A stretch of DNA of 58,812 nucleotides, from assembly GCA_018969905.1 (NCBI GenBank), contig JAGWXK010000002.1:1-58812 (forward strand), read 5' to 3'. Below the pieces are notes generated by a model. The model saw only the letters and a list, made by a program, of their open reading frames with translations. It searched no databases and was not told the DNA's origin. This document shows, piece after piece, positions 1 to 58,812 of this stretch (its first letter is position 1; every line of letters begins with the position of its first letter). Source of the DNA: Bdellovibrionales bacterium. GTDB taxonomy: Bacteria; Bdellovibrionota; UBA1018; CAIMNF01. Both the position numbers and the translations under genes were made by a program.

Positions 1-125
1 TGGCCAGTCCCCGAGTAGATGAGGAGCCCGTGAACGCCCTTGCCCCAATCCGAGCGCTTCCCCTCGGGAGTGTCGATAAAAAACCACTTAAGAGCGTAGG
101 TACCCAGCAACAGTTCCTGATTCAT
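1..125 (-). CDS. Partial ORF (first 41 codons, continues past the left window edge); possibly a lipocalin-like domain protein
   Basis: ATG at 125-123 on the minus strand. My translation is MNQELLLGTYALKWFFIDTPEGKRSDWGKGVHGLLIYSGTG, open to the window edge. The G-T-x-x-L-x-x-F ... G-x-L-I-Y pattern is reminiscent of bacterial lipocalin-like domains. The fragment is too short to be sure. Confidence 0.3.
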   Translation of the reverse strand, partial: MNQELLLGTYALKWFFIDTPEGKRSDWGKGVHGLLIYSGTG

Positions 126-198
126 GCGAGATTGGATACTCGTACAAGATCAGATTGAAAAGAGGCTTTTGTTGTCTCCGGATTGAGTTTTCACATTT

Positions 199-867
199 TC
201 AGGAAAAATAGCTTTTCACAAGATCCGGATCCGAAAGAAGCTCAGTCGAGTTCCCCTCGCGAACGATTCGACCTGATTCCAAAATCAATCCCCGGTCGGC
301 GTGTTGAAGGGCCATTCGCGCATTCTGCTCCACGATCATCAGTGCACGACCAGACTCATCCCTCACCCACAAATCGAGCGCCCGGAATACGTCCTTTACC
401 ACCAGCGGTGCAAGCCCCAAGGACAACTCATCCACAATGAGCAATTCAGGATCTCTCATCCACGCCCTTCCAATCGCAAGCATTTGCTGCTGCCCTCCGC
501 TCAGAGTGCCCGCCGCCTGATTGACTCGCGCAGCAAGATCGGGAAAAACTCCAAAGACCAGCTCCAAAAGTTGTTTCCTTTTTCCAGGCACCCGCAGGAG
601 ATCCGCGCCCACATCCAGATTCTCCCGAACGGTGAGATCTGCGAATACCCGTCGGCCCTCCGGCACCCATCCAATCCTGCCCGTTTCGAAGCTTCCGGAA
701 ACCCGAGGAATCAGCCCGATCAAACATTCGATCAGGGTTGATTTTCCGGCTCCATTCGGACCGACAAAAGCCACGCGCTCACCCGCCTCGATCGAAAATG
801 AAATGGAATGGATGGTTTTCAGCAATCCTCGATTCACACTGAGCCCGGATACCCTTAAGATACTCAA
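199..867 (-). CDS. livF: Branched-chain amino acid ABC transporter ATP-binding protein (LivF type)
   Basis: 222-aa ORF with Walker A GPNGAGKST, signature LSGGQQQ and Walker B LLIVDE. It overlaps the upstream ATPase gene by 4 nt and is the last gene of a liv-type operon. Confidence 0.9.
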   Translation of the reverse strand: MSILRVSGLSVNRGLLKTIHSISFSIEAGERVAFVGPNGAGKSTLIECLIGLIPRVSGSFETGRIGWVPEGRRVFADLTVRENLDVGADLLRVPGKRKQLLELVFGVFPDLAARVNQAAGTLSGGQQQMLAIGRAWMRDPELLIVDELSLGLAPLVVKDVFRALDLWVRDESGRALMIVEQNARMALQHADRGLILESGRIVREGNSTELLSDPDLVKSYFS

Positions 868-1550
868 AATTCCTCCCCCAAATAAACCCGAAGGACTTCC
901 GGATTCTTGGAAACCACGTCAGGAGTTCCATCACAAATGATCCTTCCCTGATCCAATACCGCAATTCTGTCACAAGTTCGAAAGAGTGGACCCATCACGT
1001 GCTCAACCCACACAACGGCGACACCGCTTTCCTTGAGAGAGCAAATGAGGGACGTGGCCTCCTCCATTTCCACAGCAGTCAATCCGGCCATTGCCTCATC
1101 GAGCAGCAGAGCCTTGGGTCGCAGGGCAAGCGCCCGCGCGACCTCCAATCGTTTCCGATCCATAAGATTTAGAGCACCCGAATCCCGATCCCTCTGATTT
1201 TGAAGCCCGACCTTTTGCAAGCATCGAATCGCAAGATCATGATCAGCCGTCGCTACTGCAACATTCTCAAACACACTGAGACCAAGGAGCGGCCGTGGAG
1301 TTTGAAAAGTACGCGCAATTCCCAGAGCTGCTGCGGTTGCGGGGTTTCGGAGCCGGACCACTTGATCCTTAAGAAAGATGGTTCCGGAATCCGGGGAATG
1401 CACCCCCGTTAAAACATTGAAGAGTGTCGATTTTCCGGCACCATTCGGACCCATAAGCCCGAGCACTTCACCCTCCTGCACGGAAAGATCCACCCCTTTG
1501 AGAACTTGAAGTCCTCCGAAAGAAATCCGGATCTGCTGACAGCGAATCAT
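864..1550 (-). CDS. livG: Branched-chain amino acid ABC transporter ATP-binding protein (LivG type)
   Basis: Walker A GPNGAGKST and Walker B LLLDEAMAGL. The ORF track extends to 1583, but the ATG at 1550 forms an ATGA overlap with the livM stop (tcat at 1547-1550), so I prefer 1550. Confidence 0.88.
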   Translation of the reverse strand: MIRCQQIRISFGGLQVLKGVDLSVQEGEVLGLMGPNGAGKSTLFNVLTGVHSPDSGTIFLKDQVVRLRNPATAAALGIARTFQTPRPLLGLSVFENVAVATADHDLAIRCLQKVGLQNQRDRDSGALNLMDRKRLEVARALALRPKALLLDEAMAGLTAVEMEEATSLICSLKESGVAVVWVEHVMGPLFRTCDRIAVLDQGRIICDGTPDVVSKNPEVLRVYLGEEF

Positions 1551-2407
1551 CTCCGCCCTCCGAGCAGACCCTGGGGCCTCCATCGAAAAACCAAAAGAAC
1601 CACGAGCGCATACAAAAACACATGGTGCTGGCCAAAATCACGCAGCCCCTCGGAAAGTATTTCCAGACCAAGGGCGCCAATCACCGGCCCAAGCCAGGTT
1701 CCCATGCCTCCGAGGATCGTCATGGCGAGGATCAAAAACATCTGGGAGAGACTTCCCATCTCAGGAGAGATCAAACCAAGATAATGTCCATAGAGCGCAC
1801 CCGCCAGTGATGCCACCGCACTGGATGCCGAAAACACCCATACCCTGAGTTTTTCGGTTTGAACTCCGAGACTGGCTGCTGCAAGCTCATCGCTCAGGAT
1901 CGCGCGAAGGTGCAACCCCGTTCTCGATCTTCGCACCCTTCGGATGAAAATCATCAGACTTACCAAAACAACTCCAAAAATCATAAGTGCGGCAATCTTC
2001 TGAGCTACGACTCCATTTTCAGAATCAGACCAAAGAAGCGGAACTTTGAGCCCGAGCGCTCCGCGGGTCCATTGATCCTCATTGGTCAAAAAGAGCCGAA
2101 ACAGTTCTGAAAATGCAAGCGTCACGAGCGCAAGATACGTTCCGTTCAAGCGAAGACTCAGCTTGCCAAGAAGCCCCCCAAACAGAGCACCGCAAAAAAA
2201 CGCAAGCGGCAGGGAAATCAGGATCGGCAGCCCAAAGTATAGCGTAATCAACGCCGAAACATAAGCGCCGAGCGACGCAAATGCGGCATGAGAGTACGTG
2301 GCGAATCCCGTCATCCCTGCAACCACATTCCAAGAGGATGCCAAAATCGCATAATACAGACCGATGATCCCCACATGCAGAATATACGGGTTAAACACGG
2401 TTTCCAT
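1547..2407 (-). CDS. livM: Branched-chain amino acid ABC transporter permease (LivM type)
   Basis: 286-aa polytopic membrane ORF with the C-terminal motif LILAMTILGGMGTWLGPVIGA typical of LivH/LivM permeases. It lies between livH and livG. Confidence 0.85.
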   Translation of the reverse strand: METVFNPYILHVGIIGLYYAILASSWNVVAGMTGFATYSHAAFASLGAYVSALITLYFGLPILISLPLAFFCGALFGGLLGKLSLRLNGTYLALVTLAFSELFRLFLTNEDQWTRGALGLKVPLLWSDSENGVVAQKIAALMIFGVVLVSLMIFIRRVRRSRTGLHLRAILSDELAAASLGVQTEKLRVWVFSASSAVASLAGALYGHYLGLISPEMGSLSQMFLILAMTILGGMGTWLGPVIGALGLEILSEGLRDFGQHHVFLYALVVLLVFRWRPQGLLGGRR

Positions 2408-3239
2408 ACAACCCCCTTGGCCTAAAGAGCAGGGTCAGGATCAAAAACAGAAATCCGAACGCGGGGGCATACCTGGTGGAGAGGTAATGTGATCCCAAAC
2501 TCTCCGCCAATCCGAGCAACAATCCCGCCACCGCTGCACCCCGGATCGATCCCATTCCACCGATCACCATCACTGAAATCGCCGTAAGAGTGACCTGCGC
2601 TCCGGAATCGGGAACCACCGGGAAAATTGGCGAAAGCACAACCCCCGCAAGTCCAGCCAATGCAGTCGAAATTCCAAAAGCCAGAGTCCGGGTCCTTACC
2701 GGGTTGATCCCGAAAGATAAGGCCACTTCCGGATCCTGGGCGACAGCACGGATGGCCCTTCCCATCCTTGTAAACCGCACCCAAAGGTAAAACATCAAAA
2801 AGGAAATCATCGCGATTGCACCTGAAACCATTCTTTGGCTCCCCATCGAAATTCCCGGAAAGATCTCAATGGAGCCATCAATCCTTGCCTCAGACTGGAC
2901 AGGATACGGACCAAAGAAAATAAGGAATGCGTTTGAAAGCACTATCGAGAGGATAAAGGTCATCATCATGGAGCGGTTGTGGTCACTTTCAGCTCTGGAC
3001 AAGAGAAGTCTTTCGGTCAGGACGCCTGCGATGAAACTCACAAGCAGGGAAAGAAGCAGAGACGGGATCAATCCAATTCCCGAACGAAGAAGGAAAGCAA
3101 AACAATAACTCGCAAGGACGAAAAACTCGCCATGAGAAAACTGAACGAGCCTCATGAGTCCCGCAATCAGGCTGAGCCCCATTGCGGAGACTGCATAAAT
3201 GCTACCGAGGACCAAGCCATTCAGAAGGGAGAATCCCAT
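2391..3239 (-). CDS. livH: Branched-chain amino acid ABC transporter permease (LivH type)
   Basis: 282-aa membrane ORF with the motifs QFSHGEFFVLASY and VMVIGGMGSIRGAAVAGLLLG. It overlaps livM by 17 nt. Confidence 0.85.
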   Translation of the reverse strand: MGFSLLNGLVLGSIYAVSAMGLSLIAGLMRLVQFSHGEFFVLASYCFAFLLRSGIGLIPSLLLSLLVSFIAGVLTERLLLSRAESDHNRSMMMTFILSIVLSNAFLIFFGPYPVQSEARIDGSIEIFPGISMGSQRMVSGAIAMISFLMFYLWVRFTRMGRAIRAVAQDPEVALSFGINPVRTRTLAFGISTALAGLAGVVLSPIFPVVPDSGAQVTLTAISVMVIGGMGSIRGAAVAGLLLGLAESLGSHYLSTRYAPAFGFLFLILTLLFRPRGLYGNRV

Positions 3240-3260
3240 TTCGGACCTTTCGGTGCCACT

Positions 3261-4466
3261 TCAGCGCATGATGGATCCGCGCGCGAGCTTTTTTGGATAA
3301 ACAATGATCTGTTTTTGATTCTGCCACTGTCCGATCAACATCGGCGGATTCCATTGATGATATTCGGGAGTTCCTTTTTTTGTCCCGAATTGCACCGTTC
3401 CGGTAGGACCCTTGAATTTGACATTCTCCAGGGCCTGTACCAGGTCCACACCACTGAATTCAGGTTTCTTTTTCGCCGCCGCTGCAATCGCCTCGGCAGC
3501 CAGAAGAATTGCGATGTAGGAAGATCGAGACTTATAGTCCGATGGGGCTTTTCCGAACTTTTTTTGGTAGCGGCTGAAAAAGAGCTTCGCTTCGGCGTTG
3601 GGCTGCACGGATTCATGCATCGATGTCAAATGAAGTTCTTTTTCTCCCGCAGCCTTCACATTGCTCCAATATTCAGGCCAGAGAGAAGGGGGTCCTGCAC
3701 CGTCCAAAATCAAGGCACCTGGAGTCACACCGATCTCGGCGGCTTGCGCAATCAAGGTATGAAGACCAAATGAGTAAATAAATGCCACGATCAAATCGGG
3801 GTTCTTTTCCTTGATTTGATTGAGCTCGTTGTAAAAATCCTTCGCTTTGGCGTCAATCTGAACGAGGGAATACGGTACCTTTGCAGCGTCCAGTGCTTTC
3901 GCCGTAAGCGCTGAAATGCCTTTGCCCCAATCAGAATTCTCAGCCACAATCACAACGTTCTTGAATTTTTGTCCGCCTTCTTTCGCTGAAATGAAGGGAG
4001 CGATTGCGTTGCTCACGACGGAGGAATTCGACGGCCCTTCTCGAAAGACCATCGGATATTTTTTTTCCATGATGGCATCCGCCCAAGCCTCGATCACCAT
4101 GAAAGGCACCTGATACCGTTCGGCAAGCTCGATCTCGGCAAGCGCACAGGAGGAGTGACTCTCGCCCACAATCATGTTCACTCTTTCCTTGGTCGCAAGT
4201 TTTTCAAAGGCTGCGGCTGCCTTCTCTGGAACACCGGCAGTGTCTTCCGCAATCACCGAAATCTTAGAGTACACACCGCCTTTTTCCTTCAACACATCCA
4301 GTGCAAGTTCGATTCCCTCCTGAAAAGCCGCTCCCGTTGCCGCCGCAGAACCAGTCTTTGGTCCGACAAAACCAATCGAGTAGCCCGTTGCAGCCAAGGA
4401 CTCTCCCAGAGGGAAACAGTTGATCAAGCCCAGACAAACCGAAACCAGGGAAACGATCTTCTTCAT
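3261..4466 (-). CDS. Periplasmic substrate-binding protein of the Leu/Ile/Val (type 1 PBP) ABC family
   Basis: The ORF runs to 4514, but the ATG at 4466 is preceded by a strong RBS (AAGGAGAATC-ATG) and gives the signal peptide MKKIVSLVSVCLGLINCF. Length and composition fit amino-acid binding proteins, and it heads the liv operon. Confidence 0.8.
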   Translation of the reverse strand: MKKIVSLVSVCLGLINCFPLGESLAATGYSIGFVGPKTGSAAATGAAFQEGIELALDVLKEKGGVYSKISVIAEDTAGVPEKAAAAFEKLATKERVNMIVGESHSSCALAEIELAERYQVPFMVIEAWADAIMEKKYPMVFREGPSNSSVVSNAIAPFISAKEGGQKFKNVVIVAENSDWGKGISALTAKALDAAKVPYSLVQIDAKAKDFYNELNQIKEKNPDLIVAFIYSFGLHTLIAQAAEIGVTPGALILDGAGPPSLWPEYWSNVKAAGEKELHLTSMHESVQPNAEAKLFFSRYQKKFGKAPSDYKSRSSYIAILLAAEAIAAAAKKKPEFSGVDLVQALENVKFKGPTGTVQFGTKKGTPEYHQWNPPMLIGQWQNQKQIIVYPKKLARGSIMR

Positions 4467-4679
4467 GATTCTCCTTTTTTTCAGGAATTTTGTATTCTTG
4501 GCCATGAATACCACCGCAAATTCATAAGGAAAAGGGCACCGCTCAATCCTGACTGAAACATCGTCAATTCAATGAATTCAGTTTGATTATTTTTCGATGC
4601 CTCTCCTCATTGGAAGAATTGCTGCTCGCGATTGTGTCTTGCCTGACACAGTGGCGGGTTCATTTCTTATCGAGCATAA

Positions 4680-6212
4680 TTGAATTTGGGGGGAATCTTG
4701 GATATTCGAACGAATAAGAAAGAGCTTTGTCGTTCTTTCATCCATTCATTGACCGTTTTGGGAATTTTTTTCGCCTCCTGCCTGCTCACGCCCCGCGTCT
4801 TCGCCGCACCTGCCGATGTGAAGAGGTTTCAACGATGCTACGCAATGTTCACCGGAATGAGGGTTCCGTCCGACGATGCCCGGTTGGCAGCGGTCAAATC
4901 TGGAAGCAAAACCGCCGCCAACGCATGCATGGAAGTCTTTGATCTTGCAACTCTCGGATCAAACAACAGGATCTCCACCACCACCGAACCGGCCCTGGCC
5001 ACCTCAATCCTGAAGAGGTTTCACGAATGGGGTCGAGGGTACGGAAAGGACAAGGACTTCTTCAACTCGTTTGAAACTGACCATACCGCCGAGATCCAAG
5101 ACCCGTACTTGATGGCAAATGCAATCACCTTTCTTTTGCTGAAACCCAACCAAAGCTTTTCAAAGCTGGTTACAGACACGATGTCGTATCGCACCATTCG
5201 GGAGAGGAATCAAACGCCCTCAGGCTTGATCTCAAATCCCTATCTGGGAATAGAGTTCTATTATCAAACCTGGACTAGCGGAGAGCTTCCTTTGGCGACT
5301 CCAGCCACACTTGTGCGACAGGGACGGCTTGTGGGGATCGAGCCTTCCACCACGGTCAATCCTTTTCCCCACACACCCGGCCGTTTCCCGGAAAAAAACA
5401 TGAACGCGAATCTCGGGGGCGGGATCCTTGGAGCCCAAGGATATCTTCTTGCCAAGATTACAACAAATTACTTCAACCGCATCCCGGACACAACAGAGAG
5501 CACTTACCGCAAAGACTCGATGGTGAACGGGGTTTCCAATACCCCGAGGCGGCTTGCAAAAACCATCCTCAGTGACTTGCTTTGTCGCGAGCTTCCTGCG
5601 CTTCATGAATCGGATGTGGTGAATCTTGCGAGTGCTGCCTATACGGTTCCATTTCGAAAGGCGACCGGATGTACCTCATGCCATGCGACCATGGACCCCC
5701 TTGCTGCGGTTTATCGGAATCAGGTTCCGATTCGTAGCATGGATGCAAACTCTCACCGCGGGTTCCGATTTTTTGCAACCAGAACCCCGGATCTGGCCTT
5801 AAACGAACCGATTTCCAACGATTCGATCTTCCCCCCGAACGGGGATGACCCGGACTTTTATCGAAAACCCCCGCGCGGTACCCTTCGTTTCAAATCGTAT
5901 GATGGAACCCTTGTCGAACAGCAGGTGAATGGGATTGCGGACCTCGGTACGAAAATCTCACTCACCAAGGATTTTTACGTTTGTGCCGCATCCAAGTTTT
6001 ACCGCTTCCTCACGGGAGTCAGGGTGAATCTTGCCGACATCACTCACCCGAACACAGCTCCCCTTTCCCCAGGTGCCACCGCACACAGAAACCTAGTCAT
6101 TCAACTGGGAGCGGATTCAACAACCGGTTTGATGGCACACAAGAGCCTACGCACCCTGATCCGGCAAATCATAGAGACCAACGCATTTTTAAATCCAGGA
6201 GTGGCGCCATGA
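4680..6212 (+). CDS. Secreted CxxCH-motif protein, DUF1588/PSD-like (putative haem-binding), function unknown
   Basis: 510-aa ORF with a TTG start at 4680 (start uncertain). It has an N-terminal hydrophobic signal (LTVLGIFFASCLLTPRVFA-AP) and the single motif CTSCHATMDP at nt 5670-5684. Its stop overlaps the next start (ATGA at 6209-6212). Confidence 0.6.
   Translation: MNLGGILDIRTNKKELCRSFIHSLTVLGIFFASCLLTPRVFAAPADVKRFQRCYAMFTGMRVPSDDARLAAVKSGSKTAANACMEVFDLATLGSNNRISTTTEPALATSILKRFHEWGRGYGKDKDFFNSFETDHTAEIQDPYLMANAITFLLLKPNQSFSKLVTDTMSYRTIRERNQTPSGLISNPYLGIEFYYQTWTSGELPLATPATLVRQGRLVGIEPSTTVNPFPHTPGRFPEKNMNANLGGGILGAQGYLLAKITTNYFNRIPDTTESTYRKDSMVNGVSNTPRRLAKTILSDLLCRELPALHESDVVNLASAAYTVPFRKATGCTSCHATMDPLAAVYRNQVPIRSMDANSHRGFRFFATRTPDLALNEPISNDSIFPPNGDDPDFYRKPPRGTLRFKSYDGTLVEQQVNGIADLGTKISLTKDFYVCAASKFYRFLTGVRVNLADITHPNTAPLSPGATAHRNLVIQLGADSTTGLMAHKSLRTLIRQIIETNAFLNPGVAP
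5670..5684 (+). other. CxxCH (c-type haem attachment-like) motif CTSCH followed by ATMDP
   Basis: Read directly: tgt acc tca tgc cat, in frame with ORF 4680..6212. Confidence 0.9.
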
Positions 6213-7981
6213 ATCCAAAAAAGAATGGAATCGGAATTCCACGGCGTGAGTTTTTAACCGATGTTGCCTCATCCGCAATTTCTGCAGGAATGCTCTCTTC
6301 GCGCGCATCCAGATTGATTTTCTCGGCTGCGATTGCGCACTTCTTGAAACCGGAACTCGCTCATGCGTCCACCCCGACCAATGACATGGTCTTTGTGAAT
6401 TTTTTCTGTTTCGGTGGCCTGGTCAAATGGGTTTTTGATCTGCCCCTGACCCCGAACACCACCGACTCGATTCCCACAAACCAAATCAATCCTTATGTTG
6501 GAACCCAAATCACTCCGGGCACCCTTGCCCTTACCTACAACACCGTGACCAATCCCCTTTTCCAAGGAATTCGGATGCCCAGTCTTTGGGGCGGACAGAT
6601 TCCGACCAACGGGGGCGGAAGCACTGCGATTGCGAATCTTACTCCGAATTTGCTGATGATTCGGGGGATCAACGAACTTTTTGATTCTCATGAAATCCAA
6701 TCAAAAAATCAGCTGCTGCTTGGGGGACAATACTCCATCACAGGACTTATGGCGGATGTGGCAACCACTCCGTTTCCGGCTTGCTCCTATGGGGACCCTC
6801 TCGCTTTCAATAGCAAACGGGGCCTCACGAATTTCAATATCAGTCGCACCTGGACCAACCCTCTTGAAACCGCTCTAGGCTCATTCAAAAACGATAGCCT
6901 TTGGGTCGAAAATAGCAGCGCGAGCCTCAGCGCTGCAATAGATAGCCTGCTGAACACCATGAAAACCGTCTCGGCATCCAAGCACGAGAGGCTCCCCTTG
7001 ACCTATGATCAAAGGGCGAAGGCCAAACAGTTGATTTTGACCCAGTTCGGAGACCTTCAAAATGAATTCAACACCCGGAGAAACATTTACAAAACCCTTT
7101 TGGAGAGTGCCCTCCGGAATTCGGCATTTCACACTTCTGGCCTCGACACCGTGAGTGTACCGGGACTCACCACTCCGGGTCCGGGAAACATCGACTATCA
7201 GAATCCGAACTCCTCCACCAGCAGATCGCTTCTTTCCCGAAGGCTGGGCCTTGAAAAAAACGTTGTCTACACTGGTGCCAATTTCAACGCTGCGTCCGTT
7301 TGGGCGAATGCGACCATTCCGCACATGGCGGAGGGCTTTGCCATCGCCGAATTCATGATCACCAAGGGCCTCACCTCATCCTTGAACATCTCCCTCGGGG
7401 GTTTTGCCGGGCTTTCCATCGACAATTCCCATGACTATTCAACCAATACCTCTTCGGCCAGATCCGATTATGGTTTCGGGAATACGGGCATGGACATGCA
7501 TGACACCGGCTCTGTGATTGCGACGATCGCCATGACCCGCTGGTATCGCGCCTATCTTGCCTGCATGAACCAGTTCATCAACGTCTTGAAAAATACTGCA
7601 GTACCGGGTGGAGGAAACATCTTCCAGCGAACAGTCATTGCCAATACCAGCGAGTTCAATCGCTCCCCGCGCGTTTTGGAGGATGGAAGTGATCACGGCT
7701 GGGCGGGACAGAGTTACAGTCTGTTCTCCGGAATGATTGAATCCTGCCAGGTGCTGGGAAACGTCGCGCCTTCCCAGAACACCGTGTATCCGGGCATCTG
7801 GGGCTTCAATGGCAAGATCGCGGAGAACAACAACCGTGAACTTCTGCTTGGAAACGTGGCAAGCACCCTTGCGACCCTTTTGAACATCCCTTCTCCCTCA
7901 CCGAACGAATCGACTCTCGTAAACAAAGTCAATGGAGTAGTGGCATCTTACACCATTCCAAGGGGGAAGAATGTGGCGTGA
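6209..7981 (+). CDS. Twin-arginine (Tat) exported protein, DUF1501/DUF1552-like (alkaline-phosphatase/sulfatase-fold family), function unknown
   Basis: The ORF track starts at 5981, but that part overlaps gene 1. The ATG at 6209 gives MNPKKNGIGIPRREFLTDVASSAISAGMLSS, a classic Tat signal. The C-terminal motif EDGSDHGWAGQSYSLFSG resembles the DH-containing metal-site motif of DUF1501/DUF1552/sulfatase-like proteins. About 590 aa. Confidence 0.55.
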   Translation: MNPKKNGIGIPRREFLTDVASSAISAGMLSSRASRLIFSAAIAHFLKPELAHASTPTNDMVFVNFFCFGGLVKWVFDLPLTPNTTDSIPTNQINPYVGTQITPGTLALTYNTVTNPLFQGIRMPSLWGGQIPTNGGGSTAIANLTPNLLMIRGINELFDSHEIQSKNQLLLGGQYSITGLMADVATTPFPACSYGDPLAFNSKRGLTNFNISRTWTNPLETALGSFKNDSLWVENSSASLSAAIDSLLNTMKTVSASKHERLPLTYDQRAKAKQLILTQFGDLQNEFNTRRNIYKTLLESALRNSAFHTSGLDTVSVPGLTTPGPGNIDYQNPNSSTSRSLLSRRLGLEKNVVYTGANFNAASVWANATIPHMAEGFAIAEFMITKGLTSSLNISLGGFAGLSIDNSHDYSTNTSSARSDYGFGNTGMDMHDTGSVIATIAMTRWYRAYLACMNQFINVLKNTAVPGGGNIFQRTVIANTSEFNRSPRVLEDGSDHGWAGQSYSLFSGMIESCQVLGNVAPSQNTVYPGIWGFNGKIAENNNRELLLGNVASTLATLLNIPSPSPNESTLVNKVNGVVASYTIPRGKNVA

Positions 7982-10900
7982 CCGGGGCTTCATCAAAATC
8001 CTCCCGACTCTTCTGCTGAGCCTGTCCTTATCGGCTTGCAACATTGGAATGCTGGGGGGGCCGGGCAAGCTCAATTTTCGCGCGGCTGAAGTATCATTAC
8101 CGGGGTATCCCCTTCTTGCCCCGACCTCTCAAATCACTCAAAACTCAGCGGTGATTTCCTGGACCACTCACTCCGATCCGCTTGCCTTCACCGGGACATT
8201 CCGCCTGAAATACAGTCGCACTGCGGATATGGCCGACCCTGTGGTGATTGAAAATGCGAATTCTCCCGTGACTCTGACTCCGCTTCTTCCGGGCACGCGC
8301 TATTTTGTACAGGTCGAAGGCTTGAATTCCGGAGGTTCGACTCCGTCTGAGATCAAGGAATTCACAACTCTTCAGGCGTTACCAGCCGTCCCGGTGATTG
8401 TCCAGATTTCGACCACATCCACCACCGCAACGATTGAGTGGGCTGCAGGTCAGGGAGGCGGTCCAACGGAATCCTACGCCTTGCTCTATGCTCAAGGCAC
8501 CAACCCACTTACTGCAACTCCCATGGCCGTGACACTGCCCGGCCCCATTCAGCTCACCGGTCTCACCACCGGTGCAAGCTACAGTTTTGTGATCCGGGCA
8601 ACAAATGCGTCCGGCACATCCAGCACCACAATACAAACCTTTTCACCGGTCGCATCTGCTCCGGGAGCTCCTGTTTTGGGTCAGGTCACAAGCATCACAC
8701 CAACCAGCGCTGTGATTTCCTGGACTCAAGGCACCGGTGGAACGCCCACCAGCCATCAAGTGATGGTCTCCACAAGCTCGAATTTTGTCGGGGCTGTTCC
8801 GGTTCAGGCCACCTCGCCCCATACTGTCTCGAACCTGAGCCCCGCCACACTTTATTACTTTCGGGTAACCGCGCTGAACTCGAGCGGAAACGCCGCCTCT
8901 TCAGACGGTAGCTTCAATACCGCTCCCGCTGCGCCCGGAGTGCCGACGATTTCTGTAACCCCATCCCAAAATAGCGCAAGCTTCACCTTTGCTGCAGGAC
9001 CGGGCGGCCCGGTCACAAGTTTCAGCCTCGTGATCTCAATCCAAAGCAATCTATCCAGTCCTCTCAGCACACCGAATCCTGTGACAAGCCCCTACGTTCA
9101 GAACTCCCTTTTGCCCGCAACGACCTATTTCTATCGATTGACCGCAACCAATTCCACCTCCAGCACACAAACCCAAATCCAGTCTTTTCAAACACAAGCC
9201 GTTCCCGCGGGCGCTCCTGTATTGGGTGCAGTTACCGCCATCACCGCTTCGGGTGCCACCCTGAATTGGTCGCCAGCACAGGGGTTTCCGGCGCCGGCAT
9301 CCTATCAAGTCCGCTTTGGTACGAACCAAAACCTCTCGGCCGTGAATCCGGTTTCAGTTACGACTACCAGTCGAGTGCTCACAGGGCTTGCTGCAAGCAC
9401 ACTCTACTATTACCAGGTGACTGCGGTTTCAAGCACGGGAAGCCTTGCTTCTAGCTCGGGCTCATTCACAACCAATCCGAATCCGCCATCGGCTCCGAGC
9501 GGAATTACCGTCTCGGCGATCACCGCAACCGGAGCGACGGTCGCCTTCACCGGGGGAACAGGAGCAACAAGCCACAACCTTCAATACTCGACGAGTTCCT
9601 CGTTTCCCACTGGCGCTACAACCACGAGCATCAATGGAGTTTCCTCGCCCGTTGCGATCTCAGGACTTTCCGCAAACACCCCGTACTTTGTCCGGATCAT
9701 TGCGGTGAACTCTGCAAGCACAACCCCATCCAGCGCCTCGAGTTTTACCACTCTCATGAACGCGCCCTCCGCACCCACCGGAGTGCAGGCGGTTTGTTCC
9801 CTAACCAGCGCGCAAATCACCTTCACCGCCGGTGCCGGGGCCACCAGCCACTCCGTTGAAACCTCGACCAGCTCCTCTTTTGCAGGCTCTCCCCTCGTCA
9901 CCAACAACGCCCAAAGCCCGACCGCGGTTTCAAGTCTGACCACTGGAACTCCGTATTTCTTCAGGGTTCGGGCCACAAATAACGGAGGATTCAACATCTC
10001 CAGCACGGTAAGCTGCACACCGATTCTCCAGGTACCGGGCGCACCTTCCAATGTCGTGGTGACTGCTACGACGATCACCACGGCCACCCTCACCTTTACG
10101 GGGGGCGCGGGGGCAACCACTCACGAAATTCTCCATACCTGGGACTCGAGTTTCGCAAGTGATGTTGTCACCGTCGCCAATGCATCCTCCGGAATCACCA
10201 TTTCGAATCTGGTACCCGGTTCCACAAATTATCTGAGGGTTTTCGCAATCAATTCCGCCGGATCCACAAGCTCAAGCCAGATCACCCTGATCACTCCCCC
10301 AAGACTCCCCAGCGCCCCCGCGCTTGGCACTACCCTCAACATTACCTCGAACTCCGCATCCGTGGTCTGGAGTTCCGGGGGTACGCAGTCCCACACTTCG
10401 TTTTCGAACACACTCCATCCGAAGATGCAGCAATACTGTGCCTCCTGCCATGCTACATTTTTCAACACCTCACCACACGCCTCACCTGACGCCGGAGTTG
10501 CCCATGATGCGATGTACTTTGTGAATTCCACCAATCAACGAAAAATCGACCCGGCGATTCCCGCAAATTCGCTCCTCTTGAAGAAAATCAATACAGGTCA
10601 CGGGGGCTGCTCACCAACCTGCAGATCCGAAATCACCTCTGCGGTGAACGCATGGCTCACTGCAGGTGGAATGACCACCGGAGTTGCATCCTCCTTTAAA
10701 GTGCGGGTGGCCACCTCAAGCGGAGGGCTTGCCTCCGCAACTCCGATCAACAATGCGGCCTCTCCGCAAGTCGTCGGCGGCGCCTTGAGTTCCGGCACAA
10801 GTTACTCTTTTCAAGTCGAGGCCACAAATTCCGCAGGGAACTCCCTCTCGCAGATCGGTACCTTTACAACTCTCGGTCAAGGGACAACCCCCACTCCTGC

Positions 10901-11474
10901 TCCTATTGATTTTGATGCGGACCTTCGAATGGGCGACCGGAACTACGTCCAATCGGTCATTGTCCAGAATTTCGGTGTGTCGATCCCCGCTGAAATGGTT
11001 TGGGAAGCTCCTGTTCAAAACATTGCCCCGAGCGAACTTCTAGGGCTCAAGGTGTTTCAGGAATCCGCCTTCGGTGGAGGCTGCGATATCTATGCGTCTG
11101 GAGTGCTATCCGGTTTTCCTGTGGAGTTCAGTCGTGAGCGATGTTTTGACAACATGACTGCTTACGATCCTCCCGTCACAAATCCAAGACGGTACGGCAG
11201 TATTGCTCCGGTCTGCAACAAAATGGTAAGTAACACCACGACCCGTGACTTTGCCTTCAACAAAATCTTCGGAAGCTCGACTCCGGGGCCAATCAATGAC
11301 ACCAACCTTGGAAGGGCCTATCAACTTTTTTTCCAAGAGGAGGACCTCCCTCCCGCCACCAAAGACAAGTTGATTGAACTTGCGAATACCCAGGGTACCC
11401 TAACGGACAAGTGGAGAGTCATCATTCTTGGTCTTTGCGTCTCCCCGGAATGGCAATCCATCGAATCCCAATAA
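7971..11474 (+). CDS. Large surface lipoprotein: lipobox, about 9 fibronectin type III modules, an inserted PSCyt-like CxxCH module, and a roughly 200-aa C-terminal domain
   Basis: The ATG at 7971 is preceded by AGGGGGAAGA and overlaps gene 2 by 11 nt. Signal and lipobox: LLLSLSLSAC. The protein has repeated modules of about 90 aa ending in YYFRVTALNSSG / YFVRIIAVNSAS / YFFRVRATNNGG. CASCH lies at nt 10437-10451. Confidence 0.8.
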   Translation: MWRDRGFIKILPTLLLSLSLSACNIGMLGGPGKLNFRAAEVSLPGYPLLAPTSQITQNSAVISWTTHSDPLAFTGTFRLKYSRTADMADPVVIENANSPVTLTPLLPGTRYFVQVEGLNSGGSTPSEIKEFTTLQALPAVPVIVQISTTSTTATIEWAAGQGGGPTESYALLYAQGTNPLTATPMAVTLPGPIQLTGLTTGASYSFVIRATNASGTSSTTIQTFSPVASAPGAPVLGQVTSITPTSAVISWTQGTGGTPTSHQVMVSTSSNFVGAVPVQATSPHTVSNLSPATLYYFRVTALNSSGNAASSDGSFNTAPAAPGVPTISVTPSQNSASFTFAAGPGGPVTSFSLVISIQSNLSSPLSTPNPVTSPYVQNSLLPATTYFYRLTATNSTSSTQTQIQSFQTQAVPAGAPVLGAVTAITASGATLNWSPAQGFPAPASYQVRFGTNQNLSAVNPVSVTTTSRVLTGLAASTLYYYQVTAVSSTGSLASSSGSFTTNPNPPSAPSGITVSAITATGATVAFTGGTGATSHNLQYSTSSSFPTGATTTSINGVSSPVAISGLSANTPYFVRIIAVNSASTTPSSASSFTTLMNAPSAPTGVQAVCSLTSAQITFTAGAGATSHSVETSTSSSFAGSPLVTNNAQSPTAVSSLTTGTPYFFRVRATNNGGFNISSTVSCTPILQVPGAPSNVVVTATTITTATLTFTGGAGATTHEILHTWDSSFASDVVTVANASSGITISNLVPGSTNYLRVFAINSAGSTSSSQITLITPPRLPSAPALGTTLNITSNSASVVWSSGGTQSHTSFSNTLHPKMQQYCASCHATFFNTSPHASPDAGVAHDAMYFVNSTNQRKIDPAIPANSLLLKKINTGHGGCSPTCRSEITSAVNAWLTAGGMTTGVASSFKVRVATSSGGLASATPINNAASPQVVGGALSSGTSYSFQVEATNSAGNSLSQIGTFTTLGQGTTPTPAPIDFDADLRMGDRNYVQSVIVQNFGVSIPAEMVWEAPVQNIAPSELLGLKVFQESAFGGGCDIYASGVLSGFPVEFSRERCFDNMTAYDPPVTNPRRYGSIAPVCNKMVSNTTTRDFAFNKIFGSSTPGPINDTNLGRAYQLFFQEEDLPPATKDKLIELANTQGTLTDKWRVIILGLCVSPEWQSIESQ
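8118..10871 (+). repeat. Protein-level tandem array of about 9 FN3 modules (86-93 aa each; module 9 is interrupted)
   Basis: My module boundaries in aa are 50-135, 136-227, 228-317, 318-408, 409-501, 502-594, 595-684, 685-775 and 776-967. The conserved pattern is AP-x-A/G-P ... (I/L)xW ... Y(Y/F)(F/Y)x(V/I)xAxNxxG ... F(T/N)T. The modules have diverged at the nucleotide level. Confidence 0.8.
10437..10451 (+). other. CxxCH motif CASCH inside FN3 module 9
   Basis: Read directly: tgt gcc tcc tgc cat, in frame with ORF 7971..11474. Confidence 0.9.
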
Positions 11475-11637
11475 GCGCGCTCCCGTTCCACGCCAGCGAC
11501 ATTCGCGGCAAAAGTGCCATAAAATCGAAGGCATTTCGCCAGAACGGATCTCCCCACTCCCCATTCGATGAGGCTGCTTTCGTGCTTGCATGGCAAAGCA
11601 AATCATTATACCCGTAGGGAACGATTCGGGAGGTGAT

Positions 11638-12123
11638 ATGAAGGCAATAACCGGTTTTTTTTACATTTTTCCTGTTTTCTTTTTGTTCTTGGGGTCCTCA
11701 GTTTCTTGTTCTATCGCTCATGCCCAGGCCGGCTGGTACCACGTTGAAAAAGTGTCTCTCGAATTTCACGAACTGATCCGGGTTGAACTTCAAGGCACCG
11801 TGGTGGAGTCCAGCGATCCCTCTCTCAAGGCCACGAGCATCCCGTTTCTTCAATCGCTTCATTATTTCGGATCCCTTTCCCGATCCGAACGTCGCTACTT
11901 TCCCTCCATCTCTGAAATCCGAACCTGGATTTTAAGTGATGTATGCAAAGAAACCCACGAACAAACCCTGAAACCAATGCGCGAAGTGGGCAACATCGGC
12001 ATCAATCCGATCAAAAGCAAAGTCAAGCCGATTTCTGTCACCGCAATCGGCACACGCATCGACTCAAAAGGGGCCACTTACTCAGAAACGGTCTTTTGCC
12101 CTAGGCACTCCGCGCAGCCTTAG
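11638..12123 (+). CDS. Hypothetical secreted protein
   Basis: The ATG at 11638 is preceded by GGAGGTGAT and gives the signal peptide MKAITGFFYIFPVFFLFLGSSVSCSIAHA-Q. I recognised no family motif. Confidence 0.55.
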   Translation: MKAITGFFYIFPVFFLFLGSSVSCSIAHAQAGWYHVEKVSLEFHELIRVELQGTVVESSDPSLKATSIPFLQSLHYFGSLSRSERRYFPSISEIRTWILSDVCKETHEQTLKPMREVGNIGINPIKSKVKPISVTAIGTRIDSKGATYSETVFCPRHSAQP

Positions 12124-12152
12124 TGAGTCCCGGAAGTTTTAAAATGGCAGTC

Positions 12153-13328
12153 CTAGCGATTTTGATCCGCACTTTTTGAGCGGTTGTCAGCTGGATATTG
12201 CTTGATTTCTCCGGGATAACGAATCGGACCGTCGTCCGAATTCATTGTGCTTCCCTCCTGAATTGGCATGGGCATTCCCAATCCTCCTGGAGCCGGGACT
12301 GCCCCATTTTTTTTGAGTTTATATCTCTGATTTTTTTGCACCCATTTGATCCTTCTCAGGTCTTCTTTTTCTGCTTTTTTGAACTCACAGGAAACGGGCT
12401 CGAACCCCTTACCCAATTGCAACTCAAGGACTGCCCTCGCCTCAACAAGCTCGACCTCAAGCCTATCCATTTGCTTTTCCAAAGCTTCGCAATTCTCTGA
12501 TTTTTGCGGGTACTTCTGACGCTGACCTCGACGATCTCTGCTCTCCCTGTCCTTTCTTTCAAGGCAAAGGTCCAGAAGATTTTGAGTTTTTTCCAGTGCA
12601 ACTATTTTTTCATCTACTGTTTTTTGCGCAATATGGATGCCGTCGAAGGATTCTTTGCACTTTTCTGCAATGAAGAAATCATCACCTCTTATACAATATG
12701 CACCATCTGTCAGAAGCGGATTGGTCACAAGTTTTGAATCGATTAATTCATCACATCCGCACAGCGTGATTCCCCTTTTTTTGACAGGCTTCGAACTTCC
12801 GCAAAAAACGAGATCGGGATTTCTACCTGGAAATGCAATAGGCTGAATCATCGGACCGCCTGGTCCCATGCCCATGATGGATGGTCCACTATCCCCCATG
12901 CAATATATTGTTCCGCCCTTGTTTTTACTGACTTCGGAGATCCGCGAACTGCAACTTCTGTTGCATTCCACACACTCGGCGTCCGCATCCTCCGCAGAGG
13001 ATTTGGAAGTTGTAGCCACATGGGTAGTAGCCGTACTTTGAGCTGACCCCGCTACACTTTCGATTTCCTTTTTGGTCGCACGCCTTAGGCACTTTTTGAA
13101 ATCGAATATACTCCTTGAAGTACCCTCAGGGATTGTACAAGCCAATTTTTTATAAACCTTTCCGTCGTCCGAAGAACAAAGATCCCCGACCGCAAGACCC
13201 ACATTCAGAGGCGATCCACCAGATCCCTGTACATAACACTGAGGCAGATCTTGTGCCACAGCAGCCCCTGCCCCAAATCCCGCTAACAACAAACCGAACA
13301 AAGCCAAGTGTTTAACTAAACGATTCAT
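12153..13328 (-). CDS. Hypothetical secreted Cys-rich protein with a charged coiled-coil segment
   Basis: The ORF track starts at 13487. The internal ATG at 13328 gives the signal peptide MNRLVKHLALFGLLLAGFGAGAAVA-Q. The mature part has many Cys (CVECNRSC, CGC) and a K/E/R-rich helical region. No family recognised. Confidence 0.55.
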   Translation of the reverse strand: MNRLVKHLALFGLLLAGFGAGAAVAQDLPQCYVQGSGGSPLNVGLAVGDLCSSDDGKVYKKLACTIPEGTSRSIFDFKKCLRRATKKEIESVAGSAQSTATTHVATTSKSSAEDADAECVECNRSCSSRISEVSKNKGGTIYCMGDSGPSIMGMGPGGPMIQPIAFPGRNPDLVFCGSSKPVKKRGITLCGCDELIDSKLVTNPLLTDGAYCIRGDDFFIAEKCKESFDGIHIAQKTVDEKIVALEKTQNLLDLCLERKDRESRDRRGQRQKYPQKSENCEALEKQMDRLEVELVEARAVLELQLGKGFEPVSCEFKKAEKEDLRRIKWVQKNQRYKLKKNGAVPAPGGLGMPMPIQEGSTMNSDDGPIRYPGEIKQYPADNRSKSADQNR

Positions 13329-13490
13329 AAATGTTCTCCCGAAAGTGCAGCAAATCAAATGCCTGCCTGCATCTCTTCCGTCTAGTTTGATGCACAAGTG
13401 CCATCGATACAACCGGCAAATCCTACCGACATACGAGCGGCAAAAATTACCGACTTGTCTTCCGTCTTTTGCCCTTAAACTATCCAAAGC

Positions 13491-13889
13491 ATGGCCCCGT
13501 TTCGGCTTTTTTCATTCATTGGTTTTATTCTTCTTCTCAAGGGCGGAAATGCACTTGCAGGACGTGTCGACGCCTCAAACTTTTTTTGCCCCGACTTTGA
13601 GGATCTTCCAAAGGAATCCATAAAACCCTTTCCCCCAATCCTGATTGTCAAAGATAAACTCATGATCTGCAGCATGCAGGCACTCTGCCACTTCAAGAGC
13701 GACCCTCGGAAATCCTTGATTCGGGTTGCAATTGCATGTCCCGGAACAGAAGTCGGTTCTTGCCCACCTCCCGAAATCTGCAAGAAAACGGGCGGTCTGA
13801 CACTAGATCAGGCGTCCATTGAAACCTTGAAATCCAATGCACCACCTCTGGGCAGGAAACCCACCGAAACTAAAAAAGGACAACAGTAG
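13491..13889 (+). CDS. Hypothetical small secreted Cys-rich protein
   Basis: 132-aa ORF with signal peptide MAPFRLFSFIGFILLLKGGNALA and 7 Cys in the mature part. It is divergent from 12153..13328. Confidence 0.5.
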   Translation: MAPFRLFSFIGFILLLKGGNALAGRVDASNFFCPDFEDLPKESIKPFPPILIVKDKLMICSMQALCHFKSDPRKSLIRVAIACPGTEVGSCPPPEICKKTGGLTLDQASIETLKSNAPPLGRKPTETKKGQQ

Positions 13890-13891
13890 AT

Positions 13892-14161
13892 ATGAAACCC
13901 ATGACGCTGTTTCGATTCATTCTTTTTCTTTTGGTTCTCAATGTCCCGAAGCCCGCTCACTCGATGCTCCTTTTGGAACTTCAGGGTAAAATCGTATCTT
14001 TTACCGAGGAATGGGTCAGCCTTGACCATGGAAGAGTTCGCTACACCATCAACCGGAACAAATTGAGGCCCGAGGATGCGGCACAAATCAAGGGCGTCGA
14101 TACCCTGGTTTCGTTTGTAGTCGACCCGGACTCAATCATCGAAGCTCGAACCATGAAGTGA
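13892..14161 (+). CDS. Hypothetical small secreted protein
   Basis: 89-aa ORF starting 2 nt after the previous stop, with signal-like N-terminus MKPMTLFRFILFLLVLNVPKPAHS. Confidence 0.45.
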   Translation: MKPMTLFRFILFLLVLNVPKPAHSMLLLELQGKIVSFTEEWVSLDHGRVRYTINRNKLRPEDAAQIKGVDTLVSFVVDPDSIIEARTMK

Positions 14162-14203
14162 GATCCTTGAAGAGAAAAAGAACAAACTGGATCCATTTTT
14201 CTC

Positions 14204-14902
14204 TCAGACTTCAATCCACTCACCCGTTTTTAGCGAATCAAGAAAATAACTCCCGTATTGAATCCGTTTCAAGCTGCGGACATCATGACCCAAGGCCGCA
14301 CACAACCGCCGGATCTCGCGATTCTTTCCTTCGGTCAAGACCAACTCAATGAGACTTTCCTTTCCGCTCACCTTAAGAAGCTTGGCTCCCTCTACCGATA
14401 GCCTTTCACCTTGATCCATCACTCCGGACTTCATTTTCTGAAGGGTAGAATCCAATGCCTCGCCCTCCACCCCAACAATGTACACGCGCTCAATCCCACT
14501 CTTTGGATCCGTCATGAAGCTTGAAAACTTCGTGTCGTTGGTAAGTAAAAGCAAACCCGAGGTATGCATGTCGAGCCTCCCCACCGCATGAAAAGTTGCA
14601 AACTGCTCAGGGAGCAGATCATAGATGGTTTTCCTGCCCTCGGGATCCCGCTTTGTGGTGAGCACTCCTTTTGGCTTGTGAAACAGGATCACGCGAGTGT
14701 GCGATTTCTCGGCCTTCACACCGTCGACCTGGATATGCGCGGTATCGGGATTCACGGCACGCTCCGGGTTTGTTTCAATGCTCCCATGGACCTTCACCCG
14801 GCCCGATTCGATCGCAATCCTTGCCTCGATCCTGGAAGCAAGGCCTAGCTTCGATAGCGCGCGAAACAGCGGAACTCGGCCCTTTTTTCGAGATTTTGAC
14901 AT
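14204..14902 (-). CDS. rRNA pseudouridine synthase, RsuA/RluB/RluF family (S4 domain plus catalytic domain)
   Basis: N-terminal S4-like RALSKLGLASRIEARIAIESGRVKVHG. Catalytic motif HAVGRLDMHTSGLLLLTND with the Asp of GRLD. C-terminal EGKNREIRR. Confidence 0.88.
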   Translation of the reverse strand: MSKSRKKGRVPLFRALSKLGLASRIEARIAIESGRVKVHGSIETNPERAVNPDTAHIQVDGVKAEKSHTRVILFHKPKGVLTTKRDPEGRKTIYDLLPEQFATFHAVGRLDMHTSGLLLLTNDTKFSSFMTDPKSGIERVYIVGVEGEALDSTLQKMKSGVMDQGERLSVEGAKLLKVSGKESLIELVLTEGKNREIRRLCAALGHDVRSLKRIQYGSYFLDSLKTGEWIEV

Positions 14903-14930
14903 TCTTCATACCCTAGCATAAAGTTCGGAC

Positions 14931-15284
14931 ATGGAAAAACTCACCGCTGAAAATTACAAAAAAGGCTTCCTTATGGATGAAGAACTCATGGCGGGAATCT
15001 CCGAGGACAAGTCCAATCCGGGAACTTTTCACGCATTCGTGGTAAGGCACACCACCGGTGAGTCGCTCGGGCACCAGCTTTTCTCGGATGTATTCGAGGC
15101 CATCCGTACCCTGAACGGAATTGATCGAAACTGGTCATTCGAGGCCGTTTCAAAATGCGGTAACGGAAATTGCGGTAACGGAAATTGCGGAAAATCAGGC
15201 GGCGGCTGCGGGAGAATGAAAACAGGATCCAGCGAAGACTCGAATCCAGCTCAAAGCTCGTGCGAATCCGGATCTTGCTCCTGA
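14931..15284 (+). CDS. Hypothetical protein with a Cys/Gly/Asn-rich C-terminal tail
   Basis: 117-aa ORF whose tail is CGNGNCGNGNCGKSGGGCG...SSCESGSCS. The tail is encoded by a 15-bp tandem repeat. Confidence 0.5.
   Translation: MEKLTAENYKKGFLMDEELMAGISEDKSNPGTFHAFVVRHTTGESLGHQLFSDVFEAIRTLNGIDRNWSFEAVSKCGNGNCGNGNCGKSGGGCGRMKTGSSEDSNPAQSSCESGSCS
15156..15195 (+). repeat. 15-bp tandem repeat tgcggtaacggaaat, 2 full copies plus a partial third
   Basis: Copies at 15156-15170 and 15171-15185 are identical. The third copy begins tgcgg at 15186 and then diverges. The repeat encodes CGNGN-CGNGN-CG. Confidence 0.9.
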
Positions 15285-15976
15285 TTTCGGCCTAGAACCA
15301 GTCTTTTTACACAATTCTCATATCTGACCAGGTGCTTTTGCAATTGCAGACCTGAGAGATAAAACAGGAGCGAAAACAGAATGATCCCGAAGATCTGGGC
15401 TCCCCACTGCGAAATCTGCTCAACCCAGGTTTTAAACACGCCAAGTATCCCGTTTTCTTGAACCTCTTCCACCCCACCACCTATATCCAGGAATTGGTAC
15501 ATAAAAAACAAGACCACTGCGACCAAAGAGGAGAGGTATCGGTTTTTTGATTCCATGCGCTTGATTTGCTCGCTCAGATGAAAGGAAACCACCCTCCACT
15601 CCCCTGCAGTCAGGGGCAGTTCTTTGCTCATACGCGTTGCCGTTTCCTCGCCCCACTTCACCTCCACTGCGCTCTCCTCCAGCAAGGATCCAAGTCCTCC
15701 CATCCGGAATACCCGGGGTAGATCACGGAATGTGGGCCAGAGATAAAAAATCGTGAAAAGAAAGGGCGGAAGAAATAAAATCAGATCCACATACTTAAAG
15801 GAATTCATGATCTGGAATCTTCGAAGACCATACATTGCAAGCGAAAGAATCGCGGGAATGACAAGGCACCAAAGTACCAGGCTAAAAACTTTTCGATTCA
15901 CAAGGTTCCGGGTTTTATTCATATCCTCCTGAACCCACTTCACAAATCTCAAATAAACCTCGGAGTATTGCTTCAA
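15251..15976 (-). CDS. Hypothetical integral membrane protein
   Basis: 241-aa ORF with several hydrophobic spans (VFSLVLWCLVIPAILSLAMYGL, LILFLPPFLFTIFYLW, LVAVVLFFMYQFL, IFGIILFSLLFYL). It overlaps the start of ymdB by 4 nt. Confidence 0.55.
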   Translation of the reverse strand: MKQYSEVYLRFVKWVQEDMNKTRNLVNRKVFSLVLWCLVIPAILSLAMYGLRRFQIMNSFKYVDLILFLPPFLFTIFYLWPTFRDLPRVFRMGGLGSLLEESAVEVKWGEETATRMSKELPLTAGEWRVVSFHLSEQIKRMESKNRYLSSLVAVVLFFMYQFLDIGGGVEEVQENGILGVFKTWVEQISQWGAQIFGIILFSLLFYLSGLQLQKHLVRYENCVKRLVLGRNQEQDPDSHEL

Positions 15977-16800
15977 AAGGTCACCCCTTCCAATTTGACC
16001 ACTTCTTCTCGGAAACGTTCGATCTTTGTGGCTTTGCCGGTTTTCTCATTGATCTCGACCATGACGGCGCCGTATCCGCCCGGCCCCTCTGCTGGCTCAA
16101 AACGGACCGGCATCTTGGTCAAAAACTTTTTGATGGAAATCTCTTTTTTGGTGCCAATGACAGAATCAAAACAGCCGCACATCCCGACATCGGTAATTGC
16201 AGCGGTCCCGTTCGGCGTAATTCGCTCATCCGCAGTCTGCACATGGGAATGCGTACCGACCACTGCCGAGACCTCCCCGTCCATGAAATAGGTAAAGGCC
16301 TGTTTTTCTGAGCTCGCCTCTCCATGAAAATCGACAAAGATATTCTTTATGCCCTGATCGCGTAGTTTTGCGATTTCCTTTCGCCCGCGGTGAAACGGAC
16401 AATCAAGTGGATCCATGAAAACGCGCCCCATCAGAAGCAAGACCCCAAGGCGGATTCCAGGACGATTCTTGCATTCCAGGATCGCCATTCCGCGTCCCGG
16501 AACCAGATCCAGATCCGTCTCCGGATAATTGAGCGGACGCAAAAGCCGTTTTTCCTGGGCAAAAAGTGTTTGGGATTCGGGCTGATCCCATGCATGGTTT
16601 CCGGTGGTGATCAGATCCACTCCCATGTCGAAAAACTCTTCTGCAATCTTCGCGCTGATTCCCCTTCCGTGGGCGGCGTTTTCGGCATTTACGATAATGA
16701 AATCCGGCTGACAATGAGGCATGAGTTTTGGAATCGCAAGCTTTACCGCTTGCCGACCGGGCTTTCCAAAAACATCTCCAAAAAAAAGTACTCTGATCAT
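15973..16800 (-). CDS. ymdB: YmdB-family metallophosphoesterase (2',3'-cyclic-nucleotide 2'-phosphodiesterase type)
   Basis: N-terminus MIRVLFFGDVFGKPGR, then VNAENAAHGRGI, TTGNHAWD, VDFHGEASSEK and GTHSHVQTADE, the characteristic motif set of this family. Confidence 0.88.
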   Translation of the reverse strand: MIRVLFFGDVFGKPGRQAVKLAIPKLMPHCQPDFIIVNAENAAHGRGISAKIAEEFFDMGVDLITTGNHAWDQPESQTLFAQEKRLLRPLNYPETDLDLVPGRGMAILECKNRPGIRLGVLLLMGRVFMDPLDCPFHRGRKEIAKLRDQGIKNIFVDFHGEASSEKQAFTYFMDGEVSAVVGTHSHVQTADERITPNGTAAITDVGMCGCFDSVIGTKKEISIKKFLTKMPVRFEPAEGPGGYGAVMVEINEKTGKATKIERFREEVVKLEGVTF

Positions 16801-17465
16801 TTTTGATTCCTACGAATGATTTTACCGTGAGTTGTCCAATCTCCATAGGAATTCGTGGGAATGATTTCCCGATCTGTCAGAATGATGTCGACTCGCTCAT
16901 CCCACTCCTCCTCGGGAACGAGGTCTGAGATCTGTTCGTCAAATGCGACTCCCACCCGAAGGGCTCCCGAAAAATCTTGAAGGAAACGATCATAGAAGCC
17001 AGCACCTCTGCCTAGGCGTCTGCCATCACGACTGAACGCAAGACCCGGGACCAGGATCATATGCATCTGCTCCCGACTCACTTCCGGAAGAGTTGCAACG
17101 GGCTGATCAATACGGATCCCGCTTGACGGCTCAATGACCTCCCAAAGATCAGGAGTATCGCGTCTCGCAGCACGCGCACTCATTTTTCGCCCATTCCAAT
17201 CCTCGATCCTGACATAGCCTACCCGATAGGGCTCCCTGCAACCCTCTTTTTCGATATTGATTTGAGGTTCATTTCCGAAAGGACAAAAGCTGACGATCCA
17301 TCCCCCACGGAGTCTGGACTCATGGGAATGGATCCATTCAAAGAACCGATCGCTCAATCTTCCGGACTTTTCAATGAGATCAAAAAAAGAAAGACCAGCG
17401 AGACGATTTACAAACCCCTCTCGCATCTGTTTTTTTAGTGCCTTCGCCGACAGTAGAGAACTCAC
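16797..17465 (-). CDS. 5-formyltetrahydrofolate cyclo-ligase family protein
   Basis: Motif ILVPGLAFSRDGRRLGRGAGFYDRFL. Conserved neighbourhood directly downstream of zapA. ATGA overlap with ymdB. Confidence 0.75.
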   Translation of the reverse strand: MSSLLSAKALKKQMREGFVNRLAGLSFFDLIEKSGRLSDRFFEWIHSHESRLRGGWIVSFCPFGNEPQINIEKEGCREPYRVGYVRIEDWNGRKMSARAARRDTPDLWEVIEPSSGIRIDQPVATLPEVSREQMHMILVPGLAFSRDGRRLGRGAGFYDRFLQDFSGALRVGVAFDEQISDLVPEEEWDERVDIILTDREIIPTNSYGDWTTHGKIIRRNQK

Positions 17466-17770
17466 GTATGATTCTGCCCTGACTCAACTTCGCGGAGCCT
17501 GGAAAGTTCCGACATCAGAAGAGAGCATTTTCGGTCAAGCTCCTCGCGATACGAGTCAATGGACTTACGGTCACGAACCAGATTCCCTGCGATTTCGAGA
17601 AGAGCCAGAACCGCGACCTGATTTGGCCCAAGAAGGGGCTTTGCATTTTGAATCTCGGAGATCCGCTCGTTGACAACCTTGAGCGCAACGGTGGCGAGGT
17701 CCGCCTGCGCCTGGTCCTGTATCACTACTTTCTGTCCTAAAATCGTGAATTCTTTTGAAAATGTGGCCAT
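17462..17770 (-). CDS. zapA: Cell division protein ZapA
   Basis: 102-aa ORF with an N-terminal beta segment (FTILGQKVVIQ), then a helical segment NQVAVLALLEIAGNL and a coiled-coil tail. It shows the classic zapA / 5-FCL synteny. Confidence 0.7.
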   Translation of the reverse strand: MATFSKEFTILGQKVVIQDQAQADLATVALKVVNERISEIQNAKPLLGPNQVAVLALLEIAGNLVRDRKSIDSYREELDRKCSLLMSELSRLREVESGQNHT

Positions 17771-17841
17771 GGATTCCTCTTTCCGGAATTATAGGTATTT
17801 TTTGCCGATTGTGAAGGGAATTCCCGACTGCGAACATAAGG

Positions 17842-18336
17842 ATGGGGCAGGCACTGCCGAATTTTCAAGGAGGCTCCATGGGCAATTCGATGAATGGGCC
17901 GGGAAACAATGTCGATGAAATCCGCTACCGCAGTTACCTTACGCAAATGGAAAGGGATCAGGACGCCACGATCCGCGAGAAGGAAGACACTCATCGGGAG
18001 AAACTTGGAAAAGTGATTGAAACCCAGAACAAACAACTCGAGGAGATTCGCAGGGATTTCGATGTAAAGATCTCAAGTGAAGCCGAGATCCTTGAACGGA
18101 AACTCGGTCAGGTCCGGGAACAGAATCAGGAACTTCTGACCCGGGAGCAAATGGCCGGTGAACAGGAAGCGGCCAAAGTTCACAGCCAGTACACCCAGCG
18201 CATCGAACAGGAAAAACGGACCGGCGACGAGCAAATCCTGAAACTTCAGGCCTACTACAAAAAGGCCTCGGATGAGCTCAACCACCAGTTTGAAAAAGAA
18301 AAACAGAAGCTCAATCAGAAAGGGAAAGTCACATGA
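17842..18336 (+). CDS. Hypothetical coiled-coil protein
   Basis: 164-aa ORF, almost entirely E/K/Q/R-rich heptad-like sequence after a G/N-rich N-terminus. Divergent from zapA. Confidence 0.5.
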   Translation: MGQALPNFQGGSMGNSMNGPGNNVDEIRYRSYLTQMERDQDATIREKEDTHREKLGKVIETQNKQLEEIRRDFDVKISSEAEILERKLGQVREQNQELLTREQMAGEQEAAKVHSQYTQRIEQEKRTGDEQILKLQAYYKKASDELNHQFEKEKQKLNQKGKVT

Positions 18337-18545
18337 ACCAAAGAACCCGCCAGGATGCCCCCGCGACCCATCCACCCCGAACCGAACCTCTGGATTCCGC
18401 GGATTCCACGGTCCGTGTGAACGGCTTGGAGCAAGTCATTGAGCTGCTCCGCCATGCGGACCCATCCTTCCGGAACTCGCTACTGAAGCGCCTGCAGGCA
18501 CGGGATCCGGCTCTGGCTCAGAGGCTTCTTCGGATCATTCGTTAA
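18333..18545 (+). CDS. Hypothetical small protein
   Basis: 70-aa ORF with an ATGA overlap with the preceding coiled-coil ORF. It has a helical C-terminus (VIELLRHADPSFRNSLLKRLQARDPALAQRLL). Its 3' end overlaps the convergent peptidase gene by 11 nt. Confidence 0.4.
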   Translation: MNQRTRQDAPATHPPRTEPLDSADSTVRVNGLEQVIELLRHADPSFRNSLLKRLQARDPALAQRLLRIIR

Positions 18546-19959
18546 GCCAGCGAGAGAACAAATCATCAAAACGGGTGCGCGCCTCGGTGAGACCCGCCAT
18601 GACTCTTGAGCCAAGATCATCACAATGGGCCGCCCCCGGAATGAAGAACGCGCTTAAGCCTGGATTCAGCCCCTGCAGGTGACTCTCGCTTGTAATCGAA
18701 AGATTAGACCAGGGATCATTGCTGCCATTCGTAAAGTGGATATTTGTCACCTTGGAGTCAAACAGCCCGGAGTAATAATTACGATTGGTTCGTTCGGTGT
18801 TTACCGGCATCTTGATCCCAAAAAGGCGATCGCAGGCCTCATTGTGGTACTTCAGATCAATACGAGCTGAGCGAGAGGTCTGCAGGGAATCTCGATTCGC
18901 AATTTGATAAAACCCGAATTCGGTACAAGACTGGTACATCCATTGCCTTCCCGCATACTCACGGTAGTCGGCGGGATTCTCGCTCATAGACCCGCCAAAA
19001 GAATCCTGGAATGGAGAAGTACCAACCATTGACATGAGTAAAAGTCCGCTTTTGGCGTAAGCCTCCACCGCGGCGCCCTCGCTCTCACCCGCGACCACTT
19101 GATCACAAAACTGTTTTTGAAATCCGTACTGAATTGCAATCGCAGCCATATCCGCAAGGACATAGAGGAAGTCCACATCGTGGGTCACCCGCTCTGCTTG
19201 AAACAACCGTTTGACTTCCAGGCGGGACGGCTCGGAAGCCAATCGACTCTCGACCTCGGAGACTACTTTTTGAATCACCCCCAAACAAGCGGGATCCGCG
19301 ACCTTTGCGACATGACGATCGTATTCAAAAAAGTCAGCCTTCGCAAAAACCGGAGCGGATGAGGCAAGAGCACCAACCACAAGCTCGGGATGTTTCATTC
19401 GATAGAAAGCGGAAAGCTCGCCCGGGTACGAGCCTCCGATTGCAAGCCATTTTCCTTGGAGCTTCAGTGCAGCCTGGGCATACCGCTGAAAGTGAGCCAG
19501 ATCTTCAAGTGCCTGGCCCATCGAAAGGTAGCGGAGGTTTTCAGAAGAAAGTGAATCGAAGGGCTGACTATCCCCATAGAACCGATGCTCCAGTGCAACC
19601 CGATGGGCTTTGTACTTTCGTGCCAAACGGTTCATCAGCGGAGTGTCGGACGGCCCCTCACAGGTGGACTCCCCACAAATGTAGAAAAGCACCGGGGATG
19701 ATTCATTTTCCGCATAGCTGGAATCAATGAAGTACCGCTGCTTGAAGGTACTCCCCTTGAGTTTTGACCCGGCACGCGCGAAATGATCAATCAACTGATC
19801 AACGGTACGCACTTCGGGAGCTGGAAGACTCGACTCAAGCCAAAGAGGCGCGGTTCTTTTCAGGTAATTCTGAATCAGCCTGTCTTTTAAGTCGGCCCGG
19901 GCGGTACCGGAATGAACAAGAAAAACTCCAAAGAACAGGACTCTTACGAGCAGATTCAT
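18535..19959 (-). CDS. Secreted serine peptidase, family S28 (Pro-X carboxypeptidase / DPP7-like)
   Basis: Signal peptide MNLLVRVLFFGVFLVHSGTARA. Motifs FKQRYFIDSSY, PVLFYICGE and the nucleophile elbow GGSYPGELSAFYRMKHPELVVGALASSAPV, typical of S28. Confidence 0.85.
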   Translation of the reverse strand: MNLLVRVLFFGVFLVHSGTARADLKDRLIQNYLKRTAPLWLESSLPAPEVRTVDQLIDHFARAGSKLKGSTFKQRYFIDSSYAENESSPVLFYICGESTCEGPSDTPLMNRLARKYKAHRVALEHRFYGDSQPFDSLSSENLRYLSMGQALEDLAHFQRYAQAALKLQGKWLAIGGSYPGELSAFYRMKHPELVVGALASSAPVFAKADFFEYDRHVAKVADPACLGVIQKVVSEVESRLASEPSRLEVKRLFQAERVTHDVDFLYVLADMAAIAIQYGFQKQFCDQVVAGESEGAAVEAYAKSGLLLMSMVGTSPFQDSFGGSMSENPADYREYAGRQWMYQSCTEFGFYQIANRDSLQTSRSARIDLKYHNEACDRLFGIKMPVNTERTNRNYYSGLFDSKVTNIHFTNGSNDPWSNLSITSESHLQGLNPGLSAFFIPGAAHCDDLGSRVMAGLTEARTRFDDLFSRWLNE

Positions 19960-20022
19960 GCGGAGGTTTTGCCTGAGGCAAAGAAATCAGGCAAGGAAAC
20001 AAGATGACTCAATGAATTCGCT

Positions 20023-20946
20023 TCAGCTCGCTTGCCCGAGCACTCCATATCGAAGACCACGGGTCGAAATGCGCACCAACGGAAAACGAAGCTTTTCCAT
20101 GACTCTCCAGAAAATCAGGGCTCCGGCCAGAATCACATCGGCGCGCTTTGCCTCCATTCCCACCATCGCCTTTCGCTCCTCGATGGATCTCCATTTGAGT
20201 TCCTCCACAATTCGATGCACATCCCCTTTTTTTAATTCAAACCCATCCAGCTGCTTCTGATCATAGGTGGAGGTGCCAAGCTGAAGCATCGCGAGCGTCA
20301 CCGCCGTACCTGCAACCGCAACAAACTCCGGGTCCCCTTTGATTCGAAGACCAAGCTCATCCCGCCACGAAAACAGCGTGGAAAGTTCGCTGTCAATCGC
20401 CTCTTCGGCAGCCCAGAACTCGGCATCACTCACGGGATCGGAGAACAGGAATTTCTCGGTGATCTTTACAGCTCCGATTCCAAGACTGGTGCCCAATATG
20501 GTCTTTGCTCCCTCTGGAATGGCGACAAGCTCCGTACTTCCACCACCAATGTCCATGACCACCATTCGGGAGGCCTCCATTTCCGGAAGTGCCGCTCCAA
20601 GAAAGGTGGCCCGCGCTTCCTCATCGCCGGACAGGATTCGAAACCCAACGCCAAGACTTGTCTTTAGCTCCGCAAAGAATGGGGCGGCATTTTTGGCATC
20701 ACGGGCCTGGGCTGTACCCACGGCAACAATGTCCTGGGCGGAAACACCAAACTTTGCCGCGATTCGAACGTATTTTTCGATGCATTCCCGAGCACGATTC
20801 ATGGCTTCTGGTTTTAGCACTCCACTTGACGCAACCCCTTCGCCAAGCCTGACCACGGTCGACTCGTCATGAAGAACCTTTCCGCCGGAGTCGCGCACGA
20901 GCAACAGACAGGTATTGGTACCAAGATCGATGGATGCTTGTGTCAT
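20023..20946 (-). CDS. Ppx/GppA-family phosphatase (exopolyphosphatase-like, N-terminal domains only)
   Basis: The ATG at 20946 gives MTQASIDLGTNTCLLLV (ASKHA-fold phosphate-1 motif). Also MDIGGGSTELV. The ORF-track extension to 21138 overlaps the asmA 3' end and is rejected. Confidence 0.8.
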   Translation of the reverse strand: MTQASIDLGTNTCLLLVRDSGGKVLHDESTVVRLGEGVASSGVLKPEAMNRARECIEKYVRIAAKFGVSAQDIVAVGTAQARDAKNAAPFFAELKTSLGVGFRILSGDEEARATFLGAALPEMEASRMVVMDIGGGSTELVAIPEGAKTILGTSLGIGAVKITEKFLFSDPVSDAEFWAAEEAIDSELSTLFSWRDELGLRIKGDPEFVAVAGTAVTLAMLQLGTSTYDQKQLDGFELKKGDVHRIVEELKWRSIEERKAMVGMEAKRADVILAGALIFWRVMEKLRFPLVRISTRGLRYGVLGQAS

Positions 20947-20963
20947 CGTGAGCCTTTCATGCC

Positions 20964-23333
20964 TTAGCGGCCAAACAATCCTTTGATCGCGTTTCCAACA
21001 CCCTTCTCGATCGCACCTTTCACCGAGTCCTGGACTTTTTGCTTTACGACATCCTGGGCAACATTGCCGAGTCGTTTGGCCGCAACTCCGGCGAGAAACT
21101 CCGGCACTTGCCCGTAATTCATGCAAGGTGCACTCCACTTGCAGCCCACCGTGATCGGAAGAGTGACAGGATCTTTCTCGGATTTCGCAAGAAAGTTCGG
21201 GATGTTCTTTCCTGCGATGTTCACCGTCAGTTGATCCGCACCAGTAACCCGCTGAGTATCAGTAAGCTCCCATTTTGCATCGAGCGATTCATCGATCAAG
21301 CCCATCCGGGTGAAGCCCTTCAAATCCACGCCTCGTTTGGGAGCGGCTTTCGCAACAAAGTCCGGAGCCTCAAGCGTTCCATTGGAAATTGTAAAGGAAC
21401 CGGAAATGAGGTCATACTTGGAATCGGCGTTTGAATTGACCTTGAGATCCTTCCCCCTCAATACCGGCACCTTGTCTGCAATTTTGCCCAAGGAGCCCGA
21501 GATCGCCTCATTTGCCATCTTGGAAATGTCCATGGACCGAAATGATGCATTCACCACCTTGAAGTTCCCCTTCATCTTGAGCTGGCGTTTCGCAGCCTTT
21601 GAATTGAAGCTTGCGCCACTCCCCTGGATAGCCGCACTCAAAACTCCGGTCAAAGTGTTCTTGAAGGACTGAAACTGGGACTCCACGGCCTTCTGCATGT
21701 CAAATCCGGCAACCATGAAATTCATCGAGTAGAAAGGTTCCTTCGGCTTTAGATCCACCGAGAAGTTCCCGCTCATGGTTCCCTCATACATCTTGAGCTT
21801 GATGTCGCTCAGGGCAACCACAAGATTCTTCATCTGAATTTTGGTGCGAAGATCATCCATACGGAATCCCTTTGCCCTGAGGAATGCAATCGACACGGAT
21901 CCATCCAGGGTAAGGTCACGGGCGATTTCGTTTTTGCGCAGGGGATCCAGAAGCGCGTCGAGGTCCTCTTCCTTGGCCTGTGCCCCTGACTTCGCATCCG
22001 ATGCAGGCGCCTGGTCTTTGGAACCCTTTGCACCGGCACCATCTGCTGGAAATTCCACCCACTGATCCAGATCCATTCCCTTCGCGGAGTTTAGCGCAAA
22101 GGTAACCTGAGGCTTGCTGAAAGAACGAACCTTGGCATCCAAGGTCAAACCGTTCCCGGGCGCCTTGAGTTCAAGTGCCAATTTTTCGATCTGGTCGGTT
22201 AAAACATGAATAGATCCATTCAAAACAGGCTTTGCCTTCAGCATCGGTCCCTTTGCAGTCAATCCATCCACATTCACCATCGCCTCGTACTGGAGAGAAT
22301 CGGGTTTTCCCTTGAGCCCGCCCTTCAGTCCGAGTTTTCCTTCGAGCTCATATTCTTTCAGTATCGGGACGAGCTCGTTCCAGGGCTTCAGATCAACAGG
22401 CTTTGCCTCGAATTTGAAATCTGCTCCCTGGTCTTTGTGAAAGATTCCGGACAGCAGAATCTCCGCATTGTGAAAGCGGATCATCGCTTCTTTCAAAGTC
22501 AGCGCTGAAGTATCAAGGCTTGCATTGAAATCAAGCCGGGTGGGCACCCCCTTTTTCTTTGTGAACAAATCCCCTTTTCGGATGGAGAGTTCATCCGCGG
22601 AAAAATCCGCCTCCAACGATGCCTTTTTGAATTCGCCCCCTGAAATCTCAGGAGTGAGAGCCATCTTGAAGGTAAGCGGTCCTTCGAGCTCAAGATCAGT
22701 TCCCATTTTCGTTTTTAACTCAGCCCAAAGCTCCATCTCGGTTTTTCGAGAAAGAGAGAAATCCTTGACCCGAACATTCAATCGATCCACGGTATTGGTG
22801 AGATCCATGGCCTGATCCTGGTAAACCAGCTTCGCGTTCTCAATTGAGATCCCGAAATGCGCATTCACGGCGAGCCCCGGCAATTCAACCTGACCTGAAG
22901 GCGGAGATTCTTTTTTCTGATCCGCTCCGGTACCGCTCGATCCGGTCTCGGTCTTCATCAGACTCATGACATTGAGTTTGCCCTCCTTGTCCTTCAGAAC
23001 CCGGATCTCAGGCTCTTTCATTCCGATCGTGATGAGCGGTGAACCGGAAAGCACCGAAAGATAAGGCATGTCGAATGCGGCGTCCTTCACAGAAAGCACC
23101 GGCGCACCCTTGGAATCGGTCACCTTCAATCCATCCACTCCCACATGAATTCGCCCCCAAAGGCTTAAACTAAGCTTCCCTAACTCCAGGGTTCCGTTCA
23201 GCTTCGAGTTTACGGCCTTCACAATCTCCGGGCGAAATTTGTCGACATTGACAAAAAACGGAATAGTGATCAGCGCCACCAGAATCACCGCAGCCAGAAC
23301 TCCAAACACCTTCATGATCTTCTTCATACTCAC
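20964..23333 (-). CDS. AsmA-family outer-membrane biogenesis protein
   Basis: 789 aa with an N-terminal anchor (KVFGVLAAVILVALITIPFFVNVDKFRPEIV) followed by a long beta-rich periplasmic region, the typical AsmA architecture. Confidence 0.75.
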   Translation of the reverse strand: MSMKKIMKVFGVLAAVILVALITIPFFVNVDKFRPEIVKAVNSKLNGTLELGKLSLSLWGRIHVGVDGLKVTDSKGAPVLSVKDAAFDMPYLSVLSGSPLITIGMKEPEIRVLKDKEGKLNVMSLMKTETGSSGTGADQKKESPPSGQVELPGLAVNAHFGISIENAKLVYQDQAMDLTNTVDRLNVRVKDFSLSRKTEMELWAELKTKMGTDLELEGPLTFKMALTPEISGGEFKKASLEADFSADELSIRKGDLFTKKKGVPTRLDFNASLDTSALTLKEAMIRFHNAEILLSGIFHKDQGADFKFEAKPVDLKPWNELVPILKEYELEGKLGLKGGLKGKPDSLQYEAMVNVDGLTAKGPMLKAKPVLNGSIHVLTDQIEKLALELKAPGNGLTLDAKVRSFSKPQVTFALNSAKGMDLDQWVEFPADGAGAKGSKDQAPASDAKSGAQAKEEDLDALLDPLRKNEIARDLTLDGSVSIAFLRAKGFRMDDLRTKIQMKNLVVALSDIKLKMYEGTMSGNFSVDLKPKEPFYSMNFMVAGFDMQKAVESQFQSFKNTLTGVLSAAIQGSGASFNSKAAKRQLKMKGNFKVVNASFRSMDISKMANEAISGSLGKIADKVPVLRGKDLKVNSNADSKYDLISGSFTISNGTLEAPDFVAKAAPKRGVDLKGFTRMGLIDESLDAKWELTDTQRVTGADQLTVNIAGKNIPNFLAKSEKDPVTLPITVGCKWSAPCMNYGQVPEFLAGVAAKRLGNVAQDVVKQKVQDSVKGAIEKGVGNAIKGLFGR

Positions 23334-24835
23334 CCTTTCAATTTCTTCACGACCAGCTCCTGCAGCAATGCGGGATTGGCCTTACCCTGTGTGGCTTTCA
23401 TCGCCTGCCCCACAAAAAATCCAAGAACTTTTTCTTTGCCTGAGCGATATTCTTCCACCTGTTTCGGATTTTTTGCGATGATTTCCTCGATCACCGGCTC
23501 AAGTGCGGAAAGATCACTCACCTGCCTAAGTCCCTCGCGGTCAATGATCGCACCCACTTCTCCGCCCTCTTTGAAGGCGATCGCAAGCACTTGCTTTGCC
23601 GCAGTCACTGAAACCGTCTGATCGGATACGGCCCGCGCAAGATCCGCAAACTGTTTCGAGGTGAATCCCGCATTCTGCGCATCGGGGTTCGATTCTGCCT
23701 CCGAAACAAGGCGCATTCCCTCCCCGATCATCAGATTTGCCAGAATCTTGCCTTGCTCTTTTCCGGTAAGTGCGACGCTCTCCTCAAACATCCGTCCCCA
23801 AGTCGAGCCAGAAGAGAGAAGAATCGCATCTAACCTCCGCAAGAAGTAGTCTCGCATGTAACGATCCCGTTTTTGATCGGGAAGCTCGGGCAGTGCCGCT
23901 CGAATCGCCTCGACCATCTGAGGGGATAAAACCAGGGGAGGTAGATCCGGATCCGGAAAATAACGATAATCCTCGGCATCTTCCTTCGTCCTCATCGAAA
24001 AGGTCCGGTTCTTTTGAGAATCATAAAGACGGGTTTCCTGCACGAGAGTTCCGCCGGAAAGAATCACCTGCCGCTGCCGCTCAACTTCGTACTCGATCGC
24101 TTTTTCCACAAAGCGAAAGGAGTTCACATTCTTGATCTCAGTCCTCGTGCCGAAAGCACTCACTCCCTTTGGCCGAATGGACACGTTTGCATCACAGCGA
24201 AAATTTCCTTCCTGAAGGTTTCCATCACAAACTCCGATCGCAGTCACAATCGCATAAAGCTTTCGAAGATAAGCTCCGGCCTCAAGGGGTGACCGCATTT
24301 CAGGCTCACTCACCACCTCGATCAAGGGAACTCCCGCGCGATTCAGGTTCACAAGACTGTACCCGTGCAGATGCAGGCTCTTTCCGGCATCTTCTTCCAT
24401 GTGGATCCGAGTGATTCCGATTCGTTTTGTAATCTCACCCTCGTCCCCAAGCTCAATGTCGAGGAATCCCTTTTCACAAAGAGGAAGATCATACTGCGAA
24501 ATCTGATAACCCTTTGGCGAATCCGGATAGAAATAATGCTTTCTCGCAAAGATGCTCTTCAGATTGATTTTGCAGCCGGTGGCAAGTCCTGCTCTGACCG
24601 CGTACCCTACCGCCTTTTCATTCAGCACAGGGAGGGTGCCAGGATGTCCGGCGCAAACGGGAGTCGTGTTTTTATTCACGGCTTCGTCCGCAACCGAGTT
24701 TCCGGACTCAGGTCTTGCCCGGGCAGAAGAAAAAATTTTGGAATCGGTAGCAAGCTGCACGTGAACCTCAAGACCGATCACCGCCTCAAACTCGGTATTC
24801 ACATCCACACTCACTCCAAGGCAGGTAAGACTCAT
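23330..24835 (-). CDS. gatB: Asp-tRNA(Asn)/Glu-tRNA(Gln) amidotransferase subunit B
   Basis: Motifs EAVIGLEVHVQL, HYFYPD(S)PKGYQISQ and RCDANVS, plus the C-terminal GatB/YqeY domain (GFFVGQAMKATQGKANP). ATGA overlaps with gatA and asmA. Confidence 0.93.
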   Translation of the reverse strand: MSLTCLGVSVDVNTEFEAVIGLEVHVQLATDSKIFSSARARPESGNSVADEAVNKNTTPVCAGHPGTLPVLNEKAVGYAVRAGLATGCKINLKSIFARKHYFYPDSPKGYQISQYDLPLCEKGFLDIELGDEGEITKRIGITRIHMEEDAGKSLHLHGYSLVNLNRAGVPLIEVVSEPEMRSPLEAGAYLRKLYAIVTAIGVCDGNLQEGNFRCDANVSIRPKGVSAFGTRTEIKNVNSFRFVEKAIEYEVERQRQVILSGGTLVQETRLYDSQKNRTFSMRTKEDAEDYRYFPDPDLPPLVLSPQMVEAIRAALPELPDQKRDRYMRDYFLRRLDAILLSSGSTWGRMFEESVALTGKEQGKILANLMIGEGMRLVSEAESNPDAQNAGFTSKQFADLARAVSDQTVSVTAAKQVLAIAFKEGGEVGAIIDREGLRQVSDLSALEPVIEEIIAKNPKQVEEYRSGKEKVLGFFVGQAMKATQGKANPALLQELVVKKLKG

Positions 24836-26304
24836 GAGCTCTTCCCCTCCAGACGGCTTGCCACCCGGAGCAGCGTGCTCTCCTCAAATCGCGGCGCGAT
24901 CAGATGCATTCCAATCGATAGCCCGAGCTGATCCCTCCCCACCGGGATACTCATGGCGGGAATTCCCGCAAGAGATGCGGGAATGGTGAAGATGTCGGTG
25001 AGATACATTTGCAGCGGGTTCTTCGCTTTTTCCCCAAGCTTGAAGGCAGTGGTCGGACTGACCGGAGAAACCAGAACATCGACTGACTGGAACGCCCGCT
25101 CAAAATCCTCCCTCATGAGCCTTCGCACTTGTGCGGCCTTCCGGTAGTAGGCATCAAAATATCCGCTCGAAAGGGCAAAGGTCCCAAGCATGATTCTTCG
25201 CTTCACTTCCGCTCCAAAAAGGGAACGCACATGCTTGTAAAAATCGGTGAGCGTCGACGCTTTCATCGCCGCATCCGGGCGCATCCCGAAACGAACACCA
25301 TCAAATCGCGACAGATTCGAGGATGCCTCACTGACGGCGATCACGTAATAGGTCGATACCGCATATTCAGTATGGGGAAGCGACACCGGAACCACGGTGG
25401 CCCCCTCGGACTTTAGAAATTCGATCGCGCGCTCAATTGCGATTCTCACCTCAGCATCAATTCCGTCGATGAAATACTCTGAAGGAATTCCAACCCTGAG
25501 ACCTTTCAAGGTTCCGGAATCAGACTTCGCGTGATCCACCACCGCTCCCCAATCCTCCACCGGCCGATCTGAAGTCGTGGAATCGCAGGGGTCGATCCCT
25601 GCCATCACCCTGGTCAAGACGGCGGCATCATGTACGGTTCTTGTCATAGGTCCGATCTGATCGAGCGAGGATGCAAAGGCAATTTGTCCGTAGCGGGAAA
25701 TCCGCCCATAGGTGGGCTTTAGCCCCACCACTCCACAAAACGATGCAGGCAAACGAATCGAGCCTCCGGTGTCCGTTCCGAGTGCCGCAACACAGAGATC
25801 AGCCGCAACTGCGGTTCCGGATCCTCCGCTTGAACCCCCGGGCACCCGATCCGGATGGGTCGGATGAAGCACCGGCCCAAAGGCGGAGTTCTCGTTTGAG
25901 CTCCCCATGGCAAATTCATCCATGTTCAATTTTCCAAGTGAGATGGCACCCGCAACCTCGAGTCTTTCTACTGCGGTTGCGGTGAACGGAGGAATGTAAT
26001 CTTGCAGCATGTTCGATGCGCAAGTCGTGCGAATTCCATCCATGGTGAGCACATCCTTGATTCCAAGAGGAATTCCATAGAGCGGATGACTCGCACGTGG
26101 AACCTTTCCCTGAAATTTGGTTTTGAGACTTGCCCGCAATTCTTCTGCCTGCCTGAGCGCTCGGTCCTCGCAAAGCGTGATGTAAGCATTGTGTCGACTT
26201 GCCTTGATGCGTTCGAAAAAAGATTCCGTGAGGGCAAGAGGATCGCTCGATCCTGCGTCGAAGGAGTCGTGAATTTCCCGGATGGATGAAAGTGGATTCC
26301 TCAT
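24832..26304 (-). CDS. gatA: Glutamyl-tRNA(Gln) amidotransferase subunit A
   Basis: Amidase signature GGSSGGSGTAVAADLCVAALGTDTGGSIRLPASFCGVVGLKPTYGRISRYG. Confidence 0.93.
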   Translation of the reverse strand: MRNPLSSIREIHDSFDAGSSDPLALTESFFERIKASRHNAYITLCEDRALRQAEELRASLKTKFQGKVPRASHPLYGIPLGIKDVLTMDGIRTTCASNMLQDYIPPFTATAVERLEVAGAISLGKLNMDEFAMGSSNENSAFGPVLHPTHPDRVPGGSSGGSGTAVAADLCVAALGTDTGGSIRLPASFCGVVGLKPTYGRISRYGQIAFASSLDQIGPMTRTVHDAAVLTRVMAGIDPCDSTTSDRPVEDWGAVVDHAKSDSGTLKGLRVGIPSEYFIDGIDAEVRIAIERAIEFLKSEGATVVPVSLPHTEYAVSTYYVIAVSEASSNLSRFDGVRFGMRPDAAMKASTLTDFYKHVRSLFGAEVKRRIMLGTFALSSGYFDAYYRKAAQVRRLMREDFERAFQSVDVLVSPVSPTTAFKLGEKAKNPLQMYLTDIFTIPASLAGIPAMSIPVGRDQLGLSIGMHLIAPRFEESTLLRVASRLEGKSS

Positions 26305-26312
26305 CGCAAGCC

Positions 26313-26615
26313 CTACCCCACAATTTGAGGGACCTTGAATCCCCCATCCTCAACCAAGGGCGCATGCTTCAGGATCTTGGGTTTTCCCTCCTCATCGACC
26401 GGAAACTCGCAAACCCGGTCCTCTCGCAAACGGAGTGCCTCATCGATCCCGTAAAACATCGGCTCGACTCCATCCGTATTCACTCTCGTGAGTTGATTCA
26501 CATGATTCAAAATTTCGCCAATGGAGGTGACGTAATTCCCGATCTCACCATCCTCAAGTTTCAGGCGGGACAGTTCCGCCACTTTCCGGATCAAGGCATC
26601 ATTGATATCGGCCAT
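26313..26615 (-). CDS. gatC: Asp/Glu-tRNA amidotransferase subunit C
   Basis: The ATG at 26615 gives MADINDALIRKVAELSRLKLEDGEI..., 100 aa, directly upstream of gatA. The ORF-track N-terminal extension to 26804 is rejected. Confidence 0.85.
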   Translation of the reverse strand: MADINDALIRKVAELSRLKLEDGEIGNYVTSIGEILNHVNQLTRVNTDGVEPMFYGIDEALRLREDRVCEFPVDEEGKPKILKHAPLVEDGGFKVPQIVG

Positions 26616-26699
26616 AGGCCCCTGAAATTGCCATAAAGACGCGGAAATGACGAACAATTTGTTGTAAATCCCGAAGCTGTTTGTGATAGGTTTCGAGCC

Positions 26700-27023
26700 A
26701 TGAAATCCATCTCCATTCCCGAACTCCATGCTGCCTGTCAGAATCCAAAATCCGACGAGATCATTCTGGATGTCCGAACCCCCGGAGAGTTTGCTGAGGG
26801 TCATGTTCCTGGATCAAAAAACATCCCCTTTGACCAGGTGATGAATCATTTTGAATCTTTGAATAAATACAAAACCCTGTACATATACTGCCGGGCAGGT
26901 GGACGTGCGATCACCGCGTGTCAGATCCTCGAAACCATGGGCGCAAAAAACCTGATGTGTGTGGACGATGGCGGATTCCCTGATTGGCAGGAGCTTGGAT
27001 ACAAAGTCTCAACGCAAGGCTAA
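26700..27023 (+). CDS. Rhodanese-domain sulfurtransferase-like protein
   Basis: 107 aa with ILDVRTPGEFAEGHVPGSKNIP and the active-site loop YCRAGGRA. Confidence 0.85.
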   Translation: MKSISIPELHAACQNPKSDEIILDVRTPGEFAEGHVPGSKNIPFDQVMNHFESLNKYKTLYIYCRAGGRAITACQILETMGAKNLMCVDDGGFPDWQELGYKVSTQG

Positions 27024-27656
27024 GTCGGTCTTTGGCCTGCCCGGTGCCGTGGGCCTGTGATCATAGGCAAGCGTATAGCAGATTCGAGACGGATTGTTTT
27101 CACAGGTTTCCGCAGTCATCCTGGGACGCCCACTTTGATCGCTTACCGCAATCCTTCCCGATACCACCCGCGCAACACCGCAAACCTTGGGGTCATCAAA
27201 GGATTGAGCCACCGTTGCCTCCCAATCCCGCACGCCGCACACGCCACCGCGATTGAACATTTCCCGTCCGACCGCACCGAAAGGCAACAAGATCACACCT
27301 TCTCTTGTCTCTGAGTACTCACCTCTTCCGGAAATCACGTTTGTTGATTCGGTTTCCTGCTGATACAGAATCTGTGCACAGTGTTTATCCAGCGCCACTC
27401 GCTGGGTTCGATGAATCCGTCCCTCATTAAACTCCAGGATCTCCTTGAAAAACACACTAGACTTGGTTGGATGGGAAACGCAGGAACTGATCCACTTGCC
27501 TTCCAGGCTGAAATCGGACCGCCGTTGCTGATCGGCATTCCGAAGTGGATCTGAATCAATCACACGCTCTGTTTCCCGAGATGAATAGTCCATCACTCGC
27601 GATCCGCAACCAAAGATCAAACCCAAAACACAAACGCTCGCAAAGCTGATTCTCAT
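27009..27656 (-). CDS. Hypothetical lipoprotein
   Basis: Lipobox MRISFASVCVLGLIFGC-GS. 215 aa, no family motif recognised. Its 3' end overlaps the rhodanese gene by 15 nt. Confidence 0.55.
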   Translation of the reverse strand: MRISFASVCVLGLIFGCGSRVMDYSSRETERVIDSDPLRNADQQRRSDFSLEGKWISSCVSHPTKSSVFFKEILEFNEGRIHRTQRVALDKHCAQILYQQETESTNVISGRGEYSETREGVILLPFGAVGREMFNRGGVCGVRDWEATVAQSFDDPKVCGVARVVSGRIAVSDQSGRPRMTAETCENNPSRICYTLAYDHRPTAPGRPKTDLALR

Positions 27657-27782
27657 TCCGAGTCCCCCTAATTCACGACACGACGTTTCACATGAACAGA
27701 GCGCCTTGTCAACGAATTTCCTTTACTAGGTGCTGAGCGAAAGGTAGTTCTCCTAGCCGTGAGGCTCAAGGGGGGTCATCGC

Positions 27783-28787
27783 ATGAAATCATCAATGCGT
27801 TTAGGAGCGCTTTTTGCGTTCTTTTTGTGCACTACTGCATTCGCCGAAGCAGAAAGTCAGAGTTTGGGTGCGGAAGAGTCGAGATTTTTTGGAATCATCA
27901 ATACCTTTCGGGCGAGACTGAGTCTTCCGCGCCTTGTGCTAGAGCCAACACTCATGCTCGCGGCCAGAAATCACAGCACCTGGATGGCGGGAATGGACTT
28001 CCTGACTCACTACGGGCCAGTGAACCAGCAAACCCCATTTCAGAGAATGAGGGGACTTGGATACTCAAACTACACCTTCGCTGGCGAAAACATCGCATGC
28101 GGATTTGGCGGAGCAACCGACACATTCCTTCAATTTTCAAAATCACCGACCCATCTTCGAAACATGATGCATCCACAGTTCCACCAAATGGGAATCGCCC
28201 GCGCGGGCACAGGAAAAGAACGATGCCCCTTTTACTGGGCGAACGAATTCGGCTCCATTCGTCCCGAGAGTCCTGAGCCAGAGGAGATCAACAACCCGGA
28301 CCTCGTTCAAGAGGCCATAGAGCTTGCTACAGGAAGACGGGTGGAAACCAAGGAGGTCGAGGAAGATTCAGCTCCCTCGAGTGCTGGCGTTTCAAACCAG
28401 GATGCAATACGAATCAACCCTCTGGGGAACCTCGACATCACCATAGTGCAGTGTACAATCCCATCCACAAGCGCGAAGGGAATCTTCACCTTCAATGCGA
28501 ACACGGATGCGATCGTGGAATTTGAGCGTGATACGAATTCGGTCTTTCGCGGAAAGGTGTCCTATGTTCAAAATGGGAAGGCGTCACTTCTTGCTCCGGT
28601 TTTCCTTGGCACCGTAAGTGTGGTTTCGAACGCGGAGTTTCCAATCTTGAGTGTATTCTCTGCCCCTGGTGCCCGAATCGGGGGATTCTCGATTCAGCTC
28701 AACACCAGGACGAACCAAGCTCAATTTGATGGCTTTCCTGCACGTCCTGGTAGCGCCGGTTCCGTTCTCTGCACCATGAAATTCTAG
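27783..28787 (+). CDS. Secreted CAP/SCP (cysteine-rich secretory protein, YkwD-like) domain protein with a roughly 170-aa C-terminal extension
   Basis: The ATG at 27783 gives the signal MKSSMRLGALFAFFLCTTAFA. CAP-like motifs are FRARLSLPRLVLEPTLMLAARNHSTWM, GENIACG, HLRNMMHPQFHQMGIA and YWANEFG. The track start at 27759 is a GTG. Confidence 0.7.
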   Translation: MKSSMRLGALFAFFLCTTAFAEAESQSLGAEESRFFGIINTFRARLSLPRLVLEPTLMLAARNHSTWMAGMDFLTHYGPVNQQTPFQRMRGLGYSNYTFAGENIACGFGGATDTFLQFSKSPTHLRNMMHPQFHQMGIARAGTGKERCPFYWANEFGSIRPESPEPEEINNPDLVQEAIELATGRRVETKEVEEDSAPSSAGVSNQDAIRINPLGNLDITIVQCTIPSTSAKGIFTFNANTDAIVEFERDTNSVFRGKVSYVQNGKASLLAPVFLGTVSVVSNAEFPILSVFSAPGARIGGFSIQLNTRTNQAQFDGFPARPGSAGSVLCTMKF

Positions 28788-28790
28788 CGG

Positions 28791-29768
28791 TCAGCCTCGA
28801 AGAGTTCCCACGATTGATTCGATGGTCTCAAATTCAGGGCTCCAACCAAGCTTTGATTTTGCGAGGGTTGAATCGGCCAAAAGCACGGGAGGATCACCTT
28901 CTCTTCTTTGGGCCAGCTCGACCTTTACCTTTTTTCCGAATTTTTGCTCAACAGCGCGAATCACTTCAAGAACAGAAAATCCTTTTCCTATTCCAAGATT
29001 GAAGGCCTGAAATGAATTCAAACCGGGAAGCAGCTTCAGAGCCGCAACGTGGGCGCGCGCAAGGTCCTTTACATGAATGTAATCGCGGATGCAGGTCCCG
29101 TCCGGAGTTGAGTAGTCATTCCCGAAAAGCTTCAGGGTATAGGCGGGATCAAGCGCAGCCCTCACCGCATTCGGGATCAAATGCGTTTCAGGATCATGCG
29201 CCTCCCAAAGCTCACCCTCGGGATCAGCGCCTGCTGCATTGAAATACCGAAGAGCGACCGATTGGAGTCCATAAGCCCGTGAATAGTCACGAAGCGCATT
29301 CTCCATCAAGAGCTTGGTCTCACCATAGGGATTGATCGGATCCTTTGGGTGATCTTCATCAATCGGCACCCGAACCGGCATCCCGTACACTGCTGCTGTG
29401 CTGGAAAACACAAAGAACTGGATATTGGTCTTCCGAACCGCTGAAAGGAGAGATAACGAACCGCTCACATTGTTCTCATAATACTTTTGTGGATCGACAA
29501 CCGACTCACTCACAACAATCGACGAAGCAAAGTGCATTACCGCATCGATCTCATGCTTTTTCATCACATCAACGAGGAGGCTTTGATCCCTCAAATCTCC
29601 CTCCTCCAGCGGCCCCCACTTTACAAACTCACGATGCCCCTCTTCCAAGCGATCAAACACAACAGGATTAAATCCGTTCTTCCCGAGTTCCTTGCAAACG
29701 TGGCTGCCAATGTAGCCTGCACCCCCGGTCACGAGAATGTTCTTTAGCCCCGCCATGGGCTGTTTCAT
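28791..29768 (-). CDS. galE: UDP-glucose 4-epimerase
   Basis: NILVTGGAGYIGSH Rossmann motif, S...YGETK (YxxxK), and LRYFNAAGA. The ATG at 29768 forms an ATGA overlap with the upstream stop. Alternative starts are at 29786 and 29756. Confidence 0.9.
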   Translation of the reverse strand: MKQPMAGLKNILVTGGAGYIGSHVCKELGKNGFNPVVFDRLEEGHREFVKWGPLEEGDLRDQSLLVDVMKKHEIDAVMHFASSIVVSESVVDPQKYYENNVSGSLSLLSAVRKTNIQFFVFSSTAAVYGMPVRVPIDEDHPKDPINPYGETKLLMENALRDYSRAYGLQSVALRYFNAAGADPEGELWEAHDPETHLIPNAVRAALDPAYTLKLFGNDYSTPDGTCIRDYIHVKDLARAHVAALKLLPGLNSFQAFNLGIGKGFSVLEVIRAVEQKFGKKVKVELAQRREGDPPVLLADSTLAKSKLGWSPEFETIESIVGTLRG

Positions 29769-30934
29769 ACGCTCTTTTGAGTCCATTTGAATTCAAATCC
29801 ACGCTTCTGGATTTCCTGGAAGAACGGCATCTTCGGAACCCCAAGCTCGGGCGGCAATACGCCTTTGGCAGTAAGTTTGCCAGCCACGATCATTTGTCCA
29901 ACGATCGAAGCAGTGAACCCGGTGGTTCTTTGCATCGAAGTGAGTCCGGTTTTTTCATCGGAATAATCACAGATCCAATGTTCGATGACGGTTTTCTTGC
30001 CATCCTTCATGCCCTCCGACACGGTCTGAATGAAGGACACATCTTTTTCTCCGCCCTTTGGCATGAGGAACTTTTCCATCACCGCCTTGGTCAGCGCTCT
30101 TGGCTCAACCATGCCTCGCTCGGTCTTGACCTCCTCGCGCGAGAAAAACCCCACATCGCGAAGGGTTTTCAAAAAGGTCAGGTGGCCCGGGTAGCGGACA
30201 AACTTATTTTCAAGGTTCTTGACCCTGCCCTCATAGGTCCAAGGCAGGGTGGACAGCATCCCCATCCCGTGGGTTGCTTCCACCTTTCCAACAACAGGCA
30301 GGTCACACTGCTCAATCTCGGTCATCGGTGCAATTTCGACCATCTTTCCATTTCGCATCTGCGTCGTCATGCCGGTGTATTCATTGGTCAGAGTCTCGAT
30401 GGCAAACACGAGGTGATAAAAGAGCGGAGGTTTCGGATAAAGGGGAATTCCTCCATCCCTCGTGATGATGGTGTCTGCCGAATCAAGAATTTCCATGGCA
30501 TGCCCCACGGTGATATTCGTCATGCCCGGCCCCATGCCGCAATCCGGAATGATGGTGATTCCGGCGGCTTTCGCTTCGCTCGAAAGCTCAAGCTGCTTCA
30601 ACACCCGCTCGGTATCGCCTCCGAGATCCACCATCGGAACCTTTGCCTTGATTGCAGCTTGCGTTATCTCAAGCGCGAACTTGTAGGGTGCTGCATTCAG
30701 AATAAGATCACAATCCTTCGCCGCAACCGCAGTGGCATTCACATCTGCAACATCCACCTTGATCTCGGTCAACTTTTGGGGCTTCGTGTGCTTTTCCAGA
30801 AACTCCCGGAGCTTCGTGGTCATGCCGGGAAACGCATCTGCGAGAAGAAGCTCCGATGGATTTCCAAATTTGATCAGATCAAGCGCAGCCCCGTACGCCT
30901 GCATTCCGCATCCCAACAAAAGTACCTTTTTCAT
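29765..30934 (-). CDS. Saccharopine dehydrogenase family oxidoreductase (NADP-binding plus C-terminal domain)
   Basis: The ATG at 30934 gives MKKVLLLGCGMQAYGAALDL (Rossmann). It also has LILNAAPYKF and IIPDCGMGPGMTNI, typical of this family. The track extension to 31135 is rejected. Confidence 0.7.
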   Translation of the reverse strand: MKKVLLLGCGMQAYGAALDLIKFGNPSELLLADAFPGMTTKLREFLEKHTKPQKLTEIKVDVADVNATAVAAKDCDLILNAAPYKFALEITQAAIKAKVPMVDLGGDTERVLKQLELSSEAKAAGITIIPDCGMGPGMTNITVGHAMEILDSADTIITRDGGIPLYPKPPLFYHLVFAIETLTNEYTGMTTQMRNGKMVEIAPMTEIEQCDLPVVGKVEATHGMGMLSTLPWTYEGRVKNLENKFVRYPGHLTFLKTLRDVGFFSREEVKTERGMVEPRALTKAVMEKFLMPKGGEKDVSFIQTVSEGMKDGKKTVIEHWICDYSDEKTGLTSMQRTTGFTASIVGQMIVAGKLTAKGVLPPELGVPKMPFFQEIQKRGFEFKWTQKSV

Positions 30935-31007
30935 GGGTACCGAAACTATCTCGGTTTTAGAGGCCGGAAAAGAAATTTCTGAAATTAACCGCGCAGCTCC
31001 GAGCCAT

Positions 31008-32951
31008 TTACCCGAGTAAAACGCCCAAGTCTTCCCAGCGGGCAAGTTTTTGATCCAATAGCACTTGAGCCCGCGACTGCTCCTCAATCCACTCCCGAAG
31101 CCGCTCCGGGGCACTCGCATGATCGCCTGTTGCAATCGCCTCGTTCAGCTCTAAAATCCGCTTCTCAAGCTGCGTGATCTCATTTTCAACTTTCTTGAGT
31201 TCCGTCTCCCAGGCCTTGCGTTGGTTATTGGAAACCTTCGGAGTTTCAAGGCGATGGGTGACGGCTCCGAGCGTAGGTTTTAATGCATCGGGTTTTGCGG
31301 ATCGCTTGAGCTTCTCGCGGGTCTCCTCCACTTTTTTCGCAAGATATTCCTCATAGGTGCAAACCAACGGAGTGACCTTTTGGTCCCGGATCTCGAGCAA
31401 CTGATCCGCAAGTGGTGCCACAAAATCCCGATCATGCGACACCAGACACAAAGTCCCCTGATAATCCATCAGCGCCTGGAGCAAAACTTCGCGGGAATCC
31501 GAATCCAAGTGGTTTGTGGGCTCATCGAGCAACAAAAAATTATTGGGAGTGAGCAGGAGTTTTGCTAGGGCCACACGCGCCTTTTCGCCACCCGAGAGAA
31601 CCCCGATCTTCTTGTTCACATCATCCCCGGTAAACAGAAATGCTCCCGCAATTCCCCTGACTTCCGCAATTTCAAGATGGGGCGCCGTATCCTCGAGCTC
31701 CTGAAGGATTGTGTGGTCCAGCCTGAGAGTCTCGGCCTGCAGTTGCGAATAGTAACCAACCTTCACCTGATGGCCTAGTTTCAGGGTTCCCTCGCTGAGC
31801 CTTACCTCGCCCGAAAGTCCGCGCGCGAGGGTTTTCAGCAAAGTCGTTTTGCCTGCGCCATTCACCCCGACAATTGCAACCCGAGAGCCCCGTTGCAAAA
31901 TCCAATCGAATCCTGAAAAAATCGTTTTTGAATGCCCTGAATCCTCTCCGAAACGCACTCCTGCGGCCTTGAGGGTTGCCACCTCTTTCCCGCTCGGGGG
32001 GCAAGGCGGAAAACGAAAACGCACCTTGGAGCGGGATTCCGGAAGCTCGATGAACTCCATCTTTTCAAGTTGCTTTGCCCGGCTTTGGGCTTGCCTGGCC
32101 TTACTGGCCTTTGCTCCAAATCGCTCAATGAAGGCCCGAAGCTCGGCCGCTTTTTGCTGCTGACCCTCGAATTGGGCCTCCAAAACCTTGAGACGTTCCT
32201 CCTTTTGCAAAATGAAAGCATCAAGATTTCCGGCATACGCCTGGATTTTTCGCTGATCGATTTCCCAAACCTCATCCACCAGGCGATTGAGGAACAGGCG
32301 ATCATGACTCACCATCAGAATGGCACCTGGATAGTTTTTCAAAAACTCCTCAAGCCAAAGGAGGGATTCAAGATCAAGATGGTTCGTAGGCTCATCCAGA
32401 ATCAAAAGGTCCGGCTGCAGAAGAAGGACCCGGGCAAGAGCCACGCGCATGAGCCATCCGCCGCTTAACTCCGAGAGATTTCGATGAAAATCCCTCTCAG
32501 AAAATCCAACACCCTCCAAAATTCTCGCCGCCCTTGATGGAAGTCGATACTCATCCAGCGCATCGAATTCTTCGAGCACTCTCGCATAGGCCGCTAGAGT
32601 CGCAGGATCATTGCCTCCGTCGGCTCCGTGTTGCATTTTATTTTCAAGATCGGCTTTCTGCGCAAGGATCTCCTCCCGCCGCCCATCCAGTCGCATGACC
32701 TCCTCGAGTATGGTGCGATTCTCAAATTTCGGAAGCTCTTGGGCAAGATGGCCGATCTTGATGAATGGATCTCTGACAATGGCACCGTGCTCAAAGGTGT
32801 CCTCCCCCAGGATCATTCGGATCAAAGTGCTCTTCCCTGCGCCATTTGCCCCGATCAATGCAATTCTTGATTTCTCGCCAAGGCTGGCAAACGCCCCTTC
32901 AAAAAGAATTTTCGAGCCGTATTGCTTGGAAAGATCTCGCAGCTGAATCAT
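31008..32951 (-). CDS. ABC-F family ATPase (two ABC domains, no membrane domain, C-terminal coiled coil)
   Basis: Two Walker A sites (GANGAGKST, GVNGAGKTT), two signatures (LSGGWLMR, LSGGEKAR) and two Walker B sites (LILDEPTNHLD, LLLDEPTNHLD). Its start codon overlaps the stop of the pseudopilin gene (tcat at 32948-32951). Confidence 0.9.
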   Translation of the reverse strand: MIQLRDLSKQYGSKILFEGAFASLGEKSRIALIGANGAGKSTLIRMILGEDTFEHGAIVRDPFIKIGHLAQELPKFENRTILEEVMRLDGRREEILAQKADLENKMQHGADGGNDPATLAAYARVLEEFDALDEYRLPSRAARILEGVGFSERDFHRNLSELSGGWLMRVALARVLLLQPDLLILDEPTNHLDLESLLWLEEFLKNYPGAILMVSHDRLFLNRLVDEVWEIDQRKIQAYAGNLDAFILQKEERLKVLEAQFEGQQQKAAELRAFIERFGAKASKARQAQSRAKQLEKMEFIELPESRSKVRFRFPPCPPSGKEVATLKAAGVRFGEDSGHSKTIFSGFDWILQRGSRVAIVGVNGAGKTTLLKTLARGLSGEVRLSEGTLKLGHQVKVGYYSQLQAETLRLDHTILQELEDTAPHLEIAEVRGIAGAFLFTGDDVNKKIGVLSGGEKARVALAKLLLTPNNFLLLDEPTNHLDSDSREVLLQALMDYQGTLCLVSHDRDFVAPLADQLLEIRDQKVTPLVCTYEEYLAKKVEETREKLKRSAKPDALKPTLGAVTHRLETPKVSNNQRKAWETELKKVENEITQLEKRILELNEAIATGDHASAPERLREWIEEQSRAQVLLDQKLARWEDLGVLLG

Positions 32952-33766
32952 GGATTGATGTCGATCTGTTTACAGGGAACCACAAAATTAGGAGAGTCCA
33001 CCGTAATCAACACGGGACCGATCATCTGGCCTGTTACTTTGATGATCAATGAGCGAACTCCGAAGGGGACCTGCGAAAACCTGAAATATCCATTGCCACC
33101 AGGACCGAGGTCCAGTCCCTCCTCCCTCAAACCACCTGTGCCGTCGGGAAAGCTCAGGTGGACTCTGGCCTCGGAATCAAAAGGCCCCCCATTGTCGCAG
33201 ATGAAGCCACTCACCGTGGCATACAATGCCTCTGTTGGCACACTGACCACAATGTCCGCATTCAAACCGGTGCCCCCGGGCTCTCTGTTCGCCCCATAAG
33301 AGGTCAAAGTGAGTTTATTGCCTGAAGTATCATATTGAATTGCAGTTCCCCAAGCATCGGTATCCACACTTGCACCAGGATTCGGAAGCGTAAGGTATGG
33401 TCCGCTCCATCCAAATGAAAGCCTGACCCCATTGTCCGGTGCAAACGCGGGGTAGGAGGAATTACTGATCAAAGCTCCGAGTCCCGGCGTGGGCGCCGCA
33501 GGAAGTCCGCCAAGATCTCCGAATATTCCGAAACTCGTCCGAATTCCCTGATTTCGAATTGCCGGATCCCCCACCAAAGCTACCTTGAGTTGTTCGAGCT
33601 TGGCGATCGTTTCCTGATACCTGGACTCATCCACATAGTCCGCCAACATATCCATGGAGGCAAGCGCAAGAATCGCAATGAGTCCCACGACCATGAGGAC
33701 CTCGATCAGCGTAAATCCCTGGGAATTTGGATGCTCATTCTTAGGGATCCTCAAGGTCGTCTCCAT
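32948..33766 (-). CDS. GspG-like pseudopilin with an extra C-terminal beta-sandwich-like domain (paralog of 45809..46639)
   Basis: Prepilin N-terminus QG-FTLIEVLMVVGLIAILA (Glu at +5), GspG-like core DAWGTAIQYD...SYGANREPGGTGLNADI, then about 110 extra aa containing YFRFSQVPFGVRSL. Confidence 0.75.
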   Translation of the reverse strand: METTLRIPKNEHPNSQGFTLIEVLMVVGLIAILALASMDMLADYVDESRYQETIAKLEQLKVALVGDPAIRNQGIRTSFGIFGDLGGLPAAPTPGLGALISNSSYPAFAPDNGVRLSFGWSGPYLTLPNPGASVDTDAWGTAIQYDTSGNKLTLTSYGANREPGGTGLNADIVVSVPTEALYATVSGFICDNGGPFDSEARVHLSFPDGTGGLREEGLDLGPGGNGYFRFSQVPFGVRSLIIKVTGQMIGPVLITVDSPNFVVPCKQIDINP

Positions 33767-34211
33767 TTCCGCAGGCCTGATCAGGCCCGCAACTCTTGAT
33801 TGCTCCCGTCACCGGATCATAATTGAACAAGGTCCCCCATCCGTCCGTCTGAAAGTCATTTGCATCTTCGGCAAAAATCGAATCAAGGTATGGTCCGCAC
33901 CATCCTTGAAGCTTCTGGTAGGTCGGACTGCCGGAATCATTGTCAAGTTCGCACGGAATTCCCTCATCAAGTATCAGTAGATCCAGAAGCACAGGATAAA
34001 ACCCGCCATGATCATCGTAATACTTGAGAATTGCGGCTTTCAGTCCCGAAAGCCGCTCCCTGGTTTTCATGGTCCTTTCGGTAAGGGTCGAAGGCGGCGC
34101 GAGCGACAAAACCACCACAGCCGCAAGCGATATCGAGAGAATCACCAGCATCACACTGATCAAGGAGAATCCTCGCCGATTTGAAATGCTAGAATGAAAT
34201 AACGATGTCAT
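33741..34211 (-). CDS. Minor pseudopilin lacking Glu5 (GspK/PilX-like position)
   Basis: The preferred ATG at 34211 gives MTSLFHSSISNRRG-FSLISVMLVILSISLAAVV, with Ser rather than Glu at +5. C-terminal DGWGTLFNYDPVTGAIKSCGPDQACGNGDD. Confidence 0.65.
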   Translation of the reverse strand: MTSLFHSSISNRRGFSLISVMLVILSISLAAVVVLSLAPPSTLTERTMKTRERLSGLKAAILKYYDDHGGFYPVLLDLLILDEGIPCELDNDSGSPTYQKLQGWCGPYLDSIFAEDANDFQTDGWGTLFNYDPVTGAIKSCGPDQACGNGDDLEDP

Positions 34212-34656
34212 CACTGGTTCCGGGACTTTGATCCGGTCCATGGCTCGTAATGGTTCTCCCGACTGAATTGTAATCGAAAGACTCACCCCATGCATCCTTG
34301 AAAGTTTCGGAATCAGAGGTGGAGAGATAGGGAGCTTTCCAGCCCTGTTGGGTCAAGGGGTTATATGCGCTCGCACAAATGCCGGAACCGGGCATGGCCG
34401 TAGTCAACTCAGAAAGAGTTAACGGAGGCACACCGCAGTGGGAAAGAAATCCAGGCTTCGTATACTTCCCGCCAGCCACAAGCCTGGAGTCACCCAAAAT
34501 CGCAAGCTTGATCAGATTCATCCTGTCTTTTGTGATCGCGATCCTGGCATCCCGTCCAAAGTCCACAAACACCGCCACTGCAATGGTAGCAAGGACTGAA
34601 ACCAATAAGATCGCCATGAGGAGCTCAATCAGGGTGAAGCCTTGCCTGTAATTCAT
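34189..34656 (-). CDS. GspG-like pseudopilin
   Basis: The ATG at 34656 (RBS GGGAG upstream) gives MNYRQG-FTLIELLMAILLVSVLA. C-terminal DAWGESFDYNSVGRTITSHGPDQSPGTSDDIV closely follows the T2SS GspG pattern (DPWGxxY...G(A/P)D...G...DI). Confidence 0.75.
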   Translation of the reverse strand: MNYRQGFTLIELLMAILLVSVLATIAVAVFVDFGRDARIAITKDRMNLIKLAILGDSRLVAGGKYTKPGFLSHCGVPPLTLSELTTAMPGSGICASAYNPLTQQGWKAPYLSTSDSETFKDAWGESFDYNSVGRTITSHGPDQSPGTSDDIVISF

Positions 34657-34689
34657 CTTGCTCCCAAACACGGGGGGACTAAGGATCAA

Positions 34690-35271
34690 TCAGTAATCGC
34701 ACTCGTTGCTAGGTGCCCCATTTGAACCACTGTTCCTACGGGTATTCGCCCAGATCTCACCTGTCGCCTGATTGTAGCACCAACCGTTTTCGGCTCCGGT
34801 ATGGGCGACACCGGCGCAGTTCCTTGCACAATGATTGCCAAATGCCGTGCAACCGGAAGTTGCATCACCCACACACGCGGTCACCGTTCTGCTTAAGGCC
34901 TCATTTGCTTGGATGTCGTTAGACCATGGATTCACAGGAATCCCACCCGCCACGAAAACACTGTCAGGCACCGTAACTTGAGAGGGCAAACACCCAGAGG
35001 CTCCGCCATTGATGTCATTTGCGTTGATCGAAGCCGCATCCGGAAAAGAAACGGTTTGCACATTGCAACGAAGCCGCATGAGCCCGTTTTTCTCTGAGAT
35101 CGCACGCCTCAGCACCTGCAGATTCGCCCTGGTGGCTGCATCCCTGGAGTCTTTCCCGTAGTTCACGAATTGTGTGACTCCAATCACTGCGAGGATGGCG
35201 ATCACAAGAATCACCATGAGAAGTTCAATGAGCGTAAATCCCTTTTGATTCGTCTGAGTGAGTCTTTTCAC
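34690..35271 (-). CDS. Type IV pilin-like protein, Cys-rich (8 Cys), probable major subunit; paralog of 42305..42841
   Basis: GTG start at 35271 with GGGAG 7 nt upstream. N-terminus MKRLTQTNQKG-FTLIELLMVILVIAILAVIGVTQF. First gene of the pseudopilin operon. Confidence 0.75.
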   Translation of the reverse strand: MKRLTQTNQKGFTLIELLMVILVIAILAVIGVTQFVNYGKDSRDAATRANLQVLRRAISEKNGLMRLRCNVQTVSFPDAASINANDINGGASGCLPSQVTVPDSVFVAGGIPVNPWSNDIQANEALSRTVTACVGDATSGCTAFGNHCARNCAGVAHTGAENGWCYNQATGEIWANTRRNSGSNGAPSNECDY

Positions 35272-35468
35272 AGTTCATCTCCCGAAATCCCCAGCTGATG
35301 AGGATGTAAAATTCACGTTTGAAACAAGTATAAACCGAGGAAGCAACTATAGTATAGAAAAATACTTTGAACACCTGTTTTTTTGACTCGGCCACAAACT
35401 TGACAAGCTTTTGTCACCTCAGGTTAGGCTGGAGGATTCCACATCAGTGAGGGTACACTGATTCCAAG

Positions 35469-36698
35469 ATGGGAAAGTTCTACTACCGTGCACGAAACCG
35501 GAAAGGGGAATTGGTTGAAGGCTCGGTTCGTGCCGACAATGAGTGGCTTGCACGGAAAGATCTTGCCCGCCAGAACCTGATCCCCCTTGAGATCGGACGG
35601 TTCAACCTGCGCCTGATTTTCAACGATGCAAACGGATCCGTAGAGAGACTGACCCAAAGGGTCTCGCTCGAGGAAAAGATCACACTCCTGGGCCAGATTG
35701 AAATGGGAATTTCCGTGGGCATACCGATCATGCAGATGTTCACCATGCTTCAAGGCGAGGTTCAAAACAAACGCCTAAGGGCGGTTCTGGGGCAAATCAT
35801 CCTGGACATCACCGACGGAGGAACCCTTCACGGTGCATTTGCGAAACATCCGGATGTGTTTGATCCAACCATAATTGGTCTGATCAAAACAGGAGAAGTA
35901 ACTGGAAAGCTCGATGAAACCCTGGGCAGAATCACGCAGCTTCTGGAGCAGGAAGCCGAGAACCGGGCCAAAGTAAAGTCAGCGATGTACTATCCGAAAA
36001 TTGTGGCATTTGCGATGGTGGTTGTCGTTTTGGTGATGGTTTATTTTGTCATTCCGAAGATCAAACAATTCCTGAAAAACTTCAACTCGGATCTACCGCC
36101 GATCACCCAGTTTGTTGTGGGCACTTCGGATTTTTTTATCCACTATTGGTATGCGATTTTTGGAGTTTGCTTCGCCGCCTATCTGGGGTTCAAAAAAGCC
36201 ATACAGACGACACGTGGAAAACTCTGGTTTGACAGTACAATCCTGAAACTTCCGGCAGTGGGCAAGGTCCTCTTGTATTTGGAGCTCAACAACTTTTGTG
36301 TGATCCTTGAGCTTCTTCTTTCAAGCGGCATTCCTTTGCTGGAATCGCTGGAAACTCTAAAAGGTTCGCAAAAAAATCAGCTCTTCAAAAATGCGCTTGG
36401 TGATTTCCAAATGGAAATCTCAAAGGGCGGAAGCCTGGCCAAGGGCATGGACCGGCATCCGGTGTTCCCGCACACTCTCCGGAGCATGATCAATATCGGC
36501 GAGGAAACGGGTCGAATCTCTCCCGTTTTGAAGCGTCTGGGACGGTATTACCATGTTCAGCTCAATTACCTTCTCGGAAATTTGTCAAAGGCTCTCGAAC
36601 CGATTCTGCTCTTCATGGTCTTTATCTGTGTCCTGATTCTTGCTCTCGCTGTTTTCCTTCCAATCTGGAAGATGAACGCCGTGATCAAACCGCGATGA
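35469..36698 (+). CDS. Type II secretion / type IV pilus platform protein (GspF/PilC/MshG family)
   Basis: 409 aa with two T2SSF-type repeats (GLIKTGEVTGKLDETL and MINIGEETGRISPVL) and three membrane spans. Confidence 0.88.
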   Translation: MGKFYYRARNRKGELVEGSVRADNEWLARKDLARQNLIPLEIGRFNLRLIFNDANGSVERLTQRVSLEEKITLLGQIEMGISVGIPIMQMFTMLQGEVQNKRLRAVLGQIILDITDGGTLHGAFAKHPDVFDPTIIGLIKTGEVTGKLDETLGRITQLLEQEAENRAKVKSAMYYPKIVAFAMVVVVLVMVYFVIPKIKQFLKNFNSDLPPITQFVVGTSDFFIHYWYAIFGVCFAAYLGFKKAIQTTRGKLWFDSTILKLPAVGKVLLYLELNNFCVILELLLSSGIPLLESLETLKGSQKNQLFKNALGDFQMEISKGGSLAKGMDRHPVFPHTLRSMINIGEETGRISPVLKRLGRYYHVQLNYLLGNLSKALEPILLFMVFICVLILALAVFLPIWKMNAVIKPR

Positions 36699-36702
36699 TT
36701 CC

Positions 36703-38094
36703 TCATCTTCGCGCAGGAGCGGAGGGAGCCATCTCGGGAATCCGGGAATGGCTTGTGGGTTGACGGTTGGCCGCCTCAAGTTCCGGCTCGTTCTCGCCTC
36801 CAACATATGAATCGGTTTTCGCGTTCTCGGGATTGCCGATCGAAGGAGTAAGGAAGATGACCAATTCGTTGTTCTGATCGATCACTTCCCGGGATCTGAA
36901 CAACAGCCCCAGAAGAGGGATGTCCTGAAGGAACGGCACACCTCCGCTGGTTTTTGCCTTGTTTTGCTTAACCAACCCTGCAATCACCGCCGTCTGTTTG
37001 TCACGAACGATGACAGTGGTATTTGCGGAGTTCTTCAGGATTCCCGGAATACCATCCACCGAACTTCCTACATCCGAGGTGGAATTGTTGATGTCCACAC
37101 TGAGCTTGATTTCGTCATCTCCCACCAGAATCGGCAGGATGTTCAGATTCAGCCCTGCCTGAAGAGAGGTCACCCCACCCGCAACCGCTCCCAGACCACC
37201 GCCTGCTCCCGCTCCGACGGCACCCATTGCTGCTCCGGGAATCTGCCCTCCTCCGAAGCCCGCTACCGGACGGTCAGTGGTGAGGACATTGCTCAAGGTT
37301 TTCACAAAAAATGTGATCCCGCTTTGAATCGTCGCGGTTTTATTGTTCAGTGTCGTGACCTTCGGCCTTGAGATCACCTTGGCGTCGCCATTCGTCTCTG
37401 CGGCATTCAAACGGACCTCAAGGGTTCTCGAATCAATTCCGGTCAAGACGGTCTTGAATTCCGCATTCGGATTATTTGGCCCGGGAGTTGTGGTGCGGTT
37501 TCCAAAACCCGACATTGAAATCCCCAACTGTCGGACAAAATTGTGTGATGTTTCGACAATCAATCCTTCGATCAGGATTTGTTTTGGTGCTACATCGAAC
37601 ATGGCCGCAAGAGATTTGATTTTCTCGAAATTCCCCCGGGAACCCATAAAGATCAGATTGTTCTCCCTTTCATCGACGAGTATTTTTTCATCCCCCCCCA
37701 TCACGGTTTTGATTTTTGCGGAGACATCCGAGGCCGGAACATACCGAAGATGCAAGAGATGGGAATCGCCGATGTTCGTACCAACCGTACGCCTCGTGAT
37801 GATCAATTCTGATCCTGAAATCGTGTACTCAATCTGCTGGTCACGCGCCAGGTAATCCAGTAGCTGGCGTGGCGTGACCCCTGTCTGGGTCAGGGTTACA
37901 TTCACACCGGGATCCTGCGCAAGCACCAGGGACAAACCTGAACGGGCAGCCACCATTTCAAGAACGCCCCGGAGCGGAGTATCCTTCACATTCACGGTCA
38001 TCTCGGCATCCATTTGGGAAAACCCCTGAATCGGGAACAGCAGGAACATCGTCGCTTGCCAAAATATGGCTTTGGATCTTTTCATTATTCTCAT
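36703..38094 (-). CDS. Secretin (PilQ/MshL/GspD family outer-membrane channel)
   Basis: Signal peptide, N-domains, and a secretin core with VIAGLVKQNKAKTSGGVPFLQDIPLLGLLFRS. Last gene of the pilM operon. Confidence 0.88.
   Translation of the reverse strand: MRIMKRSKAIFWQATMFLLFPIQGFSQMDAEMTVNVKDTPLRGVLEMVAARSGLSLVLAQDPGVNVTLTQTGVTPRQLLDYLARDQQIEYTISGSELIITRRTVGTNIGDSHLLHLRYVPASDVSAKIKTVMGGDEKILVDERENNLIFMGSRGNFEKIKSLAAMFDVAPKQILIEGLIVETSHNFVRQLGISMSGFGNRTTTPGPNNPNAEFKTVLTGIDSRTLEVRLNAAETNGDAKVISRPKVTTLNNKTATIQSGITFFVKTLSNVLTTDRPVAGFGGGQIPGAAMGAVGAGAGGGLGAVAGGVTSLQAGLNLNILPILVGDDEIKLSVDINNSTSDVGSSVDGIPGILKNSANTTVIVRDKQTAVIAGLVKQNKAKTSGGVPFLQDIPLLGLLFRSREVIDQNNELVIFLTPSIGNPENAKTDSYVGGENEPELEAANRQPTSHSRIPEMAPSAPARR
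37692..37699 (-). repeat. Homopolymer G8 (C8 on the plus strand) inside the secretin coding sequence
   Basis: The plus strand reads t-cccccccc-a at 37691-37700. The coding strand is ATG GGG GGG GAT (MGGD). Confidence 0.95.
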
Positions 38095-38519
38095 TGTGAT
38101 TGCTCCTCGTCTTCATCCTCATACGGAACACCATCCGGAACATCATCCGTCACAGGAGGCAATGTGAGCTCGACTTCAGAATGCTTTCGCTTCAAAATGA
38201 CGTAATTGGGGCCAATTTTTTTCACCATTCTGCCCCCGATCCTGTCGCCCTCCAGCACCAATTTTCCATTCACGACGGCAGAAGGATTCCTCCTGCTGAA
38301 CATGACACCCCCAAGGGTGAATTTCTCTGCCGTGGAGGGAACCGGCGCAAAGCCTGGGATCCTCAGGAATGGATCTTCACCCCACGGAATTTTTGGCTGT
38401 CCCATGATGAATCCGTAATCAACATCCGAAATGACCTCAAAGTCCTGATCTGTCGCCCTGGCGATGCTGTAAATCTGCAGAACGAGCAAAGTAAGGATTT
38501 GCAGGCAATGGTACCTCAT
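38091..38519 (-). CDS. Small periplasmic pilus/secretion assembly protein (PilP / GspB / MshK-like)
   Basis: The ATG at 38519 forms an ATGA overlap with the pilO-like stop. Signal MRYHCLQILTLLVLQIYSIARA. The C-terminal motif AVVNGKLVLEGDRIGGRMVKKIGPNYVILK resembles the conserved GspB/PilP-type beta segment. Acidic tail. Confidence 0.5.
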   Translation of the reverse strand: MRYHCLQILTLLVLQIYSIARATDQDFEVISDVDYGFIMGQPKIPWGEDPFLRIPGFAPVPSTAEKFTLGGVMFSRRNPSAVVNGKLVLEGDRIGGRMVKKIGPNYVILKRKHSEVELTLPPVTDDVPDGVPYEDEDEEQSQ

Positions 38520-39073
38520 CGCGAAGCCCCCCCGACATAACCATAAAGCCGGATACTGGCTTTGCATTGCTTCAGTTCGTTTTCGATTCTTGCGATGTCT
38601 ATGGACTCGATCTCGGTCAGCAAAGACGAATCCTCCAGATTCTCTAGAAATTTTCCAATTGCAATGAAGCTGGACTCTGCCTCGAGCGAATAAAGAGTCT
38701 GCGTATAGCCCTCGAAGCGATTCGATTGCAGTGCAACGATGCTTTGGATTGAAAACTCACTCTCTTTTGACCCCTTGAAGATTCCCTGGATTACATTGGA
38801 GAAACGGTCGTTTGAGCTCAAATACCGGTCCAACAGCGAGAGAGTGGTTTGATTGTCTGCCACTGCGGGAACACGGTTTTTAAGTCCCTCCAATACCTTT
38901 TGGGTATCCTCCACTTTTTTCCTCGTTTCTGAGATCCTGGCCTTCAGACTCATCAACTCCAACGAGTGGGGCTTTTGCCAGAATCGATCGAAGGCAAACA
39001 TGCTCATGACAGAAAACAGACTGATCAGAAGTGACTCACTCCATTTCAATTTGAATTTTGAAGGAAAGATCAT
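38516..39073 (-). CDS. pilO: PilO-like pilus assembly protein
   Basis: 185 aa with one N-terminal TM (LLISLFSVMSMFAF), a coiled coil and an alpha/beta C-domain. Located between the pilN-like and pilP-like genes. Confidence 0.55.
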   Translation of the reverse strand: MIFPSKFKLKWSESLLISLFSVMSMFAFDRFWQKPHSLELMSLKARISETRKKVEDTQKVLEGLKNRVPAVADNQTTLSLLDRYLSSNDRFSNVIQGIFKGSKESEFSIQSIVALQSNRFEGYTQTLYSLEAESSFIAIGKFLENLEDSSLLTEIESIDIARIENELKQCKASIRLYGYVGGASR

Positions 39074-39672
39074 CCTTTTCCTCCATTTTCCGCCTTCACC
39101 GGGATGGTGAACTCGAATTTGAATTTCGGAGGCTTGATGTCTCTCATTCGCTCCGATGAAATCAGTCTCGCCCCGGCGAAATAGTGCGAATTTTCCAGGA
39201 TCGTCAGGAACTTCACCATGCCCATCTGGCTAGTTGCTTCCCCCTTGACCAGCAATTGTTCCGGATTTTTTGTTCCAGACTTCAACCCTTGGTGGGTAAA
39301 GTTCGTAAGCCAGACTCCGTCCGGAATGAGCATGCTCATTTCCTTGAAGATCTCGGACCAATAGTTTTTCCGGCCGAGCACCCGCTCAATCGCCCTGAAA
39401 CTCTCCGAACTCTGCTGGGCAAGCTTGCCATCATCCGCAAGGCTTTTGACCTTTTTTTCGAGCTCATCCCGGGTTGTCTGAAGTGCGGCGAGTTCTTCTT
39501 GACCGGACTTGGTCTGCAGGGAAATGCGAACAGGACCCAATACCATGTAAAACAAAGCAAAACCCACCAAAGCATATGGAAGAATCTCATGAGGGATTTC
39601 CATCTTCGGTCTAAGGTCTTTTGGAATGAAGTTCACGTGCTTTCGCGTCATCTTCCTACCCGCCCTCCCCAC
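39070..39672 (-). CDS. pilN: PilN-like pilus assembly protein
   Basis: N-terminal VNFIPKDLRP matches the conserved PilN (I/L)NLLP PilM-binding motif, followed by a single TM and a coiled coil. The start is ambiguous (GTG 39672 or ATG 39651). Confidence 0.65.
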   Translation of the reverse strand: MGRAGRKMTRKHVNFIPKDLRPKMEIPHEILPYALVGFALFYMVLGPVRISLQTKSGQEELAALQTTRDELEKKVKSLADDGKLAQQSSESFRAIERVLGRKNYWSEIFKEMSMLIPDGVWLTNFTHQGLKSGTKNPEQLLVKGEATSQMGMVKFLTILENSHYFAGARLISSERMRDIKPPKFKFEFTIPVKAENGGKG

Positions 39673-40297
39673 CCTCAGAACGAATGACCCGCACTATGAT
39701 TCTTCGATTCGCGTCCTCGCGGTCCCCCATCGGCCTTGAATCTCCATACCCTGAAACCTTGAGCTGACTTTTCGGAAAGCCTTCTTCCTCAAAGATGTGT
39801 AGAAGCGAGGCAGCCCTTGCTGCCGAGAGCTCCCAATTGGATGGAAAAACCCTTCGCTGTTTGACGACGGGGGAAGCATCGGTATGCCCCTCAATCTCGA
39901 TCATCGCGCTGGAAAATGCCTCCTTCAATAAAACTGCAACCTTTCGGATTTCCGGTATCGAGCGCTGCTCGAGATTGGCTGTACCGATCCTGAAGAACTG
40001 ATCCGACTTGAATTCAACAGTGAGTTCTTCTTTTCCCGCACCTGAGTCCAACTTCTCCACTCCGGGTACTCCGAGAATCCGTGATTCAACCTCATTCAGA
40101 AACGCGCTCGATTCCACCGGTGCGACACTCTCCACGGGATTCATCGAAACCGGAAGAGGCTCCTCCTTTGGTCTCGATCCCGAAAACAGGGCGAGGGCAA
40201 ATCCGACAAACACGATCGCGCTGCAAGCCACGAGCTTCCTGGAACCAAGGAGGGGTTCACGTACGATAAAGTTGATCCTTGCACTTCTGCCTTTCAT
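39656..40297 (-). CDS. OmpA/MotB-like peptidoglycan-binding protein with an N-terminal TM anchor
   Basis: C-terminal IEIEGHTDASPV...FPSNWELSAARAASLLHIF...VSGYGDSRP is the OmpA_C/MotB motif set. N-terminal MKGRSARINFIVREP is followed by the TM span LVACSAIVFVGFALALF. Confidence 0.8.
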   Translation of the reverse strand: MKGRSARINFIVREPLLGSRKLVACSAIVFVGFALALFSGSRPKEEPLPVSMNPVESVAPVESSAFLNEVESRILGVPGVEKLDSGAGKEELTVEFKSDQFFRIGTANLEQRSIPEIRKVAVLLKEAFSSAMIEIEGHTDASPVVKQRRVFPSNWELSAARAASLLHIFEEEGFPKSQLKVSGYGDSRPMGDREDANRRIIVRVIRSEGGEGG

Positions 40298-41364
40298 GCA
40301 GCCCCCTTGAAACGAACCGTCTGCAGTGCAAGTCCCACGGCTGTTGCCATATGGGGTCCGACCTTCGTGATCTCCTCGTGTTCCGCCTCTTCAAGCCCGG
40401 AGAAAACGTCGATATTCCTGAAAGGATTCACGATGGTCGTCGGAATGCGGAAGAAAATTTGGTGAACCTTGTCTATGCCCTTGATCTGGCTTCCTCCTCC
40501 AACCAGCAAGATCCGGTCGATCCGGCCATGACTTTCGGAACACTCGCGATAAAAGTCGATTGCGTCCTTAATGGTTTTGAAGATCTCGGTGAAAACCTCG
40601 TCCATTGCCCGATTGACCGGGTTTTCCTCGGGAGTCGAGAGGAAATCATAGTTCTTCTTGGCTTGTTCGGCATCAGAATATCGGACTCCGTGGGACTCCA
40701 ACAGTGCCTGATTGATTTTCCCGAAAGAGGTTTCATGGTTCCTGGTATATGCAAGATTTCCATCCGCGATCAATGCGGATGTGACATGCCCTTCGCCGAG
40801 ATCCAGAACCATGACCACTTCCCTTGGATCGAGGTAATGATTGAAATCCAGCATCGTCGCAATGGCCATCATCTCGGTCTCGATTGCGGCTGGCTTCAGG
40901 CCGGCATCTTTCATCCTTTTCATTTGATTCAGAACAAGATCTTTCTTCACGCAATAGGCCCTTACTCCAATCACCTCCGGATTGTTCTCCGGGCCCTTCG
41001 TGACAAGGAAGTCAATGCTGTGGTCATCAGGTGAAATTCCCGACATCTCCGAAACTTCGAGCGGCACCGCTTTTTGCAACTCTTTTTCGCTCATCCGGGG
41101 GAGCTCGAGTCCAAGAGTAGTCACATCCGAATCCCGAACTGCAGCTGCTGCCACCGAGGCCCCCAGCCTCTGCACTTCAATGGCGGCTTTCAGTGCTTCA
41201 TCCCGATTGGAGTGATTCGGAAAACTCTCCGAGGTCAACGAAAGATCCTGAAAAAAATGTCCAGCCAGAACCACCCTTCCCGCCTTGTCCTGCTTGAGTT
41301 TCACTCCCTTAAGAGTGCGTGTACCGAAATCCACTCCAAGAATGTCTTTTTTGAACCAATTCAT
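40294..41364 (-). CDS. pilM: PilM (actin-like ATPase-fold type IV pilus assembly protein)
   Basis: 356 aa with ILGVDFGTRTLKGVKL at the N-terminus, VLDLGEGHVTSALI and ILLVGGGSQIKGI, the typical PilM/FtsA-like ASKHA motifs. Confidence 0.85.
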   Translation of the reverse strand: MNWFKKDILGVDFGTRTLKGVKLKQDKAGRVVLAGHFFQDLSLTSESFPNHSNRDEALKAAIEVQRLGASVAAAAVRDSDVTTLGLELPRMSEKELQKAVPLEVSEMSGISPDDHSIDFLVTKGPENNPEVIGVRAYCVKKDLVLNQMKRMKDAGLKPAAIETEMMAIATMLDFNHYLDPREVVMVLDLGEGHVTSALIADGNLAYTRNHETSFGKINQALLESHGVRYSDAEQAKKNYDFLSTPEENPVNRAMDEVFTEIFKTIKDAIDFYRECSESHGRIDRILLVGGGSQIKGIDKVHQIFFRIPTTIVNPFRNIDVFSGLEEAEHEEITKVGPHMATAVGLALQTVRFKGAA

Positions 41365-42215
41365 GATGCGCCCCCCTGAAAAATGGAAAAGATTGATTTC
41401 GACTTGATCCCAAGCGATTCGCGGACCACTGATGCCTCGACAAGACGGATCCTGCGCATTTCGGAGAACGCAAGGACTCTTTCACAAATCTGATTGATTC
41501 TTCGCGGTGTTCCCGCGCTCAGCTCATGGATCGCCCGAATGGAAGAGGGATCAAACTTGATGAAGCTCCCTTTGACCACCTGCTCAATCCGGCTTTTGAT
41601 GTAACGCTCGGTTTCGTTGCGATCAAGCGCATGGAGCTGCGCATGAGCACCGATTCTTTGTTTCAGCTGCCTGAGGTCCGGGCGATCGAGGATTTCATTC
41701 AACTCCGGCTGTCCAACCAGAATGATCTGCAGAAGCTTTCGCGTGCGGGTCTCAAGATTCGTAAGCAGCCGGATGGTCTCAAGAGCTTCCCGATTCAAGG
41801 CTTGTGCCTCATCGATCACGAGAATCGAAGGCCGGCCCGATTCGAGACTGGCGATGAGAAAACGGTTCAAGTGATCAACGTAAGCTTTTGCGGTGTGAAT
41901 GGACTCATTTGGCGCGGGAATCTCGAACTCCTCGCAGATGGCCTGTAGGAGCTCAAGCTCATTGAACTTAGGGAAGAGAATGAGGGCAGTGTTGGCAACC
42001 GGAGCATGAAGACCAAGGATCATTCGTGCAAGCAAAGTCTTACCGGTACCAACCTCTCCGGTCAGAAGGCTAAATCCCTTTCCATGCTTCAAAGCCAGAT
42101 CCAGTTCGCGAATTGCAAGATTGTGCTGCGCGGATCCAAAGTAAAAATCCGGATCCGGAGTTTCCCCGAATGGATTGATCTCGAGATTGAAAAATTTACT
42201 GTAGTAGGTCTTCAT
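41361..42215 (-). CDS. ExeA/GspA/MshM-like AAA ATPase
   Basis: The ATG at 42215 gives MKTYYSKFFNLEINPFGETPDPDFYF (typical ExeA N-terminus). Walker A is GEVGTGKTLLARM and Walker B is ILVIDEAQ. About 284 aa, with no C-terminal peptidoglycan-binding domain. Confidence 0.8.
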   Translation of the reverse strand: MKTYYSKFFNLEINPFGETPDPDFYFGSAQHNLAIRELDLALKHGKGFSLLTGEVGTGKTLLARMILGLHAPVANTALILFPKFNELELLQAICEEFEIPAPNESIHTAKAYVDHLNRFLIASLESGRPSILVIDEAQALNREALETIRLLTNLETRTRKLLQIILVGQPELNEILDRPDLRQLKQRIGAHAQLHALDRNETERYIKSRIEQVVKGSFIKFDPSSIRAIHELSAGTPRRINQICERVLAFSEMRRIRLVEASVVRESLGIKSKSIFSIFQGGAS

Positions 42216-42304
42216 AGGCCCTTCTCTGACTTCCTTTCGGAAAATCACGCAAAGGCCCTGAATTTATTTTTGATTATCCGTTCATTGACGCTTTGTAGGA
42301 AGCA

Positions 42305-42841
42305 TCAGTAGGTGGTTTCGTTCCCGCTGCCATCACCGTTGTTGGCCTGTGAATTCGCCCAGACGTTTCCGGTGCCAACATCATAACAGTACCCGTTGAA
42401 TGGAGCGCTGCCACACCTGGTACGCAAGCTCGGATCCGAATTCCATGTCCCCGCAGTGATGCTCGATCCGCTCGCACTGACATCGGCAGACCAAGGATTC
42501 GGTGGAATGCCACCGGTAACGAAGAAGTTGTCCGGAGAAGAAACCTGTGAAGAGTTACATGGTGCGCCGGCTCCACTTGTAATGTCATTTGCCGCAAGAC
42601 TTGCCAGAGGCGGGAAGCTTGAGCTGATTACACCGCAGCGCAAACGCATCATACCGTTTTGCGCCGCAATCGCTCTTCTTAAGATCTGTAAATTGGCCTT
42701 GAGTGCGGAGTTCCTAGAATCTTTCGCAAAATCGACAAATTGAGTCACACCGATTGCAGCGAGAATTCCGATGACCAGAATTACCATCAACAATTCAATC
42801 AGGGTAAAACCTTGTTCCTGGATTCGATTATTTTTCACCAC
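42305..42841 (-). CDS. Type IV pilin-like protein (4 Cys), paralog of 34690..35271; first gene of the pilM-secretin operon
   Basis: The ORF track starts at 42907. I prefer the GTG at 42841, preceded by GGAGAG plus a 7-nt spacer, which gives a 10-aa leader (M)VKNNRIQEQG-FTLIELLMVILVIGILAAIGVTQF, the same length as its paralog. Confidence 0.7.
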   Translation of the reverse strand: MVKNNRIQEQGFTLIELLMVILVIGILAAIGVTQFVDFAKDSRNSALKANLQILRRAIAAQNGMMRLRCGVISSSFPPLASLAANDITSGAGAPCNSSQVSSPDNFFVTGGIPPNPWSADVSASGSSITAGTWNSDPSLRTRCGSAPFNGYCYDVGTGNVWANSQANNGDGSGNETTY

Positions 42842-43051
42842 GATTTCACTCTCCAAAAAAGTTACAAAGCAAAAAATCCTATATTTCCAATCATCAAACA
42901 GAATCACGAAAATTACAGCCTTTAAAAGTCCGAAACGGTCAAAAAATGAAAATAATACGCGCCAAAAAGAAAACTTCCGTCAAAAAACAGACGATTATGG
43001 CGCCGAAATCAAGTCATCAAGATTCCTAACTGAAAAGACGATACCTTACAC

Positions 43052-44770
43052 ATGGGAAGTCCCGCGGAATCCAAATCCATTTCACTCAGCACACATCGGA
43101 AATTCGGTGAGGTACTGGTGGATTTGAATTTCCTTACCCAGGACCAGGTGGATGCAGCCCTCGAAAGAAGCAATGAAAAACGACTGAGACTTGGCGACCT
43201 CCTGCTTGGGGAAGGATTGCTGAGCGAAGAACAGGTCGCGCAAGCGCTTGCAGCCCAGTATGAACTCCCATTTCTCAATCTTGATGGAACCCATCTCGAC
43301 TCGGACCTCTCAAAACATCTTCCGGAGCGAATCGCGCGGGGTTTTTCCATTCTGCCTGTTCATTTTCAGGAAGGGATGATGACTCTTACCACCCATGATC
43401 CGATACAGTTTTTAAAATTGGAGAATCTAAAGAACATTCTAACCAGCGAAGTCGCCTTGAAGGTAAGCCCTCGATCCCAGATCGAAGCTGCGATCAATCG
43501 GATCTATAACGATGAACACTCAGTTGATAAAATCGTAAAACATCTCGCAAGAAAGCAAGTCAACAAAAAGGCATCGACGGGACTCTCCGCAGTCGTAGTT
43601 CCATTCAAGGATTCAGCTCCCTCCATCGAATCGCTTGTAAACAAGTTCATCAGCAGGGCAATCATGGATCGGGCAAGCGACATCCATATCGACCCGGCGG
43701 AAGAAAAAGTACGGGTCCGCGGAAGAATCGACGGAATTTTACACGAACTGTACACTTATCCGCCAGAGCTGCATCAGAGTGTCGCCTCGAGAATCAAGGT
43801 TCTCTCAAACCTGGACATCTCCGAGCGCAGACACCCCCAGGACGGCGGTTTTCACCATTCTCAAGGCTCCCGTCCAGTAGACATCCGGGTCTCCACTCTC
43901 CCCACCGCTTACGGTGAGAAACTGGTGCTGAGGCTTCTCGACAAAGAGAAGATGAGGGGAACCCTTGCACAAATCGGAATGAGTTCGGAGATAGAGGCAG
44001 ATGTACAGTCACTGTTGCAAAGACCTCATGGAATCATCCTCATCACAGGTCCCACAGGAAGCGGAAAGACCACCACTCTCTATTCGATGCTGAATCAAAT
44101 CAATGCAATTGAAAAAAACATCATCACAGTGGAAGATCCGATCGAGTTCAAATTCGATGTCATCAATCAAGTTCAGGTAAATGAAAAAGCCGGTCTCTCA
44201 TTTGCAGGACTTTTACGGAACATTCTTCGGCAGGATCCGGATATCGTCATGATCGGAGAGGTCCGAGATCAGGAAACAGCGGACCTTGCGATCCGTGCGG
44301 CTCTCACAGGGCACCTCGTGCTCAGCACTATCCATACCAATGATGCGGTAAGCACCCCCACACGGCTCATGGACATGGGAATCGAGCCATTTCTACTGGC
44401 CTCTGGGCTCAGCGCCGTGCTGGCGCAGCGTCTGGTTCGAGTCCTGTGTGTTCACTGTAGAAAGAGAGTGCCTCTCTCTGAGGCCGATGCCCGAATCCTC
44501 GGAATCCGCTTCCTCAGTGCCGGCACTCCTGTCTTCGAACCAGTCGGGTGCGAAAAGTGCCTCCACTCCGGGTATCAGAACCGCATTGCTCTTTTCGAAC
44601 TGATGCGAATTGATGATTTCGTGAGACGAGCCTTTATTGAGCGAAAGAGCGAGAGCGATATCCTTCAACATCTTTCAAACAATGGCTTTATCAGCATGAG
44701 ACAGGACGGAGGATTCAAGATCGTGGCGGGAATCACCTCGGTCGAAGAGGTTCTGAAGGCAACACTCTGA
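43052..44770 (+). CDS. Type IV pilus / T2SS assembly ATPase (GspE/PilB/MshE family) with an N-terminal MshEN-type domain
   Basis: Walker A GPTGSGKTTTL, Asp box, Walker B DPDIVMIGEVRD, His box, and a C-terminal tetracysteine (CVHC...CEKC). The N-terminus carries tandem MshEN motifs. Confidence 0.9.
   Translation: MGSPAESKSISLSTHRKFGEVLVDLNFLTQDQVDAALERSNEKRLRLGDLLLGEGLLSEEQVAQALAAQYELPFLNLDGTHLDSDLSKHLPERIARGFSILPVHFQEGMMTLTTHDPIQFLKLENLKNILTSEVALKVSPRSQIEAAINRIYNDEHSVDKIVKHLARKQVNKKASTGLSAVVVPFKDSAPSIESLVNKFISRAIMDRASDIHIDPAEEKVRVRGRIDGILHELYTYPPELHQSVASRIKVLSNLDISERRHPQDGGFHHSQGSRPVDIRVSTLPTAYGEKLVLRLLDKEKMRGTLAQIGMSSEIEADVQSLLQRPHGIILITGPTGSGKTTTLYSMLNQINAIEKNIITVEDPIEFKFDVINQVQVNEKAGLSFAGLLRNILRQDPDIVMIGEVRDQETADLAIRAALTGHLVLSTIHTNDAVSTPTRLMDMGIEPFLLASGLSAVLAQRLVRVLCVHCRKRVPLSEADARILGIRFLSAGTPVFEPVGCEKCLHSGYQNRIALFELMRIDDFVRRAFIERKSESDILQHLSNNGFISMRQDGGFKIVAGITSVEEVLKATL
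43100..43258 (+). other. Tandem 24-residue MshEN c-di-GMP-binding motifs separated by a 5-residue spacer
   Basis: Motif 1 is aa 17-40, KFGEVLVDLNFLTQDQVDAALERS. The spacer is NEKRL. Motif 2 is aa 46-69, RLGDLLLGEGLLSEEQVAQALAAQ. Compare the consensus RLGxx(L/V/I)(L/V/I)xxG(L/V/I)(L/V/I)xxxx(L/V/I)xxxLxxQ. Confidence 0.75.
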
Positions 44771-44813
44771 TTTCAAGCGTTCTACGGATTCGCAGGAGCC
44801 GATGAGCCATGCA

Positions 44814-45725
44814 TCAATCATACTCTTCTGAATTGAGAAGCTCTTTTTCCTCCCTCTCTTGGGACTCTTCCTCCTTCAGGTAACCCACAAATGCATTCAT
44901 TCTCGCGAGTCTTTTTTGGATGGCTGGTTTCAGTGCGCCATTCAATGCGGAATTTTCGATAAACTCCTGATATTCACGGGCCGCATCGATCGGACGTCCT
45001 GCGAGTTCCATTGCCTTGGCCAGGTTCAGACGCGCGTCCACATATTCCGGTTTGAGCTGAATTGCTTTTTGAAAGTAAAGAATTGCAGGTCCATAACTTC
45101 TTTCGGCAAGTCCAATCGCCCCAAGGTTGTTGTAGACCACTTCGAGTTTCGGGGCTCCGGCAAGAGGAGATGCGGATCCAAGCAGTTTCCCCGCTTTTCC
45201 CAGAATCTCCTTTGCCTCCTTGAATTCTTTCATCTTTGCTTTGGACATTCCGAGATTGATCAATGAAAGCGGATTCAGCGGATCTATTTCCAAGGAACGG
45301 GAAAAAAGAATGGCGGCCTCCGGATATCGCTGTTTTTTGAAATGCTCCACTCCTCCACGATTCAACTCCAATACCGCTTTCGATATCACCCTTTCCTCAT
45401 CCCTCTCCACCAGGGATTCGGAAACCGGGGGCCGCGTGCCCTGAAGGACCGGATGCCGGGGAAGAACCTTGAGCTGATAGGTAATCGCCCGCTCAATTCG
45501 CCTGCCCTCCGTGATCAACCAATATGAATATCCGGAAACACAAAGAAAAACGGTGAACAAAACAAAAAGACGCGTTTGTTTGACCTTGGTCTTTTTGATC
45601 GGCCTCAGTTGAAGCCGTCCAAAATCAGGGGGGGGCGGAGGGGGGGGAACAAGTCTCAGATGCGAAGCCTTTCGACCCGCCCTTTCCAACTCCTCCCTGA
45701 ACAACTGCTTCAAGACCTTGCTCAT
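44814..45725 (-). CDS. Membrane-anchored TPR-repeat protein (MshN/PilF-like position)
   Basis: The N-terminal cytoplasmic segment has a PPPPPPP run, followed by a TM span (LFVLFTVFLCVSGYSYWLI) and several TPR-like repeats (AAILFSRSLEIDPLNP..., AILYFQKAIQLKPEYVDARLNLA...). Confidence 0.7.
   Translation of the reverse strand: MSKVLKQLFREELERAGRKASHLRLVPPPPPPPDFGRLQLRPIKKTKVKQTRLFVLFTVFLCVSGYSYWLITEGRRIERAITYQLKVLPRHPVLQGTRPPVSESLVERDEERVISKAVLELNRGGVEHFKKQRYPEAAILFSRSLEIDPLNPLSLINLGMSKAKMKEFKEAKEILGKAGKLLGSASPLAGAPKLEVVYNNLGAIGLAERSYGPAILYFQKAIQLKPEYVDARLNLAKAMELAGRPIDAAREYQEFIENSALNGALKPAIQKRLARMNAFVGYLKEEESQEREEKELLNSEEYD
45628..45647 (-). repeat. Two G8 homopolymers separated by cgga (C8...C8 on the coding strand) encoding the poly-Pro run
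   Basis: On the plus strand, 45628-45635 is gggggggg, 45636-45639 is cgga and 45640-45647 is gggggggg. Confidence 0.95.
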
Positions 45726-45808
45726 AGACCTTCCCTGATGACTTTTCGGCGCTCGCGTCAGAATCTTGAGCTATTTTGATCGGGTGTCAACCGGTACACA
45801 GCTCTGAT

Positions 45809-46639
45809 ATGATTGGAAATGTGAGGAACACTCGGGGATTTACATTGATTGAGGCTCTGATGGTGGTGAGCCTGGTTGGCATCCTCGCCGCGATATCTCT
45901 GGTTCCCACAAGGGACTCGTTGGATCAGGCCAGGTATGATGAGACGCTGAACCACATGAAACAGATTCGTACCGCCCTTGTCGGAGAGATGAGTGCAATT
46001 TCGACAAAATCCAGATTCGGTTATCTCGGCGACATAGGGGCTCTTCCCACGATCACACAGGGATTGGCCGCTCTCCTGGAAACTCCCACCGGAATCAGTT
46101 CGTGGAGAACCTACACTCAATTTCGAATCAATTCCGGCTGGAATGGCCCGTATCTTTTCGATCACTTTTCAGGCGAGGCGGACCCCTCCAGAGATGCCTG
46201 GGGAACAGCCTATGTTTACGACCCTGATTCGGATCCGGCAACCGTGATCAGTCTGGGCGCCGATCGGGCCACCGGTGGAACTGACCTGAACTCGGACATC
46301 ACCCTGACGATTCCGGTAAATCGTCAGCAATATTTCGTGAATGGACTCGTCTTGGATCATGGGAATCCCTGGAGCGGATCACTGGAGGTAGAGATCAATT
46401 CTCCCGATCCTGCGAGCGGAGAAATCGGCTCCAGATCCTATACGATTTTGCGCGAGGATCAGGGAGCCTTCCAATTCAACAGGGTACCTCCGGGAATACG
46501 ATCACTCACTTTTTTTCTTCCCTCAAAAGCATCAGCCAGAGTGACCTACGGCCCCTATATCATCACGGTTGATCAACCCCACACGCTTGCAGTCTTCGGG
46601 ACTGCGGATCACCCGCTTGATTTGCGTGCCGCTCGTTGA
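45809..46639 (+). CDS. GspG-like pseudopilin with an extra C-terminal beta-sandwich-like domain (paralog of 32948..33766)
   Basis: The ATG at 45809 gives MIGNVRNTRG-FTLIEALMVVSLVGILAAISL. Core DAWGTAYVYDPDSDPATVISLGADRATGGTDLNSDI, then the extension with AFQFNRVPPGIRSL. The track start at 45776 is a TTG. Confidence 0.75.
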   Translation: MIGNVRNTRGFTLIEALMVVSLVGILAAISLVPTRDSLDQARYDETLNHMKQIRTALVGEMSAISTKSRFGYLGDIGALPTITQGLAALLETPTGISSWRTYTQFRINSGWNGPYLFDHFSGEADPSRDAWGTAYVYDPDSDPATVISLGADRATGGTDLNSDITLTIPVNRQQYFVNGLVLDHGNPWSGSLEVEINSPDPASGEIGSRSYTILREDQGAFQFNRVPPGIRSLTFFLPSKASARVTYGPYIITVDQPHTLAVFGTADHPLDLRAAR

Positions 46640-46734
46640 GCCATAATTGACTTTTCACTTCGAAATGGGTAGATCTGCTGAACAGGTGAGGAATTCATGA
46701 AATTTTCCGGCCAAATCCCGGTGATGAGTTAAGA

Positions 46735-47607
46735 ATGAAAGTCCATCGGGATTGGGTCCTGAAGTTTGCACTGTTCCTTGGATGCGTATTGATCGATCAG
46801 ATCTCCAAGAAGTCCGTAGGAGCTCTTTCCACCTGGAACACCTCTCTTCCGGGCTTCTTTTTTTTTGAATCCCATCAAAATCCGGGCTTCATCTTCCAGA
46901 CATTGAGTGACGTTTCAGTAATGGCCCGGGTGGTATTCACCTGCTCTCTTTTCGCTCTCCTTGCTTTTGCTTATTTCATTATCCAAAATCTTCTCACCCA
47001 TCCACTCCGGAGACTCAGGATTGCACTCACGCTACTGCTGGGTTCCATCGCCGGAAACTCCTTGGACCGCGCACTCCTTGGCGGTGCCATCGACTTCATC
47101 TGCATCAGGACCGGATCTGATCTCATCTATTTCAATTTTGCGGACGTAATCATGTGGTTGGGCACATCAATGACCATGATTTCCCTGGTTCAAGACCGTG
47201 ATCTGATCTGGCATCCGGACTCCAGCCGGAAAACACTCCTGATCAACCGTGGACTGCAATTGAGGATCGCAACCTTTACGACTTTGATCGTGTTTTTCGC
47301 ATTTCTAGTTCTCACCTTTTTTTCGTTCACTTTTCTCACTCACGTACTCCACCATGATGCAGCAGAAGCCGGGCTTGCATATTTGATCGGAATCTCTCCG
47401 CTCCTGTTGCTTTTTCTGGCGATCACCTTTTATTTCTCCATTGTTTTCTCCCACAGGATTGCAGGTCCGCTCCATGCTTTCCGGAAATTCGTGGAGCGTC
47501 TGTCCGAGAGCCCTGAGCAACGTCTGATATTGCGAAAGTCGGATGAACACAAGGAACTCGAGGTTTTGGCCGAGAAGCTGAGGAAAATCCTACAATCTGA
47601 GAATTGA
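46735..47607 (+). CDS. lspA: Lipoprotein signal peptidase (LspA, peptidase A8) fused to a C-terminal 2-TM plus HAMP-like module
   Basis: The LspA core (aa 1-155) has both catalytic Asp motifs, SIAGNSLDR and FNFADV. The extension (aa 160-290) has two TM spans and HRIAGPLHAFRKFVERL...SDEHKELEVLAEKLRKIL, a HAMP-like pattern. Confidence 0.7.
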   Translation: MKVHRDWVLKFALFLGCVLIDQISKKSVGALSTWNTSLPGFFFFESHQNPGFIFQTLSDVSVMARVVFTCSLFALLAFAYFIIQNLLTHPLRRLRIALTLLLGSIAGNSLDRALLGGAIDFICIRTGSDLIYFNFADVIMWLGTSMTMISLVQDRDLIWHPDSSRKTLLINRGLQLRIATFTTLIVFFAFLVLTFFSFTFLTHVLHHDAAEAGLAYLIGISPLLLLFLAITFYFSIVFSHRIAGPLHAFRKFVERLSESPEQRLILRKSDEHKELEVLAEKLRKILQSEN

Positions 47608-47658
47608 GCTAAAGTTTTGACTCAAGAGTTCCGATTCGACCGGAAGGGAAGAATCGAC

Positions 47659-48714
47659 ATGAAGAGAAAATGGCTACGCGTTCGAGTTCACTTTCGCAGA
47701 AATATTCCGCTGATTCATACCTTGGCTGCGGTGGCTGGAATCTTTGTAATCTTTCAAAACTGTGGAAGAACCGGCTCCACAGTCAGAATGGGGCAACCCT
47801 ACCTCAACCCCTCGGCAACTACCTCCGGGTCACCCGGCATGGGGGCTTCGCCTACACCGGCTGTGATGAGTTCGCCGCTTCCTCCCGGCCAGAGCAGCAG
47901 GATTCAGTTTCCAATCAAATATGATCCGGCTGGAAACCGCCTATTTGATCCGGGCCGCCCCTTCGGTCTCTCGGTCGATGCAGACTCCAATCTCGCGATT
48001 GCAGCATTTGAGGGCCCTCTCGTTTATTGCACGGCAACCACTGGAGTCTGTTCGAATCTGTTCCTGGAGGGAAGAAACCAAAACACTCTCAGACCGCACC
48101 CGTCCAGTCCTATCGGAGTGGTGATTCTCCCTGACTCGCGGATCGCATACATCGATTACCTTGGAAAAACCCTCCAGGTTCAAGTTCGCAGCGATGACTC
48201 AAGGGCTCTGACCTGGCAGGCGACACCCTTGGACTTCGCACCATATGGCATTGCATCCGATACCTCGGGCAGCCGGGTGTACATCACAGGCGAAGAGAGT
48301 TTCGGAGCCTTTTGTGATCTGGGGACCTCAGATTCAAAAGCCAGTTGTAAACATGCCGAAGGACTTGCCGGTTTCGATGTCACTGTTGACTCATCCGGAA
48401 AACTGTATGTCGCGAATGCAAGCAGGATTCAGGTATGCGATCGAGAGGTTGAAAATTGCAACTCATACTCATTTCAAGACGAGAGAATCATGGCGGTCGG
48501 TATCGCCGCGGGCAAAGACCTAATGGTTTCTGACTATTTTCAGTCAAGAGTCATGAAGTGTTCGCTGGAAAGCTCAAGGGTTTCATGCAGTGACCTCGTG
48601 CGCGGATTGCAAATCCCCCGATCAATCCGCTTGGACCAATCTGGAAATATTTACATTGCCGAGTATAAGACAGGTCGAATCATCCGGCTGAGTCCCGAGG
48701 GAAAAGAGTTCTGA
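47659..48714 (+). CDS. Secreted NHL-repeat / beta-propeller protein
   Basis: The ATG at 47659 gives MKRKWLRV...IHTLAAVAGIFVIFQNCG. Repeated blades include GIASDTSGSRVYITG, VTVDSSGKLYVANA and IRLDQSGNIYIAEYKTGRIIRLSPEG. Confidence 0.6.
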   Translation: MKRKWLRVRVHFRRNIPLIHTLAAVAGIFVIFQNCGRTGSTVRMGQPYLNPSATTSGSPGMGASPTPAVMSSPLPPGQSSRIQFPIKYDPAGNRLFDPGRPFGLSVDADSNLAIAAFEGPLVYCTATTGVCSNLFLEGRNQNTLRPHPSSPIGVVILPDSRIAYIDYLGKTLQVQVRSDDSRALTWQATPLDFAPYGIASDTSGSRVYITGEESFGAFCDLGTSDSKASCKHAEGLAGFDVTVDSSGKLYVANASRIQVCDREVENCNSYSFQDERIMAVGIAAGKDLMVSDYFQSRVMKCSLESSRVSCSDLVRGLQIPRSIRLDQSGNIYIAEYKTGRIIRLSPEGKEF

Positions 48715-48724
48715 TTGTTCCGCC

Positions 48725-50371
48725 CTATTGAGATCCGCTTGAGCATTCAGCGGGAATATCACTGAGCAACGGTGAGTTTTTTCCAAGAATGTCATTGTAG
48801 CTTTCCAGGGAATCGCATCGGGATTGGTGATTACCGGAGAGACGATAGAGTTCGGAAAGGATCTCATAGGCTGGAAATCCGTTGGGTTGCCGACGAAGCA
48901 TCAACCGGCACGTATTGATGCCATCTTCGAAGTTACCCATGTTTCCTTCTATCTTTGCAAGATATGAGCAGTTTTTGAAACGCCACGGAGCAAGATCACA
49001 AGCCTTTTTCATCGACTCATAATGATTGATGTCATAGGACTCGGCCATGACTGAAGCGAAAATCGCGTAGGCTACCCATGACATGCCACCCACAACCGCA
49101 CCCTTCAGAAACGGAAGCGGAGACTTGACCGGGAGAGGGTGCGATTCCAACTCCCTTCCCAACAAGATCCCGCAAAAAACAGCATATGCCAAAAATGAAT
49201 GGGTCACATGAAGAGGAAATGCAAACAATCCGTCCACCAGAATGCACACGAGAATCGCACCCTCCGGTGCTTTTGTCCTGACTGCAAGACGCAAAATCCA
49301 TCCCGTCAACAATATCCAGAACACGAGTGCCGGCATTCCATAGTCCACTCCGATTTGAAGGGGCTGATTGTGGGGAGTTTTTGATACAAAACGACCGTCA
49401 ATTTCGGCATCTTTTCGCACTCTCGATGTATACCGGAGATAGTCGTACTCATAATGTCCGGGACCGATCCCCAAAGGGTGGTCCCACATCATTGCACCCG
49501 TATTCAGCCATCTTGCAATTCGCAAATCGCGGGTATTGGACCCATTTTCCATTCCTCGATAGCTCAGGACCGCGGCCACATAGCATGCAGAGGCGAGGAG
49601 CAGAAATGCGAGAATCCATTTCAGGCGACCCTTCCACCCCACTCTTTGCCAAAGGAGCATCAAGATTCCGAACCCGAATCCAAGAGTCGCCCCTCTGGCT
49701 TTTGCGCAATAAAATCCATATAAACCAAGGAGAATCAAAAACCCGGAAAATGCCAGGTCCATTCGTTTCCTGTTTTTTTGAAATCCGGTCAACTCAATGA
49801 GAAGCGCGATTGCATAAAATGCTGCCGCATAATTCTTATGCCCAAAAAGTGAACCAAGGTGGCCCGAATAGGATGCAAGATACCTCCACGGATGTCCTGT
49901 GGATTGGGCAACCAGATACAATCCCACACCTAGCAGCCCCAATCGATTGGCGAAACGGATCGAACGCCAAAGCAAGGCCCGTGAATGCTCTTCCGCCGAA
50001 AGGGTGAAGCTCCAAAGAAAAAGAATGATAAAGCAAAACCATTCGAGCAGTTGCAACTCCAATTGTCCCGGCAGATTTCCAAATGTGGCGATTCCACAAA
50101 AAAGGGTGAGCCCGCCAGAGAAAAAGTAAAAGAGTCCATTTTGACGGTACTTCGGAACCCTGATCTCAAAGCGGGTGAAAAATGAACCCGCTAGGAGCAA
50201 GATACATACACCATAAAGGATCAACCAACGAAACTCGGTGAACTGATCGAGCGTCCCGGTAACAGTCCAAAAACTCACTCCAAGCGGAATCAAAAGGAAA
50301 AGAAAAGAGATCAGAAGTTGCTCAAACGCATTCTTGGTTTCGGAGGGTTCCATTACCGGAAATCTTGGCAC
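48725..50371 (-). CDS. O-antigen ligase-like (Wzy_C domain) polytopic membrane protein with a C-terminal TPR-like region
   Basis: At least 10 hydrophobic spans and a periplasmic loop with KTPHNQPLQIGVDYGMPALVFWILL (HN...L.....G motif of WaaL/PglL/PilO-type enzymes). The C-terminal roughly 110 aa are soluble and helical. Confidence 0.7.
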   Translation of the reverse strand: MPRFPVMEPSETKNAFEQLLISFLFLLIPLGVSFWTVTGTLDQFTEFRWLILYGVCILLLAGSFFTRFEIRVPKYRQNGLFYFFSGGLTLFCGIATFGNLPGQLELQLLEWFCFIILFLWSFTLSAEEHSRALLWRSIRFANRLGLLGVGLYLVAQSTGHPWRYLASYSGHLGSLFGHKNYAAAFYAIALLIELTGFQKNRKRMDLAFSGFLILLGLYGFYCAKARGATLGFGFGILMLLWQRVGWKGRLKWILAFLLLASACYVAAVLSYRGMENGSNTRDLRIARWLNTGAMMWDHPLGIGPGHYEYDYLRYTSRVRKDAEIDGRFVSKTPHNQPLQIGVDYGMPALVFWILLTGWILRLAVRTKAPEGAILVCILVDGLFAFPLHVTHSFLAYAVFCGILLGRELESHPLPVKSPLPFLKGAVVGGMSWVAYAIFASVMAESYDINHYESMKKACDLAPWRFKNCSYLAKIEGNMGNFEDGINTCRLMLRRQPNGFPAYEILSELYRLSGNHQSRCDSLESYNDILGKNSPLLSDIPAECSSGSQ

Positions 50372-50409
50372 TTAGGTTAAAAACAGTAAAGCTTGACTTA
50401 GAAACCACC

Positions 50410-52530
50410 TTATCCAGAATCCCGGTCAACCGCCTTTGAGTAGTCACGAATCTCCAAGTATTGACCAGGGATTTCATCGAAAAACCGAGCCGGATATTGA
50501 TACAAGAGATCTCCCCACACACGACGGAAAGAAGCGTGACACATATACAACCGTTCACGGGCACGCGTCATGCCCACGTAGCAAAGCCTCCGCTCCTCCT
50601 CGAGTTCTTCCGCTTCTTTCTGAGTATCCTCGCCATGAACCGAAGGGAACAAGCCTTCCTCGACCCCGAGCATGAAGACCACGGGAAACTCCAGTCCCTT
50701 GCATGCATGAAAGGTCATGAGTTGGATACTTGCAGAGACTCCGTCGGTATCGGGGGCTTCGGCAAGAGTGGTTTGCTCGAGGAATCGCCCCAAAAGGAGT
50801 GGCTTCCGACGCTCGATTTCCTCTTTGCTGAGCCCCTCAAGCTCGCGTTCTTCAAATTCAAGCACCACCGAATTGAACTCTTCCAGGTTGTCGATCCGCT
50901 CAAGCGATTCATCCGATCCCTCTTGCTTGAGTTCCTCGACATAGCGGGTGTCATCGAGCATCTGGTGATACAACTCGGACACGAGCATCCCGGGCTGCGC
51001 TTCGATCCAACGCTCCACCATTCGCTTGAAATCCTGGAGCTTCTTCAGGGTTTTTCCGGAAAATAACGATCCACCCTGCAACTCTTTCGAGAAGAAATTC
51101 CAAAGTGACCCCTCCTGTCCCCAAGCGGCCTCAAGTTTGTCGAGAGTGGTTTTGCCGATGCCCCGAGCCGGTACATTGATGATCCGCTTAAAGGAGATCG
51201 AATCCGAGTGATTGTACACGAGCCTTAGGTACGCCATGACGTCCTTGATCTCTTTTCGATCAAAGAATCGGAGCCCACCTACGACCTTGTACGGAAGCTT
51301 CGCTTGCCTCAGATACTCTTCGACCAATCGTGATTGCGCATGTGTCCGATAAAAAACCGCGAATTCATTTAGTGCAAGCTCAGGGTGGTCCTGGGTCAGG
51401 CGCTTGATTTCCTTTACGACCACTTCGGCCTCGAAGCGATCATCCGGGCACTGAACCCGAACAATGGGGTCACCCACTTCTTGCTCACTGAACAGGGTTT
51501 TGTTCTTGCGCTGGGAGTTGTGGGAAATCAACTTGGATGCCGCTTCCACAATCACCTGGGTCGAGCGGTAGTTCTGCTCGAGTTTTACGACATGAGCGCC
51601 TGGATATTCGCGTTCGAAATCAAGGATGTTCTTGATGTCGGCCCCACGCCAACCATAGATCGACTGGTCCTCATCCCCGACCACACAAATATTTCCATGG
51701 CTCCCATGAGCCGGACTTGCAAGCAAGGAGAGAAGCAGATACTGCGCGCGGTTCGTGTCCTGATACTCATCGACATGGATGTAGCGATAGCGGCGCTGGT
51801 ACTTTTCACGGACATCCGGGTGATCGCGCAGCAATCGGTAGGTGGCTGTGATCATCTCGCCGAAATCGAGAGCATTGTTCTCGATCATCGCCTTGGTATA
51901 GGCGGCCCAGACTTCAGGAAGCTTACGATCAATACCCCGCCCTGTTTTTGCAAGAGGACTGTCAAAGTCGATCGCATCACATTTGAAGCGATTGATCGCA
52001 TATTGAAAACTCTTCGGGGGATAGATTTTTTCATCAATCCCGAGATTCCGCACAATCGATTTCAAGAGCGACAATTGATCGCTATCATCAAAAATCACAA
52101 AAGGCTGAGTGAAAGGCAGCCGATCAGCCTCACGTCTCAGGATTCGGGCGCAAATCGCATGAAAAGTGCCGATGTCGAGCGGCCCCTGTACCTCGTGCCG
52201 CTGGATGCCCTGCTTGGCGAGGATCCCGTACACCCGCTCGCGCATCTCGCCTGCGGCCTTATTGGTGAAGGTCACAGCAAGAATCTGCCAGGGCCGTACC
52301 TTGAGATGCGAGATCAGATAGGCGATCCGGCTTGTGAGCATTTTGGTTTTGCCCGAACCGGCTCCCGCCAGAACCAGAAGTGGTCCTTCGGTATGAAGAG
52401 CCGCCTCCCGCTGAGGATCATTCAAGGAAGAAAGAAAATCCGGCACTGGCCGTTCGAAATCATCCGAAGTCGGTGTGGGATCAATCGTTTCCAAATCAAA
52501 GCTGAAATCAAAGTCGAGTTCGCGATCCAT
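50410..52530 (-). CDS. ATP-dependent DNA helicase, UvrD/PcrA/Rep family
   Basis: Motif I VLAGAGSGKT, Ia AVTFTNKAA, II HVDEYQDTN, III VVGDEDQSIYGWRGA, IV/V LEQNYRS, and VI CYVGMTRAR. Confidence 0.92.
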   Translation of the reverse strand: MDRELDFDFSFDLETIDPTPTSDDFERPVPDFLSSLNDPQREAALHTEGPLLVLAGAGSGKTKMLTSRIAYLISHLKVRPWQILAVTFTNKAAGEMRERVYGILAKQGIQRHEVQGPLDIGTFHAICARILRREADRLPFTQPFVIFDDSDQLSLLKSIVRNLGIDEKIYPPKSFQYAINRFKCDAIDFDSPLAKTGRGIDRKLPEVWAAYTKAMIENNALDFGEMITATYRLLRDHPDVREKYQRRYRYIHVDEYQDTNRAQYLLLSLLASPAHGSHGNICVVGDEDQSIYGWRGADIKNILDFEREYPGAHVVKLEQNYRSTQVIVEAASKLISHNSQRKNKTLFSEQEVGDPIVRVQCPDDRFEAEVVVKEIKRLTQDHPELALNEFAVFYRTHAQSRLVEEYLRQAKLPYKVVGGLRFFDRKEIKDVMAYLRLVYNHSDSISFKRIINVPARGIGKTTLDKLEAAWGQEGSLWNFFSKELQGGSLFSGKTLKKLQDFKRMVERWIEAQPGMLVSELYHQMLDDTRYVEELKQEGSDESLERIDNLEEFNSVVLEFEERELEGLSKEEIERRKPLLLGRFLEQTTLAEAPDTDGVSASIQLMTFHACKGLEFPVVFMLGVEEGLFPSVHGEDTQKEAEELEEERRLCYVGMTRARERLYMCHASFRRVWGDLLYQYPARFFDEIPGQYLEIRDYSKAVDRDSG

Positions 52531-52539
52531 GAATTCCTA

Positions 52540-53997
52540 TCAAGTGCCCTGGGGCTTCAGTTTTTTCGCATATCCGGGCTTGTTCACCTGGCGGGCCCGC
52601 GCGATCGCAAGCGATTCCGCCTCGACCGTTTCAGTAATGGTGGAACCAGATGCGATGAAACTACCTCGCTTCAAGGTGATGGGGGCCACTGCCTGGCAAT
52701 CACTTCCCACGAAGACATCATCTTCAATTACGGTTTTGTGTTTGCGCGAGCCATTGATCACGCGCCCATCAAAGTTGCAGGTTACAAACCCGCACCCGAT
52801 GTTGACCCGGGCCCCCACCTCGGCATCTCCGAGATAACTGAGATGGGCAACCGAGGACTCTTCACCAATAATGGTTTTTTTCAGTTCTACGAAGTTTCCG
52901 ATCTTGGCACCTTTCTTCACTTCACTTCCCGGACGAAGGTGCGCGTATGGGCCAAGCTTTACCTGATCCTGGATGGTAGAGTCCTCACCCACAGTTCCGG
53001 TTTTTACTTCGCATCCCGAACCTACCGTCATGTTCTTCAGGTGCACATTCGGGCCTAAGACCGTCCCCGATCCGATCCGGGTTTTTCCTTCGATCACCAC
53101 CCCGGGATAGACAATCACATCGCGCTCGATTTCAGCAGTTGGATCAATCCGGCAAGACTTAAGATCCAGAAATCGCACTCCGTTCAATGCATGTTTTTTG
53201 ATCACTCTCGCGTTCAAAATGTCTGACGCCAAAGAAAGTTCGTAGGGGTTGTTCACACCCCGCACATCTTCAGGGCTATCCCAAAGATGGGTTTCGATGG
53301 TCCGTTTTTTTGAAACCGCTGCCGACACAAGGTCGGTGAGATAGTATTCTTTTTGGGCATTTTGGTTCTTGAGCTGGGAAACCCCGGTCGCAAGAAACTG
53401 GGCCTGAAAACTATAGATAGAAACTCCCACCTCCTGAATAAGCTTTTCCCGAGGTGTTGCGTCCTTTTCTTCGACAATCCGAAGAACGGCACCCTTCTTT
53501 CCTTTTCGAACGATTCTTCCATATCCGAACGGATCACTGAGATTCGCGGTGAGGATCCTCATGGCAGTTCCCCGCTTCAGGGGTTCCAGCATTTCTCTCA
53601 AAAGTTCGGCGGTCATGAGAGGCAGATCACCGGGCAGCACCAGGACGGTCTCCTTTTTTTCAACCGCAAGCTTTCCAAAATCCGATTCCATCGCGCACTT
53701 TACTGCATGCCCCGTGCCTTTTTGCTCGGCCTGCTCGACAAAGGAAACCGGAAACTGGTAATTCTCGGCCCGAACCCGCTCCATCACAAGATCCTTTTGA
53801 TGTCCGACCACAATCGCAACACGGGAGCGCGGGGAAACCTCGGCAATCCGATCGAGAATTTGAAACAGCATCGGCCGCCCACAGACCGGAATCAAAACCT
53901 TTGGCAGAGTGGAAAACATTCGTTTCCCTAGGCCGGCCGCAAGAATGACGATGGAAGGAGAAGGAGGGTTGGTTGAAACCATGGGGCGTAGATTCAC
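52540..53997 (-). CDS. glmU: Bifunctional UDP-N-acetylglucosamine pyrophosphorylase / glucosamine-1-phosphate N-acetyltransferase
   Basis: N-terminal ILAAGLGKRM, a nucleotidyltransferase fold, then a left-handed beta-helix of hexapeptide repeats and C-terminal ARARQVNKPGY. Confidence 0.92.
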   Translation of the reverse strand: MNLRPMVSTNPPSPSIVILAAGLGKRMFSTLPKVLIPVCGRPMLFQILDRIAEVSPRSRVAIVVGHQKDLVMERVRAENYQFPVSFVEQAEQKGTGHAVKCAMESDFGKLAVEKKETVLVLPGDLPLMTAELLREMLEPLKRGTAMRILTANLSDPFGYGRIVRKGKKGAVLRIVEEKDATPREKLIQEVGVSIYSFQAQFLATGVSQLKNQNAQKEYYLTDLVSAAVSKKRTIETHLWDSPEDVRGVNNPYELSLASDILNARVIKKHALNGVRFLDLKSCRIDPTAEIERDVIVYPGVVIEGKTRIGSGTVLGPNVHLKNMTVGSGCEVKTGTVGEDSTIQDQVKLGPYAHLRPGSEVKKGAKIGNFVELKKTIIGEESSVAHLSYLGDAEVGARVNIGCGFVTCNFDGRVINGSRKHKTVIEDDVFVGSDCQAVAPITLKRGSFIASGSTITETVEAESLAIARARQVNKPGYAKKLKPQGT

Positions 53998-54060
53998 TTA
54001 TTTTCAGCTATTTTTCCGCTCATTTTTTCAGTTTCTTGCACAAGGAGCACCGTTTAATGG

Positions 54061-54088
54061 TTGACTTTTATGCTTTGTACAATAAAAT
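54061..54088 (+). promoter_or_regulatory. Candidate sigma70-type promoter TTGACT-N16-TAAAAT facing the DksA/TraR gene
   Basis: ttgact at 54061-54066, a 16-nt spacer, then taaaat at 54083-54088. This predicts a roughly 190-nt leader before the ATG at 54285. Confidence 0.45.
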
Positions 54089-54284
54089 CTTCAAGTTAAA
54101 ATGATTGCCCCTCCTTAGAGATGCTTATAAACCCTATTTACCGTCTAATTTTTGTCGTTGGCGCGAGTCAAAGACAGAAGCTCAAGGATGAGCCCGCACA
54201 GGAGCGGGGGTTGGGACCCCGCTCCAAAACAGGTGCCGGAACCGGTAAGTGTGAAAGACAACTATTTTAAAAGGGGGATTTAAA

Positions 54285-54647
54285 ATGGACGTACAAACCA
54301 TCACAAAGTTCAAAAGAATACTTTCGGCAGAACGCGAACGCCTTTTGAACCTTTCCAAAGAAAGCATCAAGTTCGACCTGAATACTTCAACGGACGATTT
54401 GCCCGATGAAGCTGATCTTGCTGCAAGCGAAATCAATCAGAGCCTTACCTTTGAACTTCGCAACCGGGAGCGCGTCATGATCGCGAAGATCAACACCGCT
54501 CTTCAGAAAATCCAGGAAGGCACTTTCGGTCTTTGCGAATCATGCGAAGAAGACATTGAAAAACGCCGCCTGGAGGCGCGCCCTTTCTCGACTCTTTGTG
54601 TTTCTTGCCAAGAGCAACACGAGCACCGAGAAAAGATTTACGCCTGA
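54285..54647 (+). CDS. DksA/TraR-family C4-type zinc-finger protein
   Basis: 120 aa with RBS AAGGGGGA upstream, a coiled-coil N-terminal part with acidic tip residues, and the zinc finger CESCEEDIEKRRLEARPFSTLCVSCQ. Confidence 0.85.
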   Translation: MDVQTITKFKRILSAERERLLNLSKESIKFDLNTSTDDLPDEADLAASEINQSLTFELRNRERVMIAKINTALQKIQEGTFGLCESCEEDIEKRRLEARPFSTLCVSCQEQHEHREKIYA

Positions 54648-54648
54648 T

Positions 54649-56130
54649 TTACCGACCCGAAGTACTGTTGAGACGGAGCTCACGGAAAAGAATGACTCCA
54701 AACGGGTTGGCACGGACGCCAACAACCCGTTTGGAAACTGCAAATCTCAATACCTGATGCAACAAAGGCACGACCGGTGCCTCATCCCACAAAATGGATT
54801 CCAATTCGTAAATGATTTTTGAGCGTTTCACCATGCGGTTTTCTTGCCGCAAATCCTCGACCAAACCATCAAACTCCTTATTGCTCCAACCGGTGAAATT
54901 ATTCGGACTCTTTTCCGTCAGTACTCCGTACACAATGGAAGGGTCGCTCACCGGATTTTGCCAGCCGAAACGGTACATTTCCGCCGGATCCGATTTCAAC
55001 TTCGCGTAGTGCGCCTTCCAATCCAGAAGATCAAGTTTGGGCTTCCACCCTAGATCCCCCTTCAGTTCCGATTGAACATATTCCAGGATCGTCGAATTGC
55101 GTGAGCTCTGATCGCTTTGGATCGTAAACTCGACCTTTTCCTGCACTTTTTCGGGCATCACATTCCACTCCCGGCGATACCCGCCTGGCGCAAGCAAAAC
55201 CGGCACATAGGATGCGGCCCCCACTTCGCCGGTTTTGAGTAGGCGGGCAAGTTCGATTCGTTTTGGAATGAGAAGGGAATTCCGAACGGCGATCCGGTTT
55301 TTCAACTCATTGAACGGCGGCTTTTTCGTATTGAACGCAAGATAAGTTACCGCCTCTACAGGCACATCGAATACGGTTGCAAGCTCTGAAATTTCCCTGT
55401 GCTGGAGAACGGGAACCCGGGTCAGAATGTCAATGGAACCCGCCTTCAATAGAGGAAGCAATGTCCCCTCTTCCGGAAGAAATCGAATTTTCACTTCTTC
55501 GATGGAGACCAGCTCATGCTCAAAAAACTCGGGGTTTTTCTTCAGCATCAAAAACCCGTCCCGTTGGTATTCCGTGATCCGATAGGCACCCAGGGTTGGA
55601 ACCACAGGTGAACGGGTTTTCGAGTAGCTCTCGATGAGATCAGGCCGAATCGGCGCAAAGGGCGGCATGGTAAGCCAATTCAAGAGCTGCTCATCCGCCT
55701 CCTGAAGATAAACCTCGGCGGTACGAGCATCCGTAGCACGCGTCTTTTTGAGCTCAATTCTGGGATACAAATCAGAGAGCGCTCCCTTGACAGGTTCCTC
55801 GGTCAGACGCTTCAGCGCCAACACAAAATGTTCGGCATGGAAGGGCTTTCCATCGCTCCACTTGAGCCAGGGCTTGAACCGAAAAGTGTAGTGGAGACGA
55901 TCCCTGGAGCGGGTATAGGAATCCACGAGCCCTTTTTTCCGCTCCCCTTTGCCATCATAATAATAAAGGGTTCCCAAGGTATTTGCCGCAAGCTTGAGCG
56001 CGACTCCATCTTCCAAAAAAAGGGGGTCATACTGAGTGGGTTCTGAGGTGAATTGCACCTGAAGCGGTTGCGAAAAGGCTCCCGAATTCAAAAGGATAGA
56101 AGCCAAAACCCCGAAAACAACTCTGGTCAT
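54649..56130 (-). CDS. ABC transporter substrate-binding protein, family 5 (peptide/nickel type)
   Basis: About 490 aa with signal MTRVVFGVLASILLNSGAFS and family-5-like segments (WSDGKPFHAEHFV, YRITEYQRDGFLMLKKNPEF). The start is uncertain; the track gives a TTG at 56187. Confidence 0.65.
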   Translation of the reverse strand: MTRVVFGVLASILLNSGAFSQPLQVQFTSEPTQYDPLFLEDGVALKLAANTLGTLYYYDGKGERKKGLVDSYTRSRDRLHYTFRFKPWLKWSDGKPFHAEHFVLALKRLTEEPVKGALSDLYPRIELKKTRATDARTAEVYLQEADEQLLNWLTMPPFAPIRPDLIESYSKTRSPVVPTLGAYRITEYQRDGFLMLKKNPEFFEHELVSIEEVKIRFLPEEGTLLPLLKAGSIDILTRVPVLQHREISELATVFDVPVEAVTYLAFNTKKPPFNELKNRIAVRNSLLIPKRIELARLLKTGEVGAASYVPVLLAPGGYRREWNVMPEKVQEKVEFTIQSDQSSRNSTILEYVQSELKGDLGWKPKLDLLDWKAHYAKLKSDPAEMYRFGWQNPVSDPSIVYGVLTEKSPNNFTGWSNKEFDGLVEDLRQENRMVKRSKIIYELESILWDEAPVVPLLHQVLRFAVSKRVVGVRANPFGVILFRELRLNSTSGR

Positions 56131-56133
56131 AAA

Positions 56134-56922
56134 ATGATGGATCATGCTAGAAACAATACCATGGATCAGCTCGCAGACAGCCTTCAAAATTTGTTAACCT
56201 CCGGCTCTTTCGGAGGCTCCTTTCTGGCCCTGTTCCTTGCCTACCTGGGCGGAATTCTTTCCAGCCTCACCCCCTGCATTTATCCGATGATTCCAATCAC
56301 CATCGGAGTGGTCGGGGGAATCCAGACCCACCATGAGGAACGGAACCCTCGGGGAATTCTCATGCGGGGGATTGCCTACGTTCTAGGAATGGCGATCATT
56401 TATGCATTCCTAGGCGTCCTTGCGGGAATCACAGGACAGGTATTCGGCTCGTTTACCAATACTTCGAGTTGGTATTTGGGCTTGTCTCTTTTCATGTCGC
56501 TTGCTGCACTCATAATGCTGGATGTTCTTCCCATTGACCCCCAAGCTTTACTCGATCGGGCAAAGAGGGCGATGGGACTCTCTGGTGGAAGCAAGAGCAA
56601 CACTGAAAAAGAGGCTACTTTGGTCGGAGCTTTTGTGCTCGGTGCTTCTTCCGGTTTCATCGCAGCCCCCTGCACCACTCCGGTGCTTTCCGCGATTCTC
56701 GCCTACATCGCGCAGACTCAATCCGTGATTTTGGGCCTAAGCCTCATGATCTTTTTTTCACTCGGCCTTGGAACGATTTTGATCGGGATCGCAGCGTTTG
56801 CCGGAACCATTCAAAAGCTCCCGCGCGCCGGAGCATGGATGAACAAGGTGAAGATCTTGAGCGGCATTTTGATTCTCGCATTTGCAAACTATCTGATGTT
56901 CAAAGCAGGAAAGGTGAACTGA
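56134..56922 (+). CDS. Cytochrome c biogenesis / thiol-disulfide electron transporter membrane protein (CcdA / DsbD central domain family)
   Basis: Conserved Cys-Pro motifs LTPCIYPMIPI and APCTTPVLSAILAY in a 6-8 TM protein. The start is uncertain (56134, 56137 or 56161). Confidence 0.8.
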   Translation: MMDHARNNTMDQLADSLQNLLTSGSFGGSFLALFLAYLGGILSSLTPCIYPMIPITIGVVGGIQTHHEERNPRGILMRGIAYVLGMAIIYAFLGVLAGITGQVFGSFTNTSSWYLGLSLFMSLAALIMLDVLPIDPQALLDRAKRAMGLSGGSKSNTEKEATLVGAFVLGASSGFIAAPCTTPVLSAILAYIAQTQSVILGLSLMIFFSLGLGTILIGIAAFAGTIQKLPRAGAWMNKVKILSGILILAFANYLMFKAGKVN

Positions 56923-56926
56923 ACCC

Positions 56927-58096
56927 ATGAAGGAATCCCCAAGCAAGAAAAACCTCTTCTACTTCCTGGCAGCACTCTCAGGAATCGGCGCCGGAATTTC
57001 GATCTGGCAAACGAGGCTCTTCTTTTTGACCCGGACCGGAACCGGTGAAATGAAAAGCTTCTGCAACATCGGCCAGACCTTTGACTGCACCGCAGTTGAG
57101 ATGAGCAAGTTTGCCGAAATGCTCCCGGGGATTCCTCTCTCTGCGGTTGCGATCGCTGGCTACCTGGTCATCCTCATTCTTTCGCTCTTCGGACTCAGTC
57201 ACTCTTTACGGAAAGGACTGAAGCCCTACCTCGTCGGATTCACCGGAATCGCTTTTTTATTCTCGGTGGTTTACCTCATGATCATGCTGACCCAGATCGG
57301 AAAGCTCTGCCTTCTGTGTCTTGTGGTCGATAGCATCAATATCATTCTATTTGTTCTGGCCCTCACCATTCAGAAGTCCGAGAAGTCAGAGGATGGGACC
57401 AAATTTGGTCACATCGCATGGGTGGGCGGCGCCGCAGTGATTGTAGCCTTTTTGTTTTCGAAGGGCCTGAACCCCCAAGCCGGGGTAAAGCAGGACGATC
57501 TGAATGACATCGTGGAAAGTGTCCTCAATTCAAATGTGAATGCGATTTCCGTCCCAGCCGGAGCCCCTTCGATCGGAGACGCAAATGCACCGATCACGAT
57601 CGTGAAGTTCAGTGATTATGAATGCCCCGCGTGCAAAATGGGGGCCCTTTCGATTCACCCCCTCACCAAGCGCTATCCTAAGGAAGTTAGGTTCGTATTC
57701 CTGAACTTCCCGCTTGCCAAGGAATGCAATCCGGACCCCCAGCTCGGAAGAACCATTCATGTGTTCGCCTGTGAGGCGGCCGCGGCCGCGGTATGCGCGA
57801 CTGAACAGGGCAAATTCGCAGAAGCATATGAGACTCTCTTTGAGAACCAGGGAAAATTCGAACAGGGAAAAATTGCGGATCTTTTGATCTCGAAGATCGA
57901 GGGAATGGACGCCAACAAACTGAAGGATTGCGTGAGGCTTCCGGGAACCTCGGATCGTATCAGGCGCGATGCGGAACTTGGCTCAAGCTTAAAGATTCGG
58001 TCCACCCCCACTTTTTTCGTGAATGGTCACAAGGTGGAGGGCGGACTCCCCACGAACGTCTGGGTCGACATCATTGAAAGATTGCTCAAGAAGTAA
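56927..58096 (+). CDS. VKOR (vitamin K epoxide reductase)-domain protein fused to a DsbA-like thioredoxin domain
   Basis: The N-terminal 4-TM domain has the loop Cys pair CNIGQTFDC and the membrane CLLC motif. The C-terminal thioredoxin fold has YECPAC and RSTPTFFVNG (cis-Pro loop). Confidence 0.85.
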   Translation: MKESPSKKNLFYFLAALSGIGAGISIWQTRLFFLTRTGTGEMKSFCNIGQTFDCTAVEMSKFAEMLPGIPLSAVAIAGYLVILILSLFGLSHSLRKGLKPYLVGFTGIAFLFSVVYLMIMLTQIGKLCLLCLVVDSINIILFVLALTIQKSEKSEDGTKFGHIAWVGGAAVIVAFLFSKGLNPQAGVKQDDLNDIVESVLNSNVNAISVPAGAPSIGDANAPITIVKFSDYECPACKMGALSIHPLTKRYPKEVRFVFLNFPLAKECNPDPQLGRTIHVFACEAAAAAVCATEQGKFAEAYETLFENQGKFEQGKIADLLISKIEGMDANKLKDCVRLPGTSDRIRRDAELGSSLKIRSTPTFFVNGHKVEGGLPTNVWVDIIERLLKK

Positions 58097-58812
58097 TGTT
58101 GATCGATACGCATTGTCATCTGAATTACGAATATGATGCGGGAAAGACCCCGAGGGACCTCGTACGTGAAGCCGGCGAAAATGGCGTGGGAACTCTGATC
58201 ACGATTGCCACCGACCATACTAACTTCGAAGCTGTACAAAAGATCTCCGAGCAATTTCCGAATGTGTACCACACGATCGGAGTTCATCCCCACGAGGCCT
58301 CTCTCGTCACTCCCGAAATTCTCTCGAGCATGAAGGGGTTTCTTGCCCATCCGAAAGCCGTGGCCGTGGGTGAGATCGGTCTTGATTACTATTACGAACA
58401 TTCCGATCGGGGAAAGCAGCGCCAAGAGTGTGAGGCCCAACTCGAAGTGGCAATCGACACGAAAAAACCCGTGGTGATTCATTCGAGGGACGGTGAGGAA
58501 GACCTGCTCCCGATGCTCACTTCCTATGCAAAAAGACAAACAGGTGCTGCATCGCTTGGCGTAATTCATTGCTTTACCGGAACCCGAGAGTTCGGACAGG
58601 CTTGCCTTGATCTTGGATTTTACATTTCGATTTCAGGCATCCTGACCTTCAAGAATTCGGAAGCTCTTCGGCAAACCGTAAAGAGCTTTCCGCTTGAGCG
58701 CTTGCTCGTTGAAACCGACTCGCCCTTCCTGGCCCCAGCTCCCCTTCGGGGCAAAAAATGTGAACCCTACATGGTGAAGCATACCGCCTTGAAGCTTGCT
58801 GAATTGATGGGG
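58096..58812 (+). CDS. tatD: TatD-family metal-dependent hydrolase (3' end beyond the window)
   Basis: The ATG overlaps the preceding stop (TAATG at 58094-58098). The translation MLIDTHCHLNYEYD...GVHPHEA...AVGEIGLDYYY...VIHSRD...GVIHCFTG...ETDSPFLAP carries the TatD motifs. The frame is open to the window edge (239 codons). Confidence 0.88.
   Translation, partial: MLIDTHCHLNYEYDAGKTPRDLVREAGENGVGTLITIATDHTNFEAVQKISEQFPNVYHTIGVHPHEASLVTPEILSSMKGFLAHPKAVAVGEIGLDYYYEHSDRGKQRQECEAQLEVAIDTKKPVVIHSRDGEEDLLPMLTSYAKRQTGAASLGVIHCFTGTREFGQACLDLGFYISISGILTFKNSEALRQTVKSFPLERLLVETDSPFLAPAPLRGKKCEPYMVKHTALKLAELMG

Follow-up and report, generated by a model that had tools for sequence, protein, structure and literature searches.

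A conserved three-gene locus for exported CxxCH, DUF1501-like and lipoprotein partners in a Bdellovibrionales bacterium

The genomes of Planctomycetes and Verrucomicrobia are rich in genes for DUF1501 proteins and the CxxCH proteins paired with them (PMC5615132), and the function of these proteins was stated to be unknown in 2012 and again in 2017 (PMC3542564, PMC5615132), in agreement with what the initial annotation of the present locus had said of such modules. The window (the whole 58,812-nt stretch of Bdellovibrionales DNA analyzed here) contains what looks like a relative of these pairs with a third gene attached, for a long lipoprotein built largely of FN3 domains. What binds the three proteins together, and is the FN3 stalk, as was first proposed, the new element of the system?

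Gene coupling and export signals

The three genes (g1, g2 and g3) follow each other on the plus strand, next to a divergent gene for a Liv-type binding protein (3261-4514, minus strand). The features are:

4515-4679, intergenic region between the Liv-type gene and g1, presumed promoter region
4680-6212, plus strand, g1, 510 aa from TTG 4680 (database gene call: TTG 4698, 504 aa)
5556-5708, plus strand, PSCyt3 (DUF1588)-like stretch of g1, which includes CTSCH; Pfam E 0.044, 14.5 bits, below cutoff
5919-6038, plus strand, PSD2 (DUF1585)-like stretch of g1 (…DFYVCAASKFYRFLTG…); Pfam E 0.058, 13.6 bits
6209-7981 (from ATG), plus strand, g2, 590 aa, Tat-exported, DUF1501-like, alkaline-phosphatase superfamily by predicted fold
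7971-11474, plus strand, g3, a 1167-aa lipoprotein
8103-10307, plus strand, eight complete FN3 domains of g3 (Pfam fn3), aa 45-779, Ser/Thr-rich
10308-10880, plus strand, ninth FN3, aa 780-970, split by the CxxCH module
10392-10670, plus strand, nested CxxCH module of g3, aa 808-900; CASCH at 10437-10451
10896-11474, plus strand, g3C, the C-terminal domain of g3, aa 976-1167, ~190 aa, Cys-containing

The coupling described in the initial annotation is present in every detail: g1 and g2 are joined by an ATGA at 6209-6212, g3 starts with the ATG at 7971, 11 nt into the end of g2 (stop at 7981), and Shine-Dalgarno-like runs precede g2 (CAGGAG) and g3 (AAGGGGGAAG). The alternative g1 start, TTG 4698, has a similar run (GGGGGG) in front of it, and the mechanical ORF of g2 begins upstream of the chosen ATG, at 5981. 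Searches of 4515-4679 found neither a consensus promoter nor an Rfam match, and within the trio neither a terminator nor a promoter reached significance; the three genes are probably co-transcribed. Their order and overlaps are seen again in relatives (overlaps of 4, 8 and 11 nt), the 11-nt overlap being kept in those of 64-73% identity.

Translation places the motifs as they had been reported, and each protein carries the type of export signal that had been assigned to it. g1 has a Sec signal peptide that ends at VFA/AP, with CTSCH (5670-5684) behind it, the arrangement expected of a c-type cytochrome; g2 has a twin-arginine signal (IPRREFLTD, RR at 6242-6247) and, far downstream, GSDHGW (7685-7702); g3 begins with MWRDRGFIKILPTLLLSLSLSAC and its lipobox, LSAC at 8028-8039, fits the pattern [LVI][ASTVI][GAS]C, so that CASCH too stands in an exported chain. 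This set of motifs goes beyond chance: the entire 58.8 kb has no CxxCH motif in a plausible coding frame other than CTSCH and CASCH, C..CH is invariant in 20/20 g1 relatives and RR in 74/74 g2 homologues, and gene order and overlaps recur.

Family relationships of g1 and g2

To which families do these proteins belong? Apart from fn3 in g3, none of the three proteins reaches a curated Pfam or NCBIfam threshold. The PSCyt3-like and PSD2-like stretches of g1 follow one another in the canonical order, and both fall short of the cutoffs (14.5 vs 27 bits for PSCyt3/DUF1588, PF07627; 13.6 vs 25.8 bits for PSD2/DUF1585, PF07624). Among 20 g1 relatives, PSCyt3 is matched by seven (best E 0.003) and PSD2 by 15 (best E 3.6e-4), always below threshold; the g1 relative of L017 (L numbers denote related loci) matches PSCyt3 with E 0.0016. 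PSD4 (PF07631), PSD3 and PSD5 have no match in g1, in its N-terminal half, in g3C or in the 20 g1 and 10 g3C relatives. The g1 family, with 23 homologues, is strict in its own terms: C..CH, D, R and two more Cys are invariant, among them C302, C331, C334, H335, D339 and C435 (numbering from 4680); one relative, P0025, carries a PA14 insertion. g1 would thus represent a divergent PSCyt3/PSD2-like family, its kinship real but remote. Haem may be attached at CTSCH, although the four invariant Cys could equally make two disulfides.

For g2 the distance is similar. The window protein has no Pfam match at E<=1, DUF1501 (PF07394, gathering cutoff 27 bits) included, but 60 of its 74 relatives match DUF1501 weakly (best E 9.5e-10), and hhalign of the g2 family with a true DUF1501 protein (L013, 96.4 bits) gives 95.9%, E 6e-9, over the C-terminal ~100 residues; g2 is thus a remote relative rather than a member by Pfam's rule. 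Its twin-arginine signal is a DUF1501 trait (the TAT_signal model matches 3/6 and 7/74 g2 relatives). A profile search collected 731 cluster representatives, 548 of them at E<=1e-30, all full-length at ~550 aa. The kinship with PSCyt/PSD and DUF1501 modules that had been proposed thus survives at the level of families, with g1 and g2 themselves under the Pfam thresholds, and the families suggested along with it narrow to PSCyt3 and PSD2 for g1 and DUF1501 for the relatives of g2. The DUF1552 option is lost, as 0/74 members of the g2 family match PF07586 at E<=0.1. In the published pairing rule, PSCyt3 goes with DUF1552, and PSCyt2/PSD1 with DUF1501 (PMC5615132, PMC3542564); with g1 resembling PSCyt3/PSD2 and g2 resembling DUF1501, the pairing here is crossed.

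The AF2 model of g2 is confident (pLDDT 89.3, pTM 0.89), and its best 50 Foldseek matches, each of them weak (E>=0.013, TM 0.2-0.3), are without exception to alkaline phosphatases, sulfatases, LtaS or phosphonate monoester hydrolase; with no other superfamily among these 50, the phosphatase-superfamily fold first read from the sequence is the probable one. H161, Y294, E381, D429 and H431 are invariant in 74/74 homologues, and D77, R485 and H496 nearly so. The D-x-H and (G)SDHG motifs are of metal-ligand type, and D77, H161, D429, H431, D495 and H496 make up the full putative Asp/His ligand set. A large helical insertion occupies ~aa 238-303. What g2 lacks is a recognizable nucleophile motif (C/S-x-P-x-R or the Ser/Thr of AP/NPP enzymes): in the family alignment no Ser, Thr or Cys is conserved just past the first strand, which we take to be the place of the DUF1501 'GGxS' motif, and S176 as an alternative is a guess. 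The window protein also departs from the family consensus at K293 (I) and PPR71-73 (LVK).

A conserved third subunit and a mobile cytochrome-like module

If g1 and g2 form a divergent pair, what does g3 add? Pfam fn3 (PF00041) recognizes nine stretches in it (196 bits, E 9.6e-59, above cutoff) whose units align, bearing out the estimate of about nine FN3 modules; no tandem DNA repeat was found in this region, the units having diverged at the DNA level. In the ninth, the strands at aa 780-807 and 901-970 align with those of the other units, with an insertion of ~93-100 aa between them. The FN3 part is missing from most related loci, and g3 of L014 carries Ricin_B lectin and Big_7 domains. FN3 repeats, Big repeats and ricin lectin are lineage-specific additions, and the stalk of the window protein, with its CxxCH module, is a clade-specific decoration.

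What is kept is g3C. This domain, with no match in Pfam or the PDB, is recognized by its motifs (DRxYV..FG, FGGGCDxY, RxG..C, AYxLFF, W..I..LCxSPEWQ) and three to four conserved Cys; tblastn and HMM searches find it at the corresponding position in L001, L003-L012 and L015-L017. The complete set of g1, g2 and g3C is present in the window, L001, L003-L010, L016 and L017; the partial loci L011, L012 and L015 have g2 followed by g3C, L002 has g1, g2 and the start of g3, where its contig ends, and the sequence of L014 runs out before the C-terminus of g3. Wherever a related locus continues beyond g2, g3C lies directly 3' of it, often with a start that overlaps the g2 stop; the exception is L004 (order g3-g1-g2; g3C hmmsearch E 2.2e-21), in which it lies directly 5' of g1. 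Most of these loci encode g3C as a ~220-290-aa protein right behind g2, usually a lipoprotein: g3 has a lipobox in L001, L003-L010 and L014, and an ordinary signal peptide instead in L017. The DUF1501 locus L013 has no g3C match. The universal third partner of the g1-g2 pair in sufficiently complete loci is thus g3C, and the idea that the FN3 stalk is the hard-wired novelty has to be given up. Judged by these comparisons, the trio is a distant, three-part variant of the 'planctomycete cytochrome + DUF1501' pairs, met to date chiefly in Bdellovibrio-like bacteria (those relatives that have a name belong to Bdellovibrionota), and g3C and the window-type CxxCH module define two families without any database model.

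The CxxCH module of g3 had been taken for a repeat of the one in g1, a claim that does not hold: BLASTP aligns the two with E 0.01 over essentially just C.SCHAT. Neither CxxCH module of the window has a significant cytochrome match; for that of g3, Pfam returns only Cytochrome_C7 (0.017) and Cytochrome_CBB3 (0.17), and PSCyt1 (PF07635, cutoff 22 bits) has no match. However, the g3 module is 30% identical to its counterpart in L014, and hhalign links window-type modules to the small cytochromes associated with the trio (91.5%, E 8.6e-7); where its relatives have Met-Pro, it has GHGGC..C. It is a divergent small cytochrome-like domain of PSCyt1/cbb3 type, nested in FN3 number 9.

Across the related loci, such modules change places. 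They are fused to g3 in the window, L001/L002, L004 (Cytochrome_CBB3 E 1.8e-5) and L014, to the N-terminus of g1 in L007 (PSCyt1 27.3 bits, cutoff 22) and to its C-terminus in L017; they are borne by the next gene in L005 and L010 (Cytochrom_C 22.5 bits in L010, cutoff 21.3) and are encoded within a few kb of the trio in L003, L006, L007 and L008. Cytochrome_CBB3 comes near its cutoff in L003 and L004. The flanking DNA examined in L009/L016 has no CxxCH module outside g1; the gene after g3 in these loci is a weak relative of the cytochrome-tailed proteins of L005/L010. This link of the Rosetta-stone type, with a cytochrome module that turns up on different subunits, speaks on independent genomic grounds for haem and redox chemistry as part of the function.

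A possible redox metalloenzyme and its rivals

What might such a trio do? The reading that we favor, with about even confidence, is that the co-translated operon encodes a self-contained module of the cell envelope, its three proteins forming one haem-linked, membrane-tethered metalloenzyme complex. g1, Sec-exported and largely helical, with its invariant CxxCH...D, would be the remote PSCyt3-PSD2 relative, and g2, the Tat-exported metalloenzyme and remote DUF1501 relative, would be the catalytic subunit; g3C would dock both and tie them to the membrane through the lipoprotein anchor. In the lineage of the window, g3 has gained eight FN3 spacers and a ninth FN3 with the nested cytochrome-like module adjoining g3C, which could keep the catalytic head as far as some 30 nm away from its lipid anchor and place a second haem site in it. 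Electrons would move, in one direction or the other, among the cytochrome-like module, the CxxCH site of g1 and the metal center of g2, and would drive, or gate via the redox state of the metal center, a reaction that cleaves or modifies an ester-type group. A polymer, either a glycan or a molecule derived from the envelope, is the probable substrate, as the lectin and Big_7 domains of L014 g3 and the PA14 insertion of P0025 hint.

Could the complex do without redox chemistry? It might be purely hydrolytic, a nutrient-scavenging phospho- or sulfo-esterase in which g1 and g3 bind substrate and provide anchorage and the CxxCH and other invariant Cys are structural, as disulfides or a Zn/Cu site. 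We consider this unlikely but worth serious attention: hydrolases and transferases have the fold and the metal ligands seen in g2, the invariant Cys of g1 number four and the conserved Cys of g3C three to four, and the g3 module, short of a significant cytochrome match like that of g1, has an extra C..C pair and not the Met ligand of its relatives. It does not explain why cytochrome-c-type domains have been joined to the trio or placed by it repeatedly and independently, over the cutoff in L007 and L010, or why the His after the second Cys never varies in 20 g1 relatives. A bolder version of the redox reading, which we hold to be rather improbable, treats the trio as a split, lipid-anchored form of a single-chain 'planctomycete cytochrome' partner, with g3C as the PSD3/PSD5 half and g1 as the PSD4(?)-PSCyt3-PSD2 half; the whole would be a new haem-dependent redox enzyme on an alkaline-phosphatase-fold metal center, kept off the membrane by FN3/Big stalks and lectins for polymeric glycan or prey-envelope substrates.

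Somewhat less probable still is a reading without catalysis, in which g2 is a pseudo-enzyme or a binding protein and the module serves as receptor or sensor, at the surface or in the periplasm, for a ligand that might, for instance, be phosphorylated or sulfated. The missing nucleophile at the expected DUF1501 position, the departures of the window protein from conserved residues (I293, LVK71-73) and the very weak structural matches to real enzymes would fit; the eight invariant or nearly invariant residues, by contrast, are what one would expect to see in a functional metal site, and Tat export, which has been argued for DUF1501 to reflect folding with a cofactor before export (PMC3542564), suggests the same for g2. 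That g3 is an independent adhesin or surface-layer protein, the chance neighbor of an unrelated CxxCH/DUF1501-like pair, is very improbable and largely refuted: FN3-rich lipoproteins are indeed common surface proteins and most related loci dispense with the FN3 part, but the fixed place of g3C after g2 (or, in L004, before g1), its frequent overlap with the g2 stop and the retained 11-nt overlap speak against chance.

The locus indicates that the PSCyt/DUF1501 logic exists in very divergent form outside Pfam coverage, in Bdellovibrio-like bacteria, and adds to it a third subunit, an obligatory lipoprotein, together with a cytochrome-c module that shifts between subunits. The redox reading of a split partner, if true, would offer a first way into the mechanism of the large orphan DUF1501/PSCyt families, and the compact versions of the trio (about 500 + 550 + 240 aa) would be simple to express and reconstitute. 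We know of no characterized enzyme of the alkaline-phosphatase superfamily that needs a cytochrome partner.

Comparison with known systems

The closest parallels are the PSCyt1/PSCyt2/PSD1 + DUF1501 modules of Planctomycetes, Verrucomicrobia and Lentisphaerae, which have been suggested to act in membrane-targeted electron transfer (Kamneva et al., 2012, PMC3542564). There, too, a Tat-signal DUF1501-type protein adjoins a CxxCH protein with a signal peptide, and among the domains of the partners are Ig-like and carbohydrate-binding ones as well as additional PSCyt1 modules. Unlike in those modules of the PVC group, g2 is too divergent for the DUF1501 threshold, g1 is PSCyt3/PSD2-like rather than PSCyt2/PSD1-like, g3C is an obligatory lipoprotein subunit, and the named relatives are Bdellovibrionota. 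In Group III, PSCyt3/PSD4 proteins (with PSD2, PSD3 and PSD5) are paired with DUF1552, and PSCyt3 always occurs with PSD4 (He et al., 2017, PMC5615132, supplement); the order of the two g1 stretches and the Tat-exported partner agree with this arrangement, whereas the DUF1501-like nature of that partner, the missing PSD3, PSD4 and PSD5 matches and scores uniformly under the Pfam cutoffs set the trio apart. The DUF1800 + DUF1501 pair of a Hyphomonadaceae MAG (L013) likewise has a gene for a ~600-aa protein upstream of the DUF1501 gene, but g1 is unrelated to DUF1800 (hhalign probability 0.1%) and L013 is without g3C.

Cellvibrio japonicus Cbp2D (CBM2 - YceI-like X158 - FN3 - cytochrome c X183 - DUF1587 - X132; Branch et al., 2021, PMC8981238) offers a parallel in architecture: it is a secreted, multidomain mix of FN3, single-CxxCH small cytochromes and a PSD-type domain (DUF1587), and its X183 domain has been shown experimentally to bind haem and donate electrons, to an LPMO (PMC8981238). 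No sequence similarity of Cbp2D to the window module has been demonstrated, and unlike the trio, it has neither a DUF1501 partner nor a lipoprotein anchor. In L001 and L003, the trio has YceI genes in its vicinity. With the alkaline-phosphatase superfamily (alkaline phosphatase, type I sulfatases, LtaS, phosphonate monoester hydrolase), finally, g2 shares its predicted fold and the D-x-H and (G)SDHG motifs; it differs from these enzymes in its low TM scores, its helical insertion, its lack of a nucleophile motif and its obligate association with a cytochrome-like partner.

Operon anatomy and surroundings

The operon consists of three genes:

4680-6212, + strand: g1, a Sec-exported CxxCH protein (the public gene call begins at TTG 4698)
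6209-7981, + strand: g2, a Tat-exported DUF1501-like protein (counted from ATG)
7971-11474, + strand: g3, a lipoprotein

The initial annotation described three overlapping ORFs with ribosome-binding sites, and this is borne out: ATGA at 6209-6212 is common to g1 and g2, an 11-nt overlap joins g2 to g3, and each of the three starts is preceded by a purine-rich Shine-Dalgarno-like run. Every motif that it quoted (CTSCHATMDP, PRREFLT, GSDHGW, LSLSAC and CASCH...IDPAIPANSLLLKKINTGHGG) was located at verified coordinates. The CxxCH motifs of g1 and g3 are the only two in credible coding frames in the entire 58.8-kb window, and CxxCH is invariant in 20/20 aligned g1 homologues; the motifs are therefore beyond chance. 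Scans for promoters and terminators found none standing out inside the operon, and RNA family (Rfam) and tRNA scans of the window found none.

The flanks are unrelated housekeeping genes: upstream lies a complete, divergent Liv-type branched-chain amino-acid ABC transporter operon (199-4514, − strand; two ATPases, two permeases and a binding protein), and YmdB, GatA/GatB, AsmA and type II secretion genes follow further on. Four operon-adjacent ORFs (11590-12123, +; 12153-13487, −; 13491-13889, +; 15251-15976, −) have no Pfam match, and for the first three the related loci hold no counterpart. The ORF at 18535-19959 (−) encodes a homologue of Peptidase_S28 (serine carboxypeptidase S28; E 3.5e-75), a mostly eukaryotic family.

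Family relationships of g1 and g2

Do the two exported proteins belong to the PSCyt/PSD and DUF1501 families, as initially proposed? In spirit they do, through remote, family-level links, but g1 stays below threshold and g2 by itself matches no sequence or model in Pfam, NCBIfam or PDB. The g1 protein matches, in canonical order, PSCyt3/DUF1588 (E 0.044, aa 293-343) and PSD2/DUF1585 (E 0.058, aa 414-453). A word-indexed search found 23 homologues (26-66% identity); Pfam scans of 20 homologues, one by one, gave PSD2 in 15 (best 3.6e-4), PSCyt3 in 7 (best 0.003) and PSCyt2, PSD1 or PSD4 in none. Family invariants include C..CH, an Asp 4 residues further, one Arg and two more Cys (LLCRELP, FYVCAA); some relatives carry insertions, e.g., a PA14 domain in the related protein P0025. 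Comparison of g1 with DUF1800, the other known DUF1501 partner, gave no relation, and a tblastn search of plasmids for canonical group III proteins, queried with the second half of g1, returned no match. An NCBIfam scan of g1, g2 and g3 gave nothing relevant; PDB sequence searches with g2, with the g1, g2 and g3C profiles (g3C being the C-terminal domain of g3) and with the g3 CxxCH module gave no significant relative.

A g2 profile made from 6 homologues retrieved 731 proteins from 1.84 billion cluster representatives, 548 of them at E<=1e-30, and the g2-family proteins among the matches listed are nearly all full-length, roughly 500-630 aa; this is a sizeable family that has no database model of its own. 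DUF1501 is weakly matched by 60 of 74 sampled members (best 9.5e-10) and DUF1552, which the initial annotation had also named, by none. Against a true DUF1501 protein (96.4 bits, from L013, a DUF1800-DUF1501 locus), the g2 family gives an hhalign probability of 95.9% over the SEFNR...GSDHGW region. An AlphaFold2 model of g2 built on a 74-sequence alignment, used instead of an unusable 6-sequence model (pLDDT 51), is confident (pLDDT 89.3, pTM 0.89); the top 50 PDB matches to it all belong to the alkaline-phosphatase superfamily, yet are weak (E>=0.013, TM 0.2-0.3). The twin arginines, H161, Y294, E381, D429 and H431 are invariant (n=74), D77, S176, R485 and H496 are kept in at least 68/74 members and D495 in 64/74. 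We read these residues as a putative working bimetal site. The window g2 and its close relatives depart from the family at PPR71-73, replaced by LVK, and at K293 (conserved in 66/74), replaced by I.

The lipoprotein and the wandering cytochrome module

The g3 protein is organized as follows:

N-terminal, first part: lipoprotein signal
aa 45-779: FN3 units 1-8, complete
aa 780-970: ninth FN3, its strands split by a ~93-100-residue insertion bearing CASCH
final domain, ~190 residues: g3C

If the pair is hard-wired to a third protein, which part of g3 is the partner? The initial annotation chose the FN3 stalk as the new element, but the FN3 version is limited to relatives with 64-73% identity (L001, L002 and the contigs encoding the related proteins P0002 and P0003), and the conserved third partner is g3C. 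By tblastn and HMM, g3C directly follows g2 in L003, L005-L012 and L015-L017, in most such loci in a protein of 217-287 aa, usually with its own lipobox (the L017 protein has an ordinary signal peptide). In L004, it forms the C-terminus of a 1382-aa Big-like-repeat lipoprotein encoded directly before g1 (hmmsearch E 2.2e-21, with an HMM made without the L004 sequence). The L014 g3 has a CxxCH module (30% identical to that of the window), a Ricin_B lectin and Big_7 domains before the contig ends. Because g3C is found with g2 across loci and FN3 only in close relatives, the hard-wired unit is, to judge from gene arrangement, the trio of g1, g2 and g3C; the stalk is by the same comparison a lineage-specific elaboration, for which two or more kinds of repeat have been used. 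No DNA-level tandem repeats were found across the FN3 region.

A word-indexed search with the g3C profile yields a family of at least 8 proteins, and g3C has no match in Pfam or PDB. A speculative reading, prompted by a likeness to the consensus motifs of these families, is that g3C might be PSD3 plus PSD5; when 10 g3C members were scanned against Pfam, neither of the two came up, nor did any other family. In L001, a continuous 1172-aa g3 frame spans 5461-8979; the public call leaves 5498-7960 empty, with a 339-aa fragment only, apparently an artefact of gene calling across the FN3 repeats.

In nearly all loci the trio comes with a small CxxCH domain, whose position varies:

Nested in g3: window clade
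Before g3C: L004 (Cytochrome_CBB3, E 1.8e-5)
N-terminus of g3: L014
N-terminus of g1: L007 (PSCyt1, 27.3 bits, cutoff 22)
C-terminus of g1: L017
Next gene: L005, L010 (L010: Cytochrom_C, 22.5 bits vs 21.3)
Separate protein of 120-132 aa, a few kb off: L003, L006, L007, L008 (partly beside a conserved ~390-aa CxxCH protein)

The initial claim that g3 repeats the haem-motif module of g1 did not survive: their similarity is at the motif level only, and the g3 module is not a duplicate of the stretch around CxxCH in g1.

Several trio loci have further genes nearby. A second conserved set (L003:12015-15117, −; L006:9570-12111, +; L007:1645-3851, + and 8210-8602, −) encodes a 120-131 aa cbb3/PSCyt1-like cytochrome, the ~390-aa CxxCH protein (no Pfam match; 39-62% identity between these loci) and a ~345-aa protein; in L003 the set is preceded by a YceI gene, and the window has no counterpart of the set. 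One subclade has a fourth gene right after g3 (L005:11921-12541, L010:8164-8775, L009:8347-9009), whose ~205-220 aa product has a C-terminal cytochrome-c-like domain, without CxxCH in L009. The L017 trio is very divergent, with large insertions and the C-terminal cytochrome module in a 924-aa g1; ~2 kb downstream, L017:12150-18002 (−) encodes a 1950-aa protein with a cEGF-like match.

Proposed working, distribution and known systems

By their signal sequences, the three proteins each take a route of their own out of the cytoplasm: g1 by Sec, g2 by Tat and g3 as a lipoprotein. Co-occurrence of the trio is strict, its genes overlap, g2 keeps its metal-ligand set and the cytochrome association recurs. 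We propose that g1, g2 and g3 form a stoichiometric complex tethered through the g3 lipid, in which g2 would be the catalyst, and the g3 module and the g1 CxxCH site would bind haem and exchange electrons with the g2 metal centre or set its redox state. The 8-9 FN3 units would hold the head well away from the membrane that anchors it, by an estimated ~30 nm at most if each FN3 unit adds 3-4 nm. The substrates may be glycan or envelope polymers, as is hinted at by the lectin and PA14 domains of relatives.

Is this a redox system at all? In a single comparison, the window-type module aligns with the trio-associated small cytochromes (hhalign 91.5%, E 8.6e-7), and a PDB search with a mixed module profile finds class I cytochromes, weakly; the window g3 module alone gives weak cytochrome matches only and has GHGGC..C in place of the relatives' Met-Pro. 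Of the evidence gathered here, the repeated and independent fusion of the cytochrome module argues most strongly that haem chemistry is part of what the trio does. The main rival, a non-redox hydrolase complex with structural cysteines, seems to us rather unlikely. We give the tethered, haem-linked complex with a catalytic g2, taken as a whole, about an even chance; its anatomy and family relationships merit more confidence, the redox relay less.

Locus scans keyed on two short peptide patterns found 8 genome and 4 metagenome loci, which makes the taxonomic range a minimum. Among the eight genome loci, seven bear Bdellovibrionota names (Bdellovibrionales, Bacteriovoracaceae, Bacteriovorax, Pseudobdellovibrionaceae), and a relative each of g1 and of g3C is labelled Bdellovibrionales too; the window's nearest relatives are metagenome contigs, and its own placement in that phylum is presumptive. 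The eighth, L013, is a canonical pair from a Hyphomonadaceae MAG (3093-6330; DUF1800, 599 aa, E 4e-83; DUF1501, 473 aa, E 2.6e-27), which gives DUF1501 a third type of partner, one with no relationship to g1. At L001:12754-15498, within a few kb of the trio, a putative arsenic-resistance-like cluster (MIP channel, LMW phosphatase, glyoxalase, ArsR-type HTH) adjoins a phage-type integrase.

DUF1501 genes are known to adjoin those for PSCyt1/PSCyt2/PSD1 proteins, some in clusters of several genes that include Big_2 and WD40 domains; membrane-targeted electron transport was proposed as their role, with the function stated to be unknown (Kamneva et al., 2012; PMC3542564). A full-text literature search on the DUF and PSCyt names found no functional characterisation of these families. 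Unlike those modules, all three window proteins fall under family thresholds, the pairing is crossed (a PSCyt3/PSD2-like g1 with a DUF1501-like g2), the lipoprotein subunit is obligatory and the presumed phylum differs. The trio is a coherent system, a variant of a type that is known but lacks an assigned function, and what is new in the locus is better placed in g3C and the wandering cytochrome module. For the combination of FN3, small cytochrome and PSD-type domains, the nearest experimentally anchored analogue is Cellvibrio Cbp2D, whose haem-binding X183 domain donates electrons to LPMOs (PMC8981238).

Follow-up and report, generated by a model that had tools for sequence, protein, structure and literature searches.

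A complete and conserved type IV pilus-like gene cluster in an uncultured Bdellovibrio-like bacterium

The window analyzed here, a stretch of 58,812 nucleotides, harbors 16 contiguous type IV filament genes between positions 32948 and 46639, all at or very near where an earlier, sequence-only reading had placed them (Table 1). Six of them encode pilins, namely two paralogues containing Cys and four minor pilins with the GspG motif. The others encode a platform protein and an assembly ATPase of the MshEN type, PilM, PilN and PilO, an anchor resembling OmpA, a GspB/HR-like protein, a short secretin similar to PilQ, an AAA+ protein of ExeA/MshM-like type that is likewise short, and a TPR protein anchored in the membrane. 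Their domain matches lie far above chance level, and the earlier proposal of one type IV filament machine at this site is supported. Strand and gaps, however, give six transcription units instead of the four originally suggested, three of which consist of a single gene (ATPase, TPR protein and final pseudopilin). The start of an ABC-F gene and the stop codon of the 272-aa pseudopilin overlap. Judging by orthologue lengths, several open reading frames probably have internal starts, most likely at 42841, 42215, 39651, 34656, ~34211 and 45809.

Table 1. Type IV filament genes of the locus, with window coordinates, strand and supporting evidence.
Feature	Coordinates	Strand	Evidence
Bimodular minor pilin, 272 aa	32948..33766	-	N_methyl and T2SSG above Pfam cutoffs
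Minor pilin without Glu at +5 (G|FSLIS)	33741..34211 (ORF to 34295, true start uncertain)	-	sequence
Small GspG-motif minor pilin, ~155 aa	34189..34656 (ORF to 34689)	-	N_methyl 31.9, T2SSG 24.6 bits
Major pilin candidate 1, 193 aa	34690..35271	-	N_methyl 32.2 bits, T2SSG domain absent
Inner-membrane platform protein, GspF/PilC family, 409 aa	35469..36698	+	T2SSF 169.7 bits
Short secretin, 463 aa	36703..38094	-	Secretin 131, Secretin_N 29.4 bits
Small periplasmic protein, GspB-C-terminal/HR-like	38091..38567 (likely start 38519)	-	PF16537 T2SSB in orthologues
PilO-like alignment protein, 185 aa	38516..39073	-	PF04350 PilO 22.0 bits, at cutoff
PilN-like bitopic protein, 193 aa	39070..39651 (ORF to 39672)	-	PF05137 PilN 40 bits
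OmpA/MotB-like peptidoglycan-binding protein, 213 aa	39656..40297	-	PF00691 OmpA 58 bits
PilM, actin-like cytoplasmic ring protein, 356 aa	40294..41364	-	PilM_2 123 bits
Short cytoplasmic AAA+ protein, ExeA/GspA/MshM family, ~284 aa	41361..42215 (ORF to 42248)	-	AAA_22 89 bits
Major pilin candidate 2, ~178 aa, 4 Cys	42305..42841 (ORF to 42907)	-	N_methyl 27.7 bits
Assembly ATPase, 572 aa	43052..44770	+	T2SSE 437, MshEN 45.7 bits
Bitopic inner-membrane TPR protein, 303 aa	44814..45725	-	TPR families
Second bimodular GspG-fold minor pilin, ~276 aa	45809..46639 (ORF from 45776)	+	T2SSG 43.6 bits

Class III signal peptides (N_methyl) are found in five of the six pilins, the sixth, which lacks Glu5, being a paralogue of a 166-aa pseudopilin by BLAST (E 6e-18). 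The first major pilin shows a 10-residue leader ahead of the cleavage-site Gly and a mature part with eight Cys, in agreement with its earlier description as Cys-rich; the second, with four Cys in the mature part, opens the long minus-strand operon, and the two are 50% identical (BLAST). Compared with the closest relative, L001, both pilins and the OmpA-like protein are the fastest-evolving members of the locus (55-60% identity, where the ATPase, platform, secretin and AAA+ protein keep 83-86%), the first pilin standing at 60% and the second, whose orthologue has 171 residues, at 55%. Such fast pilin divergence is expected of surface-exposed subunits. In one relative, three tandem pilin paralogues adjoin glycosyl- and methyltransferases. 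Because structure prediction for the pilin reached a pLDDT of 39.8, the major pilins are putatively assigned to the T4a type by sequence features only.

The four minor pilins, or pseudopilins, all carry the GspG signature previously read in them, seen as D-A/G-W-G-x4-Y ... G-P/A-D/N ... D-I/L, and three pass the Pfam T2SSG gathering score. Four is the usual count of minor pilins. In the 272-aa protein a class III signal peptide precedes a pilin module of GspG fold, and the C-terminal part is a beta-sandwich of CnaB/transthyretin-like type; in the AF2 model of the protein (pLDDT 87), Foldseek relates the N-module to EpsG/GspG (TM 0.66-0.70) and the C-module to CnaB/BcpA-type sandwiches. The second bimodular protein (a 287-aa ORF; TIGR01710 60.8 against a cutoff of 88.85) is 38% identical to this paralogue over 258 aa, and its orthologue in L006 has a ConA-like lectin inserted. 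A minor-pilin profile search retrieved 252 representatives at E<=1e-30; lengths of 390-1100 aa, with extra C-terminal domains, are common among them. Modular pilins are on record as adhesin carriers (PMC8179133), and the minor pilins look like such carriers, with a beta-sandwich here and a lectin in L006. The small GspG-motif subunit scores 29.9 on TIGR01710, with the same cutoff, and its L001 orthologue has 154 aa. The subunit lacking Glu5 is likely the apical one, in the GspK/PilX position; in PilK/GspK homologues Glu5 is invariably missing (PMC13533445).

The assembly ATPase is built of an N-terminal 53-residue MshE-type c-di-GMP-binding motif, as defined in PMC5013675, the MshEN domain, a T2SSE catalytic domain that includes Walker A, and a tetracysteine motif. 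The c-di-GMP motif (residues 17-69, arranged 24+5+24) passes its NCBIfam cutoff (NF053729, 50 against 38 bits), in line with the proposed MshEN type; in its first half, R, G and Q give way to K, N and S at three key positions, and c-di-GMP binding is thus regarded as putative. GspE (559.5 bits) and PilB (550.4) profiles match the protein almost equally, both under cutoff, and it is 42.5% identical to ExeE and 38% to Bdellovibrionota PilB. In an approximate NJ tree, with deep nodes at bootstraps of 0-22, this ATPase family is monophyletic (bootstrap 100) and lies apart from the Aeromonas ExeE/T2SS-type clade, the Bdellovibrionota/Myxococcota PilB-PilT-PilC clade and the MSH-type ATPase, the latter represented by one reference from Legionella. 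The platform protein likewise stays under cutoff for both GspF TIGR02120 (275.7 against 424) and Thermus-type PilC (244.9).

Concerning the secretin, the protein presents a signal peptide, a weak N0/STN, a single N1 domain and the secretin domain, and neither AMIN domains nor a lipobox were found in its 463 residues. Its closest match is T4aP PilQ, with which it is collinear, rather than GspD, in NCBIfam profiles (PilQ TIGR02515 174, cutoff 284; GspD 135; MshL 92, cutoff 250) as well as against PDB sequences (Myxococcus PilQ 129 bits, P. aeruginosa PilQ 109, GspD 49 or less). Together with PilM (TIGR01175 125.3, cutoff 133), PilN and PilO, it makes up the T4aP-like alignment subcomplex that the first reading described. 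The PilN-like protein shows one TM segment and an N-terminal 'VNFIP', which we take to be the PilM-binding peptide of T4aP PilM-PilN. The position of the PilO-like gene is kept across related loci, and the GspB/HR-like gene lies directly upstream of the secretin gene in every one of them. The GspB/HR-like product, in the PilP/GspC-HR/MshK position, carries a signal peptide without being a lipoprotein; PF16537 T2SSB matches all six orthologues (best E 1.4e-4) and T2SSC two.

The AAA+ protein has neither a TM segment nor a peptidoglycan-binding domain. Its closest annotated relatives are Ideonella GspA (548 aa, encoded beside GspB; 221 bits), Aeromonas ExeA (192) and a Legionella MshM-like protein (149), and its best NCBIfam match is the XrtA/PEP-CTERM-associated ATPase TIGR03015 (230 against a cutoff of 324.5). 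The pairing of ExeA/GspA- and GspB-like proteins, earlier taken as a T2SS accessory feature, holds for their affinities, whereas the architecture of the AAA+ protein, short and confined to the cytoplasm (284-295 aa), resembles MshM and not the ~550-aa peptidoglycan-binding ExeA. The TPR protein, with a cytoplasmic Pro-rich N-terminus, a TM segment at 53-71 and periplasmic TPRs (PilW TIGR02521 36, cutoff 154; PrsT 36, cutoff 312), is an MshN-like counterpart to the AAA+ protein, and its gene adjoins the AAA_22 gene in L004, L005 and L092. The OmpA-like protein, encoded between pilM and pilN, has an N-terminal TM anchor and MotD/MotB/TssL-type matches, all under cutoff.

Gene content and order are conserved in relatives with 86% and 65% ATPase identity, the order at 65% being identical, and in metagenomic relatives at 52%, 45% and 44%, one of them the MAG of Bdellovibrionales bacterium RBG_16_40_8, the set is rearranged, yet orthologues exist for nearly all genes. 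Only the OmpA-like gene departs from this, kept in L001, L003 and L005 and missing from L004 and L092. The conserved order and orthologues mark an old, fixed family of systems, neither a recent chimera nor a duplicated set. The sequence-only reading of a hybrid with missing parts is thus correct only in part: the recent or aberrant character that "hybrid" and "duplicated subunit sets" suggest is not supported, and the paralogues are components of ancient and fixed standing, with one or two major pilins alongside a constant four minor pilins. Among non-overlapping ORFs of at least 150 aa in the window there is no PilT/PilU, peptidase A24 or GspC/L/M, as had been noted. The lack of a prepilin peptidase and of PilT is nevertheless no anomaly, since MSH loci normally do not include the prepilin peptidase (PMC6668835) and V. 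cholerae MSHA relies on PilT and PilD encoded elsewhere (PMC7096442). Apart from the peptidase, all type IV filament genes that assembly requires are there, and the locus forms a complete and conserved cluster encoding a type IV pilus-like machine.

The mixed affinities reported for the locus are real at the HMM level, and every core protein stays short of the NCBIfam equivalog cutoffs for T4aP, T2SS and MSH. With moderate confidence we favor a surface pilus, c-di-GMP-responsive and tipped by modular adhesin-bearing minor pilins, of a lineage-specific family and probably used for attachment. It is preferred over a T2SS because of the PilQ-like secretin, the separate PilM, PilN and PilO, the absence of GspC/L/M and the Cys-rich pilins devoid of a GspG domain; the equal alignment of the ATPase to GspE and PilB counts against it. 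A divergent T2SS, considered unlikely, would push folded exoproteins such as predatory hydrolases through the secretin with a short periplasmic endopilus built chiefly from the 155-aa subunit with the GspG motif, the remaining GspG-like subunits serving as primers and the two Cys-rich pilins as accessory subunits or substrates. The GspG motif and fold of the four minor pilins, the GspA/ExeA-like AAA+ protein, the GspB-like domain, GspF as top platform and, marginally, GspE as top ATPase profile, and the lack of a retraction ATPase in the locus all lean this way, and many non-proteobacterial 'generic' systems were moved to T2SS by phylogeny (PMC6668835). However, none of the pseudopilins reaches the GspG equivalog cutoff, GspC, L and M are all absent, with PilM/N/O as separate genes standing in for GspL/M, the secretin has no GspD N0-N3 vestibule, and the ATPases fall outside the ExeE/secretin-ATPase-platform clade. 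Moreover, adhesin-like or lectin modules reaching ~1100 aa are difficult to accommodate in a periplasmic piston, and fast-evolving, Cys-rich first-gene pilins resemble exposed major pilins.

Still less probable is a genuine mannose-sensitive haemagglutinin (MSH) pilus merely residing outside Gammaproteobacteria. MSH systems are typically single-locus and peptidase-free, with MshM/MshN-like accessories, and the composition of the locus parallels MSHA pili: one locus devoid of prepilin peptidase and PilT, a short MshM-like AAA+ protein paired with a TPR protein, an MshEN ATPase with its c-di-GMP motif and a short secretin, features that fit the MSH definition and distribution (PMC6668835). Yet the secretin falls far short of the MshL cutoff and scores higher on PilQ, the ATPase is 35% identical to that of the PGAP-annotated MSH-type locus and clusters separately, the AAA+ protein is nearer to GspA/ExeA than to the MshM-like protein of that locus, which also offers no counterpart to PilM, MshQ-, MshF- and MshH-like genes are absent, and the minor pilins are four GspG-like paralogues and not MshC/D/O/P types. 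A pilus-like machine with another output, be it the uptake of DNA or the export or anchoring of polysaccharide or some other surface polymer, with a Wzy_C-type neighbor in the same pathway, is very improbable. A Wzy_C plus TPR-tail protein does lie near the locus and has a collinear homologue beside the pilins in L004, the L006 locus contains glycosyltransferases, and TIGR03015 is the top match of the AAA+ protein, albeit under cutoff; but L001 has no Wzy_C gene, such enzymes are equally explicable as pilin O-glycosylases, and the conserved module is devoid of DNA-uptake (ComEA, ComEC) and polysaccharide export genes.

What is established above is the gene content, domain identities, conservation, motif presence and the fold of a single minor pilin; for the surface pilus, every functional step is our inference. 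Prepilins carrying short class III leaders would enter the inner membrane and be cleaved after Gly-1 by a peptidase from outside the window. By structure and analogy, the four GspG-fold minor pilins may prime assembly at the platform with the Glu5-less subunit apical, and the two bimodular ones would expose their beta-sandwich modules (lectin in relatives) at or near the tip. The single PilB/GspE/MshE-type ATPase would dock on the PilC/GspF platform within a PilM ring and polymerize one or both of the T4a-type, Cys-containing major pilins through the short PilQ-like secretin, to which the ring is presumably linked by PilN-PilO and the GspB/HR-like protein. By analogy with ExeAB and MshMN, the AAA+ protein, its TPR partner and the OmpA-like anchor may aid placement or assembly of the secretin complex in peptidoglycan. 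Conservation of the motif suggests that c-di-GMP at the ATPase N-terminus could link piliation to the second-messenger level, as in V. cholerae MshE, and retraction, if any, would depend on a PilT encoded elsewhere.

The putative surface filament belongs to a family known from uncultured Bdellovibrionota-like bacteria, derived from the T4aP/MSH/T2SS radiation and MSHA-like in composition, and represents a well-known type of machine in diverged form.

The locus at 32948-46639 consists of 16 contiguous type IV filament (T4F) genes, as derived from ORF listing, translation and Pfam/NCBIfam scans, in agreement with the sequence-only reading of this region, and a pilin, the MshEN ATPase, the platform protein, the secretin and the short AAA_22 protein all lie inside 13.7 kb. 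The genes and strands given by that reading also stand, while its count of four transcription units does not, there being six units by strand. Going by orthologue lengths, several genes probably start inside their mechanical ORFs. All four pseudopilins show, in translation, a C-terminal motif of GspG type (DAWG-x4-Y ... G[PA][DN] ... D[IL]), as had been claimed, and the reported lack of PilT/PilU, PilD/GspO and GspC/L/M in the window holds as well: scanning of the other substantial ORFs of the 58.8 kb found no PilT/PilU, peptidase A24 or GspC/L/M, and T2SSL and T2SSM matched no window ORF.

Genes of the type IV filament locus and other features of the window, with positions, strands and domain scores
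Feature	Position	Strand	Domain score
Two large ORFs without Pfam match (510 and 666 aa), then a 1167-aa protein with at least five fibronectin type III repeats	4680-13487		
ORF without Pfam match, 444 aa	12153-13487	opposite	
ABC-F ATPase, 647 aa	31008-32951	minus	ABC_tran (twice), ABC_tran_Xtn
GspG-motif pilin, 272 aa	32948-33766 (in 35271-32948)	minus	
Pilin with Ser at +5 in place of Glu	in 35271-32948	minus	
GspG-motif pilin, ~155 aa	in 35271-32948	minus	
Pilin, 193 aa, 10-residue leader to the cleavage-site Gly (G/FTLIE), 8 Cys in the mature part	in 35271-32948	minus	
GspF/PilC platform protein	35469-36698	plus	T2SSF 170 bits
Secretin, 463 aa	in 42841-36703	minus	131 bits
Small signal-peptide protein (periplasmic, HR-like)	38091-38567	minus	
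PilO	in 42841-36703	minus	22 bits, at cutoff
PilN	in 42841-36703	minus	40 bits
OmpA-like protein	39656-40297	minus	58 bits
PilM	in 42841-36703	minus	PilM_2 123 bits
Short AAA_22 (AAA+) protein	41361-42215	minus	
Second pilin, 50% identical to the first, 4 Cys	first gene of 42841 (ORF 42907) to 36703	minus	
Assembly ATPase	43052-44770, after the 42841-36703 block	plus	T2SSE 437 bits, MshEN 46 bits
TPR protein	44814-45725, after the ATPase	minus	
GspG-motif pilin, 276/287 aa	45809 (ORF 45776)-46639, after the TPR gene	plus	
LspA (signal peptidase II) homologue	46735-47607	plus	PF01252 67 bits
Wzy_C (O-antigen ligase / PglL-PilO-type) protein, 548 aa	48725-50371	minus	

The flanks are formed by housekeeping genes (GatCAB, ABC-F, UvrD, GlmU, DsbD/VKOR). 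The stop of the 272-aa pseudopilin gene overlaps the start of the ABC-F gene (32948-32951), which for this reason may be co-transcribed with the pilin operon. A scan for sigma-70 promoters and terminators gave site counts below or no higher than those in shuffles, the sigma-54 pattern occurred at chance level and nowhere upstream of the pilin genes, and no Rfam family, c-di-GMP riboswitches included, was found in the window. Farther away, the products of the 4680-13487 region are possibly secreted or surface proteins.

Relatives were compared as loci around ATPase homologues, read with 10-kb flanks, and all of these homologues come from metagenomes or MAGs. The window GatB is 69-70% identical to proteins labeled 'MAG: Bdellovibrionales bacterium', its nearest named relatives, and the window has a G+C content of ~51%; on sequence grounds, the host is an uncultured Bdellovibrionota-like bacterium. 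Gene order from the 272-aa to the 287-aa pilin is identical in the two closest loci, L001 (86% ATPase identity) and L003 (65%), and the sequence of L003 differs past the 287-aa pilin, which therefore sets the module boundary at 46639. The LspA homologue beyond it shows both catalytic Asp motifs (IDF and FNFAD) and an extra C-terminal part of ~140 aa with more hydrophobic segments; it probably lies outside the pilus module, because it follows the last pseudopilin gene in the window and L001 and not in L003. In L004 (52%), L005 (45%) and L092 from Bdellovibrionales bacterium RBG_16_40_8 (44%), the genes are rearranged and the set is unchanged, comprising AAA_22, TPR, PilM, PilN, PilO, small protein, secretin, ATPase, platform and pilins, the latter being large T2SSG-type proteins of ~265-405 aa together with a pair of small minor pilins and either one major pilin or two. 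The one departure is that L004 and L092 lack the OmpA-like gene.

By phmmer and BLAST, nearly every window protein has a specific counterpart in L004 and L005. Since the gene set with these counterparts recurs in relatives, the two pilins and two large pseudopilins are ancient paralogues and fixed parts of the system, not a spare set, and the 'duplicated subunit sets' read from the window alone have to be abandoned; the subunit count is conventional, with four minor pilins plus the major pilin(s). A recent chimera or duplication was ruled out, each paralogue being matched by a separate orthologue in the loci with 45-52% ATPase identity, and so was a decaying remnant, all 16 ORFs being intact and conserved. 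In the ATPase clade, the members farthest from the window protein (P0057, 42-43% identity) can be orphans, one of which (L091, 10001-11716) stands among housekeeping genes without pilus genes within 10 kb and is adjoined by a 1011-aa protein with a weak BclA_C match. L004, on a metagenomic contig of 412 kb, has an FtsZ-type gene (3017-4207, plus strand; Tubulin and FtsZ_C, 396 aa) between its pilin genes and its AAA_22 gene, which may be either the housekeeping ftsZ or a paralogue. An exact look-up in the assembly collection gave no entry for the window ATPase. A scan of a genome collection with the ATPase-family alignment gave, among the matches listed, only generic PilB/GspE loci at 36-43% identity and neither a named close relative nor a cultured host; the generic loci then served as background for the tree and as context. 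One of them, L036 from a Bdellovibrionota MAG, is a canonical PilB-PilT-PilC locus, which implies that such lineages typically carry a second, conventional type IVa pilus (T4aP).

Concerning classification, none of the core proteins scored at or above its NCBIfam equivalog/subfamily cutoff, unlike the Pfam domain-level models, which are passed by the PilB, PilC, PilM and PilQ counterparts.

Scores of the core proteins against NCBIfam models
Protein	Model	Score	Cutoff
ATPase	GspE	559.5	630
ATPase	PilB TIGR02538	550.4	675.65
Platform	GspF	275.7	424
Platform	PilC models	245 and 213	700
Secretin	PilQ TIGR02515	174	284
Secretin	GspD	135	351
Secretin	MshL TIGR02519	92	250.2
PilM	TIGR01175	125.3	133
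Pseudopilins	GspG	<=60.8	88.85

Against solved structures, the secretin reached 129 bits with Myxococcus PilQ and 109 with P. aeruginosa PilQ, compared with at most 49 for every GspD, and the V. cholerae T4aP PilQ is collinear with it over residues 32-419; by alignment, the secretin is clearly PilQ-like. Full-length matches of the ATPase were Thermus PilF, Myxococcus PilB and Geobacter PilB (420-452 bits), and GspE matched it over the catalytic part (~370 bits). [quoted passage not shown] Two candidate references for the mannose-sensitive haemagglutinin (MSH) pilus class were discarded, namely a Photobacterium match to the AAA+ protein, considered for Vibrionaceae, which belongs to a polysaccharide-type locus without pilus genes, and the Aeromonas matches, which are ExeE and ExeA, i.e. 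T2SS.

In a neighbour-joining tree (100 bootstraps) of 109 PilB/GspE-type ATPases, with a PilT outgroup and a single MSH-type reference, the window ATPase family forms its own clade with a bootstrap of 100. ExeE is placed among 'secretin-ATPase-platform' loci, the PilB proteins of Bdellovibrionota/Myxococcota PilB-PilT-PilC loci form another group (38% identity to the window ATPase) and the Legionella MSH-type ATPase falls apart from the window family (35% identity), the deeper nodes being without resolution. Summed up fairly, the sequence comparisons would make the locus a lineage-specific branch of its own within the T4aP/MSH/T2SS radiation. The mixed affinities initially described are corroborated, with a T4aP-like core (PilMNO and PilQ-like secretin), MSH-like accessories and layout, GspG-like minor pilins and two accessory domains of GspA and GspB type.

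The AAA+ protein gave 221 bits to Ideonella GspA, 192 to ExeA and 149 to the Legionella MshM-like protein. With 284-295 aa, no TM segment and no peptidoglycan-binding domain, its predicted architecture is the short cytoplasmic form, like MshM, and not that of ExeA-type proteins, which carry a TM segment and a periplasmic peptidoglycan-binding domain and are paired with GspB; its gene adjoins the TPR gene in L004, L005 and L092, as mshM adjoins mshN. The bitopic TPR protein has a Pro-rich N-terminus on the cytoplasmic side, and the OmpA-like protein, which has a TM anchor at its N-terminus, may separately supply peptidoglycan binding. In the window, in L001 (6637-7293) and in L003 (6590-7291) the OmpA-like proteins start with (R)(I/L)NF-x-(P/V)R before the TM segment, resembling the LNFIP peptide of PilN, the product of the next gene; the likeness is at motif level only, BLAST similarity between the N-termini being not significant (E 0.07). 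Judging from this motif, the wall anchor could dock on PilM like PilN. For the small periplasmic protein, the GspB match is weak and confined to the C-terminal domain, recurs in six of six orthologues and stays below the Pfam cutoff (best E 1.4e-4), while GspC matches occur in two of the six and T2SSC on the window protein is faint (E 0.057). These domain matches, together with the constant position of its gene beside the secretin gene, make it a PilP/GspC-HR/GspB-type secretin connector. Outside this family, an ExeA-like AAA_22 gene lies directly with secretin-ATPase(-platform) genes in L008, L048, L070 and L083 (Entotheonella, Smithella, Syntrophaceae and an unclassified MAG), and the ExeA-like accessory has therefore been widely recruited to T2SS/T4P-like loci outside Gammaproteobacteria.

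Among themselves, the four minor pilins are paralogues that are 25-38% identical across the full pilin modules. One of them lacks Glu5, a trait shared with PilX/PilK, and since PilK/GspK homologues are invariably without Glu5 (PMC13533445), this subunit fits the apical GspK/PilK position. The AF2 model of the 272-aa pilin (32-sequence alignment, pLDDT 87) consists of two modules; in Foldseek searches the N-terminal one matches the T2SS major pseudopilin EpsG/GspG (TM 0.66-0.70) and the C-terminal beta-sandwich, which has no current Pfam match, the CnaB/transthyretin-like domains of Gram-positive pilins and adhesins. Distant members of the bimodular family match PF13620, and the L006 orthologue of the 287-aa pilin has a ConA-like lectin domain. 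The family is large: a search of 1.84 billion representatives with the bimodular profile yielded 252 at E<=1e-30 with both modules covered, many of them with 390-1100 aa and hence with further C-terminal domains. As modeled, the 272-aa pilin is a modular type IV pilin and the bimodular subunits are built like the 'modular pilins' that are known to display adhesive modules on filaments, with examples such as Streptococcus sanguinis PilB/PilC predicted to be tip-exposed and to mediate binding (PMC8179133). They differ from the S. sanguinis type in the GspG-type pilin module, the diderm host and the presence of two paralogues per locus.

The major pilin candidates are Cys-rich, have no GspG domain and are each encoded at the head of an operon. 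They and the OmpA-like protein evolve faster than the other products of the locus, with 55-60% identity to the closest relative versus 83-86% for ATPase, platform, secretin and AAA+ protein, and L006 has three tandem major pilin copies beside glycosyl- and methyltransferases; the candidates appear to behave as exposed pilus subunits. Their AF2 model, from a two-sequence alignment, has a pLDDT of 39.8. The transferases of L006 are a GT2 glycosyltransferase and two methyltransferases, located between the pilins and the ATPase. The Wzy_C protein of the window, encoded 2 kb from the locus and ending in a TPR-like C-terminal tail, has a collinear homologue in L004 (2-1504, minus strand; 21% identity, E 2e-15) directly beside the pilin genes and none in L001, and is a candidate pilin O-glycosylase.

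The N-terminus of the ATPase bears the tandem MshE c-di-GMP motif (NF053729, 50 bits versus a cutoff of 38), with the layout 24+5+24 at residues 17-69. Set against the relaxed and strict patterns published for the tandem 24-residue c-di-GMP-binding motif of MshE (PMC5013675), the second motif fits the relaxed pattern and has a single mismatch to the strict consensus, Val in place of Leu, and the first deviates at three key positions. The motif is thus of MshE type, and c-di-GMP binding is predicted.

With T4aP (PilABCMNOPQ; Myxococcus, Pseudomonas, Thermus) the locus shares separate pilM, pilN and pilO genes, the PilN N-terminal motif, the PilQ-like secretin, a PilB/PilC-type motor and platform (best PDB matches Thermus PilF and Myxococcus PilB) and major pilins with short leaders and Cys. 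T4aP genes are commonly multi-locus (PMC6668835), whereas here the whole set is in one locus without PilT or PilD nearby. The PilB, PilC, PilM and PilQ equivalogs are all below cutoff, the secretin has no AMIN domains and the ATPase is only ~38% identical to the PilB of the PilB-PilT-PilC locus of a Bdellovibrionota MAG. PilP is replaced by the non-lipoprotein GspB/HR-like protein, the outer-membrane lipoprotein pilotin by the ExeA-like AAA+ and membrane TPR proteins, and the FimU/PilV/PilW/PilX-type minor set and PilY1 are not in the window. To our knowledge, T2SSs have no retraction ATPase at all. In V. cholerae, the PilT that powers MSHA retraction is encoded outside the MSHA locus and PilD is shared by four systems (PMC7096442), so that the missing PilT and PilD are expected and ordinary for such systems.

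We regard it as reasonably probable that the locus builds a surface pilus. In such a machine the minor pilins would prime assembly on the platform, and the single ATPase, held by the PilM ring, would polymerise T4a-type pilins through a conduit of PilN, PilO, HR-protein and secretin, with the AAA+/TPR/OmpA-like trio positioning or assembling the secretin complex in the wall. Extension would be tuned by c-di-GMP, binding specificity would come from the bimodular subunits, and PilD, as well as PilT if the pilus retracts, would be supplied from elsewhere.

A divergent T2SS would account for the GspG/A/B/F affinities: like T2SSs (Gsp/Exe/Eps) with GspAB, the locus has the GspG fold and motif, a GspA/ExeA-like AAA+ domain, a GspB-like secretin-binding domain, ATPase and platform HMM scores at GspE/GspF level and no retraction ATPase. 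We consider this reading unlikely, however, given that the PilQ-like secretin has one N1 domain and is not GspD-like, that PilM/N/O are found instead of GspC/L/M and the GspH/I/J/K-type minor pseudopilins are absent, that the GspD, GspE, GspF and GspG equivalogs are all below cutoff, that the AAA+ protein has no ExeA TM and peptidoglycan-binding parts, and that there are extra, fast-evolving T4a-type pilins and large adhesin-like modules on minor pilins.

True membership of the MSH class is less probable still, even if composition and layout fit. The MSHA system of Vibrio cholerae and relatives (mshHIJKLMNEGF-BACDOPQ) is likewise a single locus without prepilin peptidase or retraction ATPase, and the layout without peptidase A24 that belongs to the MSH locus definition (PMC6668835) is found here; also shared are a PilM/N-, PilO- and PilP-like alignment set with a short secretin, a short cytoplasmic AAA+ (MshM-like) protein paired with a TPR (MshN-like) protein, the c-di-GMP-binding MshEN motif on the N-terminus of the assembly ATPase and several minor pilins. 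Yet the secretin stays below the MshL equivalog cutoff and scores higher with PilQ, in the tree the ATPase does not join the one available MSH-type reference, and the secretin, ATPase and AAA+ protein each come closer to other references than to those of MSH type. The gene order differs, with the OmpA-like anchor between pilM and pilN; MshF and MshH are not present, and where MSHA has MshC/D/O/P and the large MshQ, the window has four GspG-fold paralogues, of which two end in beta-sandwich modules. Other outputs, namely DNA uptake or polymer export, are weakly favoured by the neighbourhood and very improbable.

Overall, this is an uncharacterised but recognisable T4F locus, in no conflict with known principles. 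T4F diversity outside model phyla is well documented, Denise et al. reporting 884 'generic' systems; their supplements list no Bdellovibrio systems, and our literature search found no paper describing this locus type in Bdellovibrio. What appears to be new, from the sequences compared, is that Bdellovibrionota-like genomes share a coherent, conserved family in which every minor pilin has the GspG fold, each locus encodes two modular pilins, and the gene for an OmpA-like anchor is placed between pilM and pilN. Tentatively, and with more doubt than confidence, the locus may even represent a separate, unnamed class of T4F machine with the rank of MSH or T2SS, in Bdellovibrionota-like, possibly predatory bacteria. 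Such a class would be characterized by a priming/tip complex of four GspG-fold paralogues, one without Glu5 and two with adhesin modules, the GspH/I/J/K- or PilV/W/X-type priming set of known systems being absent, by an OmpA-like wall anchor whose N-terminal INF-P peptide may dock on the PilM ring, and by c-di-GMP-gated extension for prey or surface attachment.

If the branch is distinct, the known divergence of pili, MSH pili and secretion systems would gain a further clade, and four GspG-fold paralogues would replace the usual four-type minor-pilin initiation complex, which tests the generality of tip-complex models. The pili of Bdellovibrio-like bacteria are linked to attachment to prey and entry into it; if c-di-GMP gated a second pilus there, and its adhesin or lectin modules could be swapped, that pilus would plausibly help determine the range of prey or surfaces.
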